NCBI GenBank assembly: GCA_937920005.1
Contig: CALETF010000136.1
Location: 1-37,926 of the forward strand
Direction of reading: 5' to 3'
Length of the DNA stretch: 37,926 nucleotides
From: an uncultured Candidatus Altimarinota bacterium
Lineage (GTDB): Bacteria > Patescibacteriota > Gracilibacteria > BD1-5 > JAGOOR01
Shown: positions 1 to 37,926 of the stretch, in pieces
Position numbering within the stretch: the first letter of the stretch is position 1
Layout of the letters: the number at the start of each line of letters is the position of its first letter
Program-made: the position numbers and the translations under genes
Notes under the pieces: generated by a model
What the model saw: only the letters and a program-made list of their open reading frames with translations
What the model was told of the DNA's origin: nothing
The model's database searches: none

Positions 1-668
1 ATACCAGCAAACAACTCATCGTCGAACACAACATGGGAAAATATCCTGATATCTCCAAGAAAGGAGCTCTCAGTATAGAAGATATCAGAAAGATCTATGA
101 AGACACTCAGAATAGGATTATGAATTGTGCCGTACTCAAATCCAAGTATGCACTCCATAAAAAAATCATAGACGACTACGACATATCAGAACGTGCAAAA
201 GGTATTCTCGAAAAAGCGAATAGCACTATAGAGAAACAAATATCAGAGCAAAAATGTGTGACCCCTCGAGATGGAGATAAAATATATAGCTATAAGGATC
301 TCCTCGATTCGATGACCTACGAACAATGTGGATACAATATGTATATGTATTATTATCAACAAAATGCTGAGAAAAATATAGGTGTTCTCTGAGCTGGCAA
401 ATCAGTCTATACCGTCTCAGAATGGGGAGAAGTCCTCTGAACAGAAAAAAACAAAATAGAACAAGAATACGATCTGACTCGTAGAACTATGGATACAGCC
501 CTCTCTCTGTATGAAAATTTTGAGAAGACCTATATTTCTCACGTACTTCTCGAGATGATAGAAGTAGAATTGACTGAAGATAAGCGCTATCTCGGAGGTA
601 CAGTTCGTGTCATACAGCAGCTTGTTTCTCTCTGGAAAAATGCACAGACAACTGAGGGAAAACGATAA
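1..668 (+). CDS. hypothetical protein, possibly 5-prime partial
   Basis: Track ORF 33..392 reads on through in-frame TGA at 390-392 and 438-440 to TAA 666-668. The frame is open back to base 3, so the start may be ATG 33 or upstream of the window. No family recognised. Confidence 0.55.
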
Positions 669-681
669 AATGGCTTTTTTC

Positions 682-709
682 TTTACTTTCACAAATTGTA
701 TACTATACT
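682..709 (+). promoter_or_regulatory. candidate sigma70-type promoter of the RRM gene (TTTACT-N16-TATACT)
   Basis: TTTACT at 682-687 and TATACT at 704-709. This would leave a leader of roughly 80 nt before ATG 798. Confidence 0.35.
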
Positions 710-797
710 GTGCCTATCGTCAGTGTTACGTGGTCAGTAGTGGTTTTTCCGCGAAGAGGCGTACAGGGTCGATACTTATTTTTTTCTTTTTTCAGTT

Positions 798-1133
798 ATG
801 GGCAAACGCCTTTTTGTCGGAAATCTTCCGTATCGTGTGACAGCAGACCAGCTCCGAGAAATTTTTTCTCAGAATGGTGAAGTAGTAGATGTATTTATTC
901 CTCTCGATAGAGAGACACGACGACCTCGTGGTTTCGCTCTCGTAGAAATGTCTACAGACGAAGAAGCAAATGCAGCTATCGCAGCTCACAACGGTGTTAC
1001 AGAAGTTTCTGATGATCGCGGACCTCGCGTTATCACTGTTAATGAAGCTCGTCCAAAAGAAGAGCGTCCTGCTGGCGGTCGCCAGGGTGGTTACAATGGT
1101 GGTGGTAACGGTGGTGGTGGAAATCGTTGGTAA
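798..1133 (+). CDS. glycine-rich RNA-binding protein with RRM domain
   Basis: Uninterrupted ORF ending TAA 1131-1133. Has RNP-2 LFVGNL and RNP-1 RGFALVEM motifs and a Gly/Asn-rich tail [19 protein letters not shown]. Confidence 0.9.
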
Positions 1134-1150
1134 TTCTCGAATATTCATCA

Positions 1151-1182
1151 AAAAAACTGCTCCTCTCAAGGAGCAGTTTTTA
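1151..1182 (+). terminator. rho-independent terminator
   Basis: Stem ctgctcc (1157-1163) pairs with ggagcag (1170-1176) and is followed by a T run. Confidence 0.7.
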
Positions 1183-1248
1183 TTTATACAAAACTTGCAA
1201 AATAAGTTCCAGAAATACAATGACAATACTTATTCTTTTTGTTTTTTT

Positions 1249-1683
1249 ATGAAATCTTTTCTCCTACTCTCGCTCTCCATCGTACTTCTGAGTGCTTGTA
1301 GCATTCAAAAAGCCGATATTTCAAATGCACCTACTGAGTCAACACCAGAAATAGAAGAAAACTCACCTATTGTTCCTACTCCAACAACAGCCAAAAAAGA
1401 AATAGAAGCAACTACAACCGAAACAAACAAGGATGATGAAATAGTCGCACTGGCTAAAACTGGCTTTACTGCAACAGAAGTAGCAGAACACAATAGTGCT
1501 ACAGATTGTTGGCTTATCCTCGACGGAAAAGTATACGAAGTAACAGACTTTATCCCTTCTCACCCAGGAGGAAAAGCAATCCTCAAAGGATGTGGCAAAG
1601 ATGCAACACAGATGTTTGCTGGACACCCAGAAAGTGCTAAGGCCATGAAAGAGAAATTCTACATTGGCGATCTCAAACAATAA
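1249..1683 (+). CDS. lipoprotein with C-terminal cytochrome b5-like heme-binding domain
   Basis: ATG 1249 lies inside track ORF 970..1683. Signal peptide with lipobox LLSAC, a Thr/Glu-rich linker, then [31 protein letters not shown]. Ends TAA 1681-1683. Confidence 0.8.
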
Positions 1684-1696
1684 TTCTAAAAAAACA

Positions 1697-1726
1697 AAAA
1701 CTCCCCGGTAAACGGGGAGTTTTTTA
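1697..1726. terminator. bidirectional rho-independent terminator between convergent genes
   Basis: Stem ctccccg (1701-1707) pairs with cggggag (1713-1719), flanked by an A run upstream and a T run downstream. Confidence 0.7.
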
Positions 1727-1734
1727 TTAGTTTT

Positions 1735-2571
1735 TTATTTACTTATTTTCTCAGTAATTTTTGGAAGAAGATTATTGAGACCATCAATAGCTCGAAGTGT
1801 TTCAACTGGGACCATCCAAATCGTGGTATTGGATTGATCAGAAGAAATATCATTGATAGACTGAAGTGTACGGAGGTGAAGTGCGCCTGGAGTGGTTGCA
1901 AGCATTCATGCTGCTTGTGCGAGTTTCTCACTCGCCAAAAGTTCGCCTTCTGCATCGATGATTTTTGCGCGTTTCTCCCTTTCTGCTTCAGCCTGTTTAC
2001 TCATGGTTCTCTTGAGAGATTCTGGGAGGTTCAAATCTTTGAGCTCAACAGAATGAATATTAACACCCCATGCCTCAGATTTTTCATCAACAATCATTTT
2101 TATTTTCTTACTTGCTTCTTCTTTGTTTGCAAGGAGTTCATCGAGCTCAAACTGACCAACGATATTTCGCATTGTCGTCATCGCGAATTGCATAATAGCG
2201 TACTCAAGTGCTCGCACATTTACTACTGATTTCATAGCATCATCAATTGCGTAATAGAGAACTGCATTGATGGTGAGAGAGACATTATCCTTGGTCATTG
2301 CTTCTTGTGAAGGGACATCAACTGCCCGTTCACGCATATCTACTTTTGTACAGGTCTGGATAAAAGGGATGATAAATCTCAATCCTGGTTCAGCTGTACG
2401 AGAATATTTACCAAGCGTAAAAATAACTCCTTTTTCGTATTGATCGATAATACGAATAGCAAGTGGTCATAACACCACACAGACGATAATAATAAAAGGG
2501 AGAAGTGAACCCGCGAGAACAAATAGTTCCATAATAAGAGAATAAAAATAAACATCTCCATTATAGACCAT
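1735..2571 (-). CDS. SPFH/band-7 (stomatin-prohibitin-like) membrane protein
   Basis: Track ORF 1906..2382 extends through TGA 1906-1908 and TGA 2467-2469. N-terminal TM helix, then IRIIDQYEKGVIFTLGKY and the band-7 core. True stop TAA 1735-1737. Alternative start ATG 2532. Confidence 0.8.
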
Positions 2572-2588
2572 GGCTCACTTTGTCCAAT

Positions 2589-3989
2589 TTATACCCTTTC
2601 CATTCTGACAACTGCCTCAATATGATGAGTATGGGGAAACATATCGACAGGTGTGATATCAGTGACTCTATATTCTCCATTCGGAGCTATGAGCGGTATA
2701 TCCCGTGCGAGTGTCGCAGGATTACAACTGACGTAAATAATTTCACGAGGATTAAAATCACGGAGAATACCTGGCGCGTCTGGATGCATCCCAGCACGTG
2801 GAGGATCGATAACAATAACATCTGGATTCTTTCCTTCTTTTTTCCAATCTTCGAGAAGTTTCTCTACTGGAGCATTCACCACGGTGACATTTTTGATATT
2901 ATTTTTTGCAAGGTTTCGGATATTATCTTCACTTGCTTCTGGGACAATTTCCACCGAGTACACTTCTTTTGCTCGACTTGCGAGCACCATACCAATCGTC
3001 CCTGTGCCCGCATAGAGGTCAAAAACAGTTGGATTTTTTGTCCGAATCATCTCTCCCGTTACACGGTAGAGCTCTTCTGCTCCAAGTGTATTTGTCTGAA
3101 AGAAGCTCTTTGGGCTGATTTCAAACTCCAAATCAAAGAGTTTTTCAGTAATCACGGGTGTACCAGATATGTGTTCGAAATTCCCTTGCACAATATCCGC
3201 CTTTCCAGTGTTGTGAAGCAGGTATGCAGAAGTAATTGTTTTGATACCTGATATAAATGATCGTAGAACCTTTTTAAATTCTTCTCGTTGTGATTCACCG
3301 AGATAGAGTGTATTCACAGATACTATCACCATAGTCTCCCCTGTTTTCTTACTTCGACGAATAACGAGATGTCTCCAGAAACCAATATTTGTCTTCACAT
3401 CATACGTTGGGAGTCTATTTTCTCGAGCAAAGGCATCAAACGCACGAAATATATCATTCACGACATCATCTCCGAGAACACAGTATGTACAGTTGATAAT
3501 ACGATCAAATTGTCCTGATTCATGGAAGCCAAATCGGTATTTATCATCGATTCATTCTCGAGCGGAGATATATTTTCACCAGCTAAATTCGAGCTTGTTT
3601 CTATATCCGTAGACCTCCGGAGAGGCAACAATAGGATGCCATGTAGCATTTGCTACTATCTCTGGTGTATGCACGAATACTTCACGTATTTGTTGTTCTT
3701 TCATCTCGAGTTGTTTCTCATGTGGTATTGGGAGCCAACGACAGCCACCGTAGACCTGAAAATGCTCTGGAAGTTTTGCTTCAAGTGGAGATTTTCTGAC
3801 GACACGGAGGATTTGCCCCTCGATTCTATTAGAGCGGTTCTTGAGAACACGAATGTCCACCACACTCTCTGGTATAGCTCCGCCTGAAATAAGCACCTTC
3901 TTCCCTGTCGCATCGCGACCAAGTCCTATACCTCAGAGAATGAGCTTCTCAACGAGGATATTTTCTAATGTGATTCATTTTTGTCCCAT
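2589..3989 (-). CDS. RNA (uracil-C5)-methyltransferase of the RlmD/RumA/TrmA family with N-terminal TRAM-like domain
   Basis: Track ORFs 2589..3461 and 3576..3896 are in one frame. They are joined through TGA at 3552-3554, 3576-3578, 3933-3935 and 3975-3977. Motifs DPPRAGMHP, YVSCNPATLARD and DMFPHTHHIE. ATG 3989, TAA 2589-2591. Confidence 0.85.
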
Positions 3990-4031
3990 AGAATGCGAGT
4001 ATATGAAAAAATACGCATTTGCGAAAATTTT

Positions 4032-4059
4032 TTGACACAATCCTCTCTCTCGTTACAAT
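4032..4059 (+). promoter_or_regulatory. promoter of tRNA-Gly (TTGACA-N16-TACAAT)
   Basis: TTGACA at 4032-4037 and TACAAT at 4054-4059. The tRNA 5-prime end lies 17 nt downstream. Confidence 0.6.
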
Positions 4060-4075
4060 GCCCCTACTTTGTTAT

Positions 4076-4152
4076 GCGGACGTAGCTCAATTGGCTAGAG
4101 CTCCTGCCTTCCAAGCAGGTTGTTGTGGGTTCGAGTCCCATCGTCCGCTCCA
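4076..4152 (+). tRNA. tRNA-Gly(UCC): tRNA-Gly, anticodon UCC, CCA encoded
   Basis: Hand-folded cloverleaf: acceptor GCGGACG/CGTCCGC, D arm GCTC/GAGC, anticodon stem CCTGC/GCAGG with loop CTTCCAA, T arm GTGGG-TTCGAGT-CCCAT. Confidence 0.9.
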
Positions 4153-4238
4153 TTGAAGTAATAAGAATCATCCATCTCGGGTGATTTTTTGTACCTCGAA
4201 CCCAATTGCCACTCGATATGCCATATCGGGCATATCTC

Positions 4239-4264
4239 CGGGTTCGTTCCCATCGTCCGCTCCA
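4239..4264 (+). pseudogene. orphan duplicate of the 3-prime end (T arm plus acceptor plus CCA) of tRNA-Gly
   Basis: GGGTTCGTTCCCATCGTCCGCTCCA repeats GGGTTCGAGTCCCATCGTCCGCTCCA of the intact tRNA with one substitution and one missing T-loop base. No matching 5-prime acceptor strand lies upstream. Confidence 0.6.
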
Positions 4265-4275
4265 ATATAAAGTAT

Positions 4276-4300
4276 AAACCACCGTTATGGTGGTTTTATT
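4276..4300. terminator. rho-independent terminator shared by the tRNA unit and the convergent CYTH gene
   Basis: Stem aaaccacc (4276-4283) pairs with ggtggttt (4289-4296). Confidence 0.65.
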
Positions 4301-4306
4301 GTATCC

Positions 4307-5002
4307 TTAATCTCCCACGAGTTCCTCAAGTTCTTCCAATCTTCGAGAAACAGATTTCTTTATCTTTTTATCGTGAAGCTCTGTGATACCAGCGTCAGAA
4401 ATATCCTCTGGGTCAATCTGAAATACTTTTTTAAGAACCGTATGAAGCTCAGTATGAGAAGAGCACTCTATCTCTGCGTACTCGAGGTCACCATGAGCAG
4501 ATGAAAAAGTATCTACCACGAGTTCTACCCCTTTATAATCTGGTATATCATAGATTTCTCGTACACGAGCTATACTTTTCTGGAGTATTGCTCCAGAATC
4601 GAGAAGTATCCTCATCATGAGAGATAGAGAGCCTATGCGAGTCTCTATTTCTTCGCGAGATTTTATTCACTTCCGAGTCTGCTTGGGTCCTTTTATCGTA
4701 ATATAAGGGATGTTATCGACCGTGCGAAGACGAATCTTTGATCACTTCCCTTCCCATCTACCACAAAAATCTCGTACCTGCATCAAAACTTCAGTATCAG
4801 GGATTTCCACCGAGACATCACCCAGAGAGAGAGTTCATGACTTTTTATCCACTGGTAGGTTGTAGTGCCAATTATTTGGTGAAAAATGAGCTATATCAAA
4901 GAGAAAATCCACGACATCACACACTCTCCTCGGTTCTATTTCTCTTTTTCGAAGTATTTTTCGGACCTGCTTGATATCAAATATTTTTGTTTCGATTTCC
5001 AT
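4307..5002 (-). CDS. CYTH-domain protein (class IV adenylyl cyclase / triphosphate tunnel metalloenzyme family)
   Basis: Track ORF 4307..4618 extends upstream through TGA at 4667-4669, 4742-4744 and 4835-4837 to ATG 5002. The N-terminus MEIETKIF carries the ExExK signature. The C-terminal part has YKGVELVVDTF...LEYAEIE. Ends TAA 4307-4309. Confidence 0.7.
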
Positions 5003-5035
5003 AAGAATAGTATATGAAATATATCTTTTTGTCTC

Positions 5036-5830
5036 TTATTTTTTCAGCCTTGATCGTGGATATTTCTTACCGAGAAGAAAATCTCGACTCAAGTGGCACC
5101 CCTTCCCTTGTTTATCAATCAGACGAACCATCATCTCGTAGAGAGGCTTTATTTCGATGTCAGTCGCGAGGTATTTGAGACGATTGGTCGCTGATATATA
5201 TCGATGAGGTATGAACTCTGCAAATACCTCCTCCCGAAGAGAAGAGGCATTTTTGCGAAGCCATCGCTCTATAAGAGCAGTATCGTTGATGTCCACCCCT
5301 GGACGAGTTGTCAGTGCCTCGAGGAGAGCATGCTCTGGTGCGGTTACCATGAATTGCACGCCTTCTATCTCCATACGAGTAGCATATTTCTTTATCAGTG
5401 AATAGAGGGATTTTTTACCGATTTTGACCGCCTGAGTCACGAGTTGATAGTCACCGAGGAGTGCGAGCTTCGCAGATTCCTTTGGAACTGCAACAGAAAT
5501 AGTCTCAGGAAGAGAATAGTCTCGGAGTCCAAATGCGAGAGCCTTTGCTCCTATAATGATACCCTGACCCAGATAGTTTTCGGCGATGACTTTTTTGAGC
5601 ACTGGCCAGTAGAAATCCTCAGGGTCCAATTTTTCACCTATATTCCAGAGATACATCCCCTTCCGAATAGAGACCAAAACTCCCGTCGAAACGAGACGAT
5701 GTATGAGCTTGTACACAGAACCTTTTTTGACAGTCACCTCCCCCCTCTCTCCATACTCTTCTATATCAGCAAGTGACCACAGTTTTTGTCATTTTTTCCG
5801 CATTTTCTGAACAATTTTATCAAAATCCAT
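5036..5830 (-). CDS. winged-helix protein resembling AbiEi-type antitoxin/transcriptional regulators
   Basis: Track ORF 5036..5737 extends through TGA 5789-5791 to ATG 5830. N-terminal signature VYKLIHRLVSTGVLVSIRKGMYLW matches the L..L...G.L....RG.Y pattern. Ends TAA 5036-5038. Confidence 0.55.
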
Positions 5831-5948
5831 AATCGTATTTTTACTTATTAAATAAATAAATATGTGTTATAAATTTATAATATTTTTATCTATAAATTTG
5901 CAATAGTTTTTTCTATAAATATATGATTATTTTATCTCATACGAGTCA

Positions 5949-5979
5949 TATTTGTATGCAAGAAAATATCATACAAATA
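5949..5979. repeat. perfect 10-bp inverted repeat with an 11-nt spacer
   Basis: TATTTGTATG (5949-5958) and CATACAAATA (5970-5979), in the AT-rich region upstream of the AbiEi-like gene. Confidence 0.6.
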
Positions 5980-6005
5980 GTCTTTTTCGATGTTTTTAGA
6001 CATTT

Positions 6006-6035
6006 AAAAAAACCGCCCTTTTGGACGGTTTTTGT
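6006..6035 (-). terminator. rho-independent terminator after the small lipoprotein gene
   Basis: Stem aaccgccc/ggacggtt with one mismatch, flanked by A and T runs. Confidence 0.6.
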
Positions 6036-6047
6036 ATCATGTTTTAT

Positions 6048-6284
6048 TTACCAACCTCTCACATTATTGACACGACCATCCAGGATTGCTCTATTTCTCT
6101 CTGCCTCCTGTGCTCTCAATCGTTCATACTCCACCATTTGTTCTGGGGTAATCTGAAGTGGCAAAAGTCACATTGCCCTATCAGCATGTATAATCATCTG
6201 TTTATCTACGTATGTACCGCCAGGACCGACACAGCCAGATAATGCTACAGCAGCACCGAGAGATAATAATGTTTTGTTCTTCAT
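6048..6284 (-). CDS. small lipoprotein (78 aa), absent from the ORF track
   Basis: ATG 6284 gives MKNKTLLSLGAAVALSGC (lipobox LSGC). There is one in-frame TGA, and the ORF ends TAA 6048-6050. TTGACA lies 33 nt upstream and a terminator lies downstream. Confidence 0.65.
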
Positions 6285-6402
6285 AAAAATATTTTACTTT
6301 ATTATTTTATTTGTCAATATTTATATAAAATCCTTTACTGCAAGAGCTTTTTACATTTATAAAAATTTCCTATACTAACCCCATATTTTATCAGTAAAAC
6401 CT

Positions 6403-7860
6403 ATGGACTTCTCTACTGCTTCCCTCTCTGAGATACTGTCAGCCATTGCAAAGAACGAAACCACCAAACAAGCCGTCTGGGAACACTTCGCTCAAGTCAG
6501 GGATGTGCTCGATCCTGAGCTCCAAGCCTTCAATCACAAGACTGAGACTATGCCGACGCCTGCTGATGGTGTACTCTCAGGCATCCCACTTGCTATCAAA
6601 GACGTCTACAGCGAAGTCGGGGTTCCAACCACTGCCTCTAGCAAGATGCTCGAGAACTATATCGCTCCTTACGAATCGACTGCAACTAAGCGTCTCAAAG
6701 CGGCTGGTATGATAAGTCTCGGAAAAGTAAATCATGATGAATTTGCCATGGGAGCGACTGGTGAACACTCTGCACTCCGACTCTCTCGCAATCCATGGGA
6801 TCCAACTCGTGTCCCTGGTGGAAGTAGCTCTGGTTCTTCTGTCGCTGTCGCTTCAGGTATGGCACCTGTCTCTATCGCCACTGATACAGGATGAAGTATC
6901 CGCCAACCTGCCTCTCTCACGGGTGTCGTAGGATTTAAAGGAACCTACGGAAGTGTCTCTCGCTACGGTGTCATCCCGATGGCATCATCTCTTGATACGA
7001 TGGGCGTCCTCTCTCGCACTGTCCGTGATGCTCATCTCGTTTGGGACGCTATGCAGGGTCACGACCCTCTCGATGCGACGAGCCTCGACGGAAGAATAGA
7101 AGTCTCTCAGGATATTTGGAATCGTACTGATTTGAAGGGTGTCAAAATCGGTCTCCCAAAAGAATACTTCGGAGATGGTATCGAAGCTGGAACTCGTGAA
7201 ACGATTGAACAAGCCAAGAAAACTCTCACTGACCTCGGAGCAGAACTCATCGAAGTCTCTCTCCCCTCGACTGATTACGCGCTCGCTGCCTACTACGTCA
7301 TCGTCCCAAGCGAAGTCTCTACCAATCTCGCACGTTTTGATGGTGTACGATTCGGTCATATCACGGGCGAAGAATTCCGAGACTATGCAGACTGGATCAG
7401 TCATACTCGAAGTGAAGGATTCTGACCAGAAGCCAAGCGTCGTATCATGATCGGTACTTTTGCGCTATCATCAGGATTTTATGACGCGTACTACAATCGT
7501 GCTTCTCTCGTTCGAGAACTCGTGCGCCGTGAATTCGCTGAGACATTCCAAAAAGTTGATGTCATTGCCACTCCTGTCTCCCCTATGGTCGCATGGAAAA
7601 TCGGTAAGATGGACAATGACCCTCTCGCGAACTACATGGCAGACATCTTCACCGTCCCTGGTGCTCTCGCTGGTATCCCTGGACTCTCTGTCCCGGCAGG
7701 ATACGCCGCACCAGCCGACGACGCCTCTCTCCTCCTCCCTGTCGGTCTCCAGATCATGGGTCCAAAACTCGGAGAAGAAAAAGTCTTCACCGTCGCTCAT
7801 GTCTTTGAACAAGCGATGAAAGAGAAGATAGCAGAGAGAAAGCCGAAGGTTTTTAGATAA
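6403..7860 (+). CDS. gatA: Glu-tRNA(Gln)/Asp-tRNA(Asn) amidotransferase subunit A
   Basis: Track ORFs 6403..6894, 6979..7425 and 7447..7860 share one frame. TGA 6892-6894 falls in the amidase motif TDTG-G-SIRQPA and TGA 7423-7425 in GF-G-PEAKRRIM. GGSSSGS is present. Ends TAA 7858-7860. Confidence 0.95.
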
Positions 7861-7884
7861 AATATATAATAATTTACAAAATAG

Positions 7885-8706
7885 ATGACGAATTTAGATG
7901 ACATATTTGATAACTCTAAGAATGGAGCTAATTTAGAGAATAGGGCTGTTAAAATATTAAAAGAATTTGGCTGGTCAGTCAAAGAAAATCAACCATATCT
8001 AGATTTAAAAACAGATAAACAAAGAGAACTCGACATAATTGCGAGTAAAGAAATTATTATATGAGCAAGATCACCTTGGGTAGACTCTCCTGAAAAATTA
8101 GAAATTCGTCTTTTTATTGATTGTAAAAATATTCCACAAAAATTATGACTTTATACTCGTGTAAAAAATGAAGAAATGATATTTGACAGTTTGTTAGAAA
8201 AGAGAGCCTACAATAATCTATATGACTCATCTCGAAGAGACCTAAAAAATTCTTTTGACGCAGTCAGTAATCACAGATATTTTTGAGCTTGAAAAATGGC
8301 GTACAAAAGCACTAATAACGATGAAAAAAATATTGGAATACAATGAATAAATCAGGTATTGCATGCAATGCATTCGGATATCTACAGAACTAGAGAAACT
8401 TATAATATAGACTATCCTGTGATAATTATAGATGATATTAAACAGCTATGACTTGAGTCAGAAAATTGAGAACGAGAACACCCAAGTAGTAATATGTTTT
8501 ATTGCATAGATTATATAGTTAATAAACAAAAGAAGCATTTTATTATAGATATAGTTGGATTAGATTTGCTTAAATTATTTCTAACAGAACTAACCCTAGA
8601 AATCGACTCTTTAGAAAAGCCAATTTGCAATAAACTCGCGGAAAACTCAAAAGAAAGTAGACATCAAGAGAGCGAAAGTGAAAGTTTTCTAACTATGCAA
8701 TTTTAG
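7885..8706 (+). CDS. hypothetical protein with PD-(D/E)xK nuclease-like motif
   Basis: ATG 7885 to TAG 8704-8706 with seven in-frame TGA; only the last 70 aa appear in the track. Has ELDIIASKE ... IRLFIDCKN (D ... D-x-K arrangement). The local sequence is noticeably more AT-rich than its neighbours. Confidence 0.6.
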
Positions 8707-8775
8707 TTTTTTAAGCTCTCCCTCAAAAACGCCACTGTCTTTAACCATGCATAGAGGGTTGCTGGCTCAGGGAAA

Positions 8776-9480
8776 TTATGCTGCCATCAATTCTTCTACC
8801 ATGTTTCTGAAATCTCCGAGCAAATCAGCAGTCCTGGAACGGAACATGGTATGATCAACAACATTATGTGGTGTACTTGCCAAAAGTGATGACCACGCAT
8901 CAAATGTCGCAGGAACATGGTTCGATGATTGGTACGAATCAGGAATAGTAATATTTGGAGGTATCTGAGAAAATGGTTCTCGTCTGAAAGCATCACCCTC
9001 AGTTATATCTACTAAATCAACTCTATGAGATGTGACCAATGGTCAGTATTGTATTGGAAAATCAACCTGAAACACAGAAGCAGAATCTTCTATCTGTATT
9101 CTGGGGATTCATCACTTATACCGCAGAGGTTGTCATGGAAACTTGTGAGTTACATGATTGAAACAGAGCCACGTGATACCATCCATGACTTTGGTGTGTG
9201 TCTCGGCTACATGAAGGATACCAGCAGCTGCCTCCCGAATATCACCCAATAACGTCGATAATCCTGGGATACCTCTAGGTACCGCAGAGCCGATACCAAC
9301 ACCTTGTTCATAATCATCTGCAATACTATTTATCAAACCAACTGTATGTGTTAATCCAAGAGTAGAATCAGTTACCTCGTAGAGAGTTCCTGTTTGTGTA
9401 ATAGGCACTTGTAATTTTACTTGTGCAGTAGACTCAAGAAGCTGATTGGCTTCACCGAGAAGGTCTTGGAATTGTTTCAT
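8776..9480 (-). CDS. hypothetical protein (234 aa)
   Basis: Track ORFs 8776..9039 and 9133..9738 share a frame and are joined through TGA codons. I place the start at ATG 9480 (MKQFQDLLGE) because the upstream part of ORF 9133..9738 overlaps the methyltransferase C-terminus in another frame. Ends TAA 8776-8778. Confidence 0.55.
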
Positions 9481-9577
9481 AACTAACAGGTAATTATATT
9501 TATACCTATTAACATGCAAGAGTCTTTTTTGTTTTTGGTCACTTATACATTGCTGATTCAAGGACGATAATATCTTC

Positions 9578-10618
9578 CTAGAACCGAGAAAGAAAACTTC
9601 TCTGGTATCCAAACACTCACATTCGTTCTGCACCCATAGGAGAGACGAGTTTGAGCGGTACTTTTGTGCCTCAGAGTTTGATACGGTCAGGTATGAGATA
9701 TTTATAGAGGCTTCCAAGACCAGCTCTATCAAATGCACCTACATCATCTCTCAAATCATCTGGATAGAATCAATTTTTTGGAGAACAAATATACCGCACT
9801 TCTGTTTCTGTAGTAGCTGGATTTTTTACTATTTCTAGTTCGTCTGGAACGAAAGCTGTATGCGGTTGTATGAGGTCTCTTCGAGTATTCCACAGTATCC
9901 ACATATTTTGTATAAACGGCTCTCTATCCATTGTCTCGTTGGCAGCTGGTATGTTTTCATTTGTGATACAAGTGAGTGGCTTGTATGGCAGTGCAGACCA
10001 TGTCTTTGCTTGAGTCGTATCTCACTGATGTATCACATATCAGAGCTTGTGACAAAATTCACGTGTTTTCGAAGCTACAGCATCATCCATCTCAATACCA
10101 TGTAAAATTCTGGTACGGAAACCATGACGTCGTGCCAAGACTTCTTGTCCAGCTAAGAGGATGCCAGTACCAGTTCCTAAATCAACACCAAAAAATTCTT
10201 CCTGAGCATCCGACGAAGCAATATTTCGAGAAACAATATCTGATATCATGAGCAAAGTTGCCCCTATATCACCAAGCATGCGTAATTGATACCGAACAGG
10301 ATAGATACTATGCCAGAGTTTTTGTTTTTGAGGAGGCAGGGTGGATACAAATTCTGCGACGATTTCTCGTTGATTTGGTTTTTGATTTGGTGCTGTCGTC
10401 TTCACTGCAAACTGACAGAAAGATTGAAAGCTTCCGAGGAGTTCTTGAGATTGTTCATAAATATCCCTCATTTGGTCAAAACCGAGAGAAAATTCTGGTC
10501 CAGATCAATGCACATAATTGGCATAATACGCATATATCATGCGGATAATAGCACTGTCTGCTACTTCCTTTGAGTCTGAGAGTTCTTCGAGAGCGTCTCG
10601 TGTAGAAAAATCCTTCAT
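9578..10618 (-). CDS. class I SAM-dependent methyltransferase, substrate unknown
   Basis: Track ORF 10040..10471 extends both ways through TGA at 10505, 10040, 10022, 9770, 9671 and 9617 (first bases). ATG 10618, TAG 9578-9580. Motif I VDLGTGTGILLAG, followed by GIEMD and a degenerate motif-IV-like ITNENIP. Confidence 0.7.
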
Positions 10619-10620
10619 TT

Positions 10621-10648
10621 ATTTATTATAAAATAAATTATAATAAAT
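10621..10648. repeat. 11-bp A/T inverted repeat with a 6-nt spacer
   Basis: ATTTATTATAA (10621-10631) and TTATAATAAAT (10638-10648), immediately upstream of the methyltransferase start. Confidence 0.5.
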
Positions 10649-10665
10649 CAAATATATAAGAAATC

Positions 10666-11253
10666 TTACTTACCGAGAATATCGAGGAGACTTTTTGTCG
10701 CCTTTGCATCACCACTGACAAAGAGGCGATTATCCTTTTGCTCGACGGTGAGTCCGAGTTTCTGCACTTGTGGGAGGAGCTTCGCTATCTCCTCTGTACT
10801 TGCTGAGATAAATCCGTCGAGTTTCCCGTTATTGGTATTGAGAGAGTATTGGAAACTTCCATTGGAAACAAACGAGGAAGTTGATGCATTTTGGATATTC
10901 ATCGGGAGAGACCAAGCATCGCGCATCATACGTTCATGTCTGTCACGCATCATATCCATCTGACGATGCATATTTTCGAAGTCACGATCTATATCACGCA
11001 TCCAGTCACTCTGTTTATGAATATACATCGGTCGTGGCATAGACCAATCATGATAGCGACGAAAATCTCGCCCTTCATAGTGTGCTATGGTTCCAAACAG
11101 GAGTAAGAAAAGTCCCACGGATACCCAACCATAGACGCCGATTTTTTTGTGAACATGCTGGAATCAGTGTTTGATTTTCTGACCAATTTGGTGGAGCGTT
11201 TTTGAAGCAGGTTTCTTATTTTCCTGCTCAGGTGTAGGAATTGTCTCTGACAT
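10666..11253 (-). CDS. membrane-anchored protein with a Met/His/Asp-rich segment
   Basis: Track ORF 10666..11118 extends through TGA 11164-11166 to ATG 11253. One TM helix (VYGWVSVGLFLLLFGTIA), then HDWSMPRPMYIHKQSDWMRDIDRDFENMHRQMDMMRDRHERMMRD. Ends TAA 10666-10668. Confidence 0.6.
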
Positions 11254-11276
11254 AGTGAGAAAGATAAGAAATAAAA

Positions 11277-11291
11277 TGTACGTCACGTACA
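11277..11291. promoter_or_regulatory. perfect 7-1-7 palindrome TGTACGTCACGTACA, candidate operator
   Basis: Seen directly, 24 to 38 nt upstream of ATG 11253. Confidence 0.35.
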
Positions 11292-11354
11292 AGAGACCCT
11301 CTTAAAGAGTCTACTCTTATTTTATACGCAGAACAGTAAAAAATATTTCAACTC

Positions 11355-12536
11355 CTATGTTGACTTTTTTTTGCGTGATTGTATACGGAAAAGTCTCAAA
11401 ACTTCTCGAAGTTCGTGGTATTTACCAGTTAGGTCTAGGTCCAGAGACTCAAGTGCTGTAACTACATTCCCCTTCATATATGGCTCTGCTTCGATACGAC
11501 TGATAAATTCAGCCACTCTTTTCTCATGAAAGCCAGGCTTGTGAGAAAAATATTCTTGAGCTTCCACAAGAAGCTCTGATTTTTCTTCTGGAGATAATGA
11601 TGCATACCCTTCTTTGCTAAATAAATCCTGAAAAAGACCCACCATATCTCATTTTTTTACTATTTTTTCGAGGGCGTGAGACTGGGATCTCATAAATGCA
11701 GCATCTCCGTCAAAAACTCGAAAATGTGTATCCATCAATTTGTGACGAGTTTTTTTCTGAGCAGGTGTTATATGTATATGAAGGCTTGAGGTATTAATAA
11801 AAGCACCAACACGCTCCTGATTATTTGCATCGTAAAAATGCATGATTCTCGCAGTTGATTTTTTTCTCTGGGTACCAACTTCAAAAGAAAATACCTCAGC
11901 ATGTGCCATCATCTGAAAAAATTTCTCTCGTATCCAGAGCTTATATCGGCGTCTTGCCTGAAGAGTGTATGTCTCATAATCATCCGGCGCTAAACCTATT
12001 TTCTGGAGGGTTTCATCGCTCAGTTTATCTGGATCAAGAGGGAGTGCCTGTATGATAGTCATTATATCCTCTTCTTCTAGATAAATAGAATTCTCTGGTA
12101 TGATAGCCTGAGTATTATCAGGACAGAAAGCACGTATGAGATACGAAAGGAGTGTCGCTTTTTGTTTATGTTTCTGGGCATTTATATTGTGACTGAGATA
12201 CGGTCTCGCTCTCTTGAGTCAGCCAAAAGTACCGAGAATTTCTCTAAGTCTCTCTTCGACATGCAATACCGTACGTTCGATAAGTTCATTCATTATACTC
12301 GGTTTATCCAACAATCTCGTCGTTTTTCCATGTTGAAGCCAATGATTATTATCAGGGCTATCATCTCTTTTATTTCGTGAAAACACATATGGTAAATCAC
12401 CGTATCACTTTTCAGGACCAAGAGCATCTTCCACCTTTCGTACTATTGTGATAATAACTTCATCTGTGTCATTCACATTTTGTACTGATACAAGTGCATC
12501 TAGCGGAGAATCAGGTAAGTCTTTTAGTCTTTTCAT
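11355..12536 (-). CDS. hypothetical protein (393 aa)
   Basis: Track ORFs 11355..11645 and 11649..12062 are in frame across TGA 11649-11651. The frame stays open upstream through TGA 12219-12221 and 12405-12407 to ATG 12536. Ends TAG 11355-11357. No family recognised. Confidence 0.55.
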
Positions 12537-12577
12537 ATATAATTTATATATAAAAATAAGGGTAAATCAACTCGCGT

Positions 12578-12607
12578 CTCAAAAAATCCCCACTTTCGCG
12601 GGGATTT
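12578..12607 (-). terminator. rho-independent terminator at the end of the copper cluster
   Basis: Stem aaatcccc (12584-12591) pairs with ggggattt (12600-12607), with a T run on the minus strand. Confidence 0.7.
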
Positions 12608-12622
12608 ATTATAATAAATAAA

Positions 12623-13303
12623 TTATTGCATATCACGATGCATCATCATGCTTTCTCCGAGCATGAGTTTCATTTGAGATATTTCTGAGCTCTGTACACG
12701 TATAACCTCTCGAGCAAAATCAGCCACTTCTTTTCGCGCATTGAGTTGAAGTACCTTTTCTGCCATTTGTACTGCACCCATATGATGCATTATCATACCC
12801 TGGAGAAACCAAGTATCCAGAGCTTTTCCTGAGAGCTTTGTACCGTCACCCATCATATTCTGGTAGCTCGGAGTCACAGTCGAATACTTCCAATCTGTTG
12901 ACCATTTTTGCATCATAGCAATTTCTTTTTCTTGTGCAGTGATGATGGCCTGCGCGAGCTTTTTGAGCTCAGGACTCTCCCCTTTTGCTACCACGAGACG
13001 AGCCGTATCAACTGCCTCCTGATGATGAGGTATCATATTGATAACAAATCCTTCTTCTGAGGTCACCATGCCACCATGATCCATCATCATATGATTCATA
13101 CCGCTCATGGATGAATTCTCATTATTAAATTTCTCACACCCTCTCATCTCAGGCATTTGTTTACAATGCTCTCGGAGAGCACTATCTTTATCATATTCTT
13201 TCTCCATCATATCATGAGGCTGAGCATCTCTGAAACCACCTATTTCTACAACAGCTATGAGAGCAACGAGACCAACGAGTATCCAAAGTGGAAGATTTTT
13301 CAT
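12623..13303 (-). CDS. DUF305-family four-helix-bundle protein with N-terminal membrane anchor
   Basis: ATG 13303 (MKNLPLWILVGLVALIAVV) lies inside track ORF 12623..13423. Repeated motifs IPHHQEAVDTARL and MIMHHMGAVQMAEK plus a Met-rich stretch. Ends TAA 12623-12625. Confidence 0.8.
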   Translation of the reverse strand: MKNLPLWILVGLVALIAVVEIGGFRDAQPHDMMEKEYDKDSALREHCKQMPEMRGCEKFNNENSSMSGMNHMMMDHGGMVTSEEGFVINMIPHHQEAVDTARLVVAKGESPELKKLAQAIITAQEKEIAMMQKWSTDWKYSTVTPSYQNMMGDGTKLSGKALDTWFLQGMIMHHMGAVQMAEKVLQLNARKEVADFAREVIRVQSSEISQMKLMLGESMMMHRDMQ

Positions 13304-13328
13304 AAAAAGAAAAATAAAAAATAAAAAA

Positions 13329-13616
13329 TTATTTACGGGTAGACACATCCCATATACGTGCGAATTCTTCGACAAACTTTTCGCCTTTTTTGGTATTTTT
13401 ATCGGTGAGATCAGTCCGACCACAACAGAGGAGATGATTTTTCATGAGATCAACATTGACGCTTCGTAGCAGTCCTATGGTCGCATTTATTTGCTGACCT
13501 ATGTCACCACAATAGCAATCGTCTTCTATCATTTGGTTCACTTTTGTGAGCGTCCCTTGTGCCTTTTTGACAGCAAGGAGGAGTTTTTTTTGGAGTGCAG
13601 GATTTGATTGAATCAT
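13329..13616 (-). CDS. csoR: CsoR/RcnR-family metal-sensing transcriptional repressor
   Basis: MIQSNPALQKKLLLAVKKAQGTLTKVNQMIEDDCYCGDIGQQINA...KNHLLCC carries the C ... H-x3-C ligand pattern. Alternative start ATG 13637. Ends TAA 13329-13331. Confidence 0.8.
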   Translation of the reverse strand: MIQSNPALQKKLLLAVKKAQGTLTKVNQMIEDDCYCGDIGQQINATIGLLRSVNVDLMKNHLLCCGRTDLTDKNTKKGEKFVEEFARIWDVSTRK

Positions 13617-13626
13617 AAAAAAATAA

Positions 13627-14013
13627 TTAATTAACATTTATAGAAAAATTGTACATACCCATACTACACGTTCCTACAATTTTTTCTCCAGATTTTGGAG
13701 CACCAAGATCTATCTCTGTCTCACCGTTAGCAGGGAGCATACCTCGATAGTTTGCAGAACGAACAACGAGAGAAGAGGAGCAGTCGTAAGTATTATTCGT
13801 TTTTACAATAAGCTTCGTTGGTATACCTGATTTGATGACTGATGTTTTGGGACGATACCCTCCACGAGCATTGATTGTGACATATTGTACACCATCACGT
13901 ACAATTATATTCGCCGCTGGACCGTCAACCGATTTTTCACTCTCTGGTAACATAATAAATACACTGATTAGAAGGAGAATGCCGACCAGAATCCATGGAA
14001 GATTTTTTTTCAT
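13627..14013 (-). CDS. secreted/anchored cupredoxin-like domain protein
   Basis: Uninterrupted ORF. N-terminal anchor, then SGIPTKLIVKTNN...GTCSMGMYNFSINV, typical of cupredoxin_1-type proteins found in metal operons. Confidence 0.7.
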   Translation of the reverse strand: MKKNLPWILVGILLLISVFIMLPESEKSVDGPAANIIVRDGVQYVTINARGGYRPKTSVIKSGIPTKLIVKTNNTYDCSSSLVVRSANYRGMLPANGETEIDLGAPKSGEKIVGTCSMGMYNFSINVN

Positions 14014-14018
14014 ATAGC

Positions 14019-15020
14019 CTAGAGATTAATAAGCGGAGGAATAATACCCAGTCATGCCAATCATGCAAGCAATGCAAAAACACCAAGTCACAAAACAACA
14101 ACGCCTGCTGATTTGAAAAAAAGTGTTGCATACTTTGATTTTGAAAAACCCTCTGCACCAAATGAGAGAAGTGCTAGAACTGGGAAAGTACCGAGAGCAA
14201 ATGAGAACATAATGAGTCCTCCTGTGATGTAGGAACCACTAGAGAGTGCGGCGATTTGCATCGATTGAGTAAAACCACATGGGAGGAAAAAAGTACCAAA
14301 TCAGATGAAAATAGGGGTCAAAGTTTTGTGCTCTATTTTTCTGAATATCTGAAAAATTCCCGTCGGGAGTGTCATCTTGCTCTGTCTCAATATACCAACG
14401 AGATCAGCCCCGAGCAAAATCATAACTAGAGCTGCAAAAATACCGAGCAGGCTCGTGAAAAATTGATTTATCTCAACCACATGTCAGAGAGCACCAAGGA
14501 GTCATCAAAGAAATCAAAACCCCAACATCCTGGCTCCATGAAATAGTACAATATTTTTTCTATCACTGATGGAGTCCTGTGATATCTTCGCTGAAAGAGA
14601 TAATACGAGACCTCAAACAACAGCGAGACAACTCGATACTGATGCTATGAGACCTATCAAAAAACTCGTCACTGGTGTCACCTGTCCTCCGATACCGAAA
14701 TTGAGTATTCCTGATTTTTGAAGGAGGAAAAATATACCTAAAAATATCAACCCTATAGGCACGGCCTGCCAGAGGATGCCTTCTTTTTCTAGTGTGTGTT
14801 TTTCGAGCGAGAGAGTGTATCCATGAGAAGAGAGCTTTTCTGCTAACAGTGGAAATATTTTTCACGCATCAGCTTCTTCTGGCATATCAATAGTAACTAT
14901 TTTTTCTTTCATAATCACGTGCGTTTTTGATCCCTGTACGATTTCTTCGACGACATCTTCTACCAGTATTTTACAAGCATTGCAGTGCATGCCCTGGATG
15001 TGGTAAGTATATTTTTTCAT
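14019..15020 (-). CDS. HMA-domain fused to a DsbD_2/TauE-like polytopic membrane protein
   Basis: Absent from the track because of ten in-frame TGA by my count. ATG 15020 gives MKKYTYHIQGMHCNACKILVEDV (GMxCxxC), followed by about six hydrophobic segments including FFLPCGFTQS. Ends TAG 14019-14021. Confidence 0.7.
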
Positions 15021-15021
15021 A

Positions 15022-17295
15022 TTAGAGTTTTTTAGCTTTTATGCGAAGTGAGTTACCGACGACTGAAACACTCGATGCTGCCATTGCTATGCCTGCGAAG
15101 ATAGGATTTAATAACCAACCAAAAAGAGGATAGAGAGCTCCCGCAGCGAGCGGAATTCCTACCATGTTGTAAATAAATGCCCAAAAGAGATTTTGTTTTA
15201 TGCCCATCATCGTTATTTTTGAGAGGTGAATAGCTTTCACTATTTTAGTGATATCACCATGTAGAATGACAATACCTGCACTTTCAATAGCTACATCAGT
15301 GCCAGTTGCCATGGCGATTCCAACATCCGATTGAGCAAGAGCAGGAGCATCATTGACACCATCTCCTACCATTGCAACGATATGATTTTCTGACTGTAGT
15401 TCACGTATCTTCATCAATTTATCTTCCGGAGATACTTCAGCAAAAAAGTCTCCAATACCGACCAGTTTGGCTATATATTCGGCAGTATTTTTTGCATCCC
15501 CTGTCATCATAATGATTTTTACACCGAGCTTTTTGAGCTGGATGATAGATTCTTTTGCTTCTCATTTTAATGCATCTGCCACAGTAATAATAGCGAGTAC
15601 TTGATTTTTACTTGCGAGAATAATAGGCGTTTTACCTTCTTGCGTTTCTTGGTTTATGAGTTCAGTATTATAGTCGAGCTTGAGGTCGTCCATTAAACGA
15701 GTATTTCCGACGAAATATTCTTCTTTTCCTATATTTCCCTGGAGTCATTTTCACTGTATTGAGATAAAGTTTTTAACAGGATGAAGGGATATATCTTCTT
15801 TCTCAGCATACGATACTATCGCTTCAGCAATCGGGTGCTCAGAATATTTTTCAAGAGAAGCAACAATGCCTATCAGCTCCTCATCTGATTTCTTTGAGAG
15901 ATTATGTATTTTTTGAAATTCTGGCTTTCCTTTGGTGAGAGTACCAGTCTTGTCCAAAATAATTGTATCGACATTATGGAGCTTTTGGAGAGTGGCAGCA
16001 TCTTTGATGAGTATTCCTGCGTTTGCTCATTTGCCTACTCATACAATAATCGCAGTGGGCGTAGCAAGTCCAAGAGCGCATGGACATGCGATGACGAGAA
16101 TACTAACAAAAGATACGATACCCAGAGAAAGTGCTGTAGAGAAACCGAGATATGCAGTCCCGACAGTCAGCCAGGCTCAAAATGTCAGCAGGGATAATAT
16201 GAGTACCACAGGTACAAATACGGCTGAGATTTTGTCCGCAAGTGCCTGAATAGGAGCTTTGCTACTCTGAGCTGTTTCTACCATTTTTATGATTCGAGCA
16301 AGCATAGTCTCTGATCCGATTTTGGTTGCCTGAAATCGAAATGCCCCAGTGGTATTGATAGTTCCTGCAATGACATTATCGCCAATATTTTTTTCTGTAG
16401 GAATCGGCTCACCAGTAATCATAGACTCATTGATAAACGAGCTTCCCTCCAAGACAACACCATCAACAGGGATTTTTGCACCAGGTTTTATGATGATGAT
16501 ATCGCCATGTACTACTTCTCCGAGCGGTATTTCTTGTTCTTTATTATTTCGAACAACAAGAGCTGTTTTGGTTTGTAGATTGAGGAGCTTCTTGATGGCA
16601 TCACCTGTTTTACTTTTAGAGCGAGCTTCGAGGTACTTCCCGAGTGTGATAAAACCTATGACGACTATGGTAACATCAAAATAGGTATACTCTGGCAAAA
16701 GAAATGTCTCTCGCACAACAGGAAAAAGAGTAATAATTATGCTATAAATATACGCAGTGAGTGTCCCAATACCAATCAATGTATCCATATTTGCGACACG
16801 GTGTTTGATAAAACGAGATACCCCGAGTAAGAATGGTTTTCCAATCCAAAAAAGCGTCACAGTCGCGAGAATCATGGAAATAATATTAAACATTTCCATT
16901 GGAAGAGGCAGCCGTGGGACAGTAATGAAAATCTGAGCAGCTATATCCCACATCATGAGTCAGAATACGAGAAATGTGATAGGGAGTACGAATTGTACTT
17001 TTTCCCGCTCTACTTCCATGACTTCATGATTTATATCGTGAGCGCTGTGGTCGTGCTCAGTATTCATTATTTTTTCACTATTTTCTGTATCAGAAAAACT
17101 GTATCCGAGAGGCTCAAGTACCTGATTCATTTTTTTAATATCAGTTTTTTGTGGATCAAAATCAAGAAGGGCTGTTTCTGTCCCAGGATTTACCTCAATA
17201 TGCTCTATTCAGGGTATTTTTGAGATTTTTCTCGTGATGATATTAGCGCAGCTTGCACAATGCATACCATGTACTTGAAGAGTTGTATTATTCAT
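15022..17295 (-). CDS. copA: copper-translocating P1B-type ATPase
   Basis: Track ORFs 15022..15510, 15751..15957 and 16177..16956 plus the N-terminus are all in one frame, joined only by TGA codons. Motifs: HMA GMHCASC, TGEP, CPC (IACPCALGLATP), DKTGTLT, MTGD, GDGVNDAP. Ends TAA 15022-15024. Confidence 0.95.
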
Positions 17296-17322
17296 ATAAA
17301 TTAGACAAATAAGAAAAGGCGA

Positions 17323-17886
17323 CTAAAACTGGTACCACTCTTTTCTCCATCCCTTAAAAATCTCTAAAGTTGTCACAAAAAACGTATCAACTGCATCGGC
17401 ATTATTGAGTATTTCCATTCGTGATGATTTTGTCCGTACCTCTCGAGTCATCTTGAGTCCGTCTTCATGATGAGCGATGAGGGCGTTGAGAAAACGTAAC
17501 TCATATGTCTTGTCATAATCTCCGAGCTTAGCCACAATAGGATCTTTCACTTTTTTTGTATCGCCATACCATGATTTCTTCCAATCATAGAGCTCTTGGA
17601 TTGCAGGTGGTTCATTTTTGAGAATATCTGCTGCGAGGTCTTGTATTTCTTTTTTTTGTGTGAGCGGTTGTGCTTGTTCTGCCAGAAGCATAGCACCTCT
17701 ATGATGAGCTATCATCGCATTGATATATCGGAGATCGAGACCACGGTCTGCACGGCCGAGATCCATTCAACTCTTATCATACATTGAGAGAGTATATGCA
17801 GGAGTGAGGGAATATCATATTACTATACCAAGAATAGTACCAACTATAATAAGTGATACACTGAGCGTGACAGACATCTTTGACAT
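17323..17886 (-). CDS. DUF305-family protein with N-terminal membrane anchor (second copy)
   Basis: Track ORF 17323..17766 extends through TGA 17767-17769 and 17815-17817 to ATG 17886. Motifs MIAHHRGAMLLAEQ and LIAHHEDGLKMTRE. Ends TAG 17323-17325. Confidence 0.8.
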
Positions 17887-17920
17887 AGAGAGAAATTAAT
17901 AACTAAATATTTTGAATACA

Positions 17921-17955
17921 AAAAAAGAAAATCCATCCCGACGAATCGGGATGGA
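17921..17955 (-). terminator. strong rho-independent terminator after the Cys-rich peptide gene
   Basis: Perfect 10-bp stem tccatcccga (17932-17941) pairs with tcgggatgga (17946-17955), with a T-rich run on the minus strand. Confidence 0.8.
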
Positions 17956-17964
17956 GAAATAGAA

Positions 17965-18039
17965 CTACTTACCGCATCCTGTGCAAGAACAATTCTCACA
18001 CGCGCATGCACCAGTATTCTGACAAGCACAGTTTCCCAT
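17965..18039 (-). CDS. 24-aa cysteine-rich peptide MGNCACQNTGACACENCSCTGCGK (metallothionein-like candidate)
   Basis: ATG 18037-18039 to TAG 17965-17967, with 8 Cys in 24 residues. It is bracketed by a palindromic operator-like site upstream and a strong terminator downstream, at the head of the copper cluster. Too short for the ORF track. Confidence 0.5.
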   Translation of the reverse strand: MGNCACQNTGACACENCSCTGCGK

Positions 18040-18078
18040 AGTAAAAATAGTGAGGAGATAAAGTACCTTTGGTATATA

Positions 18079-18099
18079 ACCTATACCTGGGGTATAGGT
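18079..18099. promoter_or_regulatory. perfect 9-3-9 inverted repeat ACCTATACC-TGG-GGTATAGGT, candidate CsoR operator
   Basis: Seen directly, 40 to 60 nt upstream of the peptide ATG. Extra GGTATA copies occur at 18071 and 18097. Confidence 0.55.
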
Positions 18100-18141
18100 A
18101 TACTATTCAGAACAAAACAAAAAGCAAATAAAAATATATCG

Positions 18142-18843
18142 CTACATCCTGATGCCGCATTTTTCGACGTTTTTCAGAGCAATCTGCCTGAATAATTCGA
18201 GCTCATGCTCCGAAAAACTCTCTCAAATAAAGTCTGGACTAAGCGTATTTCCCGAACGATAGTTCTGCAGATAATAGTGTCATGCCCCAGAAATAGCCTG
18301 CGTGATATGCTCTATGTCTTCATATGTGTGAATGCCCTTTATCACAGTAGTACGAAATTCATACTCTGGAAGTCGTGTACGAATTATTTCAATGCTCGCC
18401 TTGTAGAGATTGATATCTATTTTTTTTTCGCTCACCACTTCATAGCGGTCGAGAGGATACTTGATATCCATGGCAATGTAATCAACCAGATTTTCGGTCA
18501 ATAATTTCTCGAGTACTTTCGGCTTACTTCCATTCGTATCCAGCTTCACGAGAAAACCTGTCTCCTTTATCTTACGACAGAAATCAGGAAGATCGGCATG
18601 AATAGTTGGCTCCCCCCCACAGATAACGACTCCATCGATAAGTCCTGCTCTCATTTTTAAGAATCTAAAAAAAATATTCTCACTAATAAAATCATGAGAG
18701 ATTTTTTGGATTTTTTCTGGTAAAACAAACTCACTATTATGGCAATATCCGCAGCGGAGATTACATCCTGCTGTGAAAACAATCGTAGCGACCTTTCCAG
18801 GATAATCGAGAAGAGTGCATTTTTTTATGCCAGAGAGCATCAT
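18142..18843 (-). CDS. nrdG: anaerobic ribonucleoside-triphosphate reductase activating protein (radical SAM)
   Basis: Track ORF 18280..18843 has CNLRCGYCHN (CxxxCxxC). It reads through TGA 18280-18282 and 18223-18225 (GHYYLQNY...) to TAG 18142-18144. Confidence 0.9.
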
Positions 18844-18844
18844 A

Positions 18845-19036
18845 TTATTCTCAATATTCTTCTAGAAACTTTGAATTATTCGTCCTATTCTCGTCAAAAT
18901 AAGTACGAGTATAAAATTCCGATTTTTTCCCATTATTAAATTGGCTCACAGGACGATAATATCCCATGACTCGAGTATATATTTCGCACTTGGTTCGAAC
19001 AACCTCTTTTCCCCTATCGTTGATAAATATTTCCAT
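18845..19036 (-). CDS. stand-alone glycyl-radical domain of NrdD (63 aa)
   Basis: MEIFINDRGKEVVRTKCEIYTRVMGYYRPVSQFNNGKKSEFYTRTYF contains the class III RNR glycyl-radical motif RVxGY...NxGK. The track stop TGA 18851-18853 is read through to TAA 18845-18847. The ORF is in the same frame as nrdD. Confidence 0.75.
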
Positions 19037-19066
19037 AGAAAAATAGTAAAAAAATAAAAATGGATT

Positions 19067-21283
19067 CTATCATTCAGTGCCTGTCACAACTTCCTCGAGA
19101 ACTTTCATTTTCTTCTCATCTGCCGTATAGGATTCACGGAATTGTATATCATATTTCTTCCCATGATACCCGAGCTCTTCATCGCATTTTGGACAGTAGT
19201 CATGTTCGCCTTTGATATAACCATGCTTTGGGCAAATCGAGAAAGTAGGTGTTATAGTGATATAGGGAAGCTGGTAGTTTGAGATGACTTTTTTGACGAG
19301 CGCTTTGCATGCTTCTGCATCTGTGATACGTTCACCCATATAGAGATGGAGAACAGTCCCCCCTGTATATTTACATTGGAGCTCGTTCTGGTACTCGAGT
19401 GCTTCGAAGGCATCATCTGTGAAATTGACAGGGAGCTGTGAGGAATTTGTATAGAATGGATTCTCTGAAGTTCCCGATTGTATGATGCTGGGAAGTTGTT
19501 TTTGATCTTCTTTAGCAAAACGGTAGGTAGTTCCTTCCGCTGGAGTCGCCTCGAGATTGTACATACTGCCTGTTTCTTCTTGGTATCCTTTGAGAATTTC
19601 TCGCATGTATTCGAGTGTTTCTATTGCAAATTGCTTTCCCCAGTCTGTCGATATATCCTCCCTTCCCTCAGTAAAGTTTTGAATTGACTCATTCATACCA
19701 TTCAAGCCAATAGTGGAAAAATGATTCCTAAATGAGCGAAGATACCTATATGTATAGGGATAGAGTCACTTCTCGAGCCATTCTGTGAGGACTTTTCTCT
19801 TTATCTCCAGAGAGGTTTTTGCTAAGTCCATGAGATACTTTACCCGCTTACGGAAAGCGATCACATCTCCCCTATTGATGTATCCTATACGAGCCATGTT
19901 GATGGTGACAACACCGATAGATCCTGTCATTTCCGCTGATCAGAAAAGTCCATTACCTCTTTTCAAAAGTTCCCGAAGATCAAGCTGGAGCCGACAGCAC
20001 ATCGACCGTACAGCGCCGGGCTTATAGGCCTCTTCGTTCTCTATAATCATATTATTGCCATTTTCATCTTTCACTCTCTTGTATTGTGAACCAATGAAAT
20101 TCTGAAAATAGGGCAGGCCGTACTTCGCTGTCATTTCAAATATTCGCAATGTATCAGGAGATTCCCAGGGAAAATCTTGCGTGATATTATACGTTGGAAT
20201 CGGAAAGGTGAATGCTCGTCCTTTGCTGTCTCCGGCAGAATACACCTCTATAAGCGCTCGATTGATGATGGCTCTTTCTGTGTCGAGTTCACTAAATTTT
20301 TTAACATATTGTCCTTTGCCATACCCTCCGAGGAAAAGTCCCTTGTCAGCTAAATCTGTAGGACAGGTCCAGTCAAGAGTGATATTGGTGAAAGGAGTCT
20401 GGGTTCACCAGCGAGACGGTACATTGAGACCAAAAACAAAATTCTGCATCTGCTGATAAACATATGAATATGTTTTTTCTGTTATATATTTTTCCTTCTC
20501 TGTCTCGCTGGAAAAAGAAATTCCATACGTTTCTATATCTTTCCTTATTTCCTCGGTATGTTTGTGGACGAAAGGAGACAAGTAGGTATCAAATGAAGAA
20601 AATGCCTGAGCGCCAGCCCATTCATTTTGGAGCGTTCAGAGGAAATTGATCATCTGATTGACCGCTGCCTGCAGATTCCGTGGAGGAGCCGATTCAATAC
20701 GGTTTGGCATACCATTGAATCCCTCTTCAAGAAGCTGACGAAGACTCCAGCCAGCACAATATCCAGAGAACATATCGAGATCATGGATGTGATAATCTGC
20801 ATTTCTGTGTGCATTTCCTATCTCAGATGGATAGATATGAGAGAGCCAATAGTTAGCTGTTATTTTTCCAGAGGTATTGAGAAGAAGACCTCCAAGAGAA
20901 TATCCAGAATTAGCATTTGCATTCACTCTCCAATCCGATTTATTGAGATATTCATCCATCGTCTTGCCGACTTCGACGACAACTGAACGGTCTGCTCGGG
21001 ATGTTGACCGTTTTTCACGGTAGAGAATAAAAGCTTTTGCTACTTGATTATGTCCGTATTTGGTGAGAATTTCCTCTATACTATCTTGGATATACTCCAC
21101 GTCAGGGAGATCTGTTCCTGTTTTTTCCCTTACATGCCTCACAACCTCATCAGTCAATGTAGGGATATGAGAAAAATTTTCTCACCCTACTGCCCCAATA
21201 GCTTTCTGGATAGCTAGCTCTATTTTTGTACGATCAAAAGTAACGATTGCACCATTCCTTTTTCTCACTTTATAAATGACCAT
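19067..21283 (-). CDS. nrdD: anaerobic ribonucleoside-triphosphate reductase large fragment (ATP-cone, barrel and Zn site, no glycyl-radical motif)
   Basis: Track ORFs 19070..19705, 19940..20245 and 20636..21157 are in one frame and joined only by TGA; I translated every gap by hand. ATP-cone MVIYKVRKRNGAIVTFD, then RSMCCRLQLD, TGSIGVVTINMARIG and ICPKHGY...CPKC. Ends TGA then TAG (19067-19069). Confidence 0.9.
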
Positions 21284-21295
21284 AAAAGATAATTA

Positions 21296-21311
21296 ATACT
21301 ATATATTGTGT
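21296..21311. promoter_or_regulatory. NrdR box (proximal)
   Basis: ATACTATATATTGTGT matches 15 of 16 positions of the NrdR-box consensus acaCwAtATaTwGtgt as I recall it. Confidence 0.65.
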
Positions 21312-21327
21312 TATAAAAATAACTGGG

Positions 21328-21343
21328 ACACCATATATAGTTT
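21328..21343. promoter_or_regulatory. NrdR box (distal)
   Basis: ACACCATATATAGTTT matches 14 of 16 positions. Its centre lies 32 bp from the proximal box, the usual tandem spacing. Confidence 0.6.
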
Positions 21344-21359
21344 TTTATCGGTTGCAAGG

Positions 21360-21391
21360 AAATACAAAAGAAGCATATTTCTATGCTTCTT
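21360..21391 (-). terminator. rho-independent terminator after the rhodanese gene
   Basis: 10-bp stem aagaagcata (21368-21377) pairs with tatgcttctt (21382-21391). Confidence 0.65.
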
Positions 21392-21411
21392 ATTTGTTTC
21401 GAAATATGATA

Positions 21412-22011
21412 TTAACAATTAAATTCTCCTTGTGTACAAACACTACTGGGAAATTCTTGTTTTTCGCTGGACAAAGTTTCGGAAACTATATAGTCTTCGA
21501 CTTTACTTGGAGCTTCCCCGTCATGATTCCAGAGATTCCAAGAGTATCTCCACTCATTCCACCCTATTGCGAGATGTTTCACGTAGATACCTTTTTCTGA
21601 AAGCATTTTCCCTATTTTTCGTCCTGTCATACAGGCGCTACTATAACAGTGAACAATAATTTCCTTCCCTGGGTTCTCAGCAATTATCTTTTGAAAAGAC
21701 GTGATGATTCTTTCTTTATCATCATAGGCTGATTTATCAGGAGTTTTGTAAGCAGGTACATTGATGGCACCAATGATATGTTCATGTCTATATTCTTGCT
21801 CGCTTCTAAGGTCGACCAGAATAAAATCATTCTTCTTTTCGGTCATTTTTTTTCGGAGACTGTGGGGGCTGATAATAACGGCATTCTCTGACTCATAAAA
21901 ATCCTGTATAAATTCATTCTGGTTTTTCTCAAAGAGGTTGTCCAAATAAAAAAATCCAGAAACTGATACCACCAAACTCACAATCAAAGACACAATAATA
22001 GAACGCAGCAT
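21412..22011 (-). CDS. membrane-anchored rhodanese-domain sulfurtransferase-like protein
   Basis: ATG 22011 (MLRSIIVSLIVSLVVSV) lies inside track ORF 21412..22056, whose first codon is GTG. Rhodanese core ILVDLRSEQEYRHEHIIGAINVP and active-site loop HCYSSACMTGRK. Ends TAA 21412-21414. Confidence 0.8.
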   Translation of the reverse strand: MLRSIIVSLIVSLVVSVSGFFYLDNLFEKNQNEFIQDFYESENAVIISPHSLRKKMTEKKNDFILVDLRSEQEYRHEHIIGAINVPAYKTPDKSAYDDKERIITSFQKIIAENPGKEIIVHCYSSACMTGRKIGKMLSEKGIYVKHLAIGWNEWRYSWNLWNHDGEAPSKVEDYIVSETLSSEKQEFPSSVCTQGEFNC

Positions 22012-22133
22012 AATAAAAGGGTAAAGAATTAATCTAGACCGAGAAATTGTGTGCACTATTAATTTATCTGTCTATGCGGATGTAATTGTAGGTGAATTCT
22101 TGTTTTTTCAAAGCTAAATTCCTTTCCCTAAAA

Positions 22134-24518
22134 TTAAATTCCTCGCAACATATATCACTCACCGGCAAGTTTTTGGACAACTGCTTCCTGCACTTTCGCA
22201 GCCTCGTCATCAGTAATAGTCTTCTCTGGATTTCTAATCAGAAGAGACACGACGACTGATTTTTTATCAACACCGATATGCTTTTCATCACGATATATCT
22301 CGGTGACCCCAATATCAGATATCCACGCATGTGATTTGCGAACGAGGTCCACAAGAGTAGCAACTGGTGTCGTCTCTGGCATGATGAAATTAAACTCTCG
22401 ACGTGTTCCTGGGAATTCAATAAGAGGAGTGAATTTGATAGCTCGATGAAGTGCTGGCATTTTCACAATCTCAAAAGCGTAGATATCAATACCCTCAATA
22501 TCAAAGAGTGGAAGAAGAGTGGGACGTATGAGACCAAATCGGAGAGCTGCCTCACCTGATTCATCTACTATCTCACCATATGCCTTTGGGGCAAAAAGTT
22601 TCGTATCAGAGGCACCCTGAGTTATCATACCTGGTGTACCAAAGTAGGTCATCATATAACTCGTGAGATGTTCTTGGAGACTATCAAAAGTACGACCCCA
22701 GAGAACACCGAGACCTTGGAGAGATTCTTCACCATCAAATATCGGACCAAACTCAAAGAACGCACCATCGGTATGACTGCGGTAATTGTTTGCGACGAGT
22801 TCGAGGAGGTTCTCAGCCATATGAGCACGGAGATGTGTCCTATTTTCTGTTGTATTGTGAATGATAGCTGGTTTTTTATCAGAGAATCGTGTAAATCTCT
22901 CATCCAGTGTAAAAGGATATGTATAGGCATCAAAATATCCTCTGTCAGCAAAAAATCCAGTGATACTCCGAGTGATAGCATCATGAGACTCGACACGAAC
23001 AGTTGCGAGAGGTCCAGGTAATGGCTGCCCCTGGATTGTTTCGTAGCCAATATGTCGTGCGACCTCTTCGACTACATCCTCTGGGATACTAATATCCCCA
23101 GTATCTCTCCAAGAAGGAACTGTGACAGAGTAGATTCATTTCTTTGATGACACTTCAAAACCGAGACGTGTGAGTATACCCTGCACTTCTTTTTCTGGTA
23201 CTTCTTTTCCGATTTTTGCTACGAGCATCTCGTGAGTGAGAGTGAGTTCTGATGGAGTATATGAGGTAGTCATAACCGACTGCTTCCCTTCAGTGACTCC
23301 TGGTACAAAAAATGCGAGAAGCTCAGCGTATCGTGTCTGAGCTCGATGAGGGCTGGTTCTATCGACTCATTTTTCGAATCGCATAGAGCTATCAGTTCGG
23401 ATACCGAGACGTTGAGATGTTTTGCGTACTGTCACAGGATCAAATGAAGCAGACTCTACATAGATACGACGAGTTGTCTCGGTCGTTCCTGATGATTTTC
23501 CACCCATGATACCTGCGAGAGCGAGTATTTGTTTCTCATCGACGATCACGAGGTCCTCTGGAGTAAGTGCGTATTCCTTTCCGTCGAGACCAGTAAACAT
23601 TTCTCCTTTTTTTGCCATACGAAGAGTGATGTTTCCGGCAATGATATCAGCATCAAACACATGCATTGGTTGGCCTATCTCGGTCATCACCATATTCGTG
23701 AGGTCTGGGAGGAGTCCGTGTGTCCCTTGGTTTGAACGAAAGAGTACAGTCTGCACGAGAAAAGGCGACACTGGAAGCTCTGGAAGTGTATACTCTGTGA
23801 GGAGATAGTTCATAACTGCCTCTGATGCCACTGTTACGTTGAGACCATTTGTGTCTTTCAGGGGCTTTGACGGTACATAGGAGAAATCGGTTTTTTCTAT
23901 ACAGGCTATTTCTCGGGCATTTCAAATAACAGAAAAAAGATCTGGTCGATTGGTGATAAATTTGTTATCCAGATCAAAGACGACATCGTTCATGGCATAC
24001 TCTATATCACCATCGTGTCCTGGAAATGAGAGTGTGAGTTCACCAAATGGCTTTCAGAGATGTTTCTCGAGAGTTTTTTCATCCCAGACAGTTTCCAGAG
24101 GAAATATGCCTTCTGCTCTTGTTGTTTGCAGTCCGAGCTCATCGAGACTACAAATCATACCACAACTATCAACCCCTCGAATAGCTCGTCGAGCGATTAC
24201 GAGACCTCCTGGGAGCTCAGCGTGTTCGAGAGCAACTGGGACGTATTTTGATGTCCGAGCATTTGCCGCACCACACACTATCTCATGCTGACCATTTTTA
24301 CCAGCATCAACCTGTACGAGTCCGAGCTTATCAGAATCAGGATGTGGTTTCCATGCGAGGACTTTTCCAACTACTATTCTATCATCATAGATATACGTGT
24401 CGATACCCTCTACTTCGGCAGTATAGGTGGAGTACGTATGAGAGAATTGTTCGAGAGATTCAGGGGTATACTCAGGGACTTGAGTCCAGTGACGCGCCCA
24501 ATTAAGAGAGATTTTCAT
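22134..24518 (-). CDS. pheT: phenylalanine--tRNA ligase beta subunit
   Basis: Track ORFs 22155..22820, 23367..23831 and 24054..24518 are in one frame. The gaps, translated by hand, contain only TGA. N-terminal tRNA-binding domain (VVGKVLAWKPHPDSDKL), then NRPDLFS, and a C-terminal FDX-ACB-like domain. The track stop TGA 22155 is read through to TAA 22134-22136. Confidence 0.9.
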
Positions 24519-24548
24519 AACGTTATTCTATGCAGTTTTTAGAGAAAT

Positions 24549-25178
24549 CTACTCTTTTGGAACAGTTACGTCTGCCTGATATTCAGCCGAGCATCCAGCA
24601 TAGAGAGCGATTTCAGAAAGAGGACGTTCACCAGTCACTCGACCAGCGACGTACACTGGACGTTCTGTGAGTGTCTCATTCGGACCATCTGTTAACACAG
24701 TGAGTTTCACGAGCTTTTCATATTCTGGAATATTTGAAGCAACGAGCTTTTCTGTTTTTTGTTTAAATGCTTCAACGTCTTTCAGGAGTTCTGGTTTATT
24801 TTTTTTGACAGCATCGGCATAGATATCCGTTGTGCTTCGGACTTTTGTGAGCTCAGAGTTGAAGAGATTTATAATTGCTTCTTTTGGAAGAGACTTGATG
24901 GTCGCATCTGGAAACTGCCATGTAGGATAGCTCATAATATTTCTATCACTACATTCTTTTGCCTGACCAGAGCCAACTGCACATTCAAAATATGGCATGT
25001 CTTTGACTGATTTCCCAAACATTTTCTTCTGTGCAGCACAGTGTGGACACCAAGAGGCACCAAACATAACCGCTTGGTTCTTTTGTAGACAAGCTGTGAG
25101 ATTCGAATAATCTTTATTCGTCGATCCACATGAAGCAAGAAGGAAACAAGCAGAGGCAGCAATAAGTATTTTTTTCAT
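24549..25178 (-). CDS. lipoprotein with thioredoxin-like domain (WCPHC)
   Basis: ATG 25178 gives MKKILIAASACFLLASCGS (lipobox LASC), followed by FGASWCPHCAAQKKMFG. Ends TAG 24549-24551. Confidence 0.75.
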   Translation of the reverse strand: MKKILIAASACFLLASCGSTNKDYSNLTACLQKNQAVMFGASWCPHCAAQKKMFGKSVKDMPYFECAVGSGQAKECSDRNIMSYPTWQFPDATIKSLPKEAIINLFNSELTKVRSTTDIYADAVKKNKPELLKDVEAFKQKTEKLVASNIPEYEKLVKLTVLTDGPNETLTERPVYVAGRVTGERPLSEIALYAGCSAEYQADVTVPKE

Positions 25179-25267
25179 AAACAGAGAGATAAAAATAGGA
25201 CACAAACATTATAATAAAAAGAGAGAAAAGTCTCCTTTTTAGCTTTGTCTTTTTGCAGTTTGTATGG

Positions 25268-25603
25268 CTAACAAGACGAACATGTCTCGCATCCACCACC
25301 CGTACTACACGTACCACATCATGATTTTTTGTCTGTTTCCCCACCAAAAAGAGAGATAAACAGACTCGTCAGTTCAGTCTGTTCTGGTGTCACACCCTCA
25401 AATATCATATCACGGAAATTGATGGATTCTTCTTCTATACAAAGAGCTGGTAGGCTCGTGATTTTCATTTGCTCACGATATTCTGGCGTATCGTAGAGCT
25501 CCACCGTTGTATGTGACAAAAGTCCAAGCTCCTCGAGGGAAGCCTGGACTCTTGATAGTAGTGTATCAGTATCGGGAGATGTTCCAACAATACGGATGAG
25601 CAT
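25268..25603 (-). CDS. small thioredoxin-fold (MTH895/Thioredoxin_3-like) protein lacking the N-terminal CxxC but carrying a C-terminal Cys-rich tail
   Basis: Track ORF 25319..25603 reads through TGA 25319-25321 into GCGTCSTGGGCETCSSC and ends TAG 25268-25270. It starts 3 nt after the rplY stop. Confidence 0.6.
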
Positions 25604-25606
25604 AGA

Positions 25607-26266
25607 TTATTCTGATTTTGCTTCAGCAGCTGGAGCACCTTCTGCTCCTTCTTCTTTCTTCTCTGTGAGAACCTCAACTTCTTTTGGTTCTTCATCTGGA
25701 ACATACTCCTGGAATTCTGAAGCGATAACAACTGGCTCATTTCCTTCGTGGTGGAGAATTTCGTGTTTCTTTGGATCAAGAGCGAGGTCAGAGACACGTA
25801 TAGCATCACCAACTTTCTCAAGTTTTGATACATCAACAGTGAGCTCAGCTGGGATATCAGCTGGGAGACATCGGATTTCGATATCTTCGAGAACGTGATC
25901 AATGATAGCACCATCACGAGCAGCCTGAGATTCACCAATGAGTTTGACTGGGACAGTCACTGTGAGCTTGTCAGTCGCACTTACGGCAAGGAAATCTACG
26001 TGGAGAAATTGTCCAGAAACTGGATGAACATCTATGTCGTGGATAATTGCTTGGTGTTTTTTACCGTCAACTGAGAGATCAATAATATGAGAATAACCAG
26101 CTTCACGGAAAACACGAAGGAGGTCAGAAGTATCAACTGAAAGTGGAGTGCTTGGGCATTTTTTGCCGTAGATAACACCTGGTACAGAACCTTTGCTATC
26201 AGCATTGCCACGGATAGTTCGGAGGTCTGTTTTGGGATCACGAGTGACCGCTACTAGAGACAACAT
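25607..26266 (-). CDS. rplY: 50S ribosomal protein L25 / general stress protein Ctc
   Basis: Uninterrupted ORF. Has GSVPGVIYGKK, HPVSGQFLHVDF and an acidic C-terminal tail. Confidence 0.9.
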   Translation of the reverse strand: MLSLVAVTRDPKTDLRTIRGNADSKGSVPGVIYGKKCPSTPLSVDTSDLLRVFREAGYSHIIDLSVDGKKHQAIIHDIDVHPVSGQFLHVDFLAVSATDKLTVTVPVKLIGESQAARDGAIIDHVLEDIEIRCLPADIPAELTVDVSKLEKVGDAIRVSDLALDPKKHEILHHEGNEPVVIASEFQEYVPDEEPKEVEVLTEKKEEGAEGAPAAEAKSE

Positions 26267-26309
26267 AATAAATAACTAAAAAATAAATTATCGAAATATC
26301 GATGCGGGG

Positions 26310-26336
26310 ATTATATAGAAGCTGTGTATAAGTCAA
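26310..26336 (-). promoter_or_regulatory. candidate promoter of rplY (TTGACT-N15-TATAAT)
   Basis: On the plus strand, agtcaa lies at 26331-26336 and attata at 26310-26315. Confidence 0.4.
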
Positions 26337-26351
26337 TTTTTTATCAAAAGT

Positions 26352-27308
26352 CTAGAGCCACTCTACTTCTATTCCCCTCCCCCTCACGAGCTGAGCACGA
26401 AATGGCTCCAGAAATGAAACCATATTTGGAGAACGAATAAGTATCTTTTGTCGGTACTTCCCTGCCCTTTTTTCAAAGAGAAGATGATCGTAGAGGACAG
26501 TTGTGTCTGATGTATGTTTTGCTGCTTCTATCATCGATGAAGCAGTACTCGCTATTCGTTGCTGCACAACTGATTCACTTGAGTCACTAATATAGACAGT
26601 CACCATCTGTGTAAACGGTGGGAGATGAAATTGTTTTCGTTCTGTCACTGTTTTTTGGAAAAAAGATCGGAAATTCCCGCTCGTTACTTCAGTAATAAGA
26701 GGAAGCTTTGGTGAGCGAGTCTGGAGAATAATATCTCTTGAGCGATAAAAAAAATGTCGAATCTGTTGATACATGCTCTCCTCGATGTCATAGTCTGGAA
26801 CGGCCAAATCAGACTCAACGAGGAGAAAAGCTGTGAGCCCGAGATTCTCGATAGGAAGAGAGGATATTTTTTGGGTTCCAATAAATATGTCATATTCAGT
26901 CAGCGTCTTTGGTGTGACCTTATTCAGGTCTTCTATGAGGAGAATTCGTGCCTCGGGAAGCAGTTCTCGCACATGTGTATCAATCGATTGGACTCGAGCG
27001 CCACTCTGAACGAGATGATAGGAATGACATTGGGGGCATTTTTCTGGGAGAGATCACTTTGATTCACAAAAGTGACACAAGAGAGAATTCTCTGGTTTGG
27101 TATGAACTCGCATCAAGAGATCACACGAAGGACACCTGGCAGCCCATCCGCAATCACGGCAGACAAGAGTGCTCATAGCACCTCGACGATTGAGAGAGAG
27201 AAGTATTTTTTCGCCACGAGCAAGTGTCTCCTGCATTCTCCCAAAAAGAACCTCTGAGATAAGAGGTTTGACTGGACGAATCTGATTCATGTCTATGACG
27301 GTGATCAT
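26352..27308 (-). CDS. priA: PriA-like protein, C-terminal half only (Zn-binding Cys cluster, degenerate helicase lobe 2, C-terminal domain)
   Basis: Track ORFs 26352..26972 and 27054..27308 are in frame across TGA 27054-27056. Has LSLNRRGAMSTLVCRDCGWAARCPSCDLLMRVH...LLCHFCES-G-SLPEKCPQC. No Walker A/B region is present and the space upstream is occupied by nrdR. Ends TAG 26352-26354. Confidence 0.7.
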
Positions 27309-27754
27309 TCTTCGAATTCTTCGAGGATAAACTTCACGAAGTCGCTATGACTCTCAAAGTGATTGTAGACTGAAGCAAATCGCAAACAGGCAACTTCATC
27401 AATATCTTTGAGCTTATGAAGGACATCCTTTCCTATTCTCTTCGAAGTAACCCCATTTTTATTCTCTGCCCACTCGATTTCTAGCGTATTAATCATTGAT
27501 TCTATTTTTTCAGGTGGAATATTTCTCTTGTTGCACGCTTTGAGGATACTTGTTTCGAGTTTTGAGCGATTGTATAGTTCTTTTTTACCAGATGTTTTAT
27601 TCACGAAAAAACTCACGAATTCCATACGTTCAAATGTCGTGAAACGGGCTTCGCATTTTTCACATTCACGACGACGACGAATAGAGAGTCAATCTTCTGA
27701 GAGGCGTGAATCTATCACACGAGTTTCGAGATTTTTGCATTTAGGGCAGCGCAT
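27293..27754 (-). CDS. nrdR: transcriptional repressor NrdR (Zn ribbon plus ATP-cone)
   Basis: ATG 27754 gives [42 protein letters not shown] with TGA 27689-27691 at the conserved Gly. The track stop TGA 27305-27307 is read through (GSPS) to TAG 27293-27295, so the gene overlaps the priA-like start by 16 nt. Confidence 0.9.
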
Positions 27755-27873
27755 AAGCGGAGAATATGAATTTTTGAGAGAAAGTAAACGTGATTCTTAT
27801 GACTTTTTTCTACAAGCATCAGAGCAGTAGATGATTTCATTCCAGAGTCTTCATTGATGCCCATTTTTTACGA

Positions 27874-27901
27874 TTGGAGAAAGTCCTGAGACAGACAGGA
27901 C
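27874..27901 (-). terminator. terminator after the glycosyltransferase gene
   Basis: Stem gtcctg (27883-27888) pairs with caggac (27896-27901), followed on the minus strand by TTTCTCC. Confidence 0.5.
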
Positions 27902-27925
27902 AGATTTTGGTTTGTGCCCGAATAT

Positions 27926-29044
27926 CTACTCACATACTCGCTCTACTATTTGTCTCAGTTCTCGCTCAAATCGGTCTTCAGAAAAACTCATACCATGATC
28001 TCGGATAACGTCATGATCCCACTCTATACTTCTCGCTCGTTCAAGAGCTGTAGCAAGTGAACTTGGTGTTTGTTCTGAAAAAAGTAATCCTGTTTCACCA
28101 TGAAGGACAGTCTCAGTTGCTCAGCCTTCCCCATACGCAATGACAGGAGCTCCATGTGCCATAGCCTCGAGAGCGACGATGCCAAAATCCTCTAATTGAG
28201 GCATGATAAAACCCCGGGCTCGTTCAAATGCCTGTGCGACATCCTGGTCTCATGCATCAAATATCCACTCAATCGTTGGTCCGGATTTCTTTTGAAGTGC
28301 ATCAGTAATCGTATTATGGGTACTGGTAAATATCTTGAGTGGTAACCCCAAAGCATTGCAGGCATCGATGGCTATATCAAATCGTTTGTAGGGAACGACT
28401 CGACCAAGACACATAAAAAAATCTCTCTCCAGATTTTCGGTTTTTTGGTGAGTGATTTGTGGTTTGAAAAAAGGATATACCACTTCGCTTTCACGGTTAT
28501 AATATTCTCGGATTCTTTCTTGTGTTGTGACAGAGTTGGCAATAAAAAAATCTGGTCTCTGAGCAACTTTTTTGTCCCAACGACGCATAATCATAAATGC
28601 TGGCGGGATAACAAGCTTTGCAAACCAATTCAGCCATCCAAACTCAAGAAATCATCGGTATTCTGAGGTATGACTCCAGAGGTATCGCGTTGGCGTATGA
28701 CAATAGCATACATGTGTTGTTTTCTTTTTTGTTCGTATTCCTTTTGCCTCTGCTGAAGTGAGAGAGATAACTAAATCGTATTTCTTGAAATTAAAAAGTC
28801 TGAATGCAAGGGGTCGCAAGAGCATACAGAGCTTGTGTCTACGATTGAGAAACGGTATATACTGGATAAAACTGGTATGAATTTTTCGACCTGTGAAATA
28901 CTCAGGTCTTTCTGGGAAAAATACAGAAGTATAGATCTCAGCCTGCGGGTACATCTCCATAACCTTCACTAATATCCTCTCTGCCCCACCCCAATGAGTA
29001 ATCCAATCGGCTACAATCGCTATTTTTTTCTCTTTTTGTATCAT
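27926..29044 (-). CDS. GT4-family (GT-B fold) glycosyltransferase
   Basis: Track ORFs 28250..28594 and 28652..29065 are in frame. The CDS reads through TGA at 28652, 28250 and 28121 (first bases) to TAG 27926-27928. Has KIAIVADWITHWGGAERIL and EDFGIVALEAMAHGAPVIAYGEG. Alternative start ATG 29065. Confidence 0.8.
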
Positions 29045-29092
29045 GACTCTGAGCAGGATATGCATTTTATTTTAAGCCAATAAATAAAAATA

Positions 29093-29121
29093 TTGACAAA
29101 TAAATATTTTGTATATTATAT
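29093..29121 (+). promoter_or_regulatory. promoter (TTGACA plus AT-rich -10 region)
   Basis: TTGACA at 29093-29098, with tgtatattatat providing an extended -10. Confidence 0.5.
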
Positions 29122-29153
29122 GCATCCAAAATATTTCTTAATTTTATAGCACT

Positions 29154-29363
29154 ATGATTGATGGTCTTCGCGCTCTTGATGGTGGAAATGGTAATATCCC
29201 TGCTGAAAATGAAGCAACGGATAAACTCAGAATGTCTATCCTCGCAACTATGATTGCTCTGGGCCTCTGAGCACACCTCCCAAACGTCATACCGACAGAA
29301 ACGCGCGCGGAACATGCTGCTAATAGGGCTGCTAAAATGGCTCAAGATGGTGGTGGTTACTAG
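29154..29363 (+). CDS. small hypothetical membrane protein (69 aa)
   Basis: ATG 29154 to TAG 29361-29363 with one in-frame TGA. Hydrophobic core MSILATMIALGLGAHL. A promoter lies upstream and a strong terminator downstream. The antisense track ORF 29067..29417 is a shadow. Confidence 0.5.
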
Positions 29364-29377
29364 TCTATAGAATGCAA

Positions 29378-29406
29378 AATCCTCCCTTACTGGGAGGATT
29401 TTTTTA
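29378..29406 (+). terminator. rho-independent terminator
   Basis: Stem aatcctccc (29378-29386) pairs with gggaggatt (29392-29400) and is followed by a T run. Confidence 0.8.
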
Positions 29407-29410
29407 TAAA

Positions 29411-29439
29411 TTGACAAGCAAATAAATATATTATCATAA
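29411..29439 (+). promoter_or_regulatory. promoter placed to give a leaderless or near-leaderless mRNA
   Basis: TTGACA at 29411-29416, a 17-nt spacer, then TCATAA at 29434-29439. The ATG is at 29444. Confidence 0.45.
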
Positions 29440-29443
29440 AATA

Positions 29444-30013
29444 ATGAGCATAGACCTCTCTACTCCTGTTCTCGAAGCATTAAAAGATCCTCAATATAAA
29501 TCTTTTATGTATTCTGAACCTGAAAAAGTGGTTGGTGTAAATATCTGGTGAGTAGCGTGACAAAATGCTCGTAATGTTTTTTCACTACAAGAAACAGTAA
29601 TTGAGGCCTGGAATCAAGTAGCACTATTGCCCGCCATATATTGCTGAAAACAGCATGAAATAGATGGTTCTGGCATACGCCCTTGTCAATGCGATGTGAG
29701 AAACAATGCTAGTTGTGGCCACCCTCAGGAAACAAAAATTTTTCATGCATATGGTTTAGCCTGAATGATAGCAACACAAAGAGATCCCTCTATCGAGCAT
29801 CCATGAACTATTTTGAGACAATTAGTTGGTCTAGATTATGATGCCTCCGATGCGTATGGAACTTTTTGAGACGATATAGATCCAACTGAACCAGCACTGA
29901 TACCAGGACTCAAAAAAGAAATACAAGCAAGAGAAAAGAGTCTCTTTATGGAAATAATACTTCCTTGGCGGCTGAAAGTTTCTGAAGCTTTGACAAAATT
30001 AAAGCACAATTAA
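29444..30013 (+). CDS. hypothetical protein (189 aa), invisible in the ORF track
   Basis: ATG 29444 to TAA 30011-30013 with six in-frame TGA. No family recognised. Confidence 0.55.
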
Positions 30014-30044
30014 GTTGCTTTGTTATTTAAATAAGTTGAATACA

Positions 30045-31538
30045 ATGGCGCCCATGAAGAAACTCATCACTACCGCTATTCCATACATGAATGGTGTGCC
30101 TCATATCGGTCATGCACTCGAAATTATCCTGACGGACGTCATCGCTCGTGGTCATAGACTCCTCGGAGAAGATGTATTTTTCCTCACAGGAGCTGACGAA
30201 CACGGAAGTAAAATATTCAAAGCTGCCGAAACAGCAGGGGGAGATGTAATGAAAATGCTCGATGAAAATGTGCGTCATTTCCAAGATATGAATACAGCGC
30301 TCTCTATCTCAAATGATGGCTATATACGAACAACAGATAAGAAAAAACACTGGCCCGTCGTCCAAGCGCTCTGGATGAGACTCTTTGATAACTGAGATAT
30401 TTACAAAAAAGAATACGCTGGCTGGTACTGTGACCGAGAAGAGCGTTTTGTAACAGAGGAAGAACTCGATGAGAATAAATGCCTCAAAGAAGGTGGCGCA
30501 CCAACACGCTGGACCGAAGATGAGAACTATTTCTTCAAGCTCAGCAAATACAGCGACACTATAAAGAAAAAACTCCAAAGTGGTGAAGTAAAAATCACTC
30601 CAGAATTCAGACAAAATGAGATGATTGCCATGATTGGTGATGGACTCGAAGATGTGAGCTTCTCGCGTACAAAAAAACAACTCACCTGGGGTATCCCAGT
30701 CCCAAATGATCCAGAACACGTGATGTACGTCTGGTGTGATGCTCTCACGAATTACATCTCTGGTGTCTCCACGGGGAACATCGAAGAAGATTTCAAAAAC
30801 TGGAACTGTGAGCTCCATGTCATCGGCAAGGATATCTCACGATTCCACTGCCTCACATGGATTGGCATGCTCCTCTCTGCGGGGATCAATTTACCGAAAA
30901 ATATCCTCGTACACGGATTCGTAAATGATAAAGATGGTGCGAAGATGAGTAAATCTGTCGGAAATGTCATCGATCCTCACGCGATGATAGCAGAATATGG
31001 TTCTGATACCGTTCGTCTCTATATGACGAGCGAAGTAGGCGTCGGACAAGATCTCAATTTCTCTGATGAGCGTATCAAATCTGTTCACAATGATGTCCTC
31101 GCAAACAACTATGGAAATCTGGTGAATCGTGTGCTTTCGCTCTGGATTGCTCACCGCGATAAAGGTGAGACTATACCGGTCATCCCAGAAACTTCTCCAG
31201 CTATCTTGGATATAGTGAATGACTATAAAAACATGCTCGGAAAATGGATTAATACGAGCAGAATGTTCATTGATGCTGATACAGTCCTCAATATGGCTAA
31301 TAATATGCTCAACACCACTGAGCCTTGGAAAAAATCAGGTGAAGAAAAAGGAAAACTCTTGGTTGAAGGAATTGTCTACGTCTACTATGCAACACTCCTC
31401 CTCTCCCCTTTTATTCCCGAGGCAACGAGTAAAGTCATGAAAGTCATGGGAATAAAAGAAGATACAAAACTCGATGCCCCTATTTCGATAGACCTGAATA
31501 CTATTACAAAACCGGAGATATTGTTTGTGAAGAAGTAA
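30045..31538 (+). CDS. metG: methionine--tRNA ligase (short form)
   Basis: Track ORFs 30015..30395 and 30621..31538 are in one frame, joined through TGA 30393-30395. HIGH motif PHIGHALE and KMSKS are present. Start is ATG 30045 or 30054. Ends TAA 31536-31538. Confidence 0.9.
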
Positions 31539-31540
31539 TT

Positions 31541-31568
31541 TTGACAAATTATGTTTATATTTTATTAT
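31541..31568 (+). promoter_or_regulatory. promoter TTGACA-N16-TATTAT
   Basis: TTGACA at 31541-31546 and TATTAT at 31563-31568. The ATG is at 31580. Confidence 0.5.
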
Positions 31569-31579
31569 AGACATAATAT

Positions 31580-32758
31580 ATGAATATCTCGAAATCACAT
31601 CACATTCACTGAGCCCCAAACACAAACTGAATAAAACTCAGAAAACTTTCTAGTAGACTCTCTCTGAATCTCGCATTCAGTGTAGCCCTGATATTGTGTT
31701 GATGTTGAAAAAAAGAAGAAGTCTCATCAGTGACAACAGCAGAAAGCGTGCAAAACATGACAGATGAAGAAAAAAATATAGCTATAGCTCTAACAATTAT
31801 CGATAACCATCTCGGAAGAGAACGTGTAGAAATCCCGGAACACACAGCACAACAAAATATCTTTATCAATAATATCATTCAATTGCTTTGAGCCTATGAA
31901 TGAGATGAATTAATGAACCAAGTTCGAGAGATATATAATAATCAAAAGAAAAACAATAGACCTGTTCCCTTCCCGTTTGATCCAAACCAATGCAAAAATA
32001 CAGAGGATTTTGTACGAGAGAGTAGGAAGTATCTCTCTACCCTATCGATTTACCTGACATGACAGGGTATATCACAGGGTATTTACGAGTACGATATTTC
32101 AGACAAGAACTTGCAGTGCGCTGGGAAGCCTATCCGGAAAATAGTTATTTCACATGAAGAAACTCTCTTTGAATGACGTGTAATACCTGATGACGGAGTC
32201 ATACTTCTAAACCTGCAAGCGCTTGGGACAAATGTTTTTATCAATAAAAAAATATGACTCCCCCCTGAAGTAATGATCTGAGGAGTCATAGCAAATGAGC
32301 TCTGAAATTGTGAATTTTACACTGATTATGATATTTCTAAAGTTTCGAGAAATGATGCGTTTAGACTATCAGAAGCATATAGCACCATGAAAACACTCAA
32401 ATCATACGAAACTTCTGCTACAGTAGGAGGTATGCTCATGCTAACAGAGTGTATCAATAGCCATTTTAGTGCGATTATCTGATTTGATGCATGAATATGA
32501 GTGGATTATGATATCACTCATGACTGCGTGCTCAGAGCACATAAAAAAATACTGCCTCTCTACGCTGAAGAATATCCTGACTTAGCTGCCATTTTTGAAA
32601 CAAACGATGATACAATAAAAGAAAAAATAAAGTGAGTACAGAGAAAAATCGCAAAAAATCCTGAACGATACAATAATCTAGGAAAACTATTCTTAGAAAA
32701 ATATGAACAAGCTTTCCGTGATTTGTGTCGAGAGAAGTGAGCTCGTATAAAAAAATAA
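31580..32758 (+). CDS. hypothetical lipoprotein (392 aa), invisible in the ORF track
   Basis: ATG 31580 to TAA 32756-32758 with 16 in-frame TGA by my count. Signal-like LSLNLAFSVALILCGCGKKEE, where both Gly residues are TGA-encoded. No family recognised. Confidence 0.55.
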
Positions 32759-32762
32759 TTTT

Positions 32763-33245
32763 TTATGTCTTTTTAGCTTTATTCTGGGTTCTGTATATAT
32801 CCAGGATATACTCAAAATCCTTTTTGCTGACCTTATTCACCGATAATCGAGAACCTTTGCGGGCCACTTCCATACCAGACAATTCGGGTGTACTTTTGAT
32901 TTCTGTGAGAGTAAAAGTTCTCGGAAACTTCTCCACAAATTCCATCGTACGAGTTATCCAGATAGGATTTTCGAGTGTTGATTTCGAATCGTAGTGTTCG
33001 TCGTGGATATCTAGCGCAGTCATATCTGGAAGTGCCTCACTCGCGACCCTCATAATTCAGACAATACCATTGTTTTCGCAAGCATTGCTGTGATAAAACA
33101 GGCACAAATCTCCGACATTCATATCGTCTCGGAGGATATTTCGAGCTTGGAAATTTCTCACCCCCGTCCATGACGTCTGACCATCTCGTGCGAGATCATC
33201 GATACTGAAACAAGTTGGTTCGGATTTGAGGAGGAAATAGTTCAT
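32763..33245 (-). CDS. EVE (PUA-like) domain protein
   Basis: Track ORFs 32763..33053 and 33057..33245 are joined by TGA 33057-33059. Has MNYFLLKSEPTCFSIDDL...WTGVRNFQARNILRDDM..GDLCLFYHSN and RLSVNKVSKKDF. Confidence 0.85.
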
Positions 33246-33247
33246 GA

Positions 33248-35126
<1,879 letters not shown>

Positions 35127-35130
35127 GATT

Positions 35131-36621
35131 TTATATAAGTGATACACCGGTCATTACGTCAGGTTTGGAAATATCCATCATCGTGAGAACTGTCGGAGCC
35201 AAAGCAGTCAAATCAGATTCGAGAATATGAGGCACGAGAACTTCTCCCTGTCGGATAATCCAGCATGGCACCGCGTATTGTGTATGCGCTGTATCTGGGC
35301 TCTCTGCTGTGCCCATACGTTCACAGTTTCCATGGTCAGCAGTGACGATGAGTGTTACTTCATGCGTTTTCGAATATTCTATCAGTCGTCCGACGACATC
35401 TCCGAGCTTTGAGACAGCTTTTTTACATGCCTCCAAGTTTCCACAGTGTCCAACGAGGTCTCCATTTGGGAAATTGACGACCGTGAAATCATAGCTGTCA
35501 GCATTTTGGATGATATAATCACAGATAGCATCAGCTTCCATCTCTGGTTTTTCTGAAAATGGCCCACCAGTATACGAATCAAATCCCTTGTTTACCTGTC
35601 CAGAAAATGGCTCAGAGCGGAGTCCTGCGAGAAATTTTGTGACATGGATAAATTTGTCTGTCTCTGAGATATGGAGTTGCGTCTTTCCTGCTTTTGAAAT
35701 CACTTCTGGAAGTGTGTCTCGGATATCGAGTTCATCCAAGAGAAAACGTCCCTGATACTCTGGATAATAGCGAAATGTAGCGAGGTAAAAAATATCCAAT
35801 TTCGTACGAGCAAAACCCATGAAAGCGTCCTCAGTAAAAGCCTGTGTTATCATACGTCCACGATCGGCACGGAAATTGAGACACCAAACAGCATCACCAT
35901 TTTCTATCCCCTTTGCATCTGAGAAGGCAATAGGTTCGTGATGTTCATCCATGACTCCTGCCGCATAGCGAGTTTGAAGTATTTCAAATATTTGAGCACT
36001 TTCAGGACAATCTGTTCGATCAGTCTGAGTCATCACACGGTATGCCTTCTCGACTCTCTCCCAATTATCAGCACGATCAAACCCAAAATATCGCCCAAAG
36101 AGAGAACTAATAACCAATCTCCTCGACTGTATCTCTGCATCGAAAAGATGGAGATAACTCGGAAGTGAATCTGGTGCGGTATCACGTCCATCACTGGCGA
36201 TATGGAGATAGAGCTGAATGTCTGTTGGGAGTTTCTGGAGAAGAGTTTTGAGGTGATCGGTATGAGCATGGATACCACCGTCTGAGAAAATCATCACAAT
36301 ATGAAGTCGCTTATTGTGATCTCTGATGTATTGAATCATCTTCTGATACGTCGTATTATCAGATATGTGCTCCAGGAGATCAGTGACACGGACAAGCGTC
36401 TGAGGACAGACTCTCCCCGCCCCTATTGTGAGATGCCCCACTTCGCTTCCTCCTGTCTGTCCTTCTGGCAGACCGACACAGCGACCATGCGTCCAGAGCT
36501 TGGCATGAGGTTTTTGAAAAAGCTCATGAAATACGGGATGTGCTGATTGCTTGATAGCATCATCCATTTCACTCTCCGTATTGATACCAAAACCGTCAAG
36601 AATAGTCAAAATACATTTCAT
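35131..36621 (-). CDS. gpmI: 2,3-bisphosphoglycerate-independent phosphoglycerate mutase
   Basis: Uninterrupted 496-aa ORF with no in-frame TGA at all. Has ILDGFG, GGSEVGHLTIGAGR and ADHGN. Confidence 0.9.
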   Translation of the reverse strand: MKCILTILDGFGINTESEMDDAIKQSAHPVFHELFQKPHAKLWTHGRCVGLPEGQTGGSEVGHLTIGAGRVCPQTLVRVTDLLEHISDNTTYQKMIQYIRDHNKRLHIVMIFSDGGIHAHTDHLKTLLQKLPTDIQLYLHIASDGRDTAPDSLPSYLHLFDAEIQSRRLVISSLFGRYFGFDRADNWERVEKAYRVMTQTDRTDCPESAQIFEILQTRYAAGVMDEHHEPIAFSDAKGIENGDAVWCLNFRADRGRMITQAFTEDAFMGFARTKLDIFYLATFRYYPEYQGRFLLDELDIRDTLPEVISKAGKTQLHISETDKFIHVTKFLAGLRSEPFSGQVNKGFDSYTGGPFSEKPEMEADAICDYIIQNADSYDFTVVNFPNGDLVGHCGNLEACKKAVSKLGDVVGRLIEYSKTHEVTLIVTADHGNCERMGTAESPDTAHTQYAVPCWIIRQGEVLVPHILESDLTALAPTVLTMMDISKPDVMTGVSLI

Positions 36622-36627
36622 GCAGGC

Positions 36628-36633
36628 ATTGTA
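36628..36633 (-). promoter_or_regulatory. -10 box TACAAT, 6 nt upstream of the gpmI ATG (leaderless configuration)
   Basis: Plus-strand attgta at 36628-36633; the ATG is at 36619-36621 on the minus strand. Confidence 0.4.
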
Positions 36634-36654
36634 GAAAAAATCTCAAAAATTCTA

Positions 36655-36683
36655 GCACAAAAAAATCTTCAGACTTGAAGATT
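36655..36683 (-). terminator. rho-independent terminator after the tRNA pair
   Basis: Stem aaatcttca (36662-36670) pairs with tgaagattt (36675-36683), with a T run on the minus strand. Confidence 0.65.
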
Positions 36684-36688
36684 TAAGA

Positions 36689-36764
36689 TTGGTGGACCTG
36701 GCTGGGATCGAACCAGCGACCAACAGGTTATGAGCCCGCTGCTCTAACCGCTGAGCTACAGGTC
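36689..36764 (-). tRNA. tRNA-Met(CAU): tRNA with CAU anticodon (elongator Met or lysidine-modified Ile2), CCA encoded
   Basis: Reverse complement folds as GGACCTG-TA-GCTC..GAGC-A-GCGGG-CTCATAA-CCTGT-TGGTC-GCTGG-TTCGATC-CCAGC-CAGGTCC-A-CCA. The G1-C72 pair and imperfect GGG/CCC in the anticodon stem argue against an initiator tRNA. Confidence 0.85.
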
Positions 36765-36791
36765 CACGGTTACAGAAAATGCGAGTAAACA

Positions 36792-36885
36792 TGGCGGCGG
36801 GAGAGGGATTCGAACCCTCGCGGCAACTTTTGGTCACCCTACAGGATTAGCAATCCCGCCCCTTCAGCCTCTTGGGTATCCCACC
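36792..36885 (-). tRNA. tRNA-Ser(GCU): tRNA-Ser, anticodon GCU, long variable arm, CCA encoded
   Basis: Reverse complement: acceptor GGTGGGA/TCCCGCC, anticodon stem-loop CGGGA-TTGCTAA-TCCTG, long variable arm, T loop GGTTCGAATCC. Confidence 0.85.
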
Positions 36886-36901
36886 ATAGTTTACGGTGTG
36901 G

Positions 36902-36929
36902 ATTGTATGAAAAGTTTCTCTAGGAGCAA
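36902..36929 (-). promoter_or_regulatory. promoter of the tRNA-Ser/tRNA-Met unit (TTGCTC-N16-TACAAT)
   Basis: Plus-strand gagcaa at 36924-36929 and attgta at 36902-36907. The tRNA 5-prime end lies 16 nt downstream of the -10 box. Confidence 0.5.
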
Positions 36930-36933
36930 ATTT

Positions 36934-37422
36934 TTATTCTTCTTCTTCGGGAGAATCTTGATCTATGGCATCATCATCGTTTTGATTGGGAGTCAAATCG
37001 TCCTCTTCCCCGTCTTCATCGAAGCCCATATCAACCATATTTTCTTGTTCTTCTTTTTTTACCTCAAGGAAGTGTATGAGTCTGAGAATATCTTTTTCTG
37101 AGAGATCATTGCCAAAGAGGTCGGCATAATCTCGTATTTCTGATGGCGCATTGCGAAATATATTCCAATACATCATACCTGGCTCTTCGAATCGATTGAT
37201 GAGGAGATTATTGAGGAGGAGAAGTACTCGTCTATCGTCTCCTTCTGCTTCATCATAGTAAGGAATCATTGAAGTCAGGTGTGATTGGACTTCGAGTTCG
37301 TGAATTTTGTGCGCTTTTTGTGTTTCTTCGGCTATTCTCTTCTTTTCCACCGCATAGTAATCATCTTCTTCAAATGCTGAACCTACTGGACTCTCTGGGA
37401 TATGCTTTTTTTGCATTGTCAT
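36934..37422 (-). CDS. hypothetical acidic protein (162 aa)
   Basis: Uninterrupted ORF ending TAA 36934-36936. Strongly acidic C-terminal tail DEDGEEDDLTPNQNDDDAIDQDSPEEEE. No family recognised. Confidence 0.6.
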   Translation of the reverse strand: MTMQKKHIPESPVGSAFEEDDYYAVEKKRIAEETQKAHKIHELEVQSHLTSMIPYYDEAEGDDRRVLLLLNNLLINRFEEPGMMYWNIFRNAPSEIRDYADLFGNDLSEKDILRLIHFLEVKKEEQENMVDMGFDEDGEEDDLTPNQNDDDAIDQDSPEEEE

Positions 37423-37451
37423 AGGGAGGAAAAGTACTACAATTCTAGTAA

Positions 37452-37926
37452 CTATTTACCACAAAATCAAACCTTATGAGGTTGACGAAAACCCTTCTTC
37501 ATACCACAGAGAGTTATATCCAGAGACTCGCTCGTGGATGAATAGAAACGGTAGAGGATTTGTTGCTCTTTTTTCCGCGTGATATAGAGAATACTGCTGA
37601 CGTCCTCGATTCTTTTGCGTACGTCAATATCCAAGAAAAAAACACGATAAAAGTCACCCTCATCAATATCCTCCAAGAACGAACAAAATTTCAAAAAAAA
37701 CTCACAAAATTTCTCGTCGCTGATAAAAATGGTATGTCTTCGGAGTGTGTCTTTTTTCATACACCGTATTTCAAATTCCCGATTAAACCAGGCGATACGA
37801 TCATCCTCCATGGTAAACCAAAATACGAATACGGGAAACTCTCTTTCCCGCAGCCAGACATAGAGCTCTTTGATGAGAAACGTCAGGCATATCTGCCTAT
37901 CTATACAGAAATACAAGGAATCAACA
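37452..37926 (-). CDS. hypothetical protein, N-terminus probably outside the window
   Basis: Track ORF 37467..37916 begins at a TTG and the frame is open to the window edge. The track stop TGA 37467-37469 is read through (GFCGK) to TAG 37452-37454. Confidence 0.5.

Follow-up and report, generated by a model that had tools for sequence, protein, structure and literature searches.

The question raised by this locus is whether TGA, which recurs in frame within its conserved genes, is read as a stop codon or as an amino acid, and which amino acid that would be. The window, a stretch of 37,926 nt that is apparently a complete contig, since the L25 protein occurs on one of exactly this length, had been examined in an earlier sequence-only reading, in which TGA was proposed to encode glycine rather than tryptophan, TAA and TAG to be the only real stops, and the open reading frames of the standard code to be misleading. 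The analysis described here shows that UGA is an ordinary glycine sense codon in this contig, interchangeable with GGN, that UAA and UAG are the sole terminators, and that no further reassignment is present.

Gene content with TGA as a sense codon

With TAA and TAG as the sole stops, a codon-usage-scored set of 38 well-supported genes was obtained at a coding density of 91%, the total rising to 41 when weak ORFs are counted; the about 45 intact genes anticipated earlier were thus not recovered. In-frame TGA codons numbered 103 and were spread over 31 of the 38 genes, five of these codons being supplied by two weak gene calls (G09 and G29). The 37 complete genes ended in TAA (25) or TAG (12) and in no other codon, as had been predicted. 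Under table 11, pieces of at least 60 aa spanned just 64% of the window, and no such piece existed for G07, G15, G29, G30 and G32; with a possible sixth gene of this kind, the weak ORF at 7885-8706, this matches the six genes said to be missing from the standard-code track. On either strand, TGA occurred at approximately double the frequency of TAA or TAG, and ORFs of at least 300 aa numbered 23 when TGA was treated as sense, as against 10 for TAA and 5 for TAG. Pfam domains and PDB alignments were continuous over the TGAs, for example in Amidase (41-461 of 485), full-length enolase, CopA, PheT and MetRS. The principal features are listed in Table 1.

Table 1. Features of the window discussed in the text, with in-frame TGA codons
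Feature	Coordinates	Strand	Length (aa)	TGA positions	Domains and remarks
tRNA-Gly(UCC)	4076..4152	+			ARAGORN; ordinary GGA/GGG reader, not UGA decoder
gatA	6403..7860	+	485	6892, 7423	Pfam Amidase (E=6e-123)
HMA + DsbD_2 membrane protein	14019..15020	-	333	10 TGAs	Pfam HMA, DsbD_2
copA P-type ATPase	15022..17295	-	757	17209, 16960, 16177, 16039, 16027, 15751, 15745, 15562	Pfam E1-E2_ATPase, Hydrolase, HMA
nrdG activase	18142..18843	-	233	18280, 18223	Pfam Radical_SAM, Fer4_12
Glycyl-radical ORF	18845..19036	-	63	18851	NrdD glycyl-radical motif TRVMGYYRP
nrdD large ORF	19067..21283	-	738	21182, 20636, 20405, 19940, 19766, 19070	Pfam NRDD (E=1.5e-168); 19070 immediately 5' of TAG stop
pheT	22134..24518	-	794	24054, 23922, 23367, 23136, 22155	Pfam B3_4, B5, tRNA_bind, FDX-ACB
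nrdR	27293..27754	-	153	27689, 27305	Pfam Zn_ribbon_NrdR, ATP-cone
metG (MetRS)	30015..31538	+		30393	Pfam tRNA-synt_1g
Lineage-specific ORF	31580..32758	+	392	16 TGAs (4% of codons)	No Pfam match
eno	33248..34552	-		34025	Pfam Enolase_N, Enolase_C; start likely MFILEK, about 34498
recG N-terminus	37476..37926	+		37539	Pfam RecG_wedge; leaves contig end

Were UGA still a stop, the genes would have to be pseudogenised, wrongly assembled or left in fragments by genome degeneration, and fragments are indeed what standard-code callers report on every public copy of the locus. Gene calls on ENA and Logan assemblies consist of table-11 fragments, public contigs of the same organism being split exactly at the TGAs (eno, for instance, into 157 and 246 aa), which bears out the warning about the standard-code track. 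However, all 103 interruptions involve one codon, TAA and TAG interrupt none of the conserved genes, and domains stay in frame past the TGAs. Identical TGAs were also present in independent assemblies from several samples, and across metagenome-assembled genomes (MAGs) at 55-99% identity they were either conserved or exchanged for GGN without frameshifts. These comparisons already refute the reading of UGA as a stop, to which we attach a negligible probability.

Residues and codons aligned with TGA

In PDB homologues, which derive from standard-code organisms, glycine occupied 13 of the 27 alignable TGA positions (binomial P 3.8e-8 against a background of 8% Gly), and neither tryptophan nor cysteine occurred at any of the 27. 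The remaining 14 positions were non-Gly in distant homologues, all of them in variable or indel-rich columns. TGA was found on glycines of conserved motifs, namely GatA DTGGS, enolase NGG and CopA GxGKG. Seven coordinates singled out in the sequence-only reading (6892, 34025, 27689, 16039, 16027, 15751 and 15745) all proved to be in-frame TGA codons of the genes named, and the six peptide motifs quoted there are all present in the corresponding ORFs. Its further claim, that such codons fall on invariant glycines, held for the named sites of GatA, enolase, NrdR and CopA, each of which is Gly in structures, but failed for the NrdD site GNGLF[TGA]S, which is Gly or TGA inside the lineage and S and V in PDB relatives.

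A codon-pair test was conducted with 88 pairs of orthologous genes drawn from nine related MAGs. TGA stood opposite a different codon in 258 columns, and in 188 (73%) of these the partner was GGN (GGA 82, GGT 62, GGC 25, GGG 19), though the columns share phylogeny and are not independent, so that the raw tally exceeds the true number of independent events. TGA was opposite TGA in 86 columns, opposite Ser codons in 21 and opposite Arg codons in 10, the non-Gly partners including the single-nucleotide neighbours TCA (13), CGA (6) and AGA (3); TGG or TGY was the partner in none of the 258 non-identical columns. This profile resembles that of the GGN codons themselves, and identical-codon conservation was 25% for TGA and 28% for GGA. 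TGG was opposite Trp in 93% of cases and opposite TGA never. All remaining codons were standard in the same comparison: Arg codons made up 78%, 64% and 71% of the non-identical columns of CGA, CGG and AGG, respectively, with none pairing with TGG. A tryptophan meaning of CGA and CGG, of which the window contains 134 and 27, is accordingly ruled out for the contig's clade.

One competitor is table 4, the code of Mycoplasmatales and of several insect endosymbionts, in which UGA stands for tryptophan. In its favour, the long ORFs recovered with table 25 are equally recovered with table 4, and at least one public pipeline gives the organism's GatA a W at both TGAs, one public entry thereby carrying Trp at two conserved glycines. 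Against this reading are the absence of Trp from the structural columns, the absence of TGG from the orthologue columns despite its own conservation, and the position of TGAs on the motif glycines given above. Amino acid composition also tells against it: Trp content would nearly double, from 0.95% to 1.85%, whilst Gly content rises from 5.9% to 6.8% once TGA is counted as Gly, in which case TGA makes up 13% of all Gly codons in the contig. The tryptophan reading is extremely improbable, having already been refuted by the PDB and orthologue columns.

TGA codons of individual genes

Several genes illustrate the pattern. Both TGAs of gatA are G in 4/4 GatA structures, that of eno in 3/3 enolase structures and that of metG in 2/2 MetRS structures, and the TGA at 27689 of nrdR is G in NrdR structures and GGN in 5/6 orthologues. 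Of the eight copA TGAs, five are G in CopA structures and three lie in variable columns (V, I, E/S). For pheT, three of five are G in PheT structures, and 7/8 orthologues have GGN at 24054 and 23922. At each of the five internal TGAs of nrdD, most of the 4 orthologues have GGN or TGA, and GGN occurs one or more times; these positions correspond to other residues in distant PDB relatives. The gene for the HMA and DsbD_2 membrane protein, of which table 11 leaves no piece of at least 60 aa, has GGN or TGA in orthologues at 9/10 sites. The lineage-specific ORF is likewise undetectable under table 11; in its orthologue on L013 (76% identity), 14 of the 16 TGAs are retained, the others being GGT and TCA.

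The glycyl-radical ORF is a real separate gene, because its frame differs from that of nrdD in three relatives. At the contig end, recG (coding score 53.7) was preferred over a minus-strand ORF at 37452-37925 (score 10.1), which is rejected as a wrong-strand shadow of it, the Pfam RecG_wedge match lying in recG; the remainder of this gene (DEAD/Helicase_C) is present on L001.

TGA codons close to gene termini

Several genes had been held to extend beyond the stop assigned by the standard code. This was borne out for nrdG, which continues for 46 codons after its first TGA to reach its true C-terminus, and for pheT (7 codons), nrdR (4) and the glycyl-radical ORF (2), and fell away for the supposed gene at 37452, the recG shadow. 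In nrdD, the glycyl-radical ORF, nrdR, G32 and pheT, the true stop is preceded by a TGA at a distance of 0-6 codons.

Such conserved near-terminal codons, in particular the TGA-TAG end of nrdD and the C-terminal TGA of nrdR, could mark a context-dependent dual use, with UGA encoding glycine internally and terminating, or being leaky, at some C-terminal sites. Of the 103 TGAs, five are among the final 7 codons of a gene, where about 2.3 were expected; the end of nrdD has TGA directly before TAG or TAA in four genomes, and the nrdR codon at 27305 is also TGA in 6/6 orthologues. However, the enrichment near stops is weak (P about 0.08), the terminal TGA of pheT is matched by Gly in the single PheT structure whose alignment reaches it, and a simpler account is that ancestral UGA stops turned sense and the protein was extended to the next UAA or UAG. 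Moreover, termination at UGA requires release factor 2 (RF2), reported absent from BD1-5 genomes (PMC6851277). A dual meaning is considered very unlikely.

Decoding tRNA and release factor

As noted previously, the tRNA-Gly of the window has the anticodon UCC and not UCA, and ARAGORN detected no UCA-anticodon tRNA in the 37,926 nt. Nor was a tRNA-Gly(UCA) found in the examined loci of the organism and its close relatives, which for the organism comprise ~49 kb (the 38 kb contig and ~11 kb of flanks), and no release factor gene was found in the same ~49 kb. In a metagenome scan, 27 tRNAs with a UCA anticodon and the identity elements for Gly were retrieved, almost all of them from contigs recoded at TGA. 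In other recoded genomes tRNA-Gly(UCA) occupies a conserved site upstream of infC-rpmI-rplT, where it heads a tRNA cluster, and it was present in every examined contig that extends far enough upstream of infC.

These tRNAs also bear on a reading of UGA as selenocysteine, or as a site of programmed readthrough, since ARAGORN labels UCA-anticodon tRNAs 'SeC' by default. Those retrieved fold as ordinary cloverleaves of 74 nt, carry Gly identity elements and lack the long arm of tRNA-Sec. Furthermore, the TGAs, 103 in all, are distributed over 31 of the 38 genes, those of ribosome-unrelated and membrane proteins among them, and in no column is a Cys codon opposite TGA. Absent Cys pairing and site density already refute this reading, and hardly any weight is left to it.

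For UGA as glycine, knowledge of the lineage and the related genomes point to a dedicated tRNA-Gly with anticodon UCA and the glycyl-tRNA synthetase (GlyRS) identity elements G1-C72, C2-G71, G3-C70 and U73. GlyRS, which has been described as charging tRNA-Gly(UCA) (PMC13293708), would load it with glycine, and the tRNA would then read UGA. The gene prfB is reported to have been absent from the BD1-5 genomes then available (PMC6851277), and loss of RF2 would leave no competitor for the codon.

Lineage and public records

Taken jointly, the evidence is almost certainly best explained by the use of table 25, with UGA as glycine, on a contig that probably comes from uncultured Gracilibacteria/Absconditabacteria (BD1-5/SR1; GTDB class JAEDAM01; Patescibacteria/CPR). 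This recoding is a textbook feature of the lineage and is catalogued as NCBI table 25. It has been known since 2013, with Campbell 2013 and Rinke 2013 credited for it in PMC8629427, with proteomic validation by Hanke 2014 as reported in PMC6851277. The code of the contig is plain table 25, and the reading proposed earlier is a correct re-discovery of it.

Of nine related GTDB genomes, with PheT identities of 71-94%, four bear the title Candidatus Gracilibacteria and five uncultured Candidatus Peribacteria; the closest genomes themselves contain in-frame TGAs. To our knowledge, 'Candidatus Peribacteria' is a group without reported recoding. The label on close relatives looks like a naming artefact, because one MAG that also carries it is clearly recoded and has a UCA tRNA. 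Several MAGs filed under this name, and close L25 relatives so annotated in NCBI, are the basis for an alternative placement of the contig's clade, outside canonical BD1-5/Absconditabacterales and in a lineage now assumed to use table 11. This placement is unlikely; if true, UGA as glycine would have a wider phylogenetic range or a deeper origin.

The value of the result is practical. Glycine-translated GatA, enolase, NrdR and EVE were absent (0/4) from a collection of 15 billion proteins. Analyses of function, completeness, homology and structure prediction for this contig must use table 25, and relatives labelled 'Candidatus Peribacteria' may receive table 11 annotation by default.

Comparison with known genetic codes

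The contig is alike to the table 25 group (Gracilibacteria BD1-5/GN02 and Absconditabacteria SR1; JAEDAM01) in having UGA at conserved glycines, UAA and UAG as the only stops and interchange of UGA with GGN, and also in its moderate-to-low GC content (41% here), CPR-type gene set and Gracilibacteria-labelled relatives, the UCA-anticodon tRNA with Gly identity elements being seen in related recoded genomes. Nothing substantive differs, the NCBI label of several close relatives aside.

Table 4 is used by Mycoplasmatales, Hodgkinia, Zinderia, Nasuia and others. UGA is likewise a sense codon in these systems, loss of RF2 is the presumed enabling step, and gene callers that switch automatically to table 4 recover full-length ORFs; the difference is that UGA there encodes tryptophan and here glycine, as neither TGA/TGG pairs nor Trp in PDB columns were found. 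In the extended code of Absconditabacteria, UGA as glycine is combined with CGA and CGG as tryptophan (Shulgina and Eddy 2021, PMC8629427). The UGA reassignment is common to both, whereas the Arg-to-Trp reassignments are missing from the contig's clade.

Gene calls under alternative genetic codes

The window (37,926 bp) has a GC content of 40.8%, and on both strands its TGA count is about double that of TAA or TAG. When TGA was read as a sense codon, 23 open reading frames (ORFs) of at least 300 aa were obtained, versus four under table 11 (UGA as stop). Because the removal of any stop codon lengthens ORFs, control counts were made with TAG or TAA as sense, which gave five and ten such ORFs, respectively. 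A greedy longest-ORF gene call was dropped since it chose several wrong-strand shadow ORFs; the final gene set came instead from re-calling the window with a codon-usage score that had been trained on confident genes. This set comprised 38 genes at 91% coding density with 103 in-frame TGAs, and its 37 complete genes terminated in TAA (25) or TAG (12). Table-11 pieces of at least 60 aa from these genes cover 64% of the window, and five genes yield no such piece, or six counting the weak ORF 7885-8706.

These counts are consistent with the six genes that the sequence-only reading had found missing from the standard-code ORF track, as well as with its proposed C-terminal extensions past track stops. 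All seven of the TGA coordinates it listed were in frame as given, and the quoted peptide contexts (6/6) were present in the corresponding ORFs. Its figure of about 45 genes was too high, the re-call giving 38-41, and the minus-strand ORF 37452-37925, which it had taken for a gene, is a shadow of recG on the plus strand (coding score 10.1 versus 53.7 for recG). The recG product matches Pfam RecG_wedge, and the gene runs on into DEAD/Helicase_C on public contig L001.

Identity of the residue encoded by TGA

Nine proteins, with TGA translated as X so that alignment was not biased, were aligned to solved structures from standard-code organisms. Glycine occupied every alignable TGA position of GatA (2/2), enolase (1/1), NrdR (1/1) and MetRS (1/1), as well as 5/8 in CopA (others V, I, E/S) and 3/5 in PheT (others D, E/D). 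It occupied none in NrdD (0/5; the structures are very distant relatives), the RumA-like protein (0/2; indel-rich region) or the Band 7 protein (0/2; I, M). In sum, glycine was found at 13 of 27 positions, for which the probability of 13 or more is 3.8e-8 at 8% background glycine, and tryptophan or cysteine at none. The invariant-glycine sites suggested earlier thus held for GatA, enolase, NrdR and CopA; that in NrdD was not borne out, the residues being S and V in two structures.

A PheT scan of GTDB genomes retrieved nine related metagenome-assembled genomes (MAGs; 71-94% identity) in which the gene order of the window is largely conserved. Across 88 orthologue pairs, whose columns are not phylogenetically independent, TGA was found opposite TGA (86 columns), GGA (82), GGT (62), GGC (25), GGG (19) and codons for serine (21), arginine (10) and lysine (9), and never opposite TGG, TGT or TGC. 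Glycine codons made up 73% of the 258 non-identical partners, which matches the GGN codons' own profile (66-81%), and the non-glycine partners included the single-nucleotide neighbours of TGA, namely TCA (13), CGA (6) and AGA (3). At the 60 window TGA sites with orthologue cover, at least one GGN was present in 31 and TGA alone in 20, with other residues at the remaining nine, which are variable positions. The TGA sites of NrdD were judged by lineage orthologues, as its PDB relatives were too distant (E ~1e-36); four orthologues carried GGA, TGA, GGG and TGA at the site in question, so it is a glycine within the lineage, though not universally.

The absence of TGG and TGY partners argues decisively, in our codon comparisons, against tryptophan, cysteine and selenocysteine, despite the non-independence of the columns. 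Table 4 (UGA as tryptophan) is accordingly excluded by structures and orthologues alike, and selenocysteine by the lack of TGT/TGC partners; pseudogenes or assembly errors were also excluded by the tests run. Counting TGA as glycine raises that residue from 5.9% to 6.8%, and counting it as tryptophan would nearly double the latter (0.95% to 1.85%). The observation of in-frame TGAs was confirmed, and the interpretation of UGA as glycine rather than tryptophan is supported by both the structure and the orthologue codon tests.

Distribution of TGA along genes

TGA density differs strongly by gene, with extremes at 31580-32758 (+), 14019-15020 (-), 29444-30013 (+) and 35131-36621 (-). No TGA occurs in iPGM (496 aa), L25 and five others, one occurs in each of enolase and MetRS, and two in GatA. 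TGA-rich genes include a lineage-specific ORF (16 in 392 codons), the HMA+DsbD_2 protein (10/333) and gene G30 (6/189). TGA seems to be avoided by conserved, presumably highly expressed genes.

Several TGAs lie 0-6 codons ahead of the true stop, at 19070 (nrdD), 27305 (nrdR), 18851 (glycyl-radical ORF), 32738 (gene G32) and 22155 (pheT). A dual meaning, in which UGA still terminates at these sites, draws weak support from their number, five in the last seven codons versus approximately 2.3 expected; however, the excess is weak, and ancestral UGA stops turned sense are a simpler account. The end of nrdD reads TGA-TAG in the window and TGA-TAA-TAG or TGA-TAA in relatives, and the near-terminal TGA of nrdR is TGA in 6/6 orthologues. 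These codons may be fossil UGA stops that have become sense.

Gene content

Pfam matches, none of them interrupted by TGAs, identified genes of translation and nucleotide metabolism (GatA, PheT, MetRS, L25, NrdD, NrdG, NrdR), glycolysis (enolase, iPGM) and metal handling (CopA, the HMA+DsbD_2 protein, two DUF305 proteins). Others were a RumA-like methyltransferase, a Band 7 protein, a GT4 glycosyltransferase, an EVE protein, LysE, a rhodanese, a cytochrome-b5 lipoprotein, a PriA C-terminal fragment and the RecG N-terminus.

Features of the window outside the code itself
Feature	Position	Strand	Remarks
Metal-handling cluster	12623-17886	-	DUF305, small secreted protein, HMA+DsbD_2 membrane protein, CopA P-type ATPase, second DUF305
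nrdD and glycyl-radical ORF	18845-21283	-	also in relatives L005, L010, L011, L012
PriA C-terminal part only, 318-aa ORF	26352-27308	-	sub-threshold weak PriA_C match, Cys-rich zinc-binding motifs
273-aa ORF	within 7885-9738	+	7 TGAs, without Pfam match
G09, 320-aa ORF	within 7885-9738	-	weak coding score

The nrdD product (738 aa) covers positions 2-529 of the 562 of Pfam NRDD and ends at a real stop, and the glycyl-radical motif (TRVMGYYRPVSQFNNGKKSEF) resides on a separate 63-aa ORF. In the window this ORF is in frame with nrdD, with a TAG and 10 codons between; in three relatives it lies in another frame, which excludes TAG readthrough joining the two. We thus interpret the split class III ribonucleotide reductase, from the frames of its relatives, as a conserved two-gene arrangement. 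The 318-aa PriA-type ORF shares 16 nt with the end of nrdR; its conservation at full length in eight relatives (81-91% identity) suggests that a truncated PriA is the usual form in the clade.

The metal-handling cluster is kept in part in relatives L005, L011 and L012, and on public contig L151 a metal-sensing repressor (Trns_repr_metal) adjoins a DUF305 gene. GC is lowest in the contig at 7885-9738 (36.7%), where gene content is uncertain and a foreign or fast-evolving insert may lie. The left end of the contig (3-668, +) continues in ENA contig NODE_475 (L150 1-2946), whose genes encode DUF8128 and DUF87/TrwB_AAD_bind (conjugation or secretion-type ATPase) domains. A gene for an RRM_1 RNA-binding protein at approximately 798-1133 was merged into G02 in the final gene set.

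Decoding tRNA and release factor

The window encodes tRNA-Gly(UCC), tRNA-Met and tRNA-Ser, and a UCA-anticodon tRNA was found neither there nor in the flanks or the nine relatives' loci. A pattern scan of metagenome contigs (loci among L014-L133) for tRNAs with glycine identity elements and a UCA anticodon returned 27, nearly all on clearly TGA-recoded contigs. Most form one tightly conserved 74-nt family with the anticodon loop CUUCAGC (position 37 = G), approximately 65% identical to the tRNA-Gly(UCC) of the window, and at least 12 of the loci have the tRNA upstream of infC-(rpmI)-rplT-rplU-rpsM-rpsK. Such tRNAs are wrongly labelled tRNA-SeC by ARAGORN.

A profile search for L20 returned 1,538 matches, and look-ups of P0120, P0007, P0066, P0049, P0003 and P0079 led to other samples. 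The UCA tRNA was also present on all additional contigs retrieved through L20 that extend far enough upstream, where it leads a tRNA cluster (UCA, Ala, Tyr, Arg, Glu); among them are a Candidatus Gracilibacteria genome from NCBI and a MAG labelled 'Candidatus Peribacteria' whose calls are fragmented. The order, seen in L134, L139-L142, L147 and L148, is tRNA(UCA), Ala/Tyr, Arg(UCU), Glu(CUC), infC-rpmI-rplT-tRNA-Leu(UAA)-rplU-infA-rpsM-rpsK. A UCA-anticodon tRNA would be expected elsewhere in the present genome, and RF2 is presumably lost from it. prfB was undetected in all BD1-5 genomes available to Sieber et al. (PMC6851277), and GlyRS charges tRNA-Gly(UCA) (PMC13293708).

Public records and lineage labels

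Sequence identical to the window is present in ENA (ERZ650265/267/269/292) and Logan (SRR6231133/156/204/210), and the gene calls on those copies are standard-code fragments, for instance enolase (157+246), EVE (62+96), MetRS (302+116) and GatA (163+148+137). Wrong-code records were noted on L001-L004 and L150-L157 (proteins P0138-P0145). By exact look-up, one ENA entry holds a full-length GatA with tryptophan at both TGAs, and all four glycine-translated proteins tested (GatA, enolase, NrdR and EVE) were absent from a 15-billion-protein collection. The L25 protein is recorded on a contig of exactly 37,926 bp, and the window is thus apparently a complete contig. SRP286056 represents municipal wastewater and river water according to the literature. 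Table 25 is required for translating this contig and those of its relatives, the current public protein records being wrong or fragmented.

The nine related MAGs are labelled Candidatus Gracilibacteria or uncultured Candidatus Peribacteria. The latter appears in NCBI/ENA titles of close relatives and of other clearly TGA-recoded MAGs with the UCA tRNA (L005, L009, L010, L011, L013, L148, P0036, P0049, P0161); the calls of L148 are fragmented, for example IF-3 split 95+76. In current taxonomy Candidatus Peribacteria is a class of Peregrinibacteriota, outside JAEDAM01, the class in which GTDB places table-25 users. The label on recoded MAGs is probably a taxonomy-mapping artefact, and it invites default table-11 annotation.

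Comparison with known recoded lineages

The reassignment of UGA to glycine is already known for this lineage; a passage of PMC8629427 credits it to Campbell 2013 and Rinke 2013, and its confirmation by proteomics (Hanke 2014, PMC4032931) is stated in a passage of PMC6851277. PMC8629427 describes additional Arg-to-Trp reassignments in Absconditabacteria, and also one of CGG in some Gracilibacteria. When the partner test was extended to all codons, no deviation was detected besides TGA, and CGA, CGG and AGG were found opposite arginine codons. Unlike those groups, the present clade is thus without extra Arg-to-Trp reassignments, and its code is therefore plain table 25.

What the first reader, a model, noticed from the sequence alone, without database searches (positions are those of the whole stretch)
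17921..18110. Self-contained unit: palindromic CsoR-type operator, 24-aa Cys-rich peptide and a strong terminator at the head of the copper cluster
A perfect 9-3-9 inverted repeat ACCTATACC-TGG-GGTATAGGT (18079-18099) has extra GGTATA copies around it. It sits 40 to 60 nt upstream of a tiny ORF encoding MGNCACQNTGACACENCSCTGCGK (8 Cys in 24 aa, with CxC and CxxC spacing). A perfect 10-bp stem terminator follows immediately. A csoR gene and copA lie on the same strand just downstream. ATACC...GGTAT-type pseudo-palindromes around a G tract are what I recall for CsoR-family operators. A CsoR-like repressor controlling a small metallothionein has a precedent in mycobacterial RicR/MymT. A copper-buffering mini-metallothionein in a CPR bacterium would be new, and this ORF is too short for routine annotation. 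Alternative reading: a Cys-rich RiPP precursor, given the radical-SAM gene directly upstream. However, that gene is a canonical nrdG.
Basis: partly seen in the sequence, partly recalled or inferred. Interest (0 to 1): 0.72.

Follow-up and report, generated by a model that had tools for sequence, protein, structure and literature searches.

The report
Copper-regulated mini-metallothionein gene in Gracilibacteria
An unannotated 24-codon gene at the head of a copper-export operon in an uncultured, recoded (TGA = Gly) bacterium most likely makes a tiny copper-binding peptide much like the smallest fungal metallothionein, switched on by a copper-sensing repressor; this rests on sequence comparison only.

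Summary

The order is promoter, palindrome, 24-aa ORF, hairpin, then DUF305–copA–HMA/DsbD_2–cupredoxin-like–csoR. The unit is the first cistron of that operon and is not self-contained.

The ORF recurs in 18 related loci as 7 variants. All 7 Cys are invariant, 10 of 19 variable columns are synonymous, and pN/pS is 0.40. It is absent from a 5.8-billion-cluster protein collection.

Its Cys spacing differs by one residue from Neurospora crassa Cu-metallothionein (11/25 identical).

The palindrome, TATACCTA(T/C)ACC-NNN-GGTATAGGT, is collinear in all relatives, abuts the -10 element and occurs once in 38 kb. It shares half-sites with canonical CsoR boxes but not their TAC-N9-GTA spacing. The CsoR keeps its Cu(I) Cys/His/Cys triad, and its DNA-reading motif co-varies with operator type.

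Sister genomes carry 35–36-aa Cys-rich ORFs, or none, at the same place.

The RiPP reading is rejected. A Cys-codon attenuator is the main rival.

This is a new variant of a known kind (RicR/MymT-like logic). No experiment supports it yet.

The parts
18100..18127 (-). Putative promoter: -35-like TTGCTT (18127-18122), 16-nt spacer, -10-like TAGTAT (18105-18100)
   Evidence: TTGCTT is invariant, and the TAnnAT-like hexamer keeps its position in window/L001/L002/L005. The sister group has TTGCAT-16 nt-TATACT. It is weak against the E. coli consensus (7/12) and was not called by the scan. The assignment rests on conservation and is inferred.
18074..18102 (.). Operator-like palindrome. The core is ACCTATACC-NNN-GGTATAGGT (18079-18099), within TATACC-TATACC-CCA-GGTATA-GGTTATA (minus-strand reading).
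   Evidence: Perfect 9-3-9 repeat. Single exact occurrence in the window. Collinear and conserved in 9 representative loci while the 3-nt spacer varies. Abuts or overlaps the -10 element. Shares TATACC/GGTATA half-sites with canonical CsoR boxes found in L004 and L220 and in the literature (PMC3902906).
18062..18076 (.). Possible weaker second site TATACC-AAA-GGTACT (minus-strand reading), centred 20 bp from the main site
   Evidence: 2-mismatch hit to TATACCNNNGGTATA. Only partly conserved, with shifted spacing in L217 and absent in the long-cassette loci. Low confidence.
17965..18039 (-). 24-codon ORF MGNCACQNTGACACENCSCTGCGK (7 Cys, TAG stop)
   Evidence: It has 7 distinct variants in 19 sequences with all Cys invariant. 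10 of 19 variable columns are synonymous, the best of the six frames. pN/pS is 0.40 overall and 0.14 in codons 14-24. It is 11/25 identical to N. crassa Cu-MT. It is not in the protein collection.
17920..17955 (-). Intrinsic-terminator-like hairpin: stem 17955-17932 (10 bp, loop TTCG) plus T-tract 17931-17920
   Evidence: 10 pairs, 6 GC; it folds independently. L001 has a compensatory stem change, CCATCCGCC-TCG-GCGGATGG. Each cassette type has its own hairpin 7-12 nt after the stop.
17323..17886 (-). DUF305 membrane-anchored protein (187 aa), second cistron
   Evidence: Pfam PF03713, E 2.4e-20. Exact match to NCBI MBP7823506.1, Candidatus Gracilibacteria bacterium.
15022..17295 (-). copA, a P1B-type Cu ATPase (757 aa under code 25)
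   Evidence: HMA/E1-E2_ATPase/Hydrolase domains in the orthologues. 82-95% identical in L001-L003.
14019..15020 (-). HMA-DsbD_2 fusion membrane protein (333 aa)
   Evidence: Pfam PF13386 (E 1.5e-28) and PF00403 (E 8e-6).
13627..14013 (-). Cupredoxin-like secreted protein (128 aa)
   Evidence: Pfam PF13473 at E 4e-4, below the curated cutoff. The orthologue in L220 carries PF13473.
13329..13637 (-). csoR (102 aa as the ORF is listed), last gene of the cluster
   Evidence: Pfam PF02583, E 6e-14. C43/H68/C72 align with M. tuberculosis CsoR C36/H61/C65. The helix-alpha1 motif co-varies with operator type.

Best explanation
The unit is the regulatory head and first cistron of one copper-inducible operon.

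1. Without copper, the CsoR encoded at the far end of the operon binds the TATACC-repeat palindrome that abuts the -10 element and the transcription start, and blocks transcription (inferred).
2. Cu(I) bound at Cys43/His68/Cys72 releases CsoR (inferred from family knowledge).
3. Transcription then yields a roughly 55-nt leader and the 24-codon ORF.
4. The ORF is translated into a hydrophilic 7-Cys peptide that forms a Cu(I)-thiolate cluster, like the 26-aa Neurospora crassa Cu-metallothionein, and buffers or hands over cytosolic Cu(I). Translation is supported by the substitution pattern. Cu binding is inferred from the Cys pattern and the genomic context.
5. The hairpin and U-tract 9 nt after the stop end most transcripts, so the peptide mRNA would be made in excess. 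The fraction that reads through expresses DUF305, copA, HMA-DsbD_2, the cupredoxin-like protein and csoR. This step is inferred from the absence of a second operator and the short 19-45-nt gap.

The peptide-plus-hairpin segment behaves as an exchangeable cassette. Sister genomes carry a 35-36-aa Cys-rich ORF, or nothing, at the same place.
For: Coding:
- 7 variants in 19 sequences keep all 7 Cys.
- Cys codon positions 1-2 vary at 0 of 14 sites against 10 of 32 for other codons (Fisher p = 0.02).
- TGT/TGC wobble occurs at 3 Cys codons, and Thr20 and Gly21 use three synonymous codons each.
- The annotated frame has 10/19 synonymous columns against 2-7/19 in the other five frames; pN/pS is 0.40 overall and 0.14 in the C-terminal half.
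- The long variants differ in length by whole codons, and one uses an in-frame TGA (Gly in code 25).

Metallothionein likeness:
- 29% Cys, no aromatic or large hydrophobic residues apart from the initiator Met, and CXC-X5-CXC-X2-CXC-X2-C spacing.
- The family-8 pattern is X2-[CXC]-X5-[CXC]-X3-[CXC]-X2-C-X3, from a 26-aa Cu-thionein (PMC4755600).
- BLASTP gives 11/25 identity.
- The only PDB hits are metallothionein beta domains, and they are not significant.

Regulation:
- The palindrome is unique in the window and collinear in all relatives next to a conserved promoter-like element.
- Its half-sites are identical to canonical CsoR boxes that precede csoR/copA operons in other CPR lineages and to the streptomycete consensus ATATACCCCTNAGGGGTATAT (PMC3902906).
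- CsoR is PF02583 with the Cu(I) triad, and its DNA-reading motif co-varies with operator type.
- No other operator-like site precedes DUF305-copA.

Precedent: the CsoR paralogue RicR controls the metallothionein mymT and the small ORFs socAB (PMC3944814).
Against: - There is no transcript, protein or metal-binding data.
- The family is shallow, from closely related genomes with 79-100% identical DUF305 proteins, so the statistics are modest (p = 0.02).
- The palindrome lacks the TAC-N9-GTA spacing and the conserved G-tracts said to be needed for CsoR recognition (PMC3902906).
- The RLXR DNA-contact motif is replaced in this CsoR, so binding is an inference.
- The promoter hexamers are weak against the sigma-70 consensus.
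- Close relatives lack the cassette (L003, L198) or carry poorly conserved Cys positions (L201, L203, L210). The peptide is therefore dispensable and its exact structure is not strongly constrained across the wider clade.
- Similarity to the fungal MT rests largely on Cys and Gly and cannot establish homology. Pfam and NCBIfam give no hit.
Confidence: 0.55

Rival explanations
1. Leader-peptide attenuator. The Cys-rich ORF is translated only as a sensor. Ribosome pausing at Cys codons, when cysteine or Cys-tRNA is depleted (for example by copper-thiol stress), would alter formation of the downstream terminator and tune read-through into DUF305-copA. The peptide itself would have no function.
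For: A short ORF is followed within 7-12 nt by a hairpin and then by the operon, in all three cassette types. The peptide sequence and even the Cys positions vary between cassette types while Cys richness is kept. Polycysteine short ORFs act as cysteine-responsive attenuators in mycobacteria (bioRxiv 10.1101/834739).
Against: - The Cys codons are not consecutive but sit in a fixed CXC spacing that matches metallothioneins.
- Non-Cys residues of the C-terminal half are kept through synonymous change (pN/pS 0.14).
- No competing antiterminator helix is evident. The terminator folds independently, and the ORF forms its own hairpin.
- The controlled genes handle copper, not cysteine.
- Relatives regulate the same operon with the same operator and no cassette (L003, L198).
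Confidence: 0.13
2. The peptide is a Cu(I) chaperone or co-regulator rather than a buffer. It would take the place of the missing stand-alone CopZ and deliver Cu(I) to CopA's HMA domain or to CsoR.
For: The cluster has no separate copZ. HMA domains occur only fused to CopA and to the DsbD_2 protein. The peptide is co-induced with copA from the same promoter.
Against: Seven Cys in CXC motifs are typical of multinuclear thiolate clusters, not of the single MxCxxC site of CopZ-type chaperones. The hairpin predicts a large excess over CopA, which fits buffering better. The available data cannot separate this from the main model.
Confidence: 0.12
3. The peptide is a metallothionein-like binder for another soft metal (Zn, Cd, Ag), or a redox/thiol buffer, and its presence in the copper operon is incidental.
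For: Peptides with the same Cys spacing occur behind MerR-type promoters in soil bacteria, where the metal is unknown. Metallothioneins are often promiscuous.
Against: The sensor has the Cu(I)-type Cys/His/Cys triad. Every neighbour is copper-related: copA, HMA, cupredoxin-like, and a multicopper oxidase in L200. The closest Cys pattern is that of Cu-thioneins (PMC4755600).
Confidence: 0.07
4. The unit is a non-coding element, either a small RNA or simply a structured 5' leader, and the ORF is fortuitous.
For: The region folds more stably than shuffled controls (z = -3.1). There is no Shine-Dalgarno sequence. The peptide is absent from all gene calls.
Against: No gene in the window has a Shine-Dalgarno sequence. 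The annotated frame has the strongest synonymous bias of the six frames and the Cys codons are invariant. There is no Rfam match. Independent cassette types all keep an open Cys-rich frame whose length differs by whole codons.
Confidence: 0.06
5. The ORF is a Cys-rich RiPP precursor processed by the upstream radical-SAM enzyme.
For: A radical-SAM gene lies directly upstream in the window.
Against: That gene is the activase paired with nrdD. In L005, L200 and L211-L219 the upstream gene is pheT and the unit is unchanged. No other maturation, protease or export genes are conserved nearby. There is no leader/core architecture in 24 residues.
Confidence: 0.02

Closest known systems
Fungal family-8 Cu-metallothioneins (Neurospora crassa MT, P02807, MGDCGCSGASSCNCGSGCSCSNCGSK; Agaricus bisporus MT)
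   Same: Size (24 vs 26 aa). Seven Cys in three CXC pairs plus one. An MG(D/N)C start, a CSC..CG core and a C-terminal Lys. No aromatic residues. 11/25 identical (PMC4755600). N. crassa MT is a Cu-thionein.
   Different: There is one residue fewer between the second and third CXC and one fewer at the C-terminus. The source is a bacterium (CPR, code 25), and the gene is operonic and repressor-controlled. Homology cannot be shown for so short and biased a sequence, so convergence is at least as likely.
Mycobacterium tuberculosis RicR regulon (mymT metallothionein, socAB small ORFs)
   Same: A CsoR-family Cu(I) repressor recognises a palindromic promoter motif and controls a small, originally unannotated Cu(I)-binding Cys-rich protein and copper-induced small ORFs (PMC3944814, PMC7558416).
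   Different: MymT is 4.9 kDa (about twice as long) with no detectable sequence relation. It is a separate locus in a regulon, not the first cistron of the copA operon. There is no intercistronic terminator design. The operator sequence is different.
Canonical CsoR operators (streptomycete consensus ATATACCCCTNAGGGGTATAT; 5'-TAC-N9-GTA-3')
   Same: An AT-rich inverted repeat with ATACC/GGTAT half-sites around a short central segment. It overlaps the promoter of an operon that encodes csoR and copA. Tandem half-site copies occur, as discussed for copZA1 (PMC3902906). Canonical versions are present in other CPR copies of the same gene cluster.
   Different: The spacing is TAC-N5-GTA (inner) and N11 (offset) rather than N9. 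The central G/C tract is not conserved (CCA, TGA, TAT, ATA). The cognate CsoR has lost the RLXR motif.
Polycysteine short-ORF attenuators of mycobacteria
   Same: A short Cys-rich ORF is the first element of a polycistronic transcript (bioRxiv 10.1101/834739).
   Different: Those ORFs carry consecutive Cys codons and control cysteine-related genes. Here the Cys are in metallothionein spacing, non-Cys residues are conserved, and the operon handles copper.
Bacterial SmtA/BmtA metallothioneins (family 14)
   Same: Bacterial Cys-rich metal-binding proteins under metal-sensor control.
   Different: SmtA/BmtA are longer, have a zinc-finger-like fold with His ligands, are Zn-oriented and are regulated by ArsR/SmtB. 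No sequence or pattern similarity was found (no Pfam or NCBIfam hit).

Membership tests
Metallothionein (general class) | Small size, high Cys content (about 15-30%), CXC/CXXC motifs, no aromatic residues | tested here: met
   24 aa, 7 Cys (29%), three CXC pairs, one CXXC (C19-T-G-C22) and no aromatic residues. The same holds for all 7 variants.
Metallothionein (general class) | Forms metal-thiolate clusters / binds several metal ions | not testable with these tools
   Needs Cu(I) titration of the synthetic peptide.
Fungal family-8 MT (N. crassa type) | Cys pattern X2-[CXC]-X5-[CXC]-X3-[CXC]-X2-C-X3 (PMC4755600) | tested here: not met
   The peptide has [CXC]-X5-[CXC]-X2-[CXC]-X2-C-X2. It is one residue short in the third spacer and in the tail.
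Fungal family-8 MT (N. crassa type) | Detectable sequence homology | tested here: inconclusive
   Pairwise BLASTP gives 11/25 identity at E 1e-4 for a single comparison. Against the PDB only MT beta domains appear, at E 0.92-3.2. There are no Pfam or NCBIfam hits.
CsoR/RcnR family repressor (PF02583) | Profile match above the curated cutoff | tested here: met
   PF02583 at 52.6 bits against a cutoff of 22.8. Matches PDB CsoR 2hh7, 4m1p, 4adz and 7mq1.
CsoR/RcnR family repressor (PF02583) | Cu(I)-sensing Cys/His/Cys triad (M. tuberculosis C36/H61/C65) | tested here: met
   C43, H68 and C72 align with C36, H61 and C65.
CsoR/RcnR family repressor (PF02583) | RLXR-type basic DNA-contact motif in helix alpha1 and a conserved Gln (PMC3902906) | tested here: inconclusive
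   RRLK-IEGQVRG is replaced by LLAVKK-QGTLTK. The conserved Gln is kept (IGQQINA). The replacement co-varies with the variant operator.
CsoR-type operator | ATACC/GGTAT-type AT-rich inverted repeat at the promoter of a csoR/copA operon | tested here: met
   The same half-sites occur in canonical boxes of L004, L220 and L228.
CsoR-type operator | 5'-TAC-N9-GTA-3' spacing with intervening G-tracts (PMC3902906) | tested here: not met
   The spacing is TAC-N5-GTA and TAC-N11-GTA. The central triplet varies (CCA/TGA/TAT/ATA), so no G-tract is conserved.
CsoR-type operator | Bound by apo-CsoR and released by Cu(I) | not testable with these tools
   Needs EMSA or ITC with the encoded CsoR.
Intrinsic (Rho-independent) terminator | GC-rich stem-loop followed by a U-tract, with the structure maintained in evolution | tested here: met
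   10-bp stem with 6 GC pairs, then TTTTCTTTTTTT. Compensatory stem replacement in L001. The U-tracts are weaker in L200, L201 and L203, which fits partial termination.
Leader-peptide transcription attenuator | Alternative antiterminator helix competing with the terminator; regulatory codons for the amino acid whose pathway is controlled | tested here: not met
   No conserved competing helix. The downstream genes handle copper, not cysteine.
RiPP precursor | Conserved linkage to a modifying enzyme; leader/core organisation | tested here: not met
   The upstream gene alternates between nrdG and pheT. No maturation genes are in the conserved neighbourhood.

The most novel reading that the evidence does not exclude
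The 24-residue peptide would be the smallest natural metallothionein and the first from the Candidate Phyla Radiation. It would be a Cu(I)-thionein that converged on (or shares ancestry with) the Neurospora 7-Cys unit, encoded as an exchangeable 'peptide + leaky terminator' cassette between a re-spaced CsoR operator and the copA operon. It would also be one visible tip of a largely unannotated class of bacterial and phage mini-metallothioneins placed beside regulator genes: CsoR here, and MerR-type and ECF-sigma-linked examples in the metagenome sample.
Probability: 0.4. Interest if true: 0.75.

Novelty: new variant of a known kind. Interest (0 to 1): 0.62.

Why it matters
Only two kinds of bacterial metallothionein are cited in the review read here: SmtA/BmtA and mycobacterial MymT (PMC7558416). 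Copper buffering in ultra-small CPR bacteria is, to my knowledge, uncharacterised.

If the peptide binds Cu(I):
- It shows that the minimal 7-Cys Cu-thionein unit thought typical of fungi also exists in bacteria.
- It gives a 24-residue model that is easy to synthesise.
- It shows a CsoR that reads a re-spaced operator with a changed DNA-contact motif, which is useful for understanding operator specificity in this family.
- It is a concrete case of functional genes below annotation thresholds. The peptide is absent from 5.8 billion protein clusters.
- The Cys-spacing scan suggests similar hidden peptides beside MerR-type and ECF-sigma regulator genes and in phages.

Tried and rejected
Direct homology search:
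- A 45-aa open-frame work-around found no candidate.
- The exact look-up did not find the peptide.
- Pfam and NCBIfam gave nothing.

Pattern scans:
- The first Cys-codon pattern hit only TGY trinucleotide repeats in viral contigs.
- The refined pattern works. About 70% of those hits were (TG)n repeats, none was the Gracilibacteria family, and none had an ATACC..GGTAT box. It therefore says nothing about how widespread this exact family is.

Interpretive errors caught:
- An apparent 'N3 versus N9' difference between operators was an artefact of my regex. The elements align without gaps.
- Two scripts needed fixing: an orientation overwrite and a wrong start regex.

Readings rejected:
- RiPP reading: the nrdG linkage is not conserved.
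- Independent promoter for DUF305-copA: none was called by the scan, and only 19-45 nt are available. A weak Cu-independent promoter overlapping the T-tract in the window cannot be excluded.
- Known RNA family: none.

Not attempted: structure prediction, because the peptide is under the 30-aa limit and its fold would depend on metal.
Full report
OBSERVATION

The finding lies on the minus strand. Read 5'->3' on that strand, the order is:
- the end of nrdG (stop at 18142)
- a T-rich spacer
- TTGCTT (18127-18122), 16 nt, TAGTAT (18105-18100)
- the palindrome ACCTATACC-CCA-GGTATAGGT (18099-18079)
- a 39-nt leader
- ATG at 18039, with the ORF running to the TAG stop at 17965
- 9 nt, then a 10-bp/4-nt-loop hairpin (17955-17932) and TTTTCTTTTTTT
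- 33 nt, then the ATG of a DUF305 gene at 17886

The peptide is MGNCACQNTGACACENCSCTGCGK. It has seven cysteines, not eight.

The 9-3-9 repeat is perfect. It is the only spaced inverted repeat with 9-nt arms listed in the window. TATACCNNNGGTATA occurs exactly once in 37.9 kb. No Rfam family matches the region.

GENETIC CODE AND CONTEXT

Table 11 fragments copA, nrdD, nrdG and the DUF305 gene. Table 25 restores them. The 187-aa DUF305 product is identical to NCBI MBP7823506.1 from a Candidatus Gracilibacteria bacterium.

No gene in the cluster has a Shine-Dalgarno sequence, so its absence before the small ORF carries no weight.

Downstream on the same strand:
- DUF305 (PF03713)
- copA (757 aa)
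- an HMA-DsbD_2 fusion (PF00403 + PF13386)
- a cupredoxin-like protein (PF13473, sub-threshold)
- csoR (PF02583, 52.6 bits), 4.3 kb from the peptide

The CsoR keeps the Cu(I) triad: C43/H68/C72 align with C36/H61/C65 of M. tuberculosis CsoR.

COMPARATIVE EVIDENCE FOR THE ORF

The peptide cannot be searched directly. It is too short and is absent from the protein collection. I therefore used the adjacent DUF305 protein as an anchor.

The 24-codon ORF is present in 18 further loci, giving 7 distinct DNA and protein variants:
- MGNCACQNTGACACENCSCTGCGK
- MGNCACQSTGTCACENCSCTGCGK
- MEKCACQATGTCPCGTCSCTGCGK
- MGNCACQSTGACACESCSCTGCGK
- MEKCACQSTGTCACENCSCTGCGK
- MGNCNCQTTSTCACENCSCTGCGK
- MGNCACQTTSTCACENCSCTGCGK

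All seven Cys are invariant. Of 19 variable alignment columns, 10 are purely synonymous. Positions 1-2 of the Cys codons never vary (0/14, against 10/32 for other codons; Fisher p = 0.02). Three Cys codons toggle between TGT and TGC. Thr20 and Gly21 each use three synonymous codons.

In a six-frame control the annotated frame has the highest synonymous share: 10/19 against 2-7/19. Pooled pN/pS is 0.40, with 0.14 for codons 14-24.

The sample is shallow, because all the genomes are close relatives.

A VARIABLE CASSETTE

At the same position, between the palindrome and the DUF305 gene, sister genomes carry other Cys-rich, hydrophilic ORFs:
- MGNCSCHCSCSGDASNNQCSDNQTCTQEGDGCVCKD (L201/L202; it contains an in-frame TGA read as Gly)
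- MGNCSHTTGDKNTCCQQENQTCATSGDENTGCGCKD (L203/L204)
- MSDCSCSKDDKACCSEDNQACTSNAEAGCGCCCKD (L210)

Each is followed by a different hairpin 7-12 nt after the stop. L003, L198 and L199 have no ORF, and the palindrome directly precedes DUF305.

The gap from hairpin to DUF305 start is 19-45 nt, and no second operator exists. The downstream genes are therefore most simply expressed by read-through from the palindrome-controlled promoter. The unit is the first cistron of the operon and is not a self-contained module.

The upstream gene is nrdG in some genomes and pheT in others. This removes the RiPP/radical-SAM reading.

THE PALINDROME

Aligned without gaps, nine representative loci share TATACCTA(T/C)ACC-NNN-GGTATAGGT. 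It sits directly after a conserved TTGC(T/A)T-16 nt-TAGTAT/TATACT element. The central triplet varies (CCA, TGA, TAT, ATA).

The published hallmarks of CsoR operators are G-tract pseudopalindromes, a 5'-TAC-N9-GTA-3' repeat, and the streptomycete consensus ATATACCCCTNAGGGGTATAT (PMC3902906).

The same gene cluster in other CPR lineages carries such canonical boxes:
- ATATACCCCCTAGGGGTATAT, twice, in a Nomurabacteria genome
- TTGACTtaATACCCCATGGGGGTATAAT in Paceibacterota-type contigs
- TATACCCTATA-C-TATAGGGTATA in Peregrinibacteria-type contigs

The Gracilibacteria element shares the ATACC/GGTAT half-sites. Its spacing is TAC-N5-GTA (inner) and N11 (offset), and it has no conserved G-tract. 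It is a variant, not a canonical member.

The CsoR proteins co-vary with the operator. Those paired with canonical boxes have RRLK-IEGQVRG in helix alpha1. All those paired with the variant element have LLAVKK-QGTLTK. This supports the pairing of this CsoR with this palindrome but does not prove it.

WHAT THE PEPTIDE RESEMBLES

N. crassa metallothionein is MGDCGCSGASSCNCGSGCSCSNCGSK. It has 26 aa and 7 Cys, with the pattern X2-[CXC]-X5-[CXC]-X3-[CXC]-X2-C-X3. It is a Cu-thionein long regarded as one of the shortest MTs (PMC4755600).

The Gracilibacteria peptide aligns with it at 11/25 identities with one gap. It differs in pattern only by X2 instead of X3 in the third spacer and by a tail one residue shorter. 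The only PDB sequence hits are metallothionein beta domains, and they are not significant.

Homology cannot be established for such a short, biased sequence. Functional analogy is the claim made here.

PRECEDENT AND RIVALS

The M. tuberculosis CsoR paralogue RicR controls mymT and the copper-induced small ORFs socAB through a palindromic promoter motif (PMC3944814). MymT was itself an unannotated 4.9-kDa ORF, predicted to bind up to six Cu(I) ions (PMC7558416).

The main rival is a Cys-codon leader-peptide attenuator, as described for polycysteine short ORFs in mycobacteria (bioRxiv 10.1101/834739).
- For it: the invariable ORF-hairpin-operon arrangement, and the variability of the peptide between cassette types.
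- Against it: the metallothionein spacing rather than runs of Cys, conserved non-Cys residues, the absence of a competing antiterminator, copper rather than cysteine genes downstream, and relatives that lack the cassette.

BROADER SCAN

A context-free scan for the Cys-codon spacing gave real small-peptide families in phage contigs and in metagenomes. These include a high-GC soil family behind a MerR-type promoter and low-GC peptides next to ECF sigma genes. The metagenome scan was truncated and returned no member of the Gracilibacteria family. None of these families is covered by NCBIfam. Pfam Metallothio gives only sub-threshold hits for some.

VERDICT

The features are real and conserved. 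The best-supported reading is a CsoR-controlled, copper-inducible operon whose first, over-expressed cistron encodes a 24-residue Neurospora-like Cu(I)-thionein.
- Shown: the anatomy, the conservation, the coding signature, CsoR family membership with the Cu(I) triad, and the co-variation of operator and repressor.
- Inferred: CsoR binding to this re-spaced element, partial termination, translation in vivo, and Cu(I) binding.

I class it as a new variant of a known kind (RicR/MymT-type logic with a fungal-type minimal MT in a CPR bacterium). Interest is 0.62.

Noticed in passing
L049, L051, L054, L055, L060, L061, L065, L068, L072 (IMG/VR contigs); also L047, L052, L056, L059, L062, L069, L076: Phage contigs encode recurrent ~29-aa acidic Cys-rich peptides, such as MSACECPKCDCEDHGVCKCTDCECVKCNC and MKPIECDCSNCDCIDHKVCECDNCECSDCSC. 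They also encode a 111-aa membrane-anchored protein with the same CxCx5CxCx2CxCx2C core. These are possible viral metallothionein-like peptides.
   Followed up: no
L106, L121, L156 (and L082, L096, L114, L123, L132, L150, L164, L175, L188): High-GC soil metagenome contigs carry a small ORF of about 30-35 aa, MTD..CGCATEAGCRCNPCTCKNCSC. It sits directly behind a MerR-type promoter (TTGACT-ccgtaccatggtacgg-..TATAT) with a divergent MerR-like gene. This looks like another unannotated mini-metallothionein controlled by a metal sensor. NCBIfam and Pfam have no hit.
   Followed up: partly
L144 1485-1580, L171 2755-2850, L179 ~509-628: Small Cys-rich ORFs (MKANRKNNCGCATGQPCTCTNCTCENCTCQK; MTTKCTCPCGPECTCPDCQCPTCSCC) lie immediately upstream of ECF sigma-factor genes in unrelated low-GC and high-GC contigs. 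Pfam Metallothio is sub-threshold for the low-GC peptide (E 0.008) and gives no hit for the other. A possible link to sigma regulation was not examined.
   Followed up: no
window 18845-19036 (-) and 19067-21283 (-): The anaerobic ribonucleotide reductase is encoded in two ORFs. A 738-aa NrdD ends after its Zn-ribbon. A separate ~63-aa ORF carries the glycyl-radical motif (RVMGYY). The 61-aa product hits PF13597 in L214, and the gap is conserved in L001 and L002.
   Followed up: partly
window 25268-25603 (-): A 111-aa protein ends in a Cys-rich tail, SGCGTCSTGGGCETCSSC (6 Cys in 18 residues). It lies next to a lipoprotein with a WCPHC thioredoxin motif (24549-25178). This is a second possible thiol or metal-binding element in the window.
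   Followed up: no
L004, L220-L231 versus the window: The DUF305-copA-HMA/DsbD_2-cupredoxin block is 58-70% identical across Gracilibacteria, Nomurabacteria, Paceibacterota-type and Peregrinibacteria-type contigs. csoR moves from the tail of the block to its head, and a tRNA gene lies beside the block in L220, L221 and L227. This suggests horizontal spread of a copper cassette among CPR lineages.
   Followed up: partly
window 12623-13456 (-): A second, longer DUF305 protein with a Met/His-rich N-terminal region (MMDHGGM, MIPHHQ) lies directly after csoR, and its listed ORF overlaps csoR. L002 has an orthologue that is 90% identical.
   Followed up: no
L001-L003, L005 record titles: The GTDB/ENA MAG titles call these genomes 'Candidatus Peribacteria', but their genes need TGA = Gly (code 25), as in Gracilibacteria. 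NCBI labels the identical DUF305 protein Gracilibacteria. The MAG names look unreliable.
   Followed up: no

What the first reader, a model, noticed from the sequence alone, without database searches (positions are those of the whole stretch)
18845..19705. Class III RNR split in two: the glycyl-radical domain is a separate 63-aa ORF, in frame behind a TAG
NrdD runs normally through the Zn site ICPKHGY...CPKC. In other NrdDs, as I recall them, the radical motif follows within about 10 to 20 residues. Here the sequence instead continues with about 38 unrelated residues and ends TGA-TAG (19067-19069). After 30 nt of AT-rich sequence a new ATG (19036) opens MEIFINDRGKEVVRTKCEIYTRVMGYYRPVSQFNNGKKSEF, which carries the canonical RVxGY...NxGK glycyl-radical motif. 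Both pieces are in the same frame, so an insertion of roughly 60 codons carrying a stop and a restart has divided the gene. This could be a two-subunit NrdD with a detachable radical domain, analogous to the YfiD/GrcA spare part for pyruvate formate-lyase. It could also be programmed TAG read-through or a recent inactivation. nrdG follows 1 nt later, which argues that the locus is functional.
Basis: partly seen in the sequence, partly recalled or inferred. Interest (0 to 1): 0.68.

Follow-up and report, generated by a model that had tools for sequence, protein, structure and literature searches.

The report
Two-gene anaerobic ribonucleotide reductase
The oxygen-sensitive enzyme that makes DNA building blocks is encoded here in two pieces, with its radical-carrying tip as a separate 63-residue protein, and the same unreported layout occurs in thousands of other bacteria, including well-studied ones.

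Summary
Under genetic code 25 (TGA = Gly), nrdD (21283-19067, minus strand) ends at a true TAG just after its zinc site. A separate 63-codon ORF (19036-18845) carries the RVMGY...NxGK glycyl-radical loop, and nrdG starts 1 nt later.

It is not read-through, decay or an assembly error:
- All 79 scorable related Gracilibacteria/SR1 loci have the same split.
- Their stops are TAA (66) or TAG (13), and the frame offsets are 24/31/24.
- Spacers vary in length.
- dN/dS on the small ORF is 0.04-0.07.

The in-frame arrangement here is coincidence.

The split is not special to this lineage. The same three-gene layout (large subunit, 57-67-aa radical protein, nrdG) occurs in Cupriavidus necator H16 pHG1, C. 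metallidurans, Ralstonia solanacearum, Bradyrhizobium, Azospira and Sulfuricurvum. It also occurs on hundreds of viral contigs.

RefSeq annotates the two CDSs. I found no paper describing the split, and a 2015 paper from RNR specialists calls split NrdJ the only split RNR in cellular organisms.

Best reading: an obligate two-polypeptide class III RNR whose radical domain acts in trans.

The parts
21328..21343 (.). NrdR-box-like palindrome 1 upstream of nrdD
   Evidence: One of only two matches in the window to ACACWATATATWGTGT (up to 3 mismatches). The two lie 32 bp apart, directly upstream of the nrdD ATG.
21296..21311 (.). NrdR-box-like palindrome 2 upstream of nrdD
   Evidence: 1 mismatch. 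The nrdR gene is in the same window.
19067..21283 (-). nrdD large (catalytic) subunit gene: 738 codons plus TAG, with six in-frame TGA = Gly codons
   Evidence: Code-25 translation. Pfam NRDD E = 2.5e-164 over profile positions 2-529 of 562, plus an ATP-cone. NCBIfam NF006126, 1016 bits.
21005..21271 (-). ATP-cone (aa 5-93)
   Evidence: PF03477, E = 4.7e-18; coordinates.
19991..20002 (-). Finger-loop motif MCCR (aa 428-431), the double-cysteine type
   Evidence: Read directly from the sequence. The motif classes are described in PMC9669993.
19184..19234 (-). Zinc-ribbon motif CPKH...CPKC (aa 684-700)
   Evidence: Aligns to the CxxC...CPKC motif of P. copri NrdD and the C..H...CPVC motif of T. 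maritima NrdD. C, P, H and Y are invariant and the CxxC cysteines nearly invariant (at least 90%) in alignment A4.
19070..19183 (-). Lineage-specific C-terminal extension of the large subunit (aa 701-738), beyond the end of the NRDD profile match
   Evidence: Conserved in all 79 scorable relatives; median tail length 35 aa. dN/dS 0.08-0.2. AlphaFold2 predicts it as mostly helical, block-mean pLDDT 70-86.
19067..19069 (-). TAG stop codon of the large subunit
   Evidence: Also present in the independent genome L001. The homologous stop is TAA in 66 and TAG in 13 relatives.
19037..19066 (-). 30-nt T-rich spacer, the translation-initiation leader of the small ORF
   Evidence: It has no Shine-Dalgarno motif, but only 1 of 34 genes in the window has one, and the others have similar T-rich leaders. 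The core TTTATTTTTTTAC(T/C)ATTTTT(C/T)T is conserved in L001-L004. No terminator, promoter excess or Rfam match here.
18845..19036 (-). Gene for the 63-aa glycyl-radical small subunit (includes one TGA = Gly and the TAA stop)
   Evidence: Pfam NRDD profile positions 532-562, E = 9.2e-8. 453 homologues, of which the best 120 are all 50-108 aa. dN/dS 0.04-0.07.
18959..18973 (-). RVMGY radical motif; the presumed radical Gly25 codon is at 18962-18964
   Evidence: Invariant in alignments A1 and A3. Aligns to RIVGY of T. maritima NrdD.
18142..18843 (-). nrdG activase gene (233 aa; CNLRCGYC radical-SAM cluster motif at 18742-18765)
   Evidence: TIGR02495 NrdG2, E = 6.6e-61. PF04055. Coordinates.
17932..17955 (-). 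Terminator-like hairpin after nrdG, the likely end of the operon
   Evidence: 10-bp stem with 6 GC pairs, followed by a T tract.
21368..21391 (.). Hairpin upstream of the nrdD promoter region, separating the operon from the neighbouring gene
27293..27754 (-). nrdR, the likely repressor of the operon
   Evidence: PF22811 Zn_ribbon_NrdR, E = 2.2e-20, plus an ATP-cone.

Best explanation
The window encodes a naturally bipartite class III (anaerobic) ribonucleotide reductase as one operon: NrdR boxes, nrdD-large, the small radical subunit, nrdG and a terminator.

The 738-aa large subunit holds the ATP-cone, the catalytic barrel with the MCCR finger loop and the zinc ribbon. It ends there, with no glycyl-radical loop. 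The 63-aa protein is translated independently from its own ATG behind a T-rich leader. It supplies in trans the RVMGY...NxGK loop that in one-piece NrdDs inserts into the barrel next to the finger-loop cysteine. NrdG (radical SAM) abstracts the hydrogen from Gly25 of the small protein.

What is shown:
- the gene structure
- the exact complementarity of the two pieces to the NrdD profile
- deep conservation under purifying selection
- independence from reading frame and from stop-codon identity
- the same layout in many phyla, including organisms where the locus is known to be needed for anaerobic growth

What is inferred:
- The two proteins assemble non-covalently. In this lineage assembly probably uses the conserved 38-aa extension of the large subunit and the N-terminal hairpin of the small one.
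- The radical is generated on the small protein.
- A cheap, replaceable radical subunit limits the cost of oxygen cleavage at the glycyl radical and eases the activase's access to the loop.
For: - **Profile complementarity.** The Pfam NRDD profile is split cleanly, with positions 2-529 on the large ORF and 532-562 on the small ORF. NF006126 gives the same picture.
- **Related loci.** All 79 scorable Gracilibacteria/Absconditabacteria loci have a large ORF ending in TAA or TAG after the zinc ribbon plus extension, then a small ORF at any frame offset (24/31/24). The large-subunit stop lies 28-385 nt (median 84; 69 in the window) upstream of the conserved Arg14 codon of the small ORF. The four closest relatives differ in spacer length, frame and stop codon.
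- **Selection.** dN/dS is 0.04-0.07 on the small ORF, 0.08-0.2 on the extension and 0.04 on the core.
- **Assembly error excluded.** An independent genome (98% nt identity) has the same TAG and spacer.
- **Family of short proteins.** The best 150 clusters at 50% identity are all 51-146 aa. A profile of non-CPR small ORFs returns at least 8000 hits, and the best 120 are 53-83 aa.
- **Same layout in standard-code bacteria.** Each has its own Shine-Dalgarno site and start codon: L081, L083-85, R. solanacearum, Bradyrhizobium, C. metallidurans, C. necator H16 pHG1, Azospira and Sulfuricurvum. Of the best 80 of 438 viral contigs, 73 could be scored. In 69 the radical motif lies less than 120 codons after a stop, and in the other 4 it lies 122-157 codons after one. 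None is one-piece.
- **Genetic support from C. necator H16.** The H16 large protein computes to 76.19 kDa. That matches the '76.2-kDa NrdD' I recall from Siedow et al. 1999. PMC2864759 cites the nrdDG locus as essential for denitrifying growth.
- **Initiation and transcription signals.** Lack of a Shine-Dalgarno motif is normal in this genome, 1 of 34 genes. There is no terminator in the spacer, and hairpins flank the operon. Tandem NrdR boxes lie upstream and nrdR is in the window.
- **Structural plausibility.** In P. copri NrdD the glycyl-radical domain behaves as a mobile, largely rigid body that can become fully disordered (PMC11226230).
Against: - There is no direct evidence here (protein, EPR or interaction data) that the two polypeptides assemble or that the radical sits on the small one.
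- I could not model the complex.
- The small protein alone folds with low confidence (pLDDT 65.5).
- The selective advantage (replaceable radical subunit) is inference only.
- Whether this organism has another, one-piece nrdD elsewhere in its genome cannot be checked from a 38-kb window.
Confidence: 0.85

Rival explanations
1. Programmed read-through or recoding of the TAG joins the two in-frame ORFs into a one-piece NrdD carrying a 51-residue insert plus the translated spacer.
For: In this window the ORFs are in frame and the 30-nt spacer has no further stop. The organism already reads TGA as a sense codon.
Against: The homologous stop is TAA in 66 relatives and TAG in 13. Frame offsets are 24/31/24, as expected by chance. 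Close relatives with at least 92% aa identity have offsets of 2 and 1. Standard-code relatives have a Shine-Dalgarno site and start codon of their own, and some have overlapping or out-of-frame ORFs. No RNA structure or Rfam match was found.
Confidence: 0.03
2. Recent inactivation: nrdD is a pseudogene broken by a nonsense mutation or an insertion.
For: A stop codon lies where one-piece NrdDs continue.
Against: The split is conserved down to 53% identity of the small ORF and across phyla. dN/dS is far below 1 on both sides of the break. There are no frameshifts once code 25 is applied. nrdG, the NrdR boxes and nrdR are all intact.
Confidence: 0.02
3. Assembly or sequencing error at 19067-19069.
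For: None beyond the general possibility.
Against: An independent genome that differs at 90 positions over 4.5 kb has the identical TAG and spacer. So do 78 other species with their own variants.
Confidence: 0.01
4. The small protein is a GrcA/YfiD-type spare part or regulator. It is not the normal radical site, and the large subunit works with some other radical source.
For: It is a stand-alone small protein with a glycyl-radical motif next to an activase, like GrcA (my own knowledge of GrcA).
Against: The large subunit has no radical loop at all, since the profile match ends at position 529 of 562. No second RVxGY motif is present in the operon. The small ORF matches NRDD, not the PFL Gly_radical family. 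It is co-inherited with the truncated large subunit in every locus examined.
Confidence: 0.05
5. The gene is interrupted by a mobile element (group I intron, intein or homing endonuclease), as in phage nrd genes, and the product is rejoined by splicing.
For: Phage nrdD genes are often split in this way (PMC3653736).
Against: The spacer is only 30 nt. Rfam finds no intron in 17800-21500. No extra ORF is present. The flanking peptide segments (38 and 15 aa) are far too short for a split intein and are conserved as ordinary protein sequence.
Confidence: 0.01

Closest known systems
One-piece class III RNR NrdD (phage T4, E. coli, T. maritima, P. copri; Pfam PF13597, NCBIfam NF006126/TIGR02487) with activase NrdG
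   Same: ATP-cone, catalytic barrel, MCCR finger loop and C/H/C/C zinc ribbon. The RVxGY...NxGK..E radical loop, an adjacent NrdG2-type activase and NrdR boxes are also shared.
   Different: The radical loop is on a separate polypeptide. The chain breaks between the zinc ribbon and the loop. Here 38 lineage-specific residues follow the zinc ribbon on the large subunit and 15 precede the profile match on the small one.
nrdD-nrdG locus of Cupriavidus necator (Alcaligenes eutrophus) H16 megaplasmid pHG1 and its proteobacterial relatives
   Same: The same three-gene layout and the same break point. The H16 genes are a 676-aa 'ribonucleoside triphosphate reductase' (WP_011154155.1), a 66-aa 'nrdD' (WP_011154154.1) and nrdG. 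Large subunits are 53-57% identical to the window's.
   Different: The proteobacterial large subunits have a short, variable tail after CPxCD in place of the conserved 38-aa extension. They use the standard code, have Shine-Dalgarno-led starts, and the H16 spacer is 142 nt. As far as I could find, the small ORF's role has not been discussed in print.
GrcA (YfiD), the autonomous glycyl-radical cofactor of pyruvate formate-lyase
   Same: A small stand-alone protein that carries a glycyl-radical loop and is presumably activated by a radical-SAM activase. It can complement a large barrel enzyme in trans (own knowledge).
   Different: GrcA is a spare part for an enzyme that has its own radical domain, and it is homologous to the PFL C-terminus. 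Here the large subunit has no radical domain, so the small protein is obligatory, and it belongs to the NrdD family.
Split class II RNR NrdJa/NrdJb of Pseudomonas aeruginosa
   Same: An RNR whose C-terminal functional module is encoded by a separate adjacent gene, giving an (alpha-beta)2-type enzyme (PMC4520616). Many relatives of the window's small subunit also carry Cys-rich tails or a glutaredoxin domain.
   Different: It is a different RNR class (B12-dependent). NrdJb carries the redox-shuttle cysteines, not the radical site. [quoted passage not shown]
Phage nrdD genes split by group I introns, inteins or unknown processes (T4 and others)
   Same: nrdD appears as more than one ORF (PMC3653736).
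   Different: Those breaks are caused by mobile elements or are sporadic, and they fall at other sites. Here there is no intervening element, and the break is fixed and ancient.

Membership tests
Class III RNR catalytic protein NrdD (PF13597 / NF006126) | Significant match to the NrdD profile over the catalytic barrel | tested here: met
   PF13597 E = 2.5e-164; NF006126 scores 1016 bits against a cut-off of 548. PDB NrdD hits: 8p23, 9d3x, 4coi, 1h78.
Class III RNR catalytic protein NrdD (PF13597 / NF006126) | Finger-loop cysteine motif (MGCR or MCCR) | tested here: met
   SMCCRLQ at aa 427-433. Motif classes are from PMC9669993.
Class III RNR catalytic protein NrdD (PF13597 / NF006126) | C-terminal zinc ribbon | tested here: met
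   CPKH...CPKC aligns with the zinc motifs of P. copri and T. maritima NrdD. Metal binding itself was not tested.
Class III RNR catalytic protein NrdD (PF13597 / NF006126) | Glycyl-radical loop RVxGY on the same polypeptide as the barrel | tested here: not met
   The large ORF ends at a TAG after profile position 529. The loop (profile 532-562) is on the separate 63-aa ORF.
Class III RNR catalytic protein NrdD (PF13597 / NF006126) | Cognate radical-SAM activase NrdG encoded nearby | tested here: met
   TIGR02495 NrdG2, E = 6.6e-61, starting 1 nt after the small ORF.
Two-gene NrdD (large subunit + small glycyl-radical protein + NrdG), as annotated in RefSeq for Cupriavidus, Ralstonia, Bradyrhizobium, Azospira and Sulfuricurvum | Large subunit ends shortly after CPxCD, followed by a 50-110-aa ORF with R-x2-C-E-[IV]-[WY]-T-R-V-M-G-Y and then nrdG | tested here: met
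   Window. Comparators. Joint alignment A3 has C17, E18, R22, G25, Y26, R28, P29, N34, G36, K37, E40 and R44 invariant.
GrcA/YfiD autonomous glycyl-radical cofactor | Homology to the PFL C-terminal Gly_radical domain (PF01228) | tested here: not met
   Pfam and NCBIfam scans of the small ORF hit only NrdD models.
GrcA/YfiD autonomous glycyl-radical cofactor | Partner enzyme keeps its own radical domain, so the small protein acts as a spare part | tested here: not met
   The large subunit lacks the loop entirely.
GrcA/YfiD autonomous glycyl-radical cofactor | The free small protein is a substrate of the activase | not testable with these tools
   Needs an in-vitro NrdG + SAM + small protein assay with EPR.
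Programmed stop-codon read-through / recoding | Conserved stop identity, conserved reading frame and stop-free spacer across relatives | tested here: not met
   TAA 66, TAG 13; offsets 24/31/24; half of the in-frame cases have extra stops.
Intron-, intein- or homing-endonuclease-split nrd genes | An intervening self-splicing RNA, intein or endonuclease ORF | tested here: not met
   The spacer is 30 nt and there are no Rfam hits at E <= 1 in 17800-21500.
Split RNR of the NrdJa/NrdJb type | B12-dependent class II enzyme whose separate C-terminal piece carries the redox-shuttle cysteines | tested here: not met
   This enzyme is class III. The window's small subunit has no C-terminal cysteines, though 40 of 79 relatives have at least two. 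The resemblance is architectural only.

The most novel reading that the evidence does not exclude
The detached glycyl-radical protein may be a consumable, exchangeable 'radical cartridge'. In this reading NrdG charges it off the enzyme, and it docks onto the zinc-ribbon end of the large subunit. After oxygen cleavage it is discarded, so a 7-kDa peptide is lost rather than an 85-kDa enzyme.

In many relatives the same subunit ends in a CxC tail or a fused glutaredoxin. There it could also deliver the reducing equivalents, uniting radical storage and reductant delivery in one small protein.

This would be the first glycyl-radical enzyme family whose radical site is obligatorily on a separate subunit. 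It has apparently gone unrecognised even in model denitrifiers such as C. necator H16, R. solanacearum and Paracoccus.
Probability: 0.25. Interest if true: 0.8.

Novelty: new variant of a known kind. Interest (0 to 1): 0.6.

Why it matters
Glycyl-radical enzymes are thought of as single chains whose C-terminal radical domain must swing out of the barrel to meet the activase. A natural version in which that domain is a free 7-kDa protein would be useful in several ways:
- It gives a direct experimental handle on activation, on docking and on repair after oxygen damage.
- It contradicts the published view that split NrdJ is the only split RNR in cellular organisms.
- It explains why many genomes seem to have a 'truncated' NrdD next to a tiny 'hypothetical' or 'nrdD' ORF.
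- For annotation, large NrdDs lacking RVxGY should not be called pseudogenes, and code-25 genomes need the small ORF called.

For this window in particular, the locus is an ordinary member of that family rather than a one-off.

Tried and rejected
**Attempts that failed or gave little**
- Modelling the complex with AlphaFold2.
- Modelling the small protein alone gave a low-confidence model (pLDDT 65.5, pTM 0.23). I did not run a fold search on it.
- Modelling the last 210 aa of the large subunit shows only that the extension is predicted as structured.
- Naming the organism behind the abundant gut-type locus L083 through cluster names. No names were on record.
- Looking up contigs for two distant small ORFs returned no DNA.
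- The 210-aa large-subunit query returned only code-11 fragments. It did reveal standard-code large subunits that also end after CPxCD.

**Hypothesis considered and set aside**
- I considered whether the invariant Cys17 of the small subunit completes the zinc site in trans. T. maritima NrdD also has a C/H/C/C pattern and no Cys at that position, and the one-piece Actinomyces oris protein keeps the Cys. A bridging zinc is therefore not required, and the role of Cys17 stays open.

**Literature**
Seven were aimed at finding a description of split NrdD in cellular organisms, and none found one.
- Siedow et al. 1999 and Wei et al. 2014 are not held. What I say about the 1999 paper rests on memory plus the computed 76.19 kDa.

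**Phylogeny**
- A rough NJ tree places the one-piece A. oris protein inside the split group. With a single one-piece sequence this says nothing firm about how many times splitting or fusion happened.
Full report
**1. Observation**

The region was read on the minus strand and translated with table 25. nrdD starts at 21283 and runs 738 codons to a TAG at 19069-19067. Six in-frame TGA codons are present. Several fall where homologues have glycine, for example in INFLGTLQNEWAGAQ, PSRWGTQTPF and GLFGSAE, which are identical or nearly identical in the standard-code homologue L083. The genome therefore uses code 25, as in the Gracilibacteria/SR1 lineage, and the 'TGA-TAG' ending is Gly-stop.

After the zinc motif CPKH...CPKC (aa 684-700) come 38 further residues, then the TAG, then a 30-nt T-rich spacer. 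An ATG at 19036 opens a 63-codon ORF, MEIFINDRGKEVVRTKCEIYTRVMGYYRPVSQFNNGKKSEFYTRTYFDENRTNNSKFLEEYGE, which ends with TAA at 18847-18845. The nrdG ATG follows at 18843. The two ORFs are in frame.

**2. The two ORFs are two halves of one NrdD**

The Pfam NRDD profile has 562 positions. The large ORF matches positions 2-529 (E = 2.5e-164) and also carries an N-terminal ATP-cone. Residues 16-47 of the small ORF match positions 532-562 (E = 9.2e-8, above the gathering score). NCBIfam gives the same picture with NF006126, and identifies the downstream gene as NrdG2 (E = 6.6e-61).

Solved NrdD structures align with the large ORF up to CPKC. The T. maritima C-terminus (...CPVCGKAKVDEYMRIVGYLVPVSAFN...) aligns with the small ORF. 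The chain is therefore broken between the zinc ribbon and the radical loop. Lineage-specific sequence flanks the break: 38 aa on the large side and about 15 aa on the small side.

**3. The split is not an accident of this genome**

A search with the small ORF found 453 homologues, and the best 120 are all 50-108 aa. A scan of one genome per GTDB species found 471 loci, of which 80 were fetched. A tblastn under code 25 and a junction analysis gave these results for the 79 scorable loci:
- The large ORF always ends after the zinc ribbon, in TAA (66 loci) or TAG (13 loci).
- The small ORF lies at frame offset 0, 1 or 2 in 24, 31 and 24 loci.
- The distance from the large-subunit stop to the conserved Arg14 codon of the small ORF ranges from 28 to 385 nt (median 84; 69 in the window).

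Even the four closest relatives (at least 92% aa identity) differ. Their spacers are 30, 26, 31 and 24 nt, their stops are TAG, TAA, TAA and TAG, and their offsets are 0, 2, 1 and 0. A T-rich leader is conserved among them.

L001 is an independent genome, 98.0% identical in DNA with 90 mismatches and no gaps over 4.5 kb. It has the same TAG and the same spacer.

Nei-Gojobori dN/dS against L002-L004 is 0.04-0.07 for the small ORF, 0.08-0.2 for the 36-codon tail and 0.04 for the core.

These results exclude read-through, recent decay and assembly error. The shared frame in the window is the one-in-three chance outcome.

**4. Expression signals**

Only 1 of 34 long ORFs in the window has a Shine-Dalgarno-like motif. 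The rest have T-rich leaders like the one before the small ORF. No terminator or promoter excess lies in the spacer, and hairpins flank the operon at 21391-21368 and 17955-17932. Rfam finds nothing in 17800-21500.

The only two matches in the window to the NrdR-box consensus lie 32 bp apart, directly upstream of nrdD. nrdR itself is at 27293-27754. The operon therefore looks regulated and functional.

**5. The split is far wider than this lineage**

An exhaustive HMMER search of 1.84 billion cluster representatives gave 2110 hits, and the best 150 are all 51-146 aa.

Large-subunit fragments from standard-code organisms also end just after CPxCD. Their contigs show a large NrdD, a small ORF and nrdG:
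- L081 (61% GC) has a TGA stop followed by AAGGA and a GTG start.
- L083-85 have a 675-aa NrdD, a 57-aa ORF 2 nt after the TAA and then nrdG. The small protein is listed in 403 blocks of the collection, on contigs up to 2 Mb.

The best 120 are all 53-83 aa.

A tblastn against plasmids and chromids found the small ORF in 162 records, including:
- Ralstonia (133 records)
- Bradyrhizobium
- Cupriavidus
- Paracoccus
- Allochromatium
- Cereibacter
- Thiothrix

The annotated records I opened show the same three genes in a row:
- R. solanacearum: 685 aa plus a 58-aa 'hypothetical protein'.
- B. ottawaense: 678 aa plus a 63-aa 'nrdD'.
- C. metallidurans CH34: NrdD and NrdG are Rmet_5137 and Rmet_5139, which leaves Rmet_5138 between them (PMC2864759).
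- C. necator H16 pHG1: 676 aa plus a 66-aa 'nrdD', separated by a 142-nt spacer with AAGGAG before the ATG.
- Azospira.
- Sulfuricurvum.

IMG/VR holds 438 viral contigs with the small ORF. Of the best 80, 73 could be scored. In 69 the radical motif lies less than 120 codons after a stop, and in the other 4 it lies 122-157 codons after one. None is one-piece.

Actinomyces oris has a one-piece member of the same family...CPVHGY...CDKCAELHPEAEPVECEVWTRVMGYFRPV....

The window's large subunit is 53-57% identical to the proteobacterial and Campylobacterota split proteins and 49% identical to the A. oris protein.

**6. What is specific to the window's lineage**

- All code-25 relatives, and L074 (labelled Peregrinibacteria in its record; no in-frame TGA in its nrdD), share a conserved 22-44-aa extension after CPxCD (E-[LI]-G-[YF]-x-G-x2-[FY]-[DN]-x3-R-x2-[YH]-T...). 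Proteobacteria have short, variable tails instead.
- AlphaFold2 on the last 210 aa predicts the extension as mostly helical, with block-mean pLDDT of 70-86.
- The small protein alone gives a low-confidence model (pLDDT 65.5) with an N-terminal hairpin.
- I infer that these two segments are the docking elements.
- Cys17 and Glu18 of the small subunit are invariant in all split forms and are kept in the one-piece A. oris protein. Their role is unknown.

**7. Mechanism**

The best-supported reading is an obligate two-polypeptide class III RNR:
- The large subunit binds substrate and effectors and carries the thiyl-forming finger loop (MCCR).
- The small subunit carries the glycine that NrdG converts to the stable radical, and it inserts next to the finger loop.

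The gene structure and its conservation are shown. Assembly, the radical site and any advantage are inferred.

The inference is plausible on two grounds:
- In P. copri NrdD the glycyl-radical domain behaves as a mobile, largely rigid body that can become completely disordered (PMC11226230).
- The nrdDG locus of C. necator H16 has this split layout, and PMC2864759 cites it as essential for denitrifying growth.

The H16 large protein computes to 76.19 kDa. That matches the '76.2-kDa NrdD' of Siedow et al. 1999 as I remember the abstract. The paper is not held.

A replaceable 7-kDa radical subunit would cheapen recovery after oxygen cleavage. Several carriers that I know to be facultative denitrifiers would fit this idea. 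This part is speculation.

**8. Comparison with what is known**

- **One-piece NrdD.** The window's enzyme meets every defining feature of NrdD tested except having the radical loop in cis.
- **GrcA/YfiD.** The resemblance is limited to being a stand-alone radical-loop protein. The small ORF is not homologous to the PFL C-terminus, and the large subunit has no loop of its own.
- **NrdJa/NrdJb.** The window's enzyme parallels the split class II RNR of P. aeruginosa in architecture only. [quoted passage not shown]
- **Phage nrdD.** Those splits are caused by introns or inteins (PMC3653736).
- **Literature.** None of the literature searches aimed at it found a description of a split NrdD in bacteria. 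Large phylogenetic surveys discuss the glycyl-radical domain only as a C-terminal domain (PMC9669993 and PMC9531940).
- **Annotation.** RefSeq already annotates both CDSs and often names the small one 'nrdD', so the sequences are not new to databases.

**9. Verdict**

The window is one ordinary member of a very large, multi-phylum family of two-gene NrdDs. The family appears unrecognised in the literature I could search. Novelty lies in the architecture as a class, and in the CPR-specific extension, rather than in this locus.

Noticed in passing
window 21296-21311 and 21328-21343; nrdR at 27293-27754 (-): Tandem NrdR-box-like palindromes 32 bp apart lie directly upstream of nrdD. They are the only two matches to the consensus in the window. 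The nrdR repressor gene is 6 kb away in the same window.
   Followed up: partly
L017, L022, L066, L077, L079 (Gly25 codon of the small ORF): In 5 of 80 related loci the radical glycine itself is encoded by TGA. This is a neat internal proof that TGA is read as Gly in these genomes.
   Followed up: yes
L019-L021, L025-L027, L032-L040, L044-L052, L059-L065, L069-L080 (C-termini of small ORFs); L074 small ORF; proteins P0131, P0215: 40 of 79 small subunits, mostly SR1/Absconditabacteria, end in CxC-type cysteine tails (for example FVGCGCAA, SCPCGM). Three small subunits are fused to a glutaredoxin/thioredoxin-like domain (PF00462, E = 6.8e-8). This suggests that in those lineages the small subunit also shuttles reducing equivalents. 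The window's own small subunit has no such cysteines.
   Followed up: partly
L007, L013 (large-subunit tails); L087 (R. solanacearum); L083: Some large-subunit C-terminal tails also carry CxC motifs (HACECCAPVE, DRDCACAPP, ACDCKEEK). These are reminiscent of the redox-active tails of class I and II RNRs.
   Followed up: no
L019, L020, L026, L038, L063, L070 (between the small ORF and nrdG): In SR1/Absconditabacteria 0.5-2.9 kb of other genes separates the small ORF from nrdG. One is a UDG-superfamily protein (PF03167). From their sequences, others look like NUDIX, nucleoside deoxyribosyltransferase, Maf, 3-methyladenine glycosylase and HD-domain proteins. The stretch looks like a small island of nucleotide-metabolism and repair genes.
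   Followed up: partly
whole window: The genome uses code 25: there are six in-frame TGA codons in nrdD alone. It almost completely lacks Shine-Dalgarno motifs (1 of 34 long ORFs) and has T-rich leaders instead. Only tRNA-Gly(UCC), tRNA-Met and tRNA-Ser are present, and there is no tRNA-Gly(UCA) in this window.
   Followed up: partly
L089 (C. necator H16 pHG1), positions 2805-3147: The experimentally studied nrdD of strain H16 is the large subunit only (computed 76.19 kDa). A 66-aa radical-loop ORF with a strong AAGGAG site follows after a 142-nt spacer and overlaps the annotated nrdG start. An upstream start in the nrdG frame would overlap this ORF. That might explain the larger NrdG (30.9 kDa, as I recall) reported in 1999.
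   Followed up: partly
IMG/VR loci L093-L172: 438 viral contigs encode the small radical-loop ORF family. Nearly all of the best 80 have it as a short stand-alone ORF, so phages or prophages carry the split form too.
   Followed up: partly
window 12623-17886 (-): Downstream of the operon lies a metal-handling cluster. It holds two DUF305-like proteins (Pfam-confirmed for 17323-17886 only) and a DsbD_2/HMA membrane protein. It also has a 757-aa protein that, from its sequence, looks like a heavy-metal P-type ATPase. A rhodanese-domain protein lies upstream at 21412-22056 (-).
   Followed up: no
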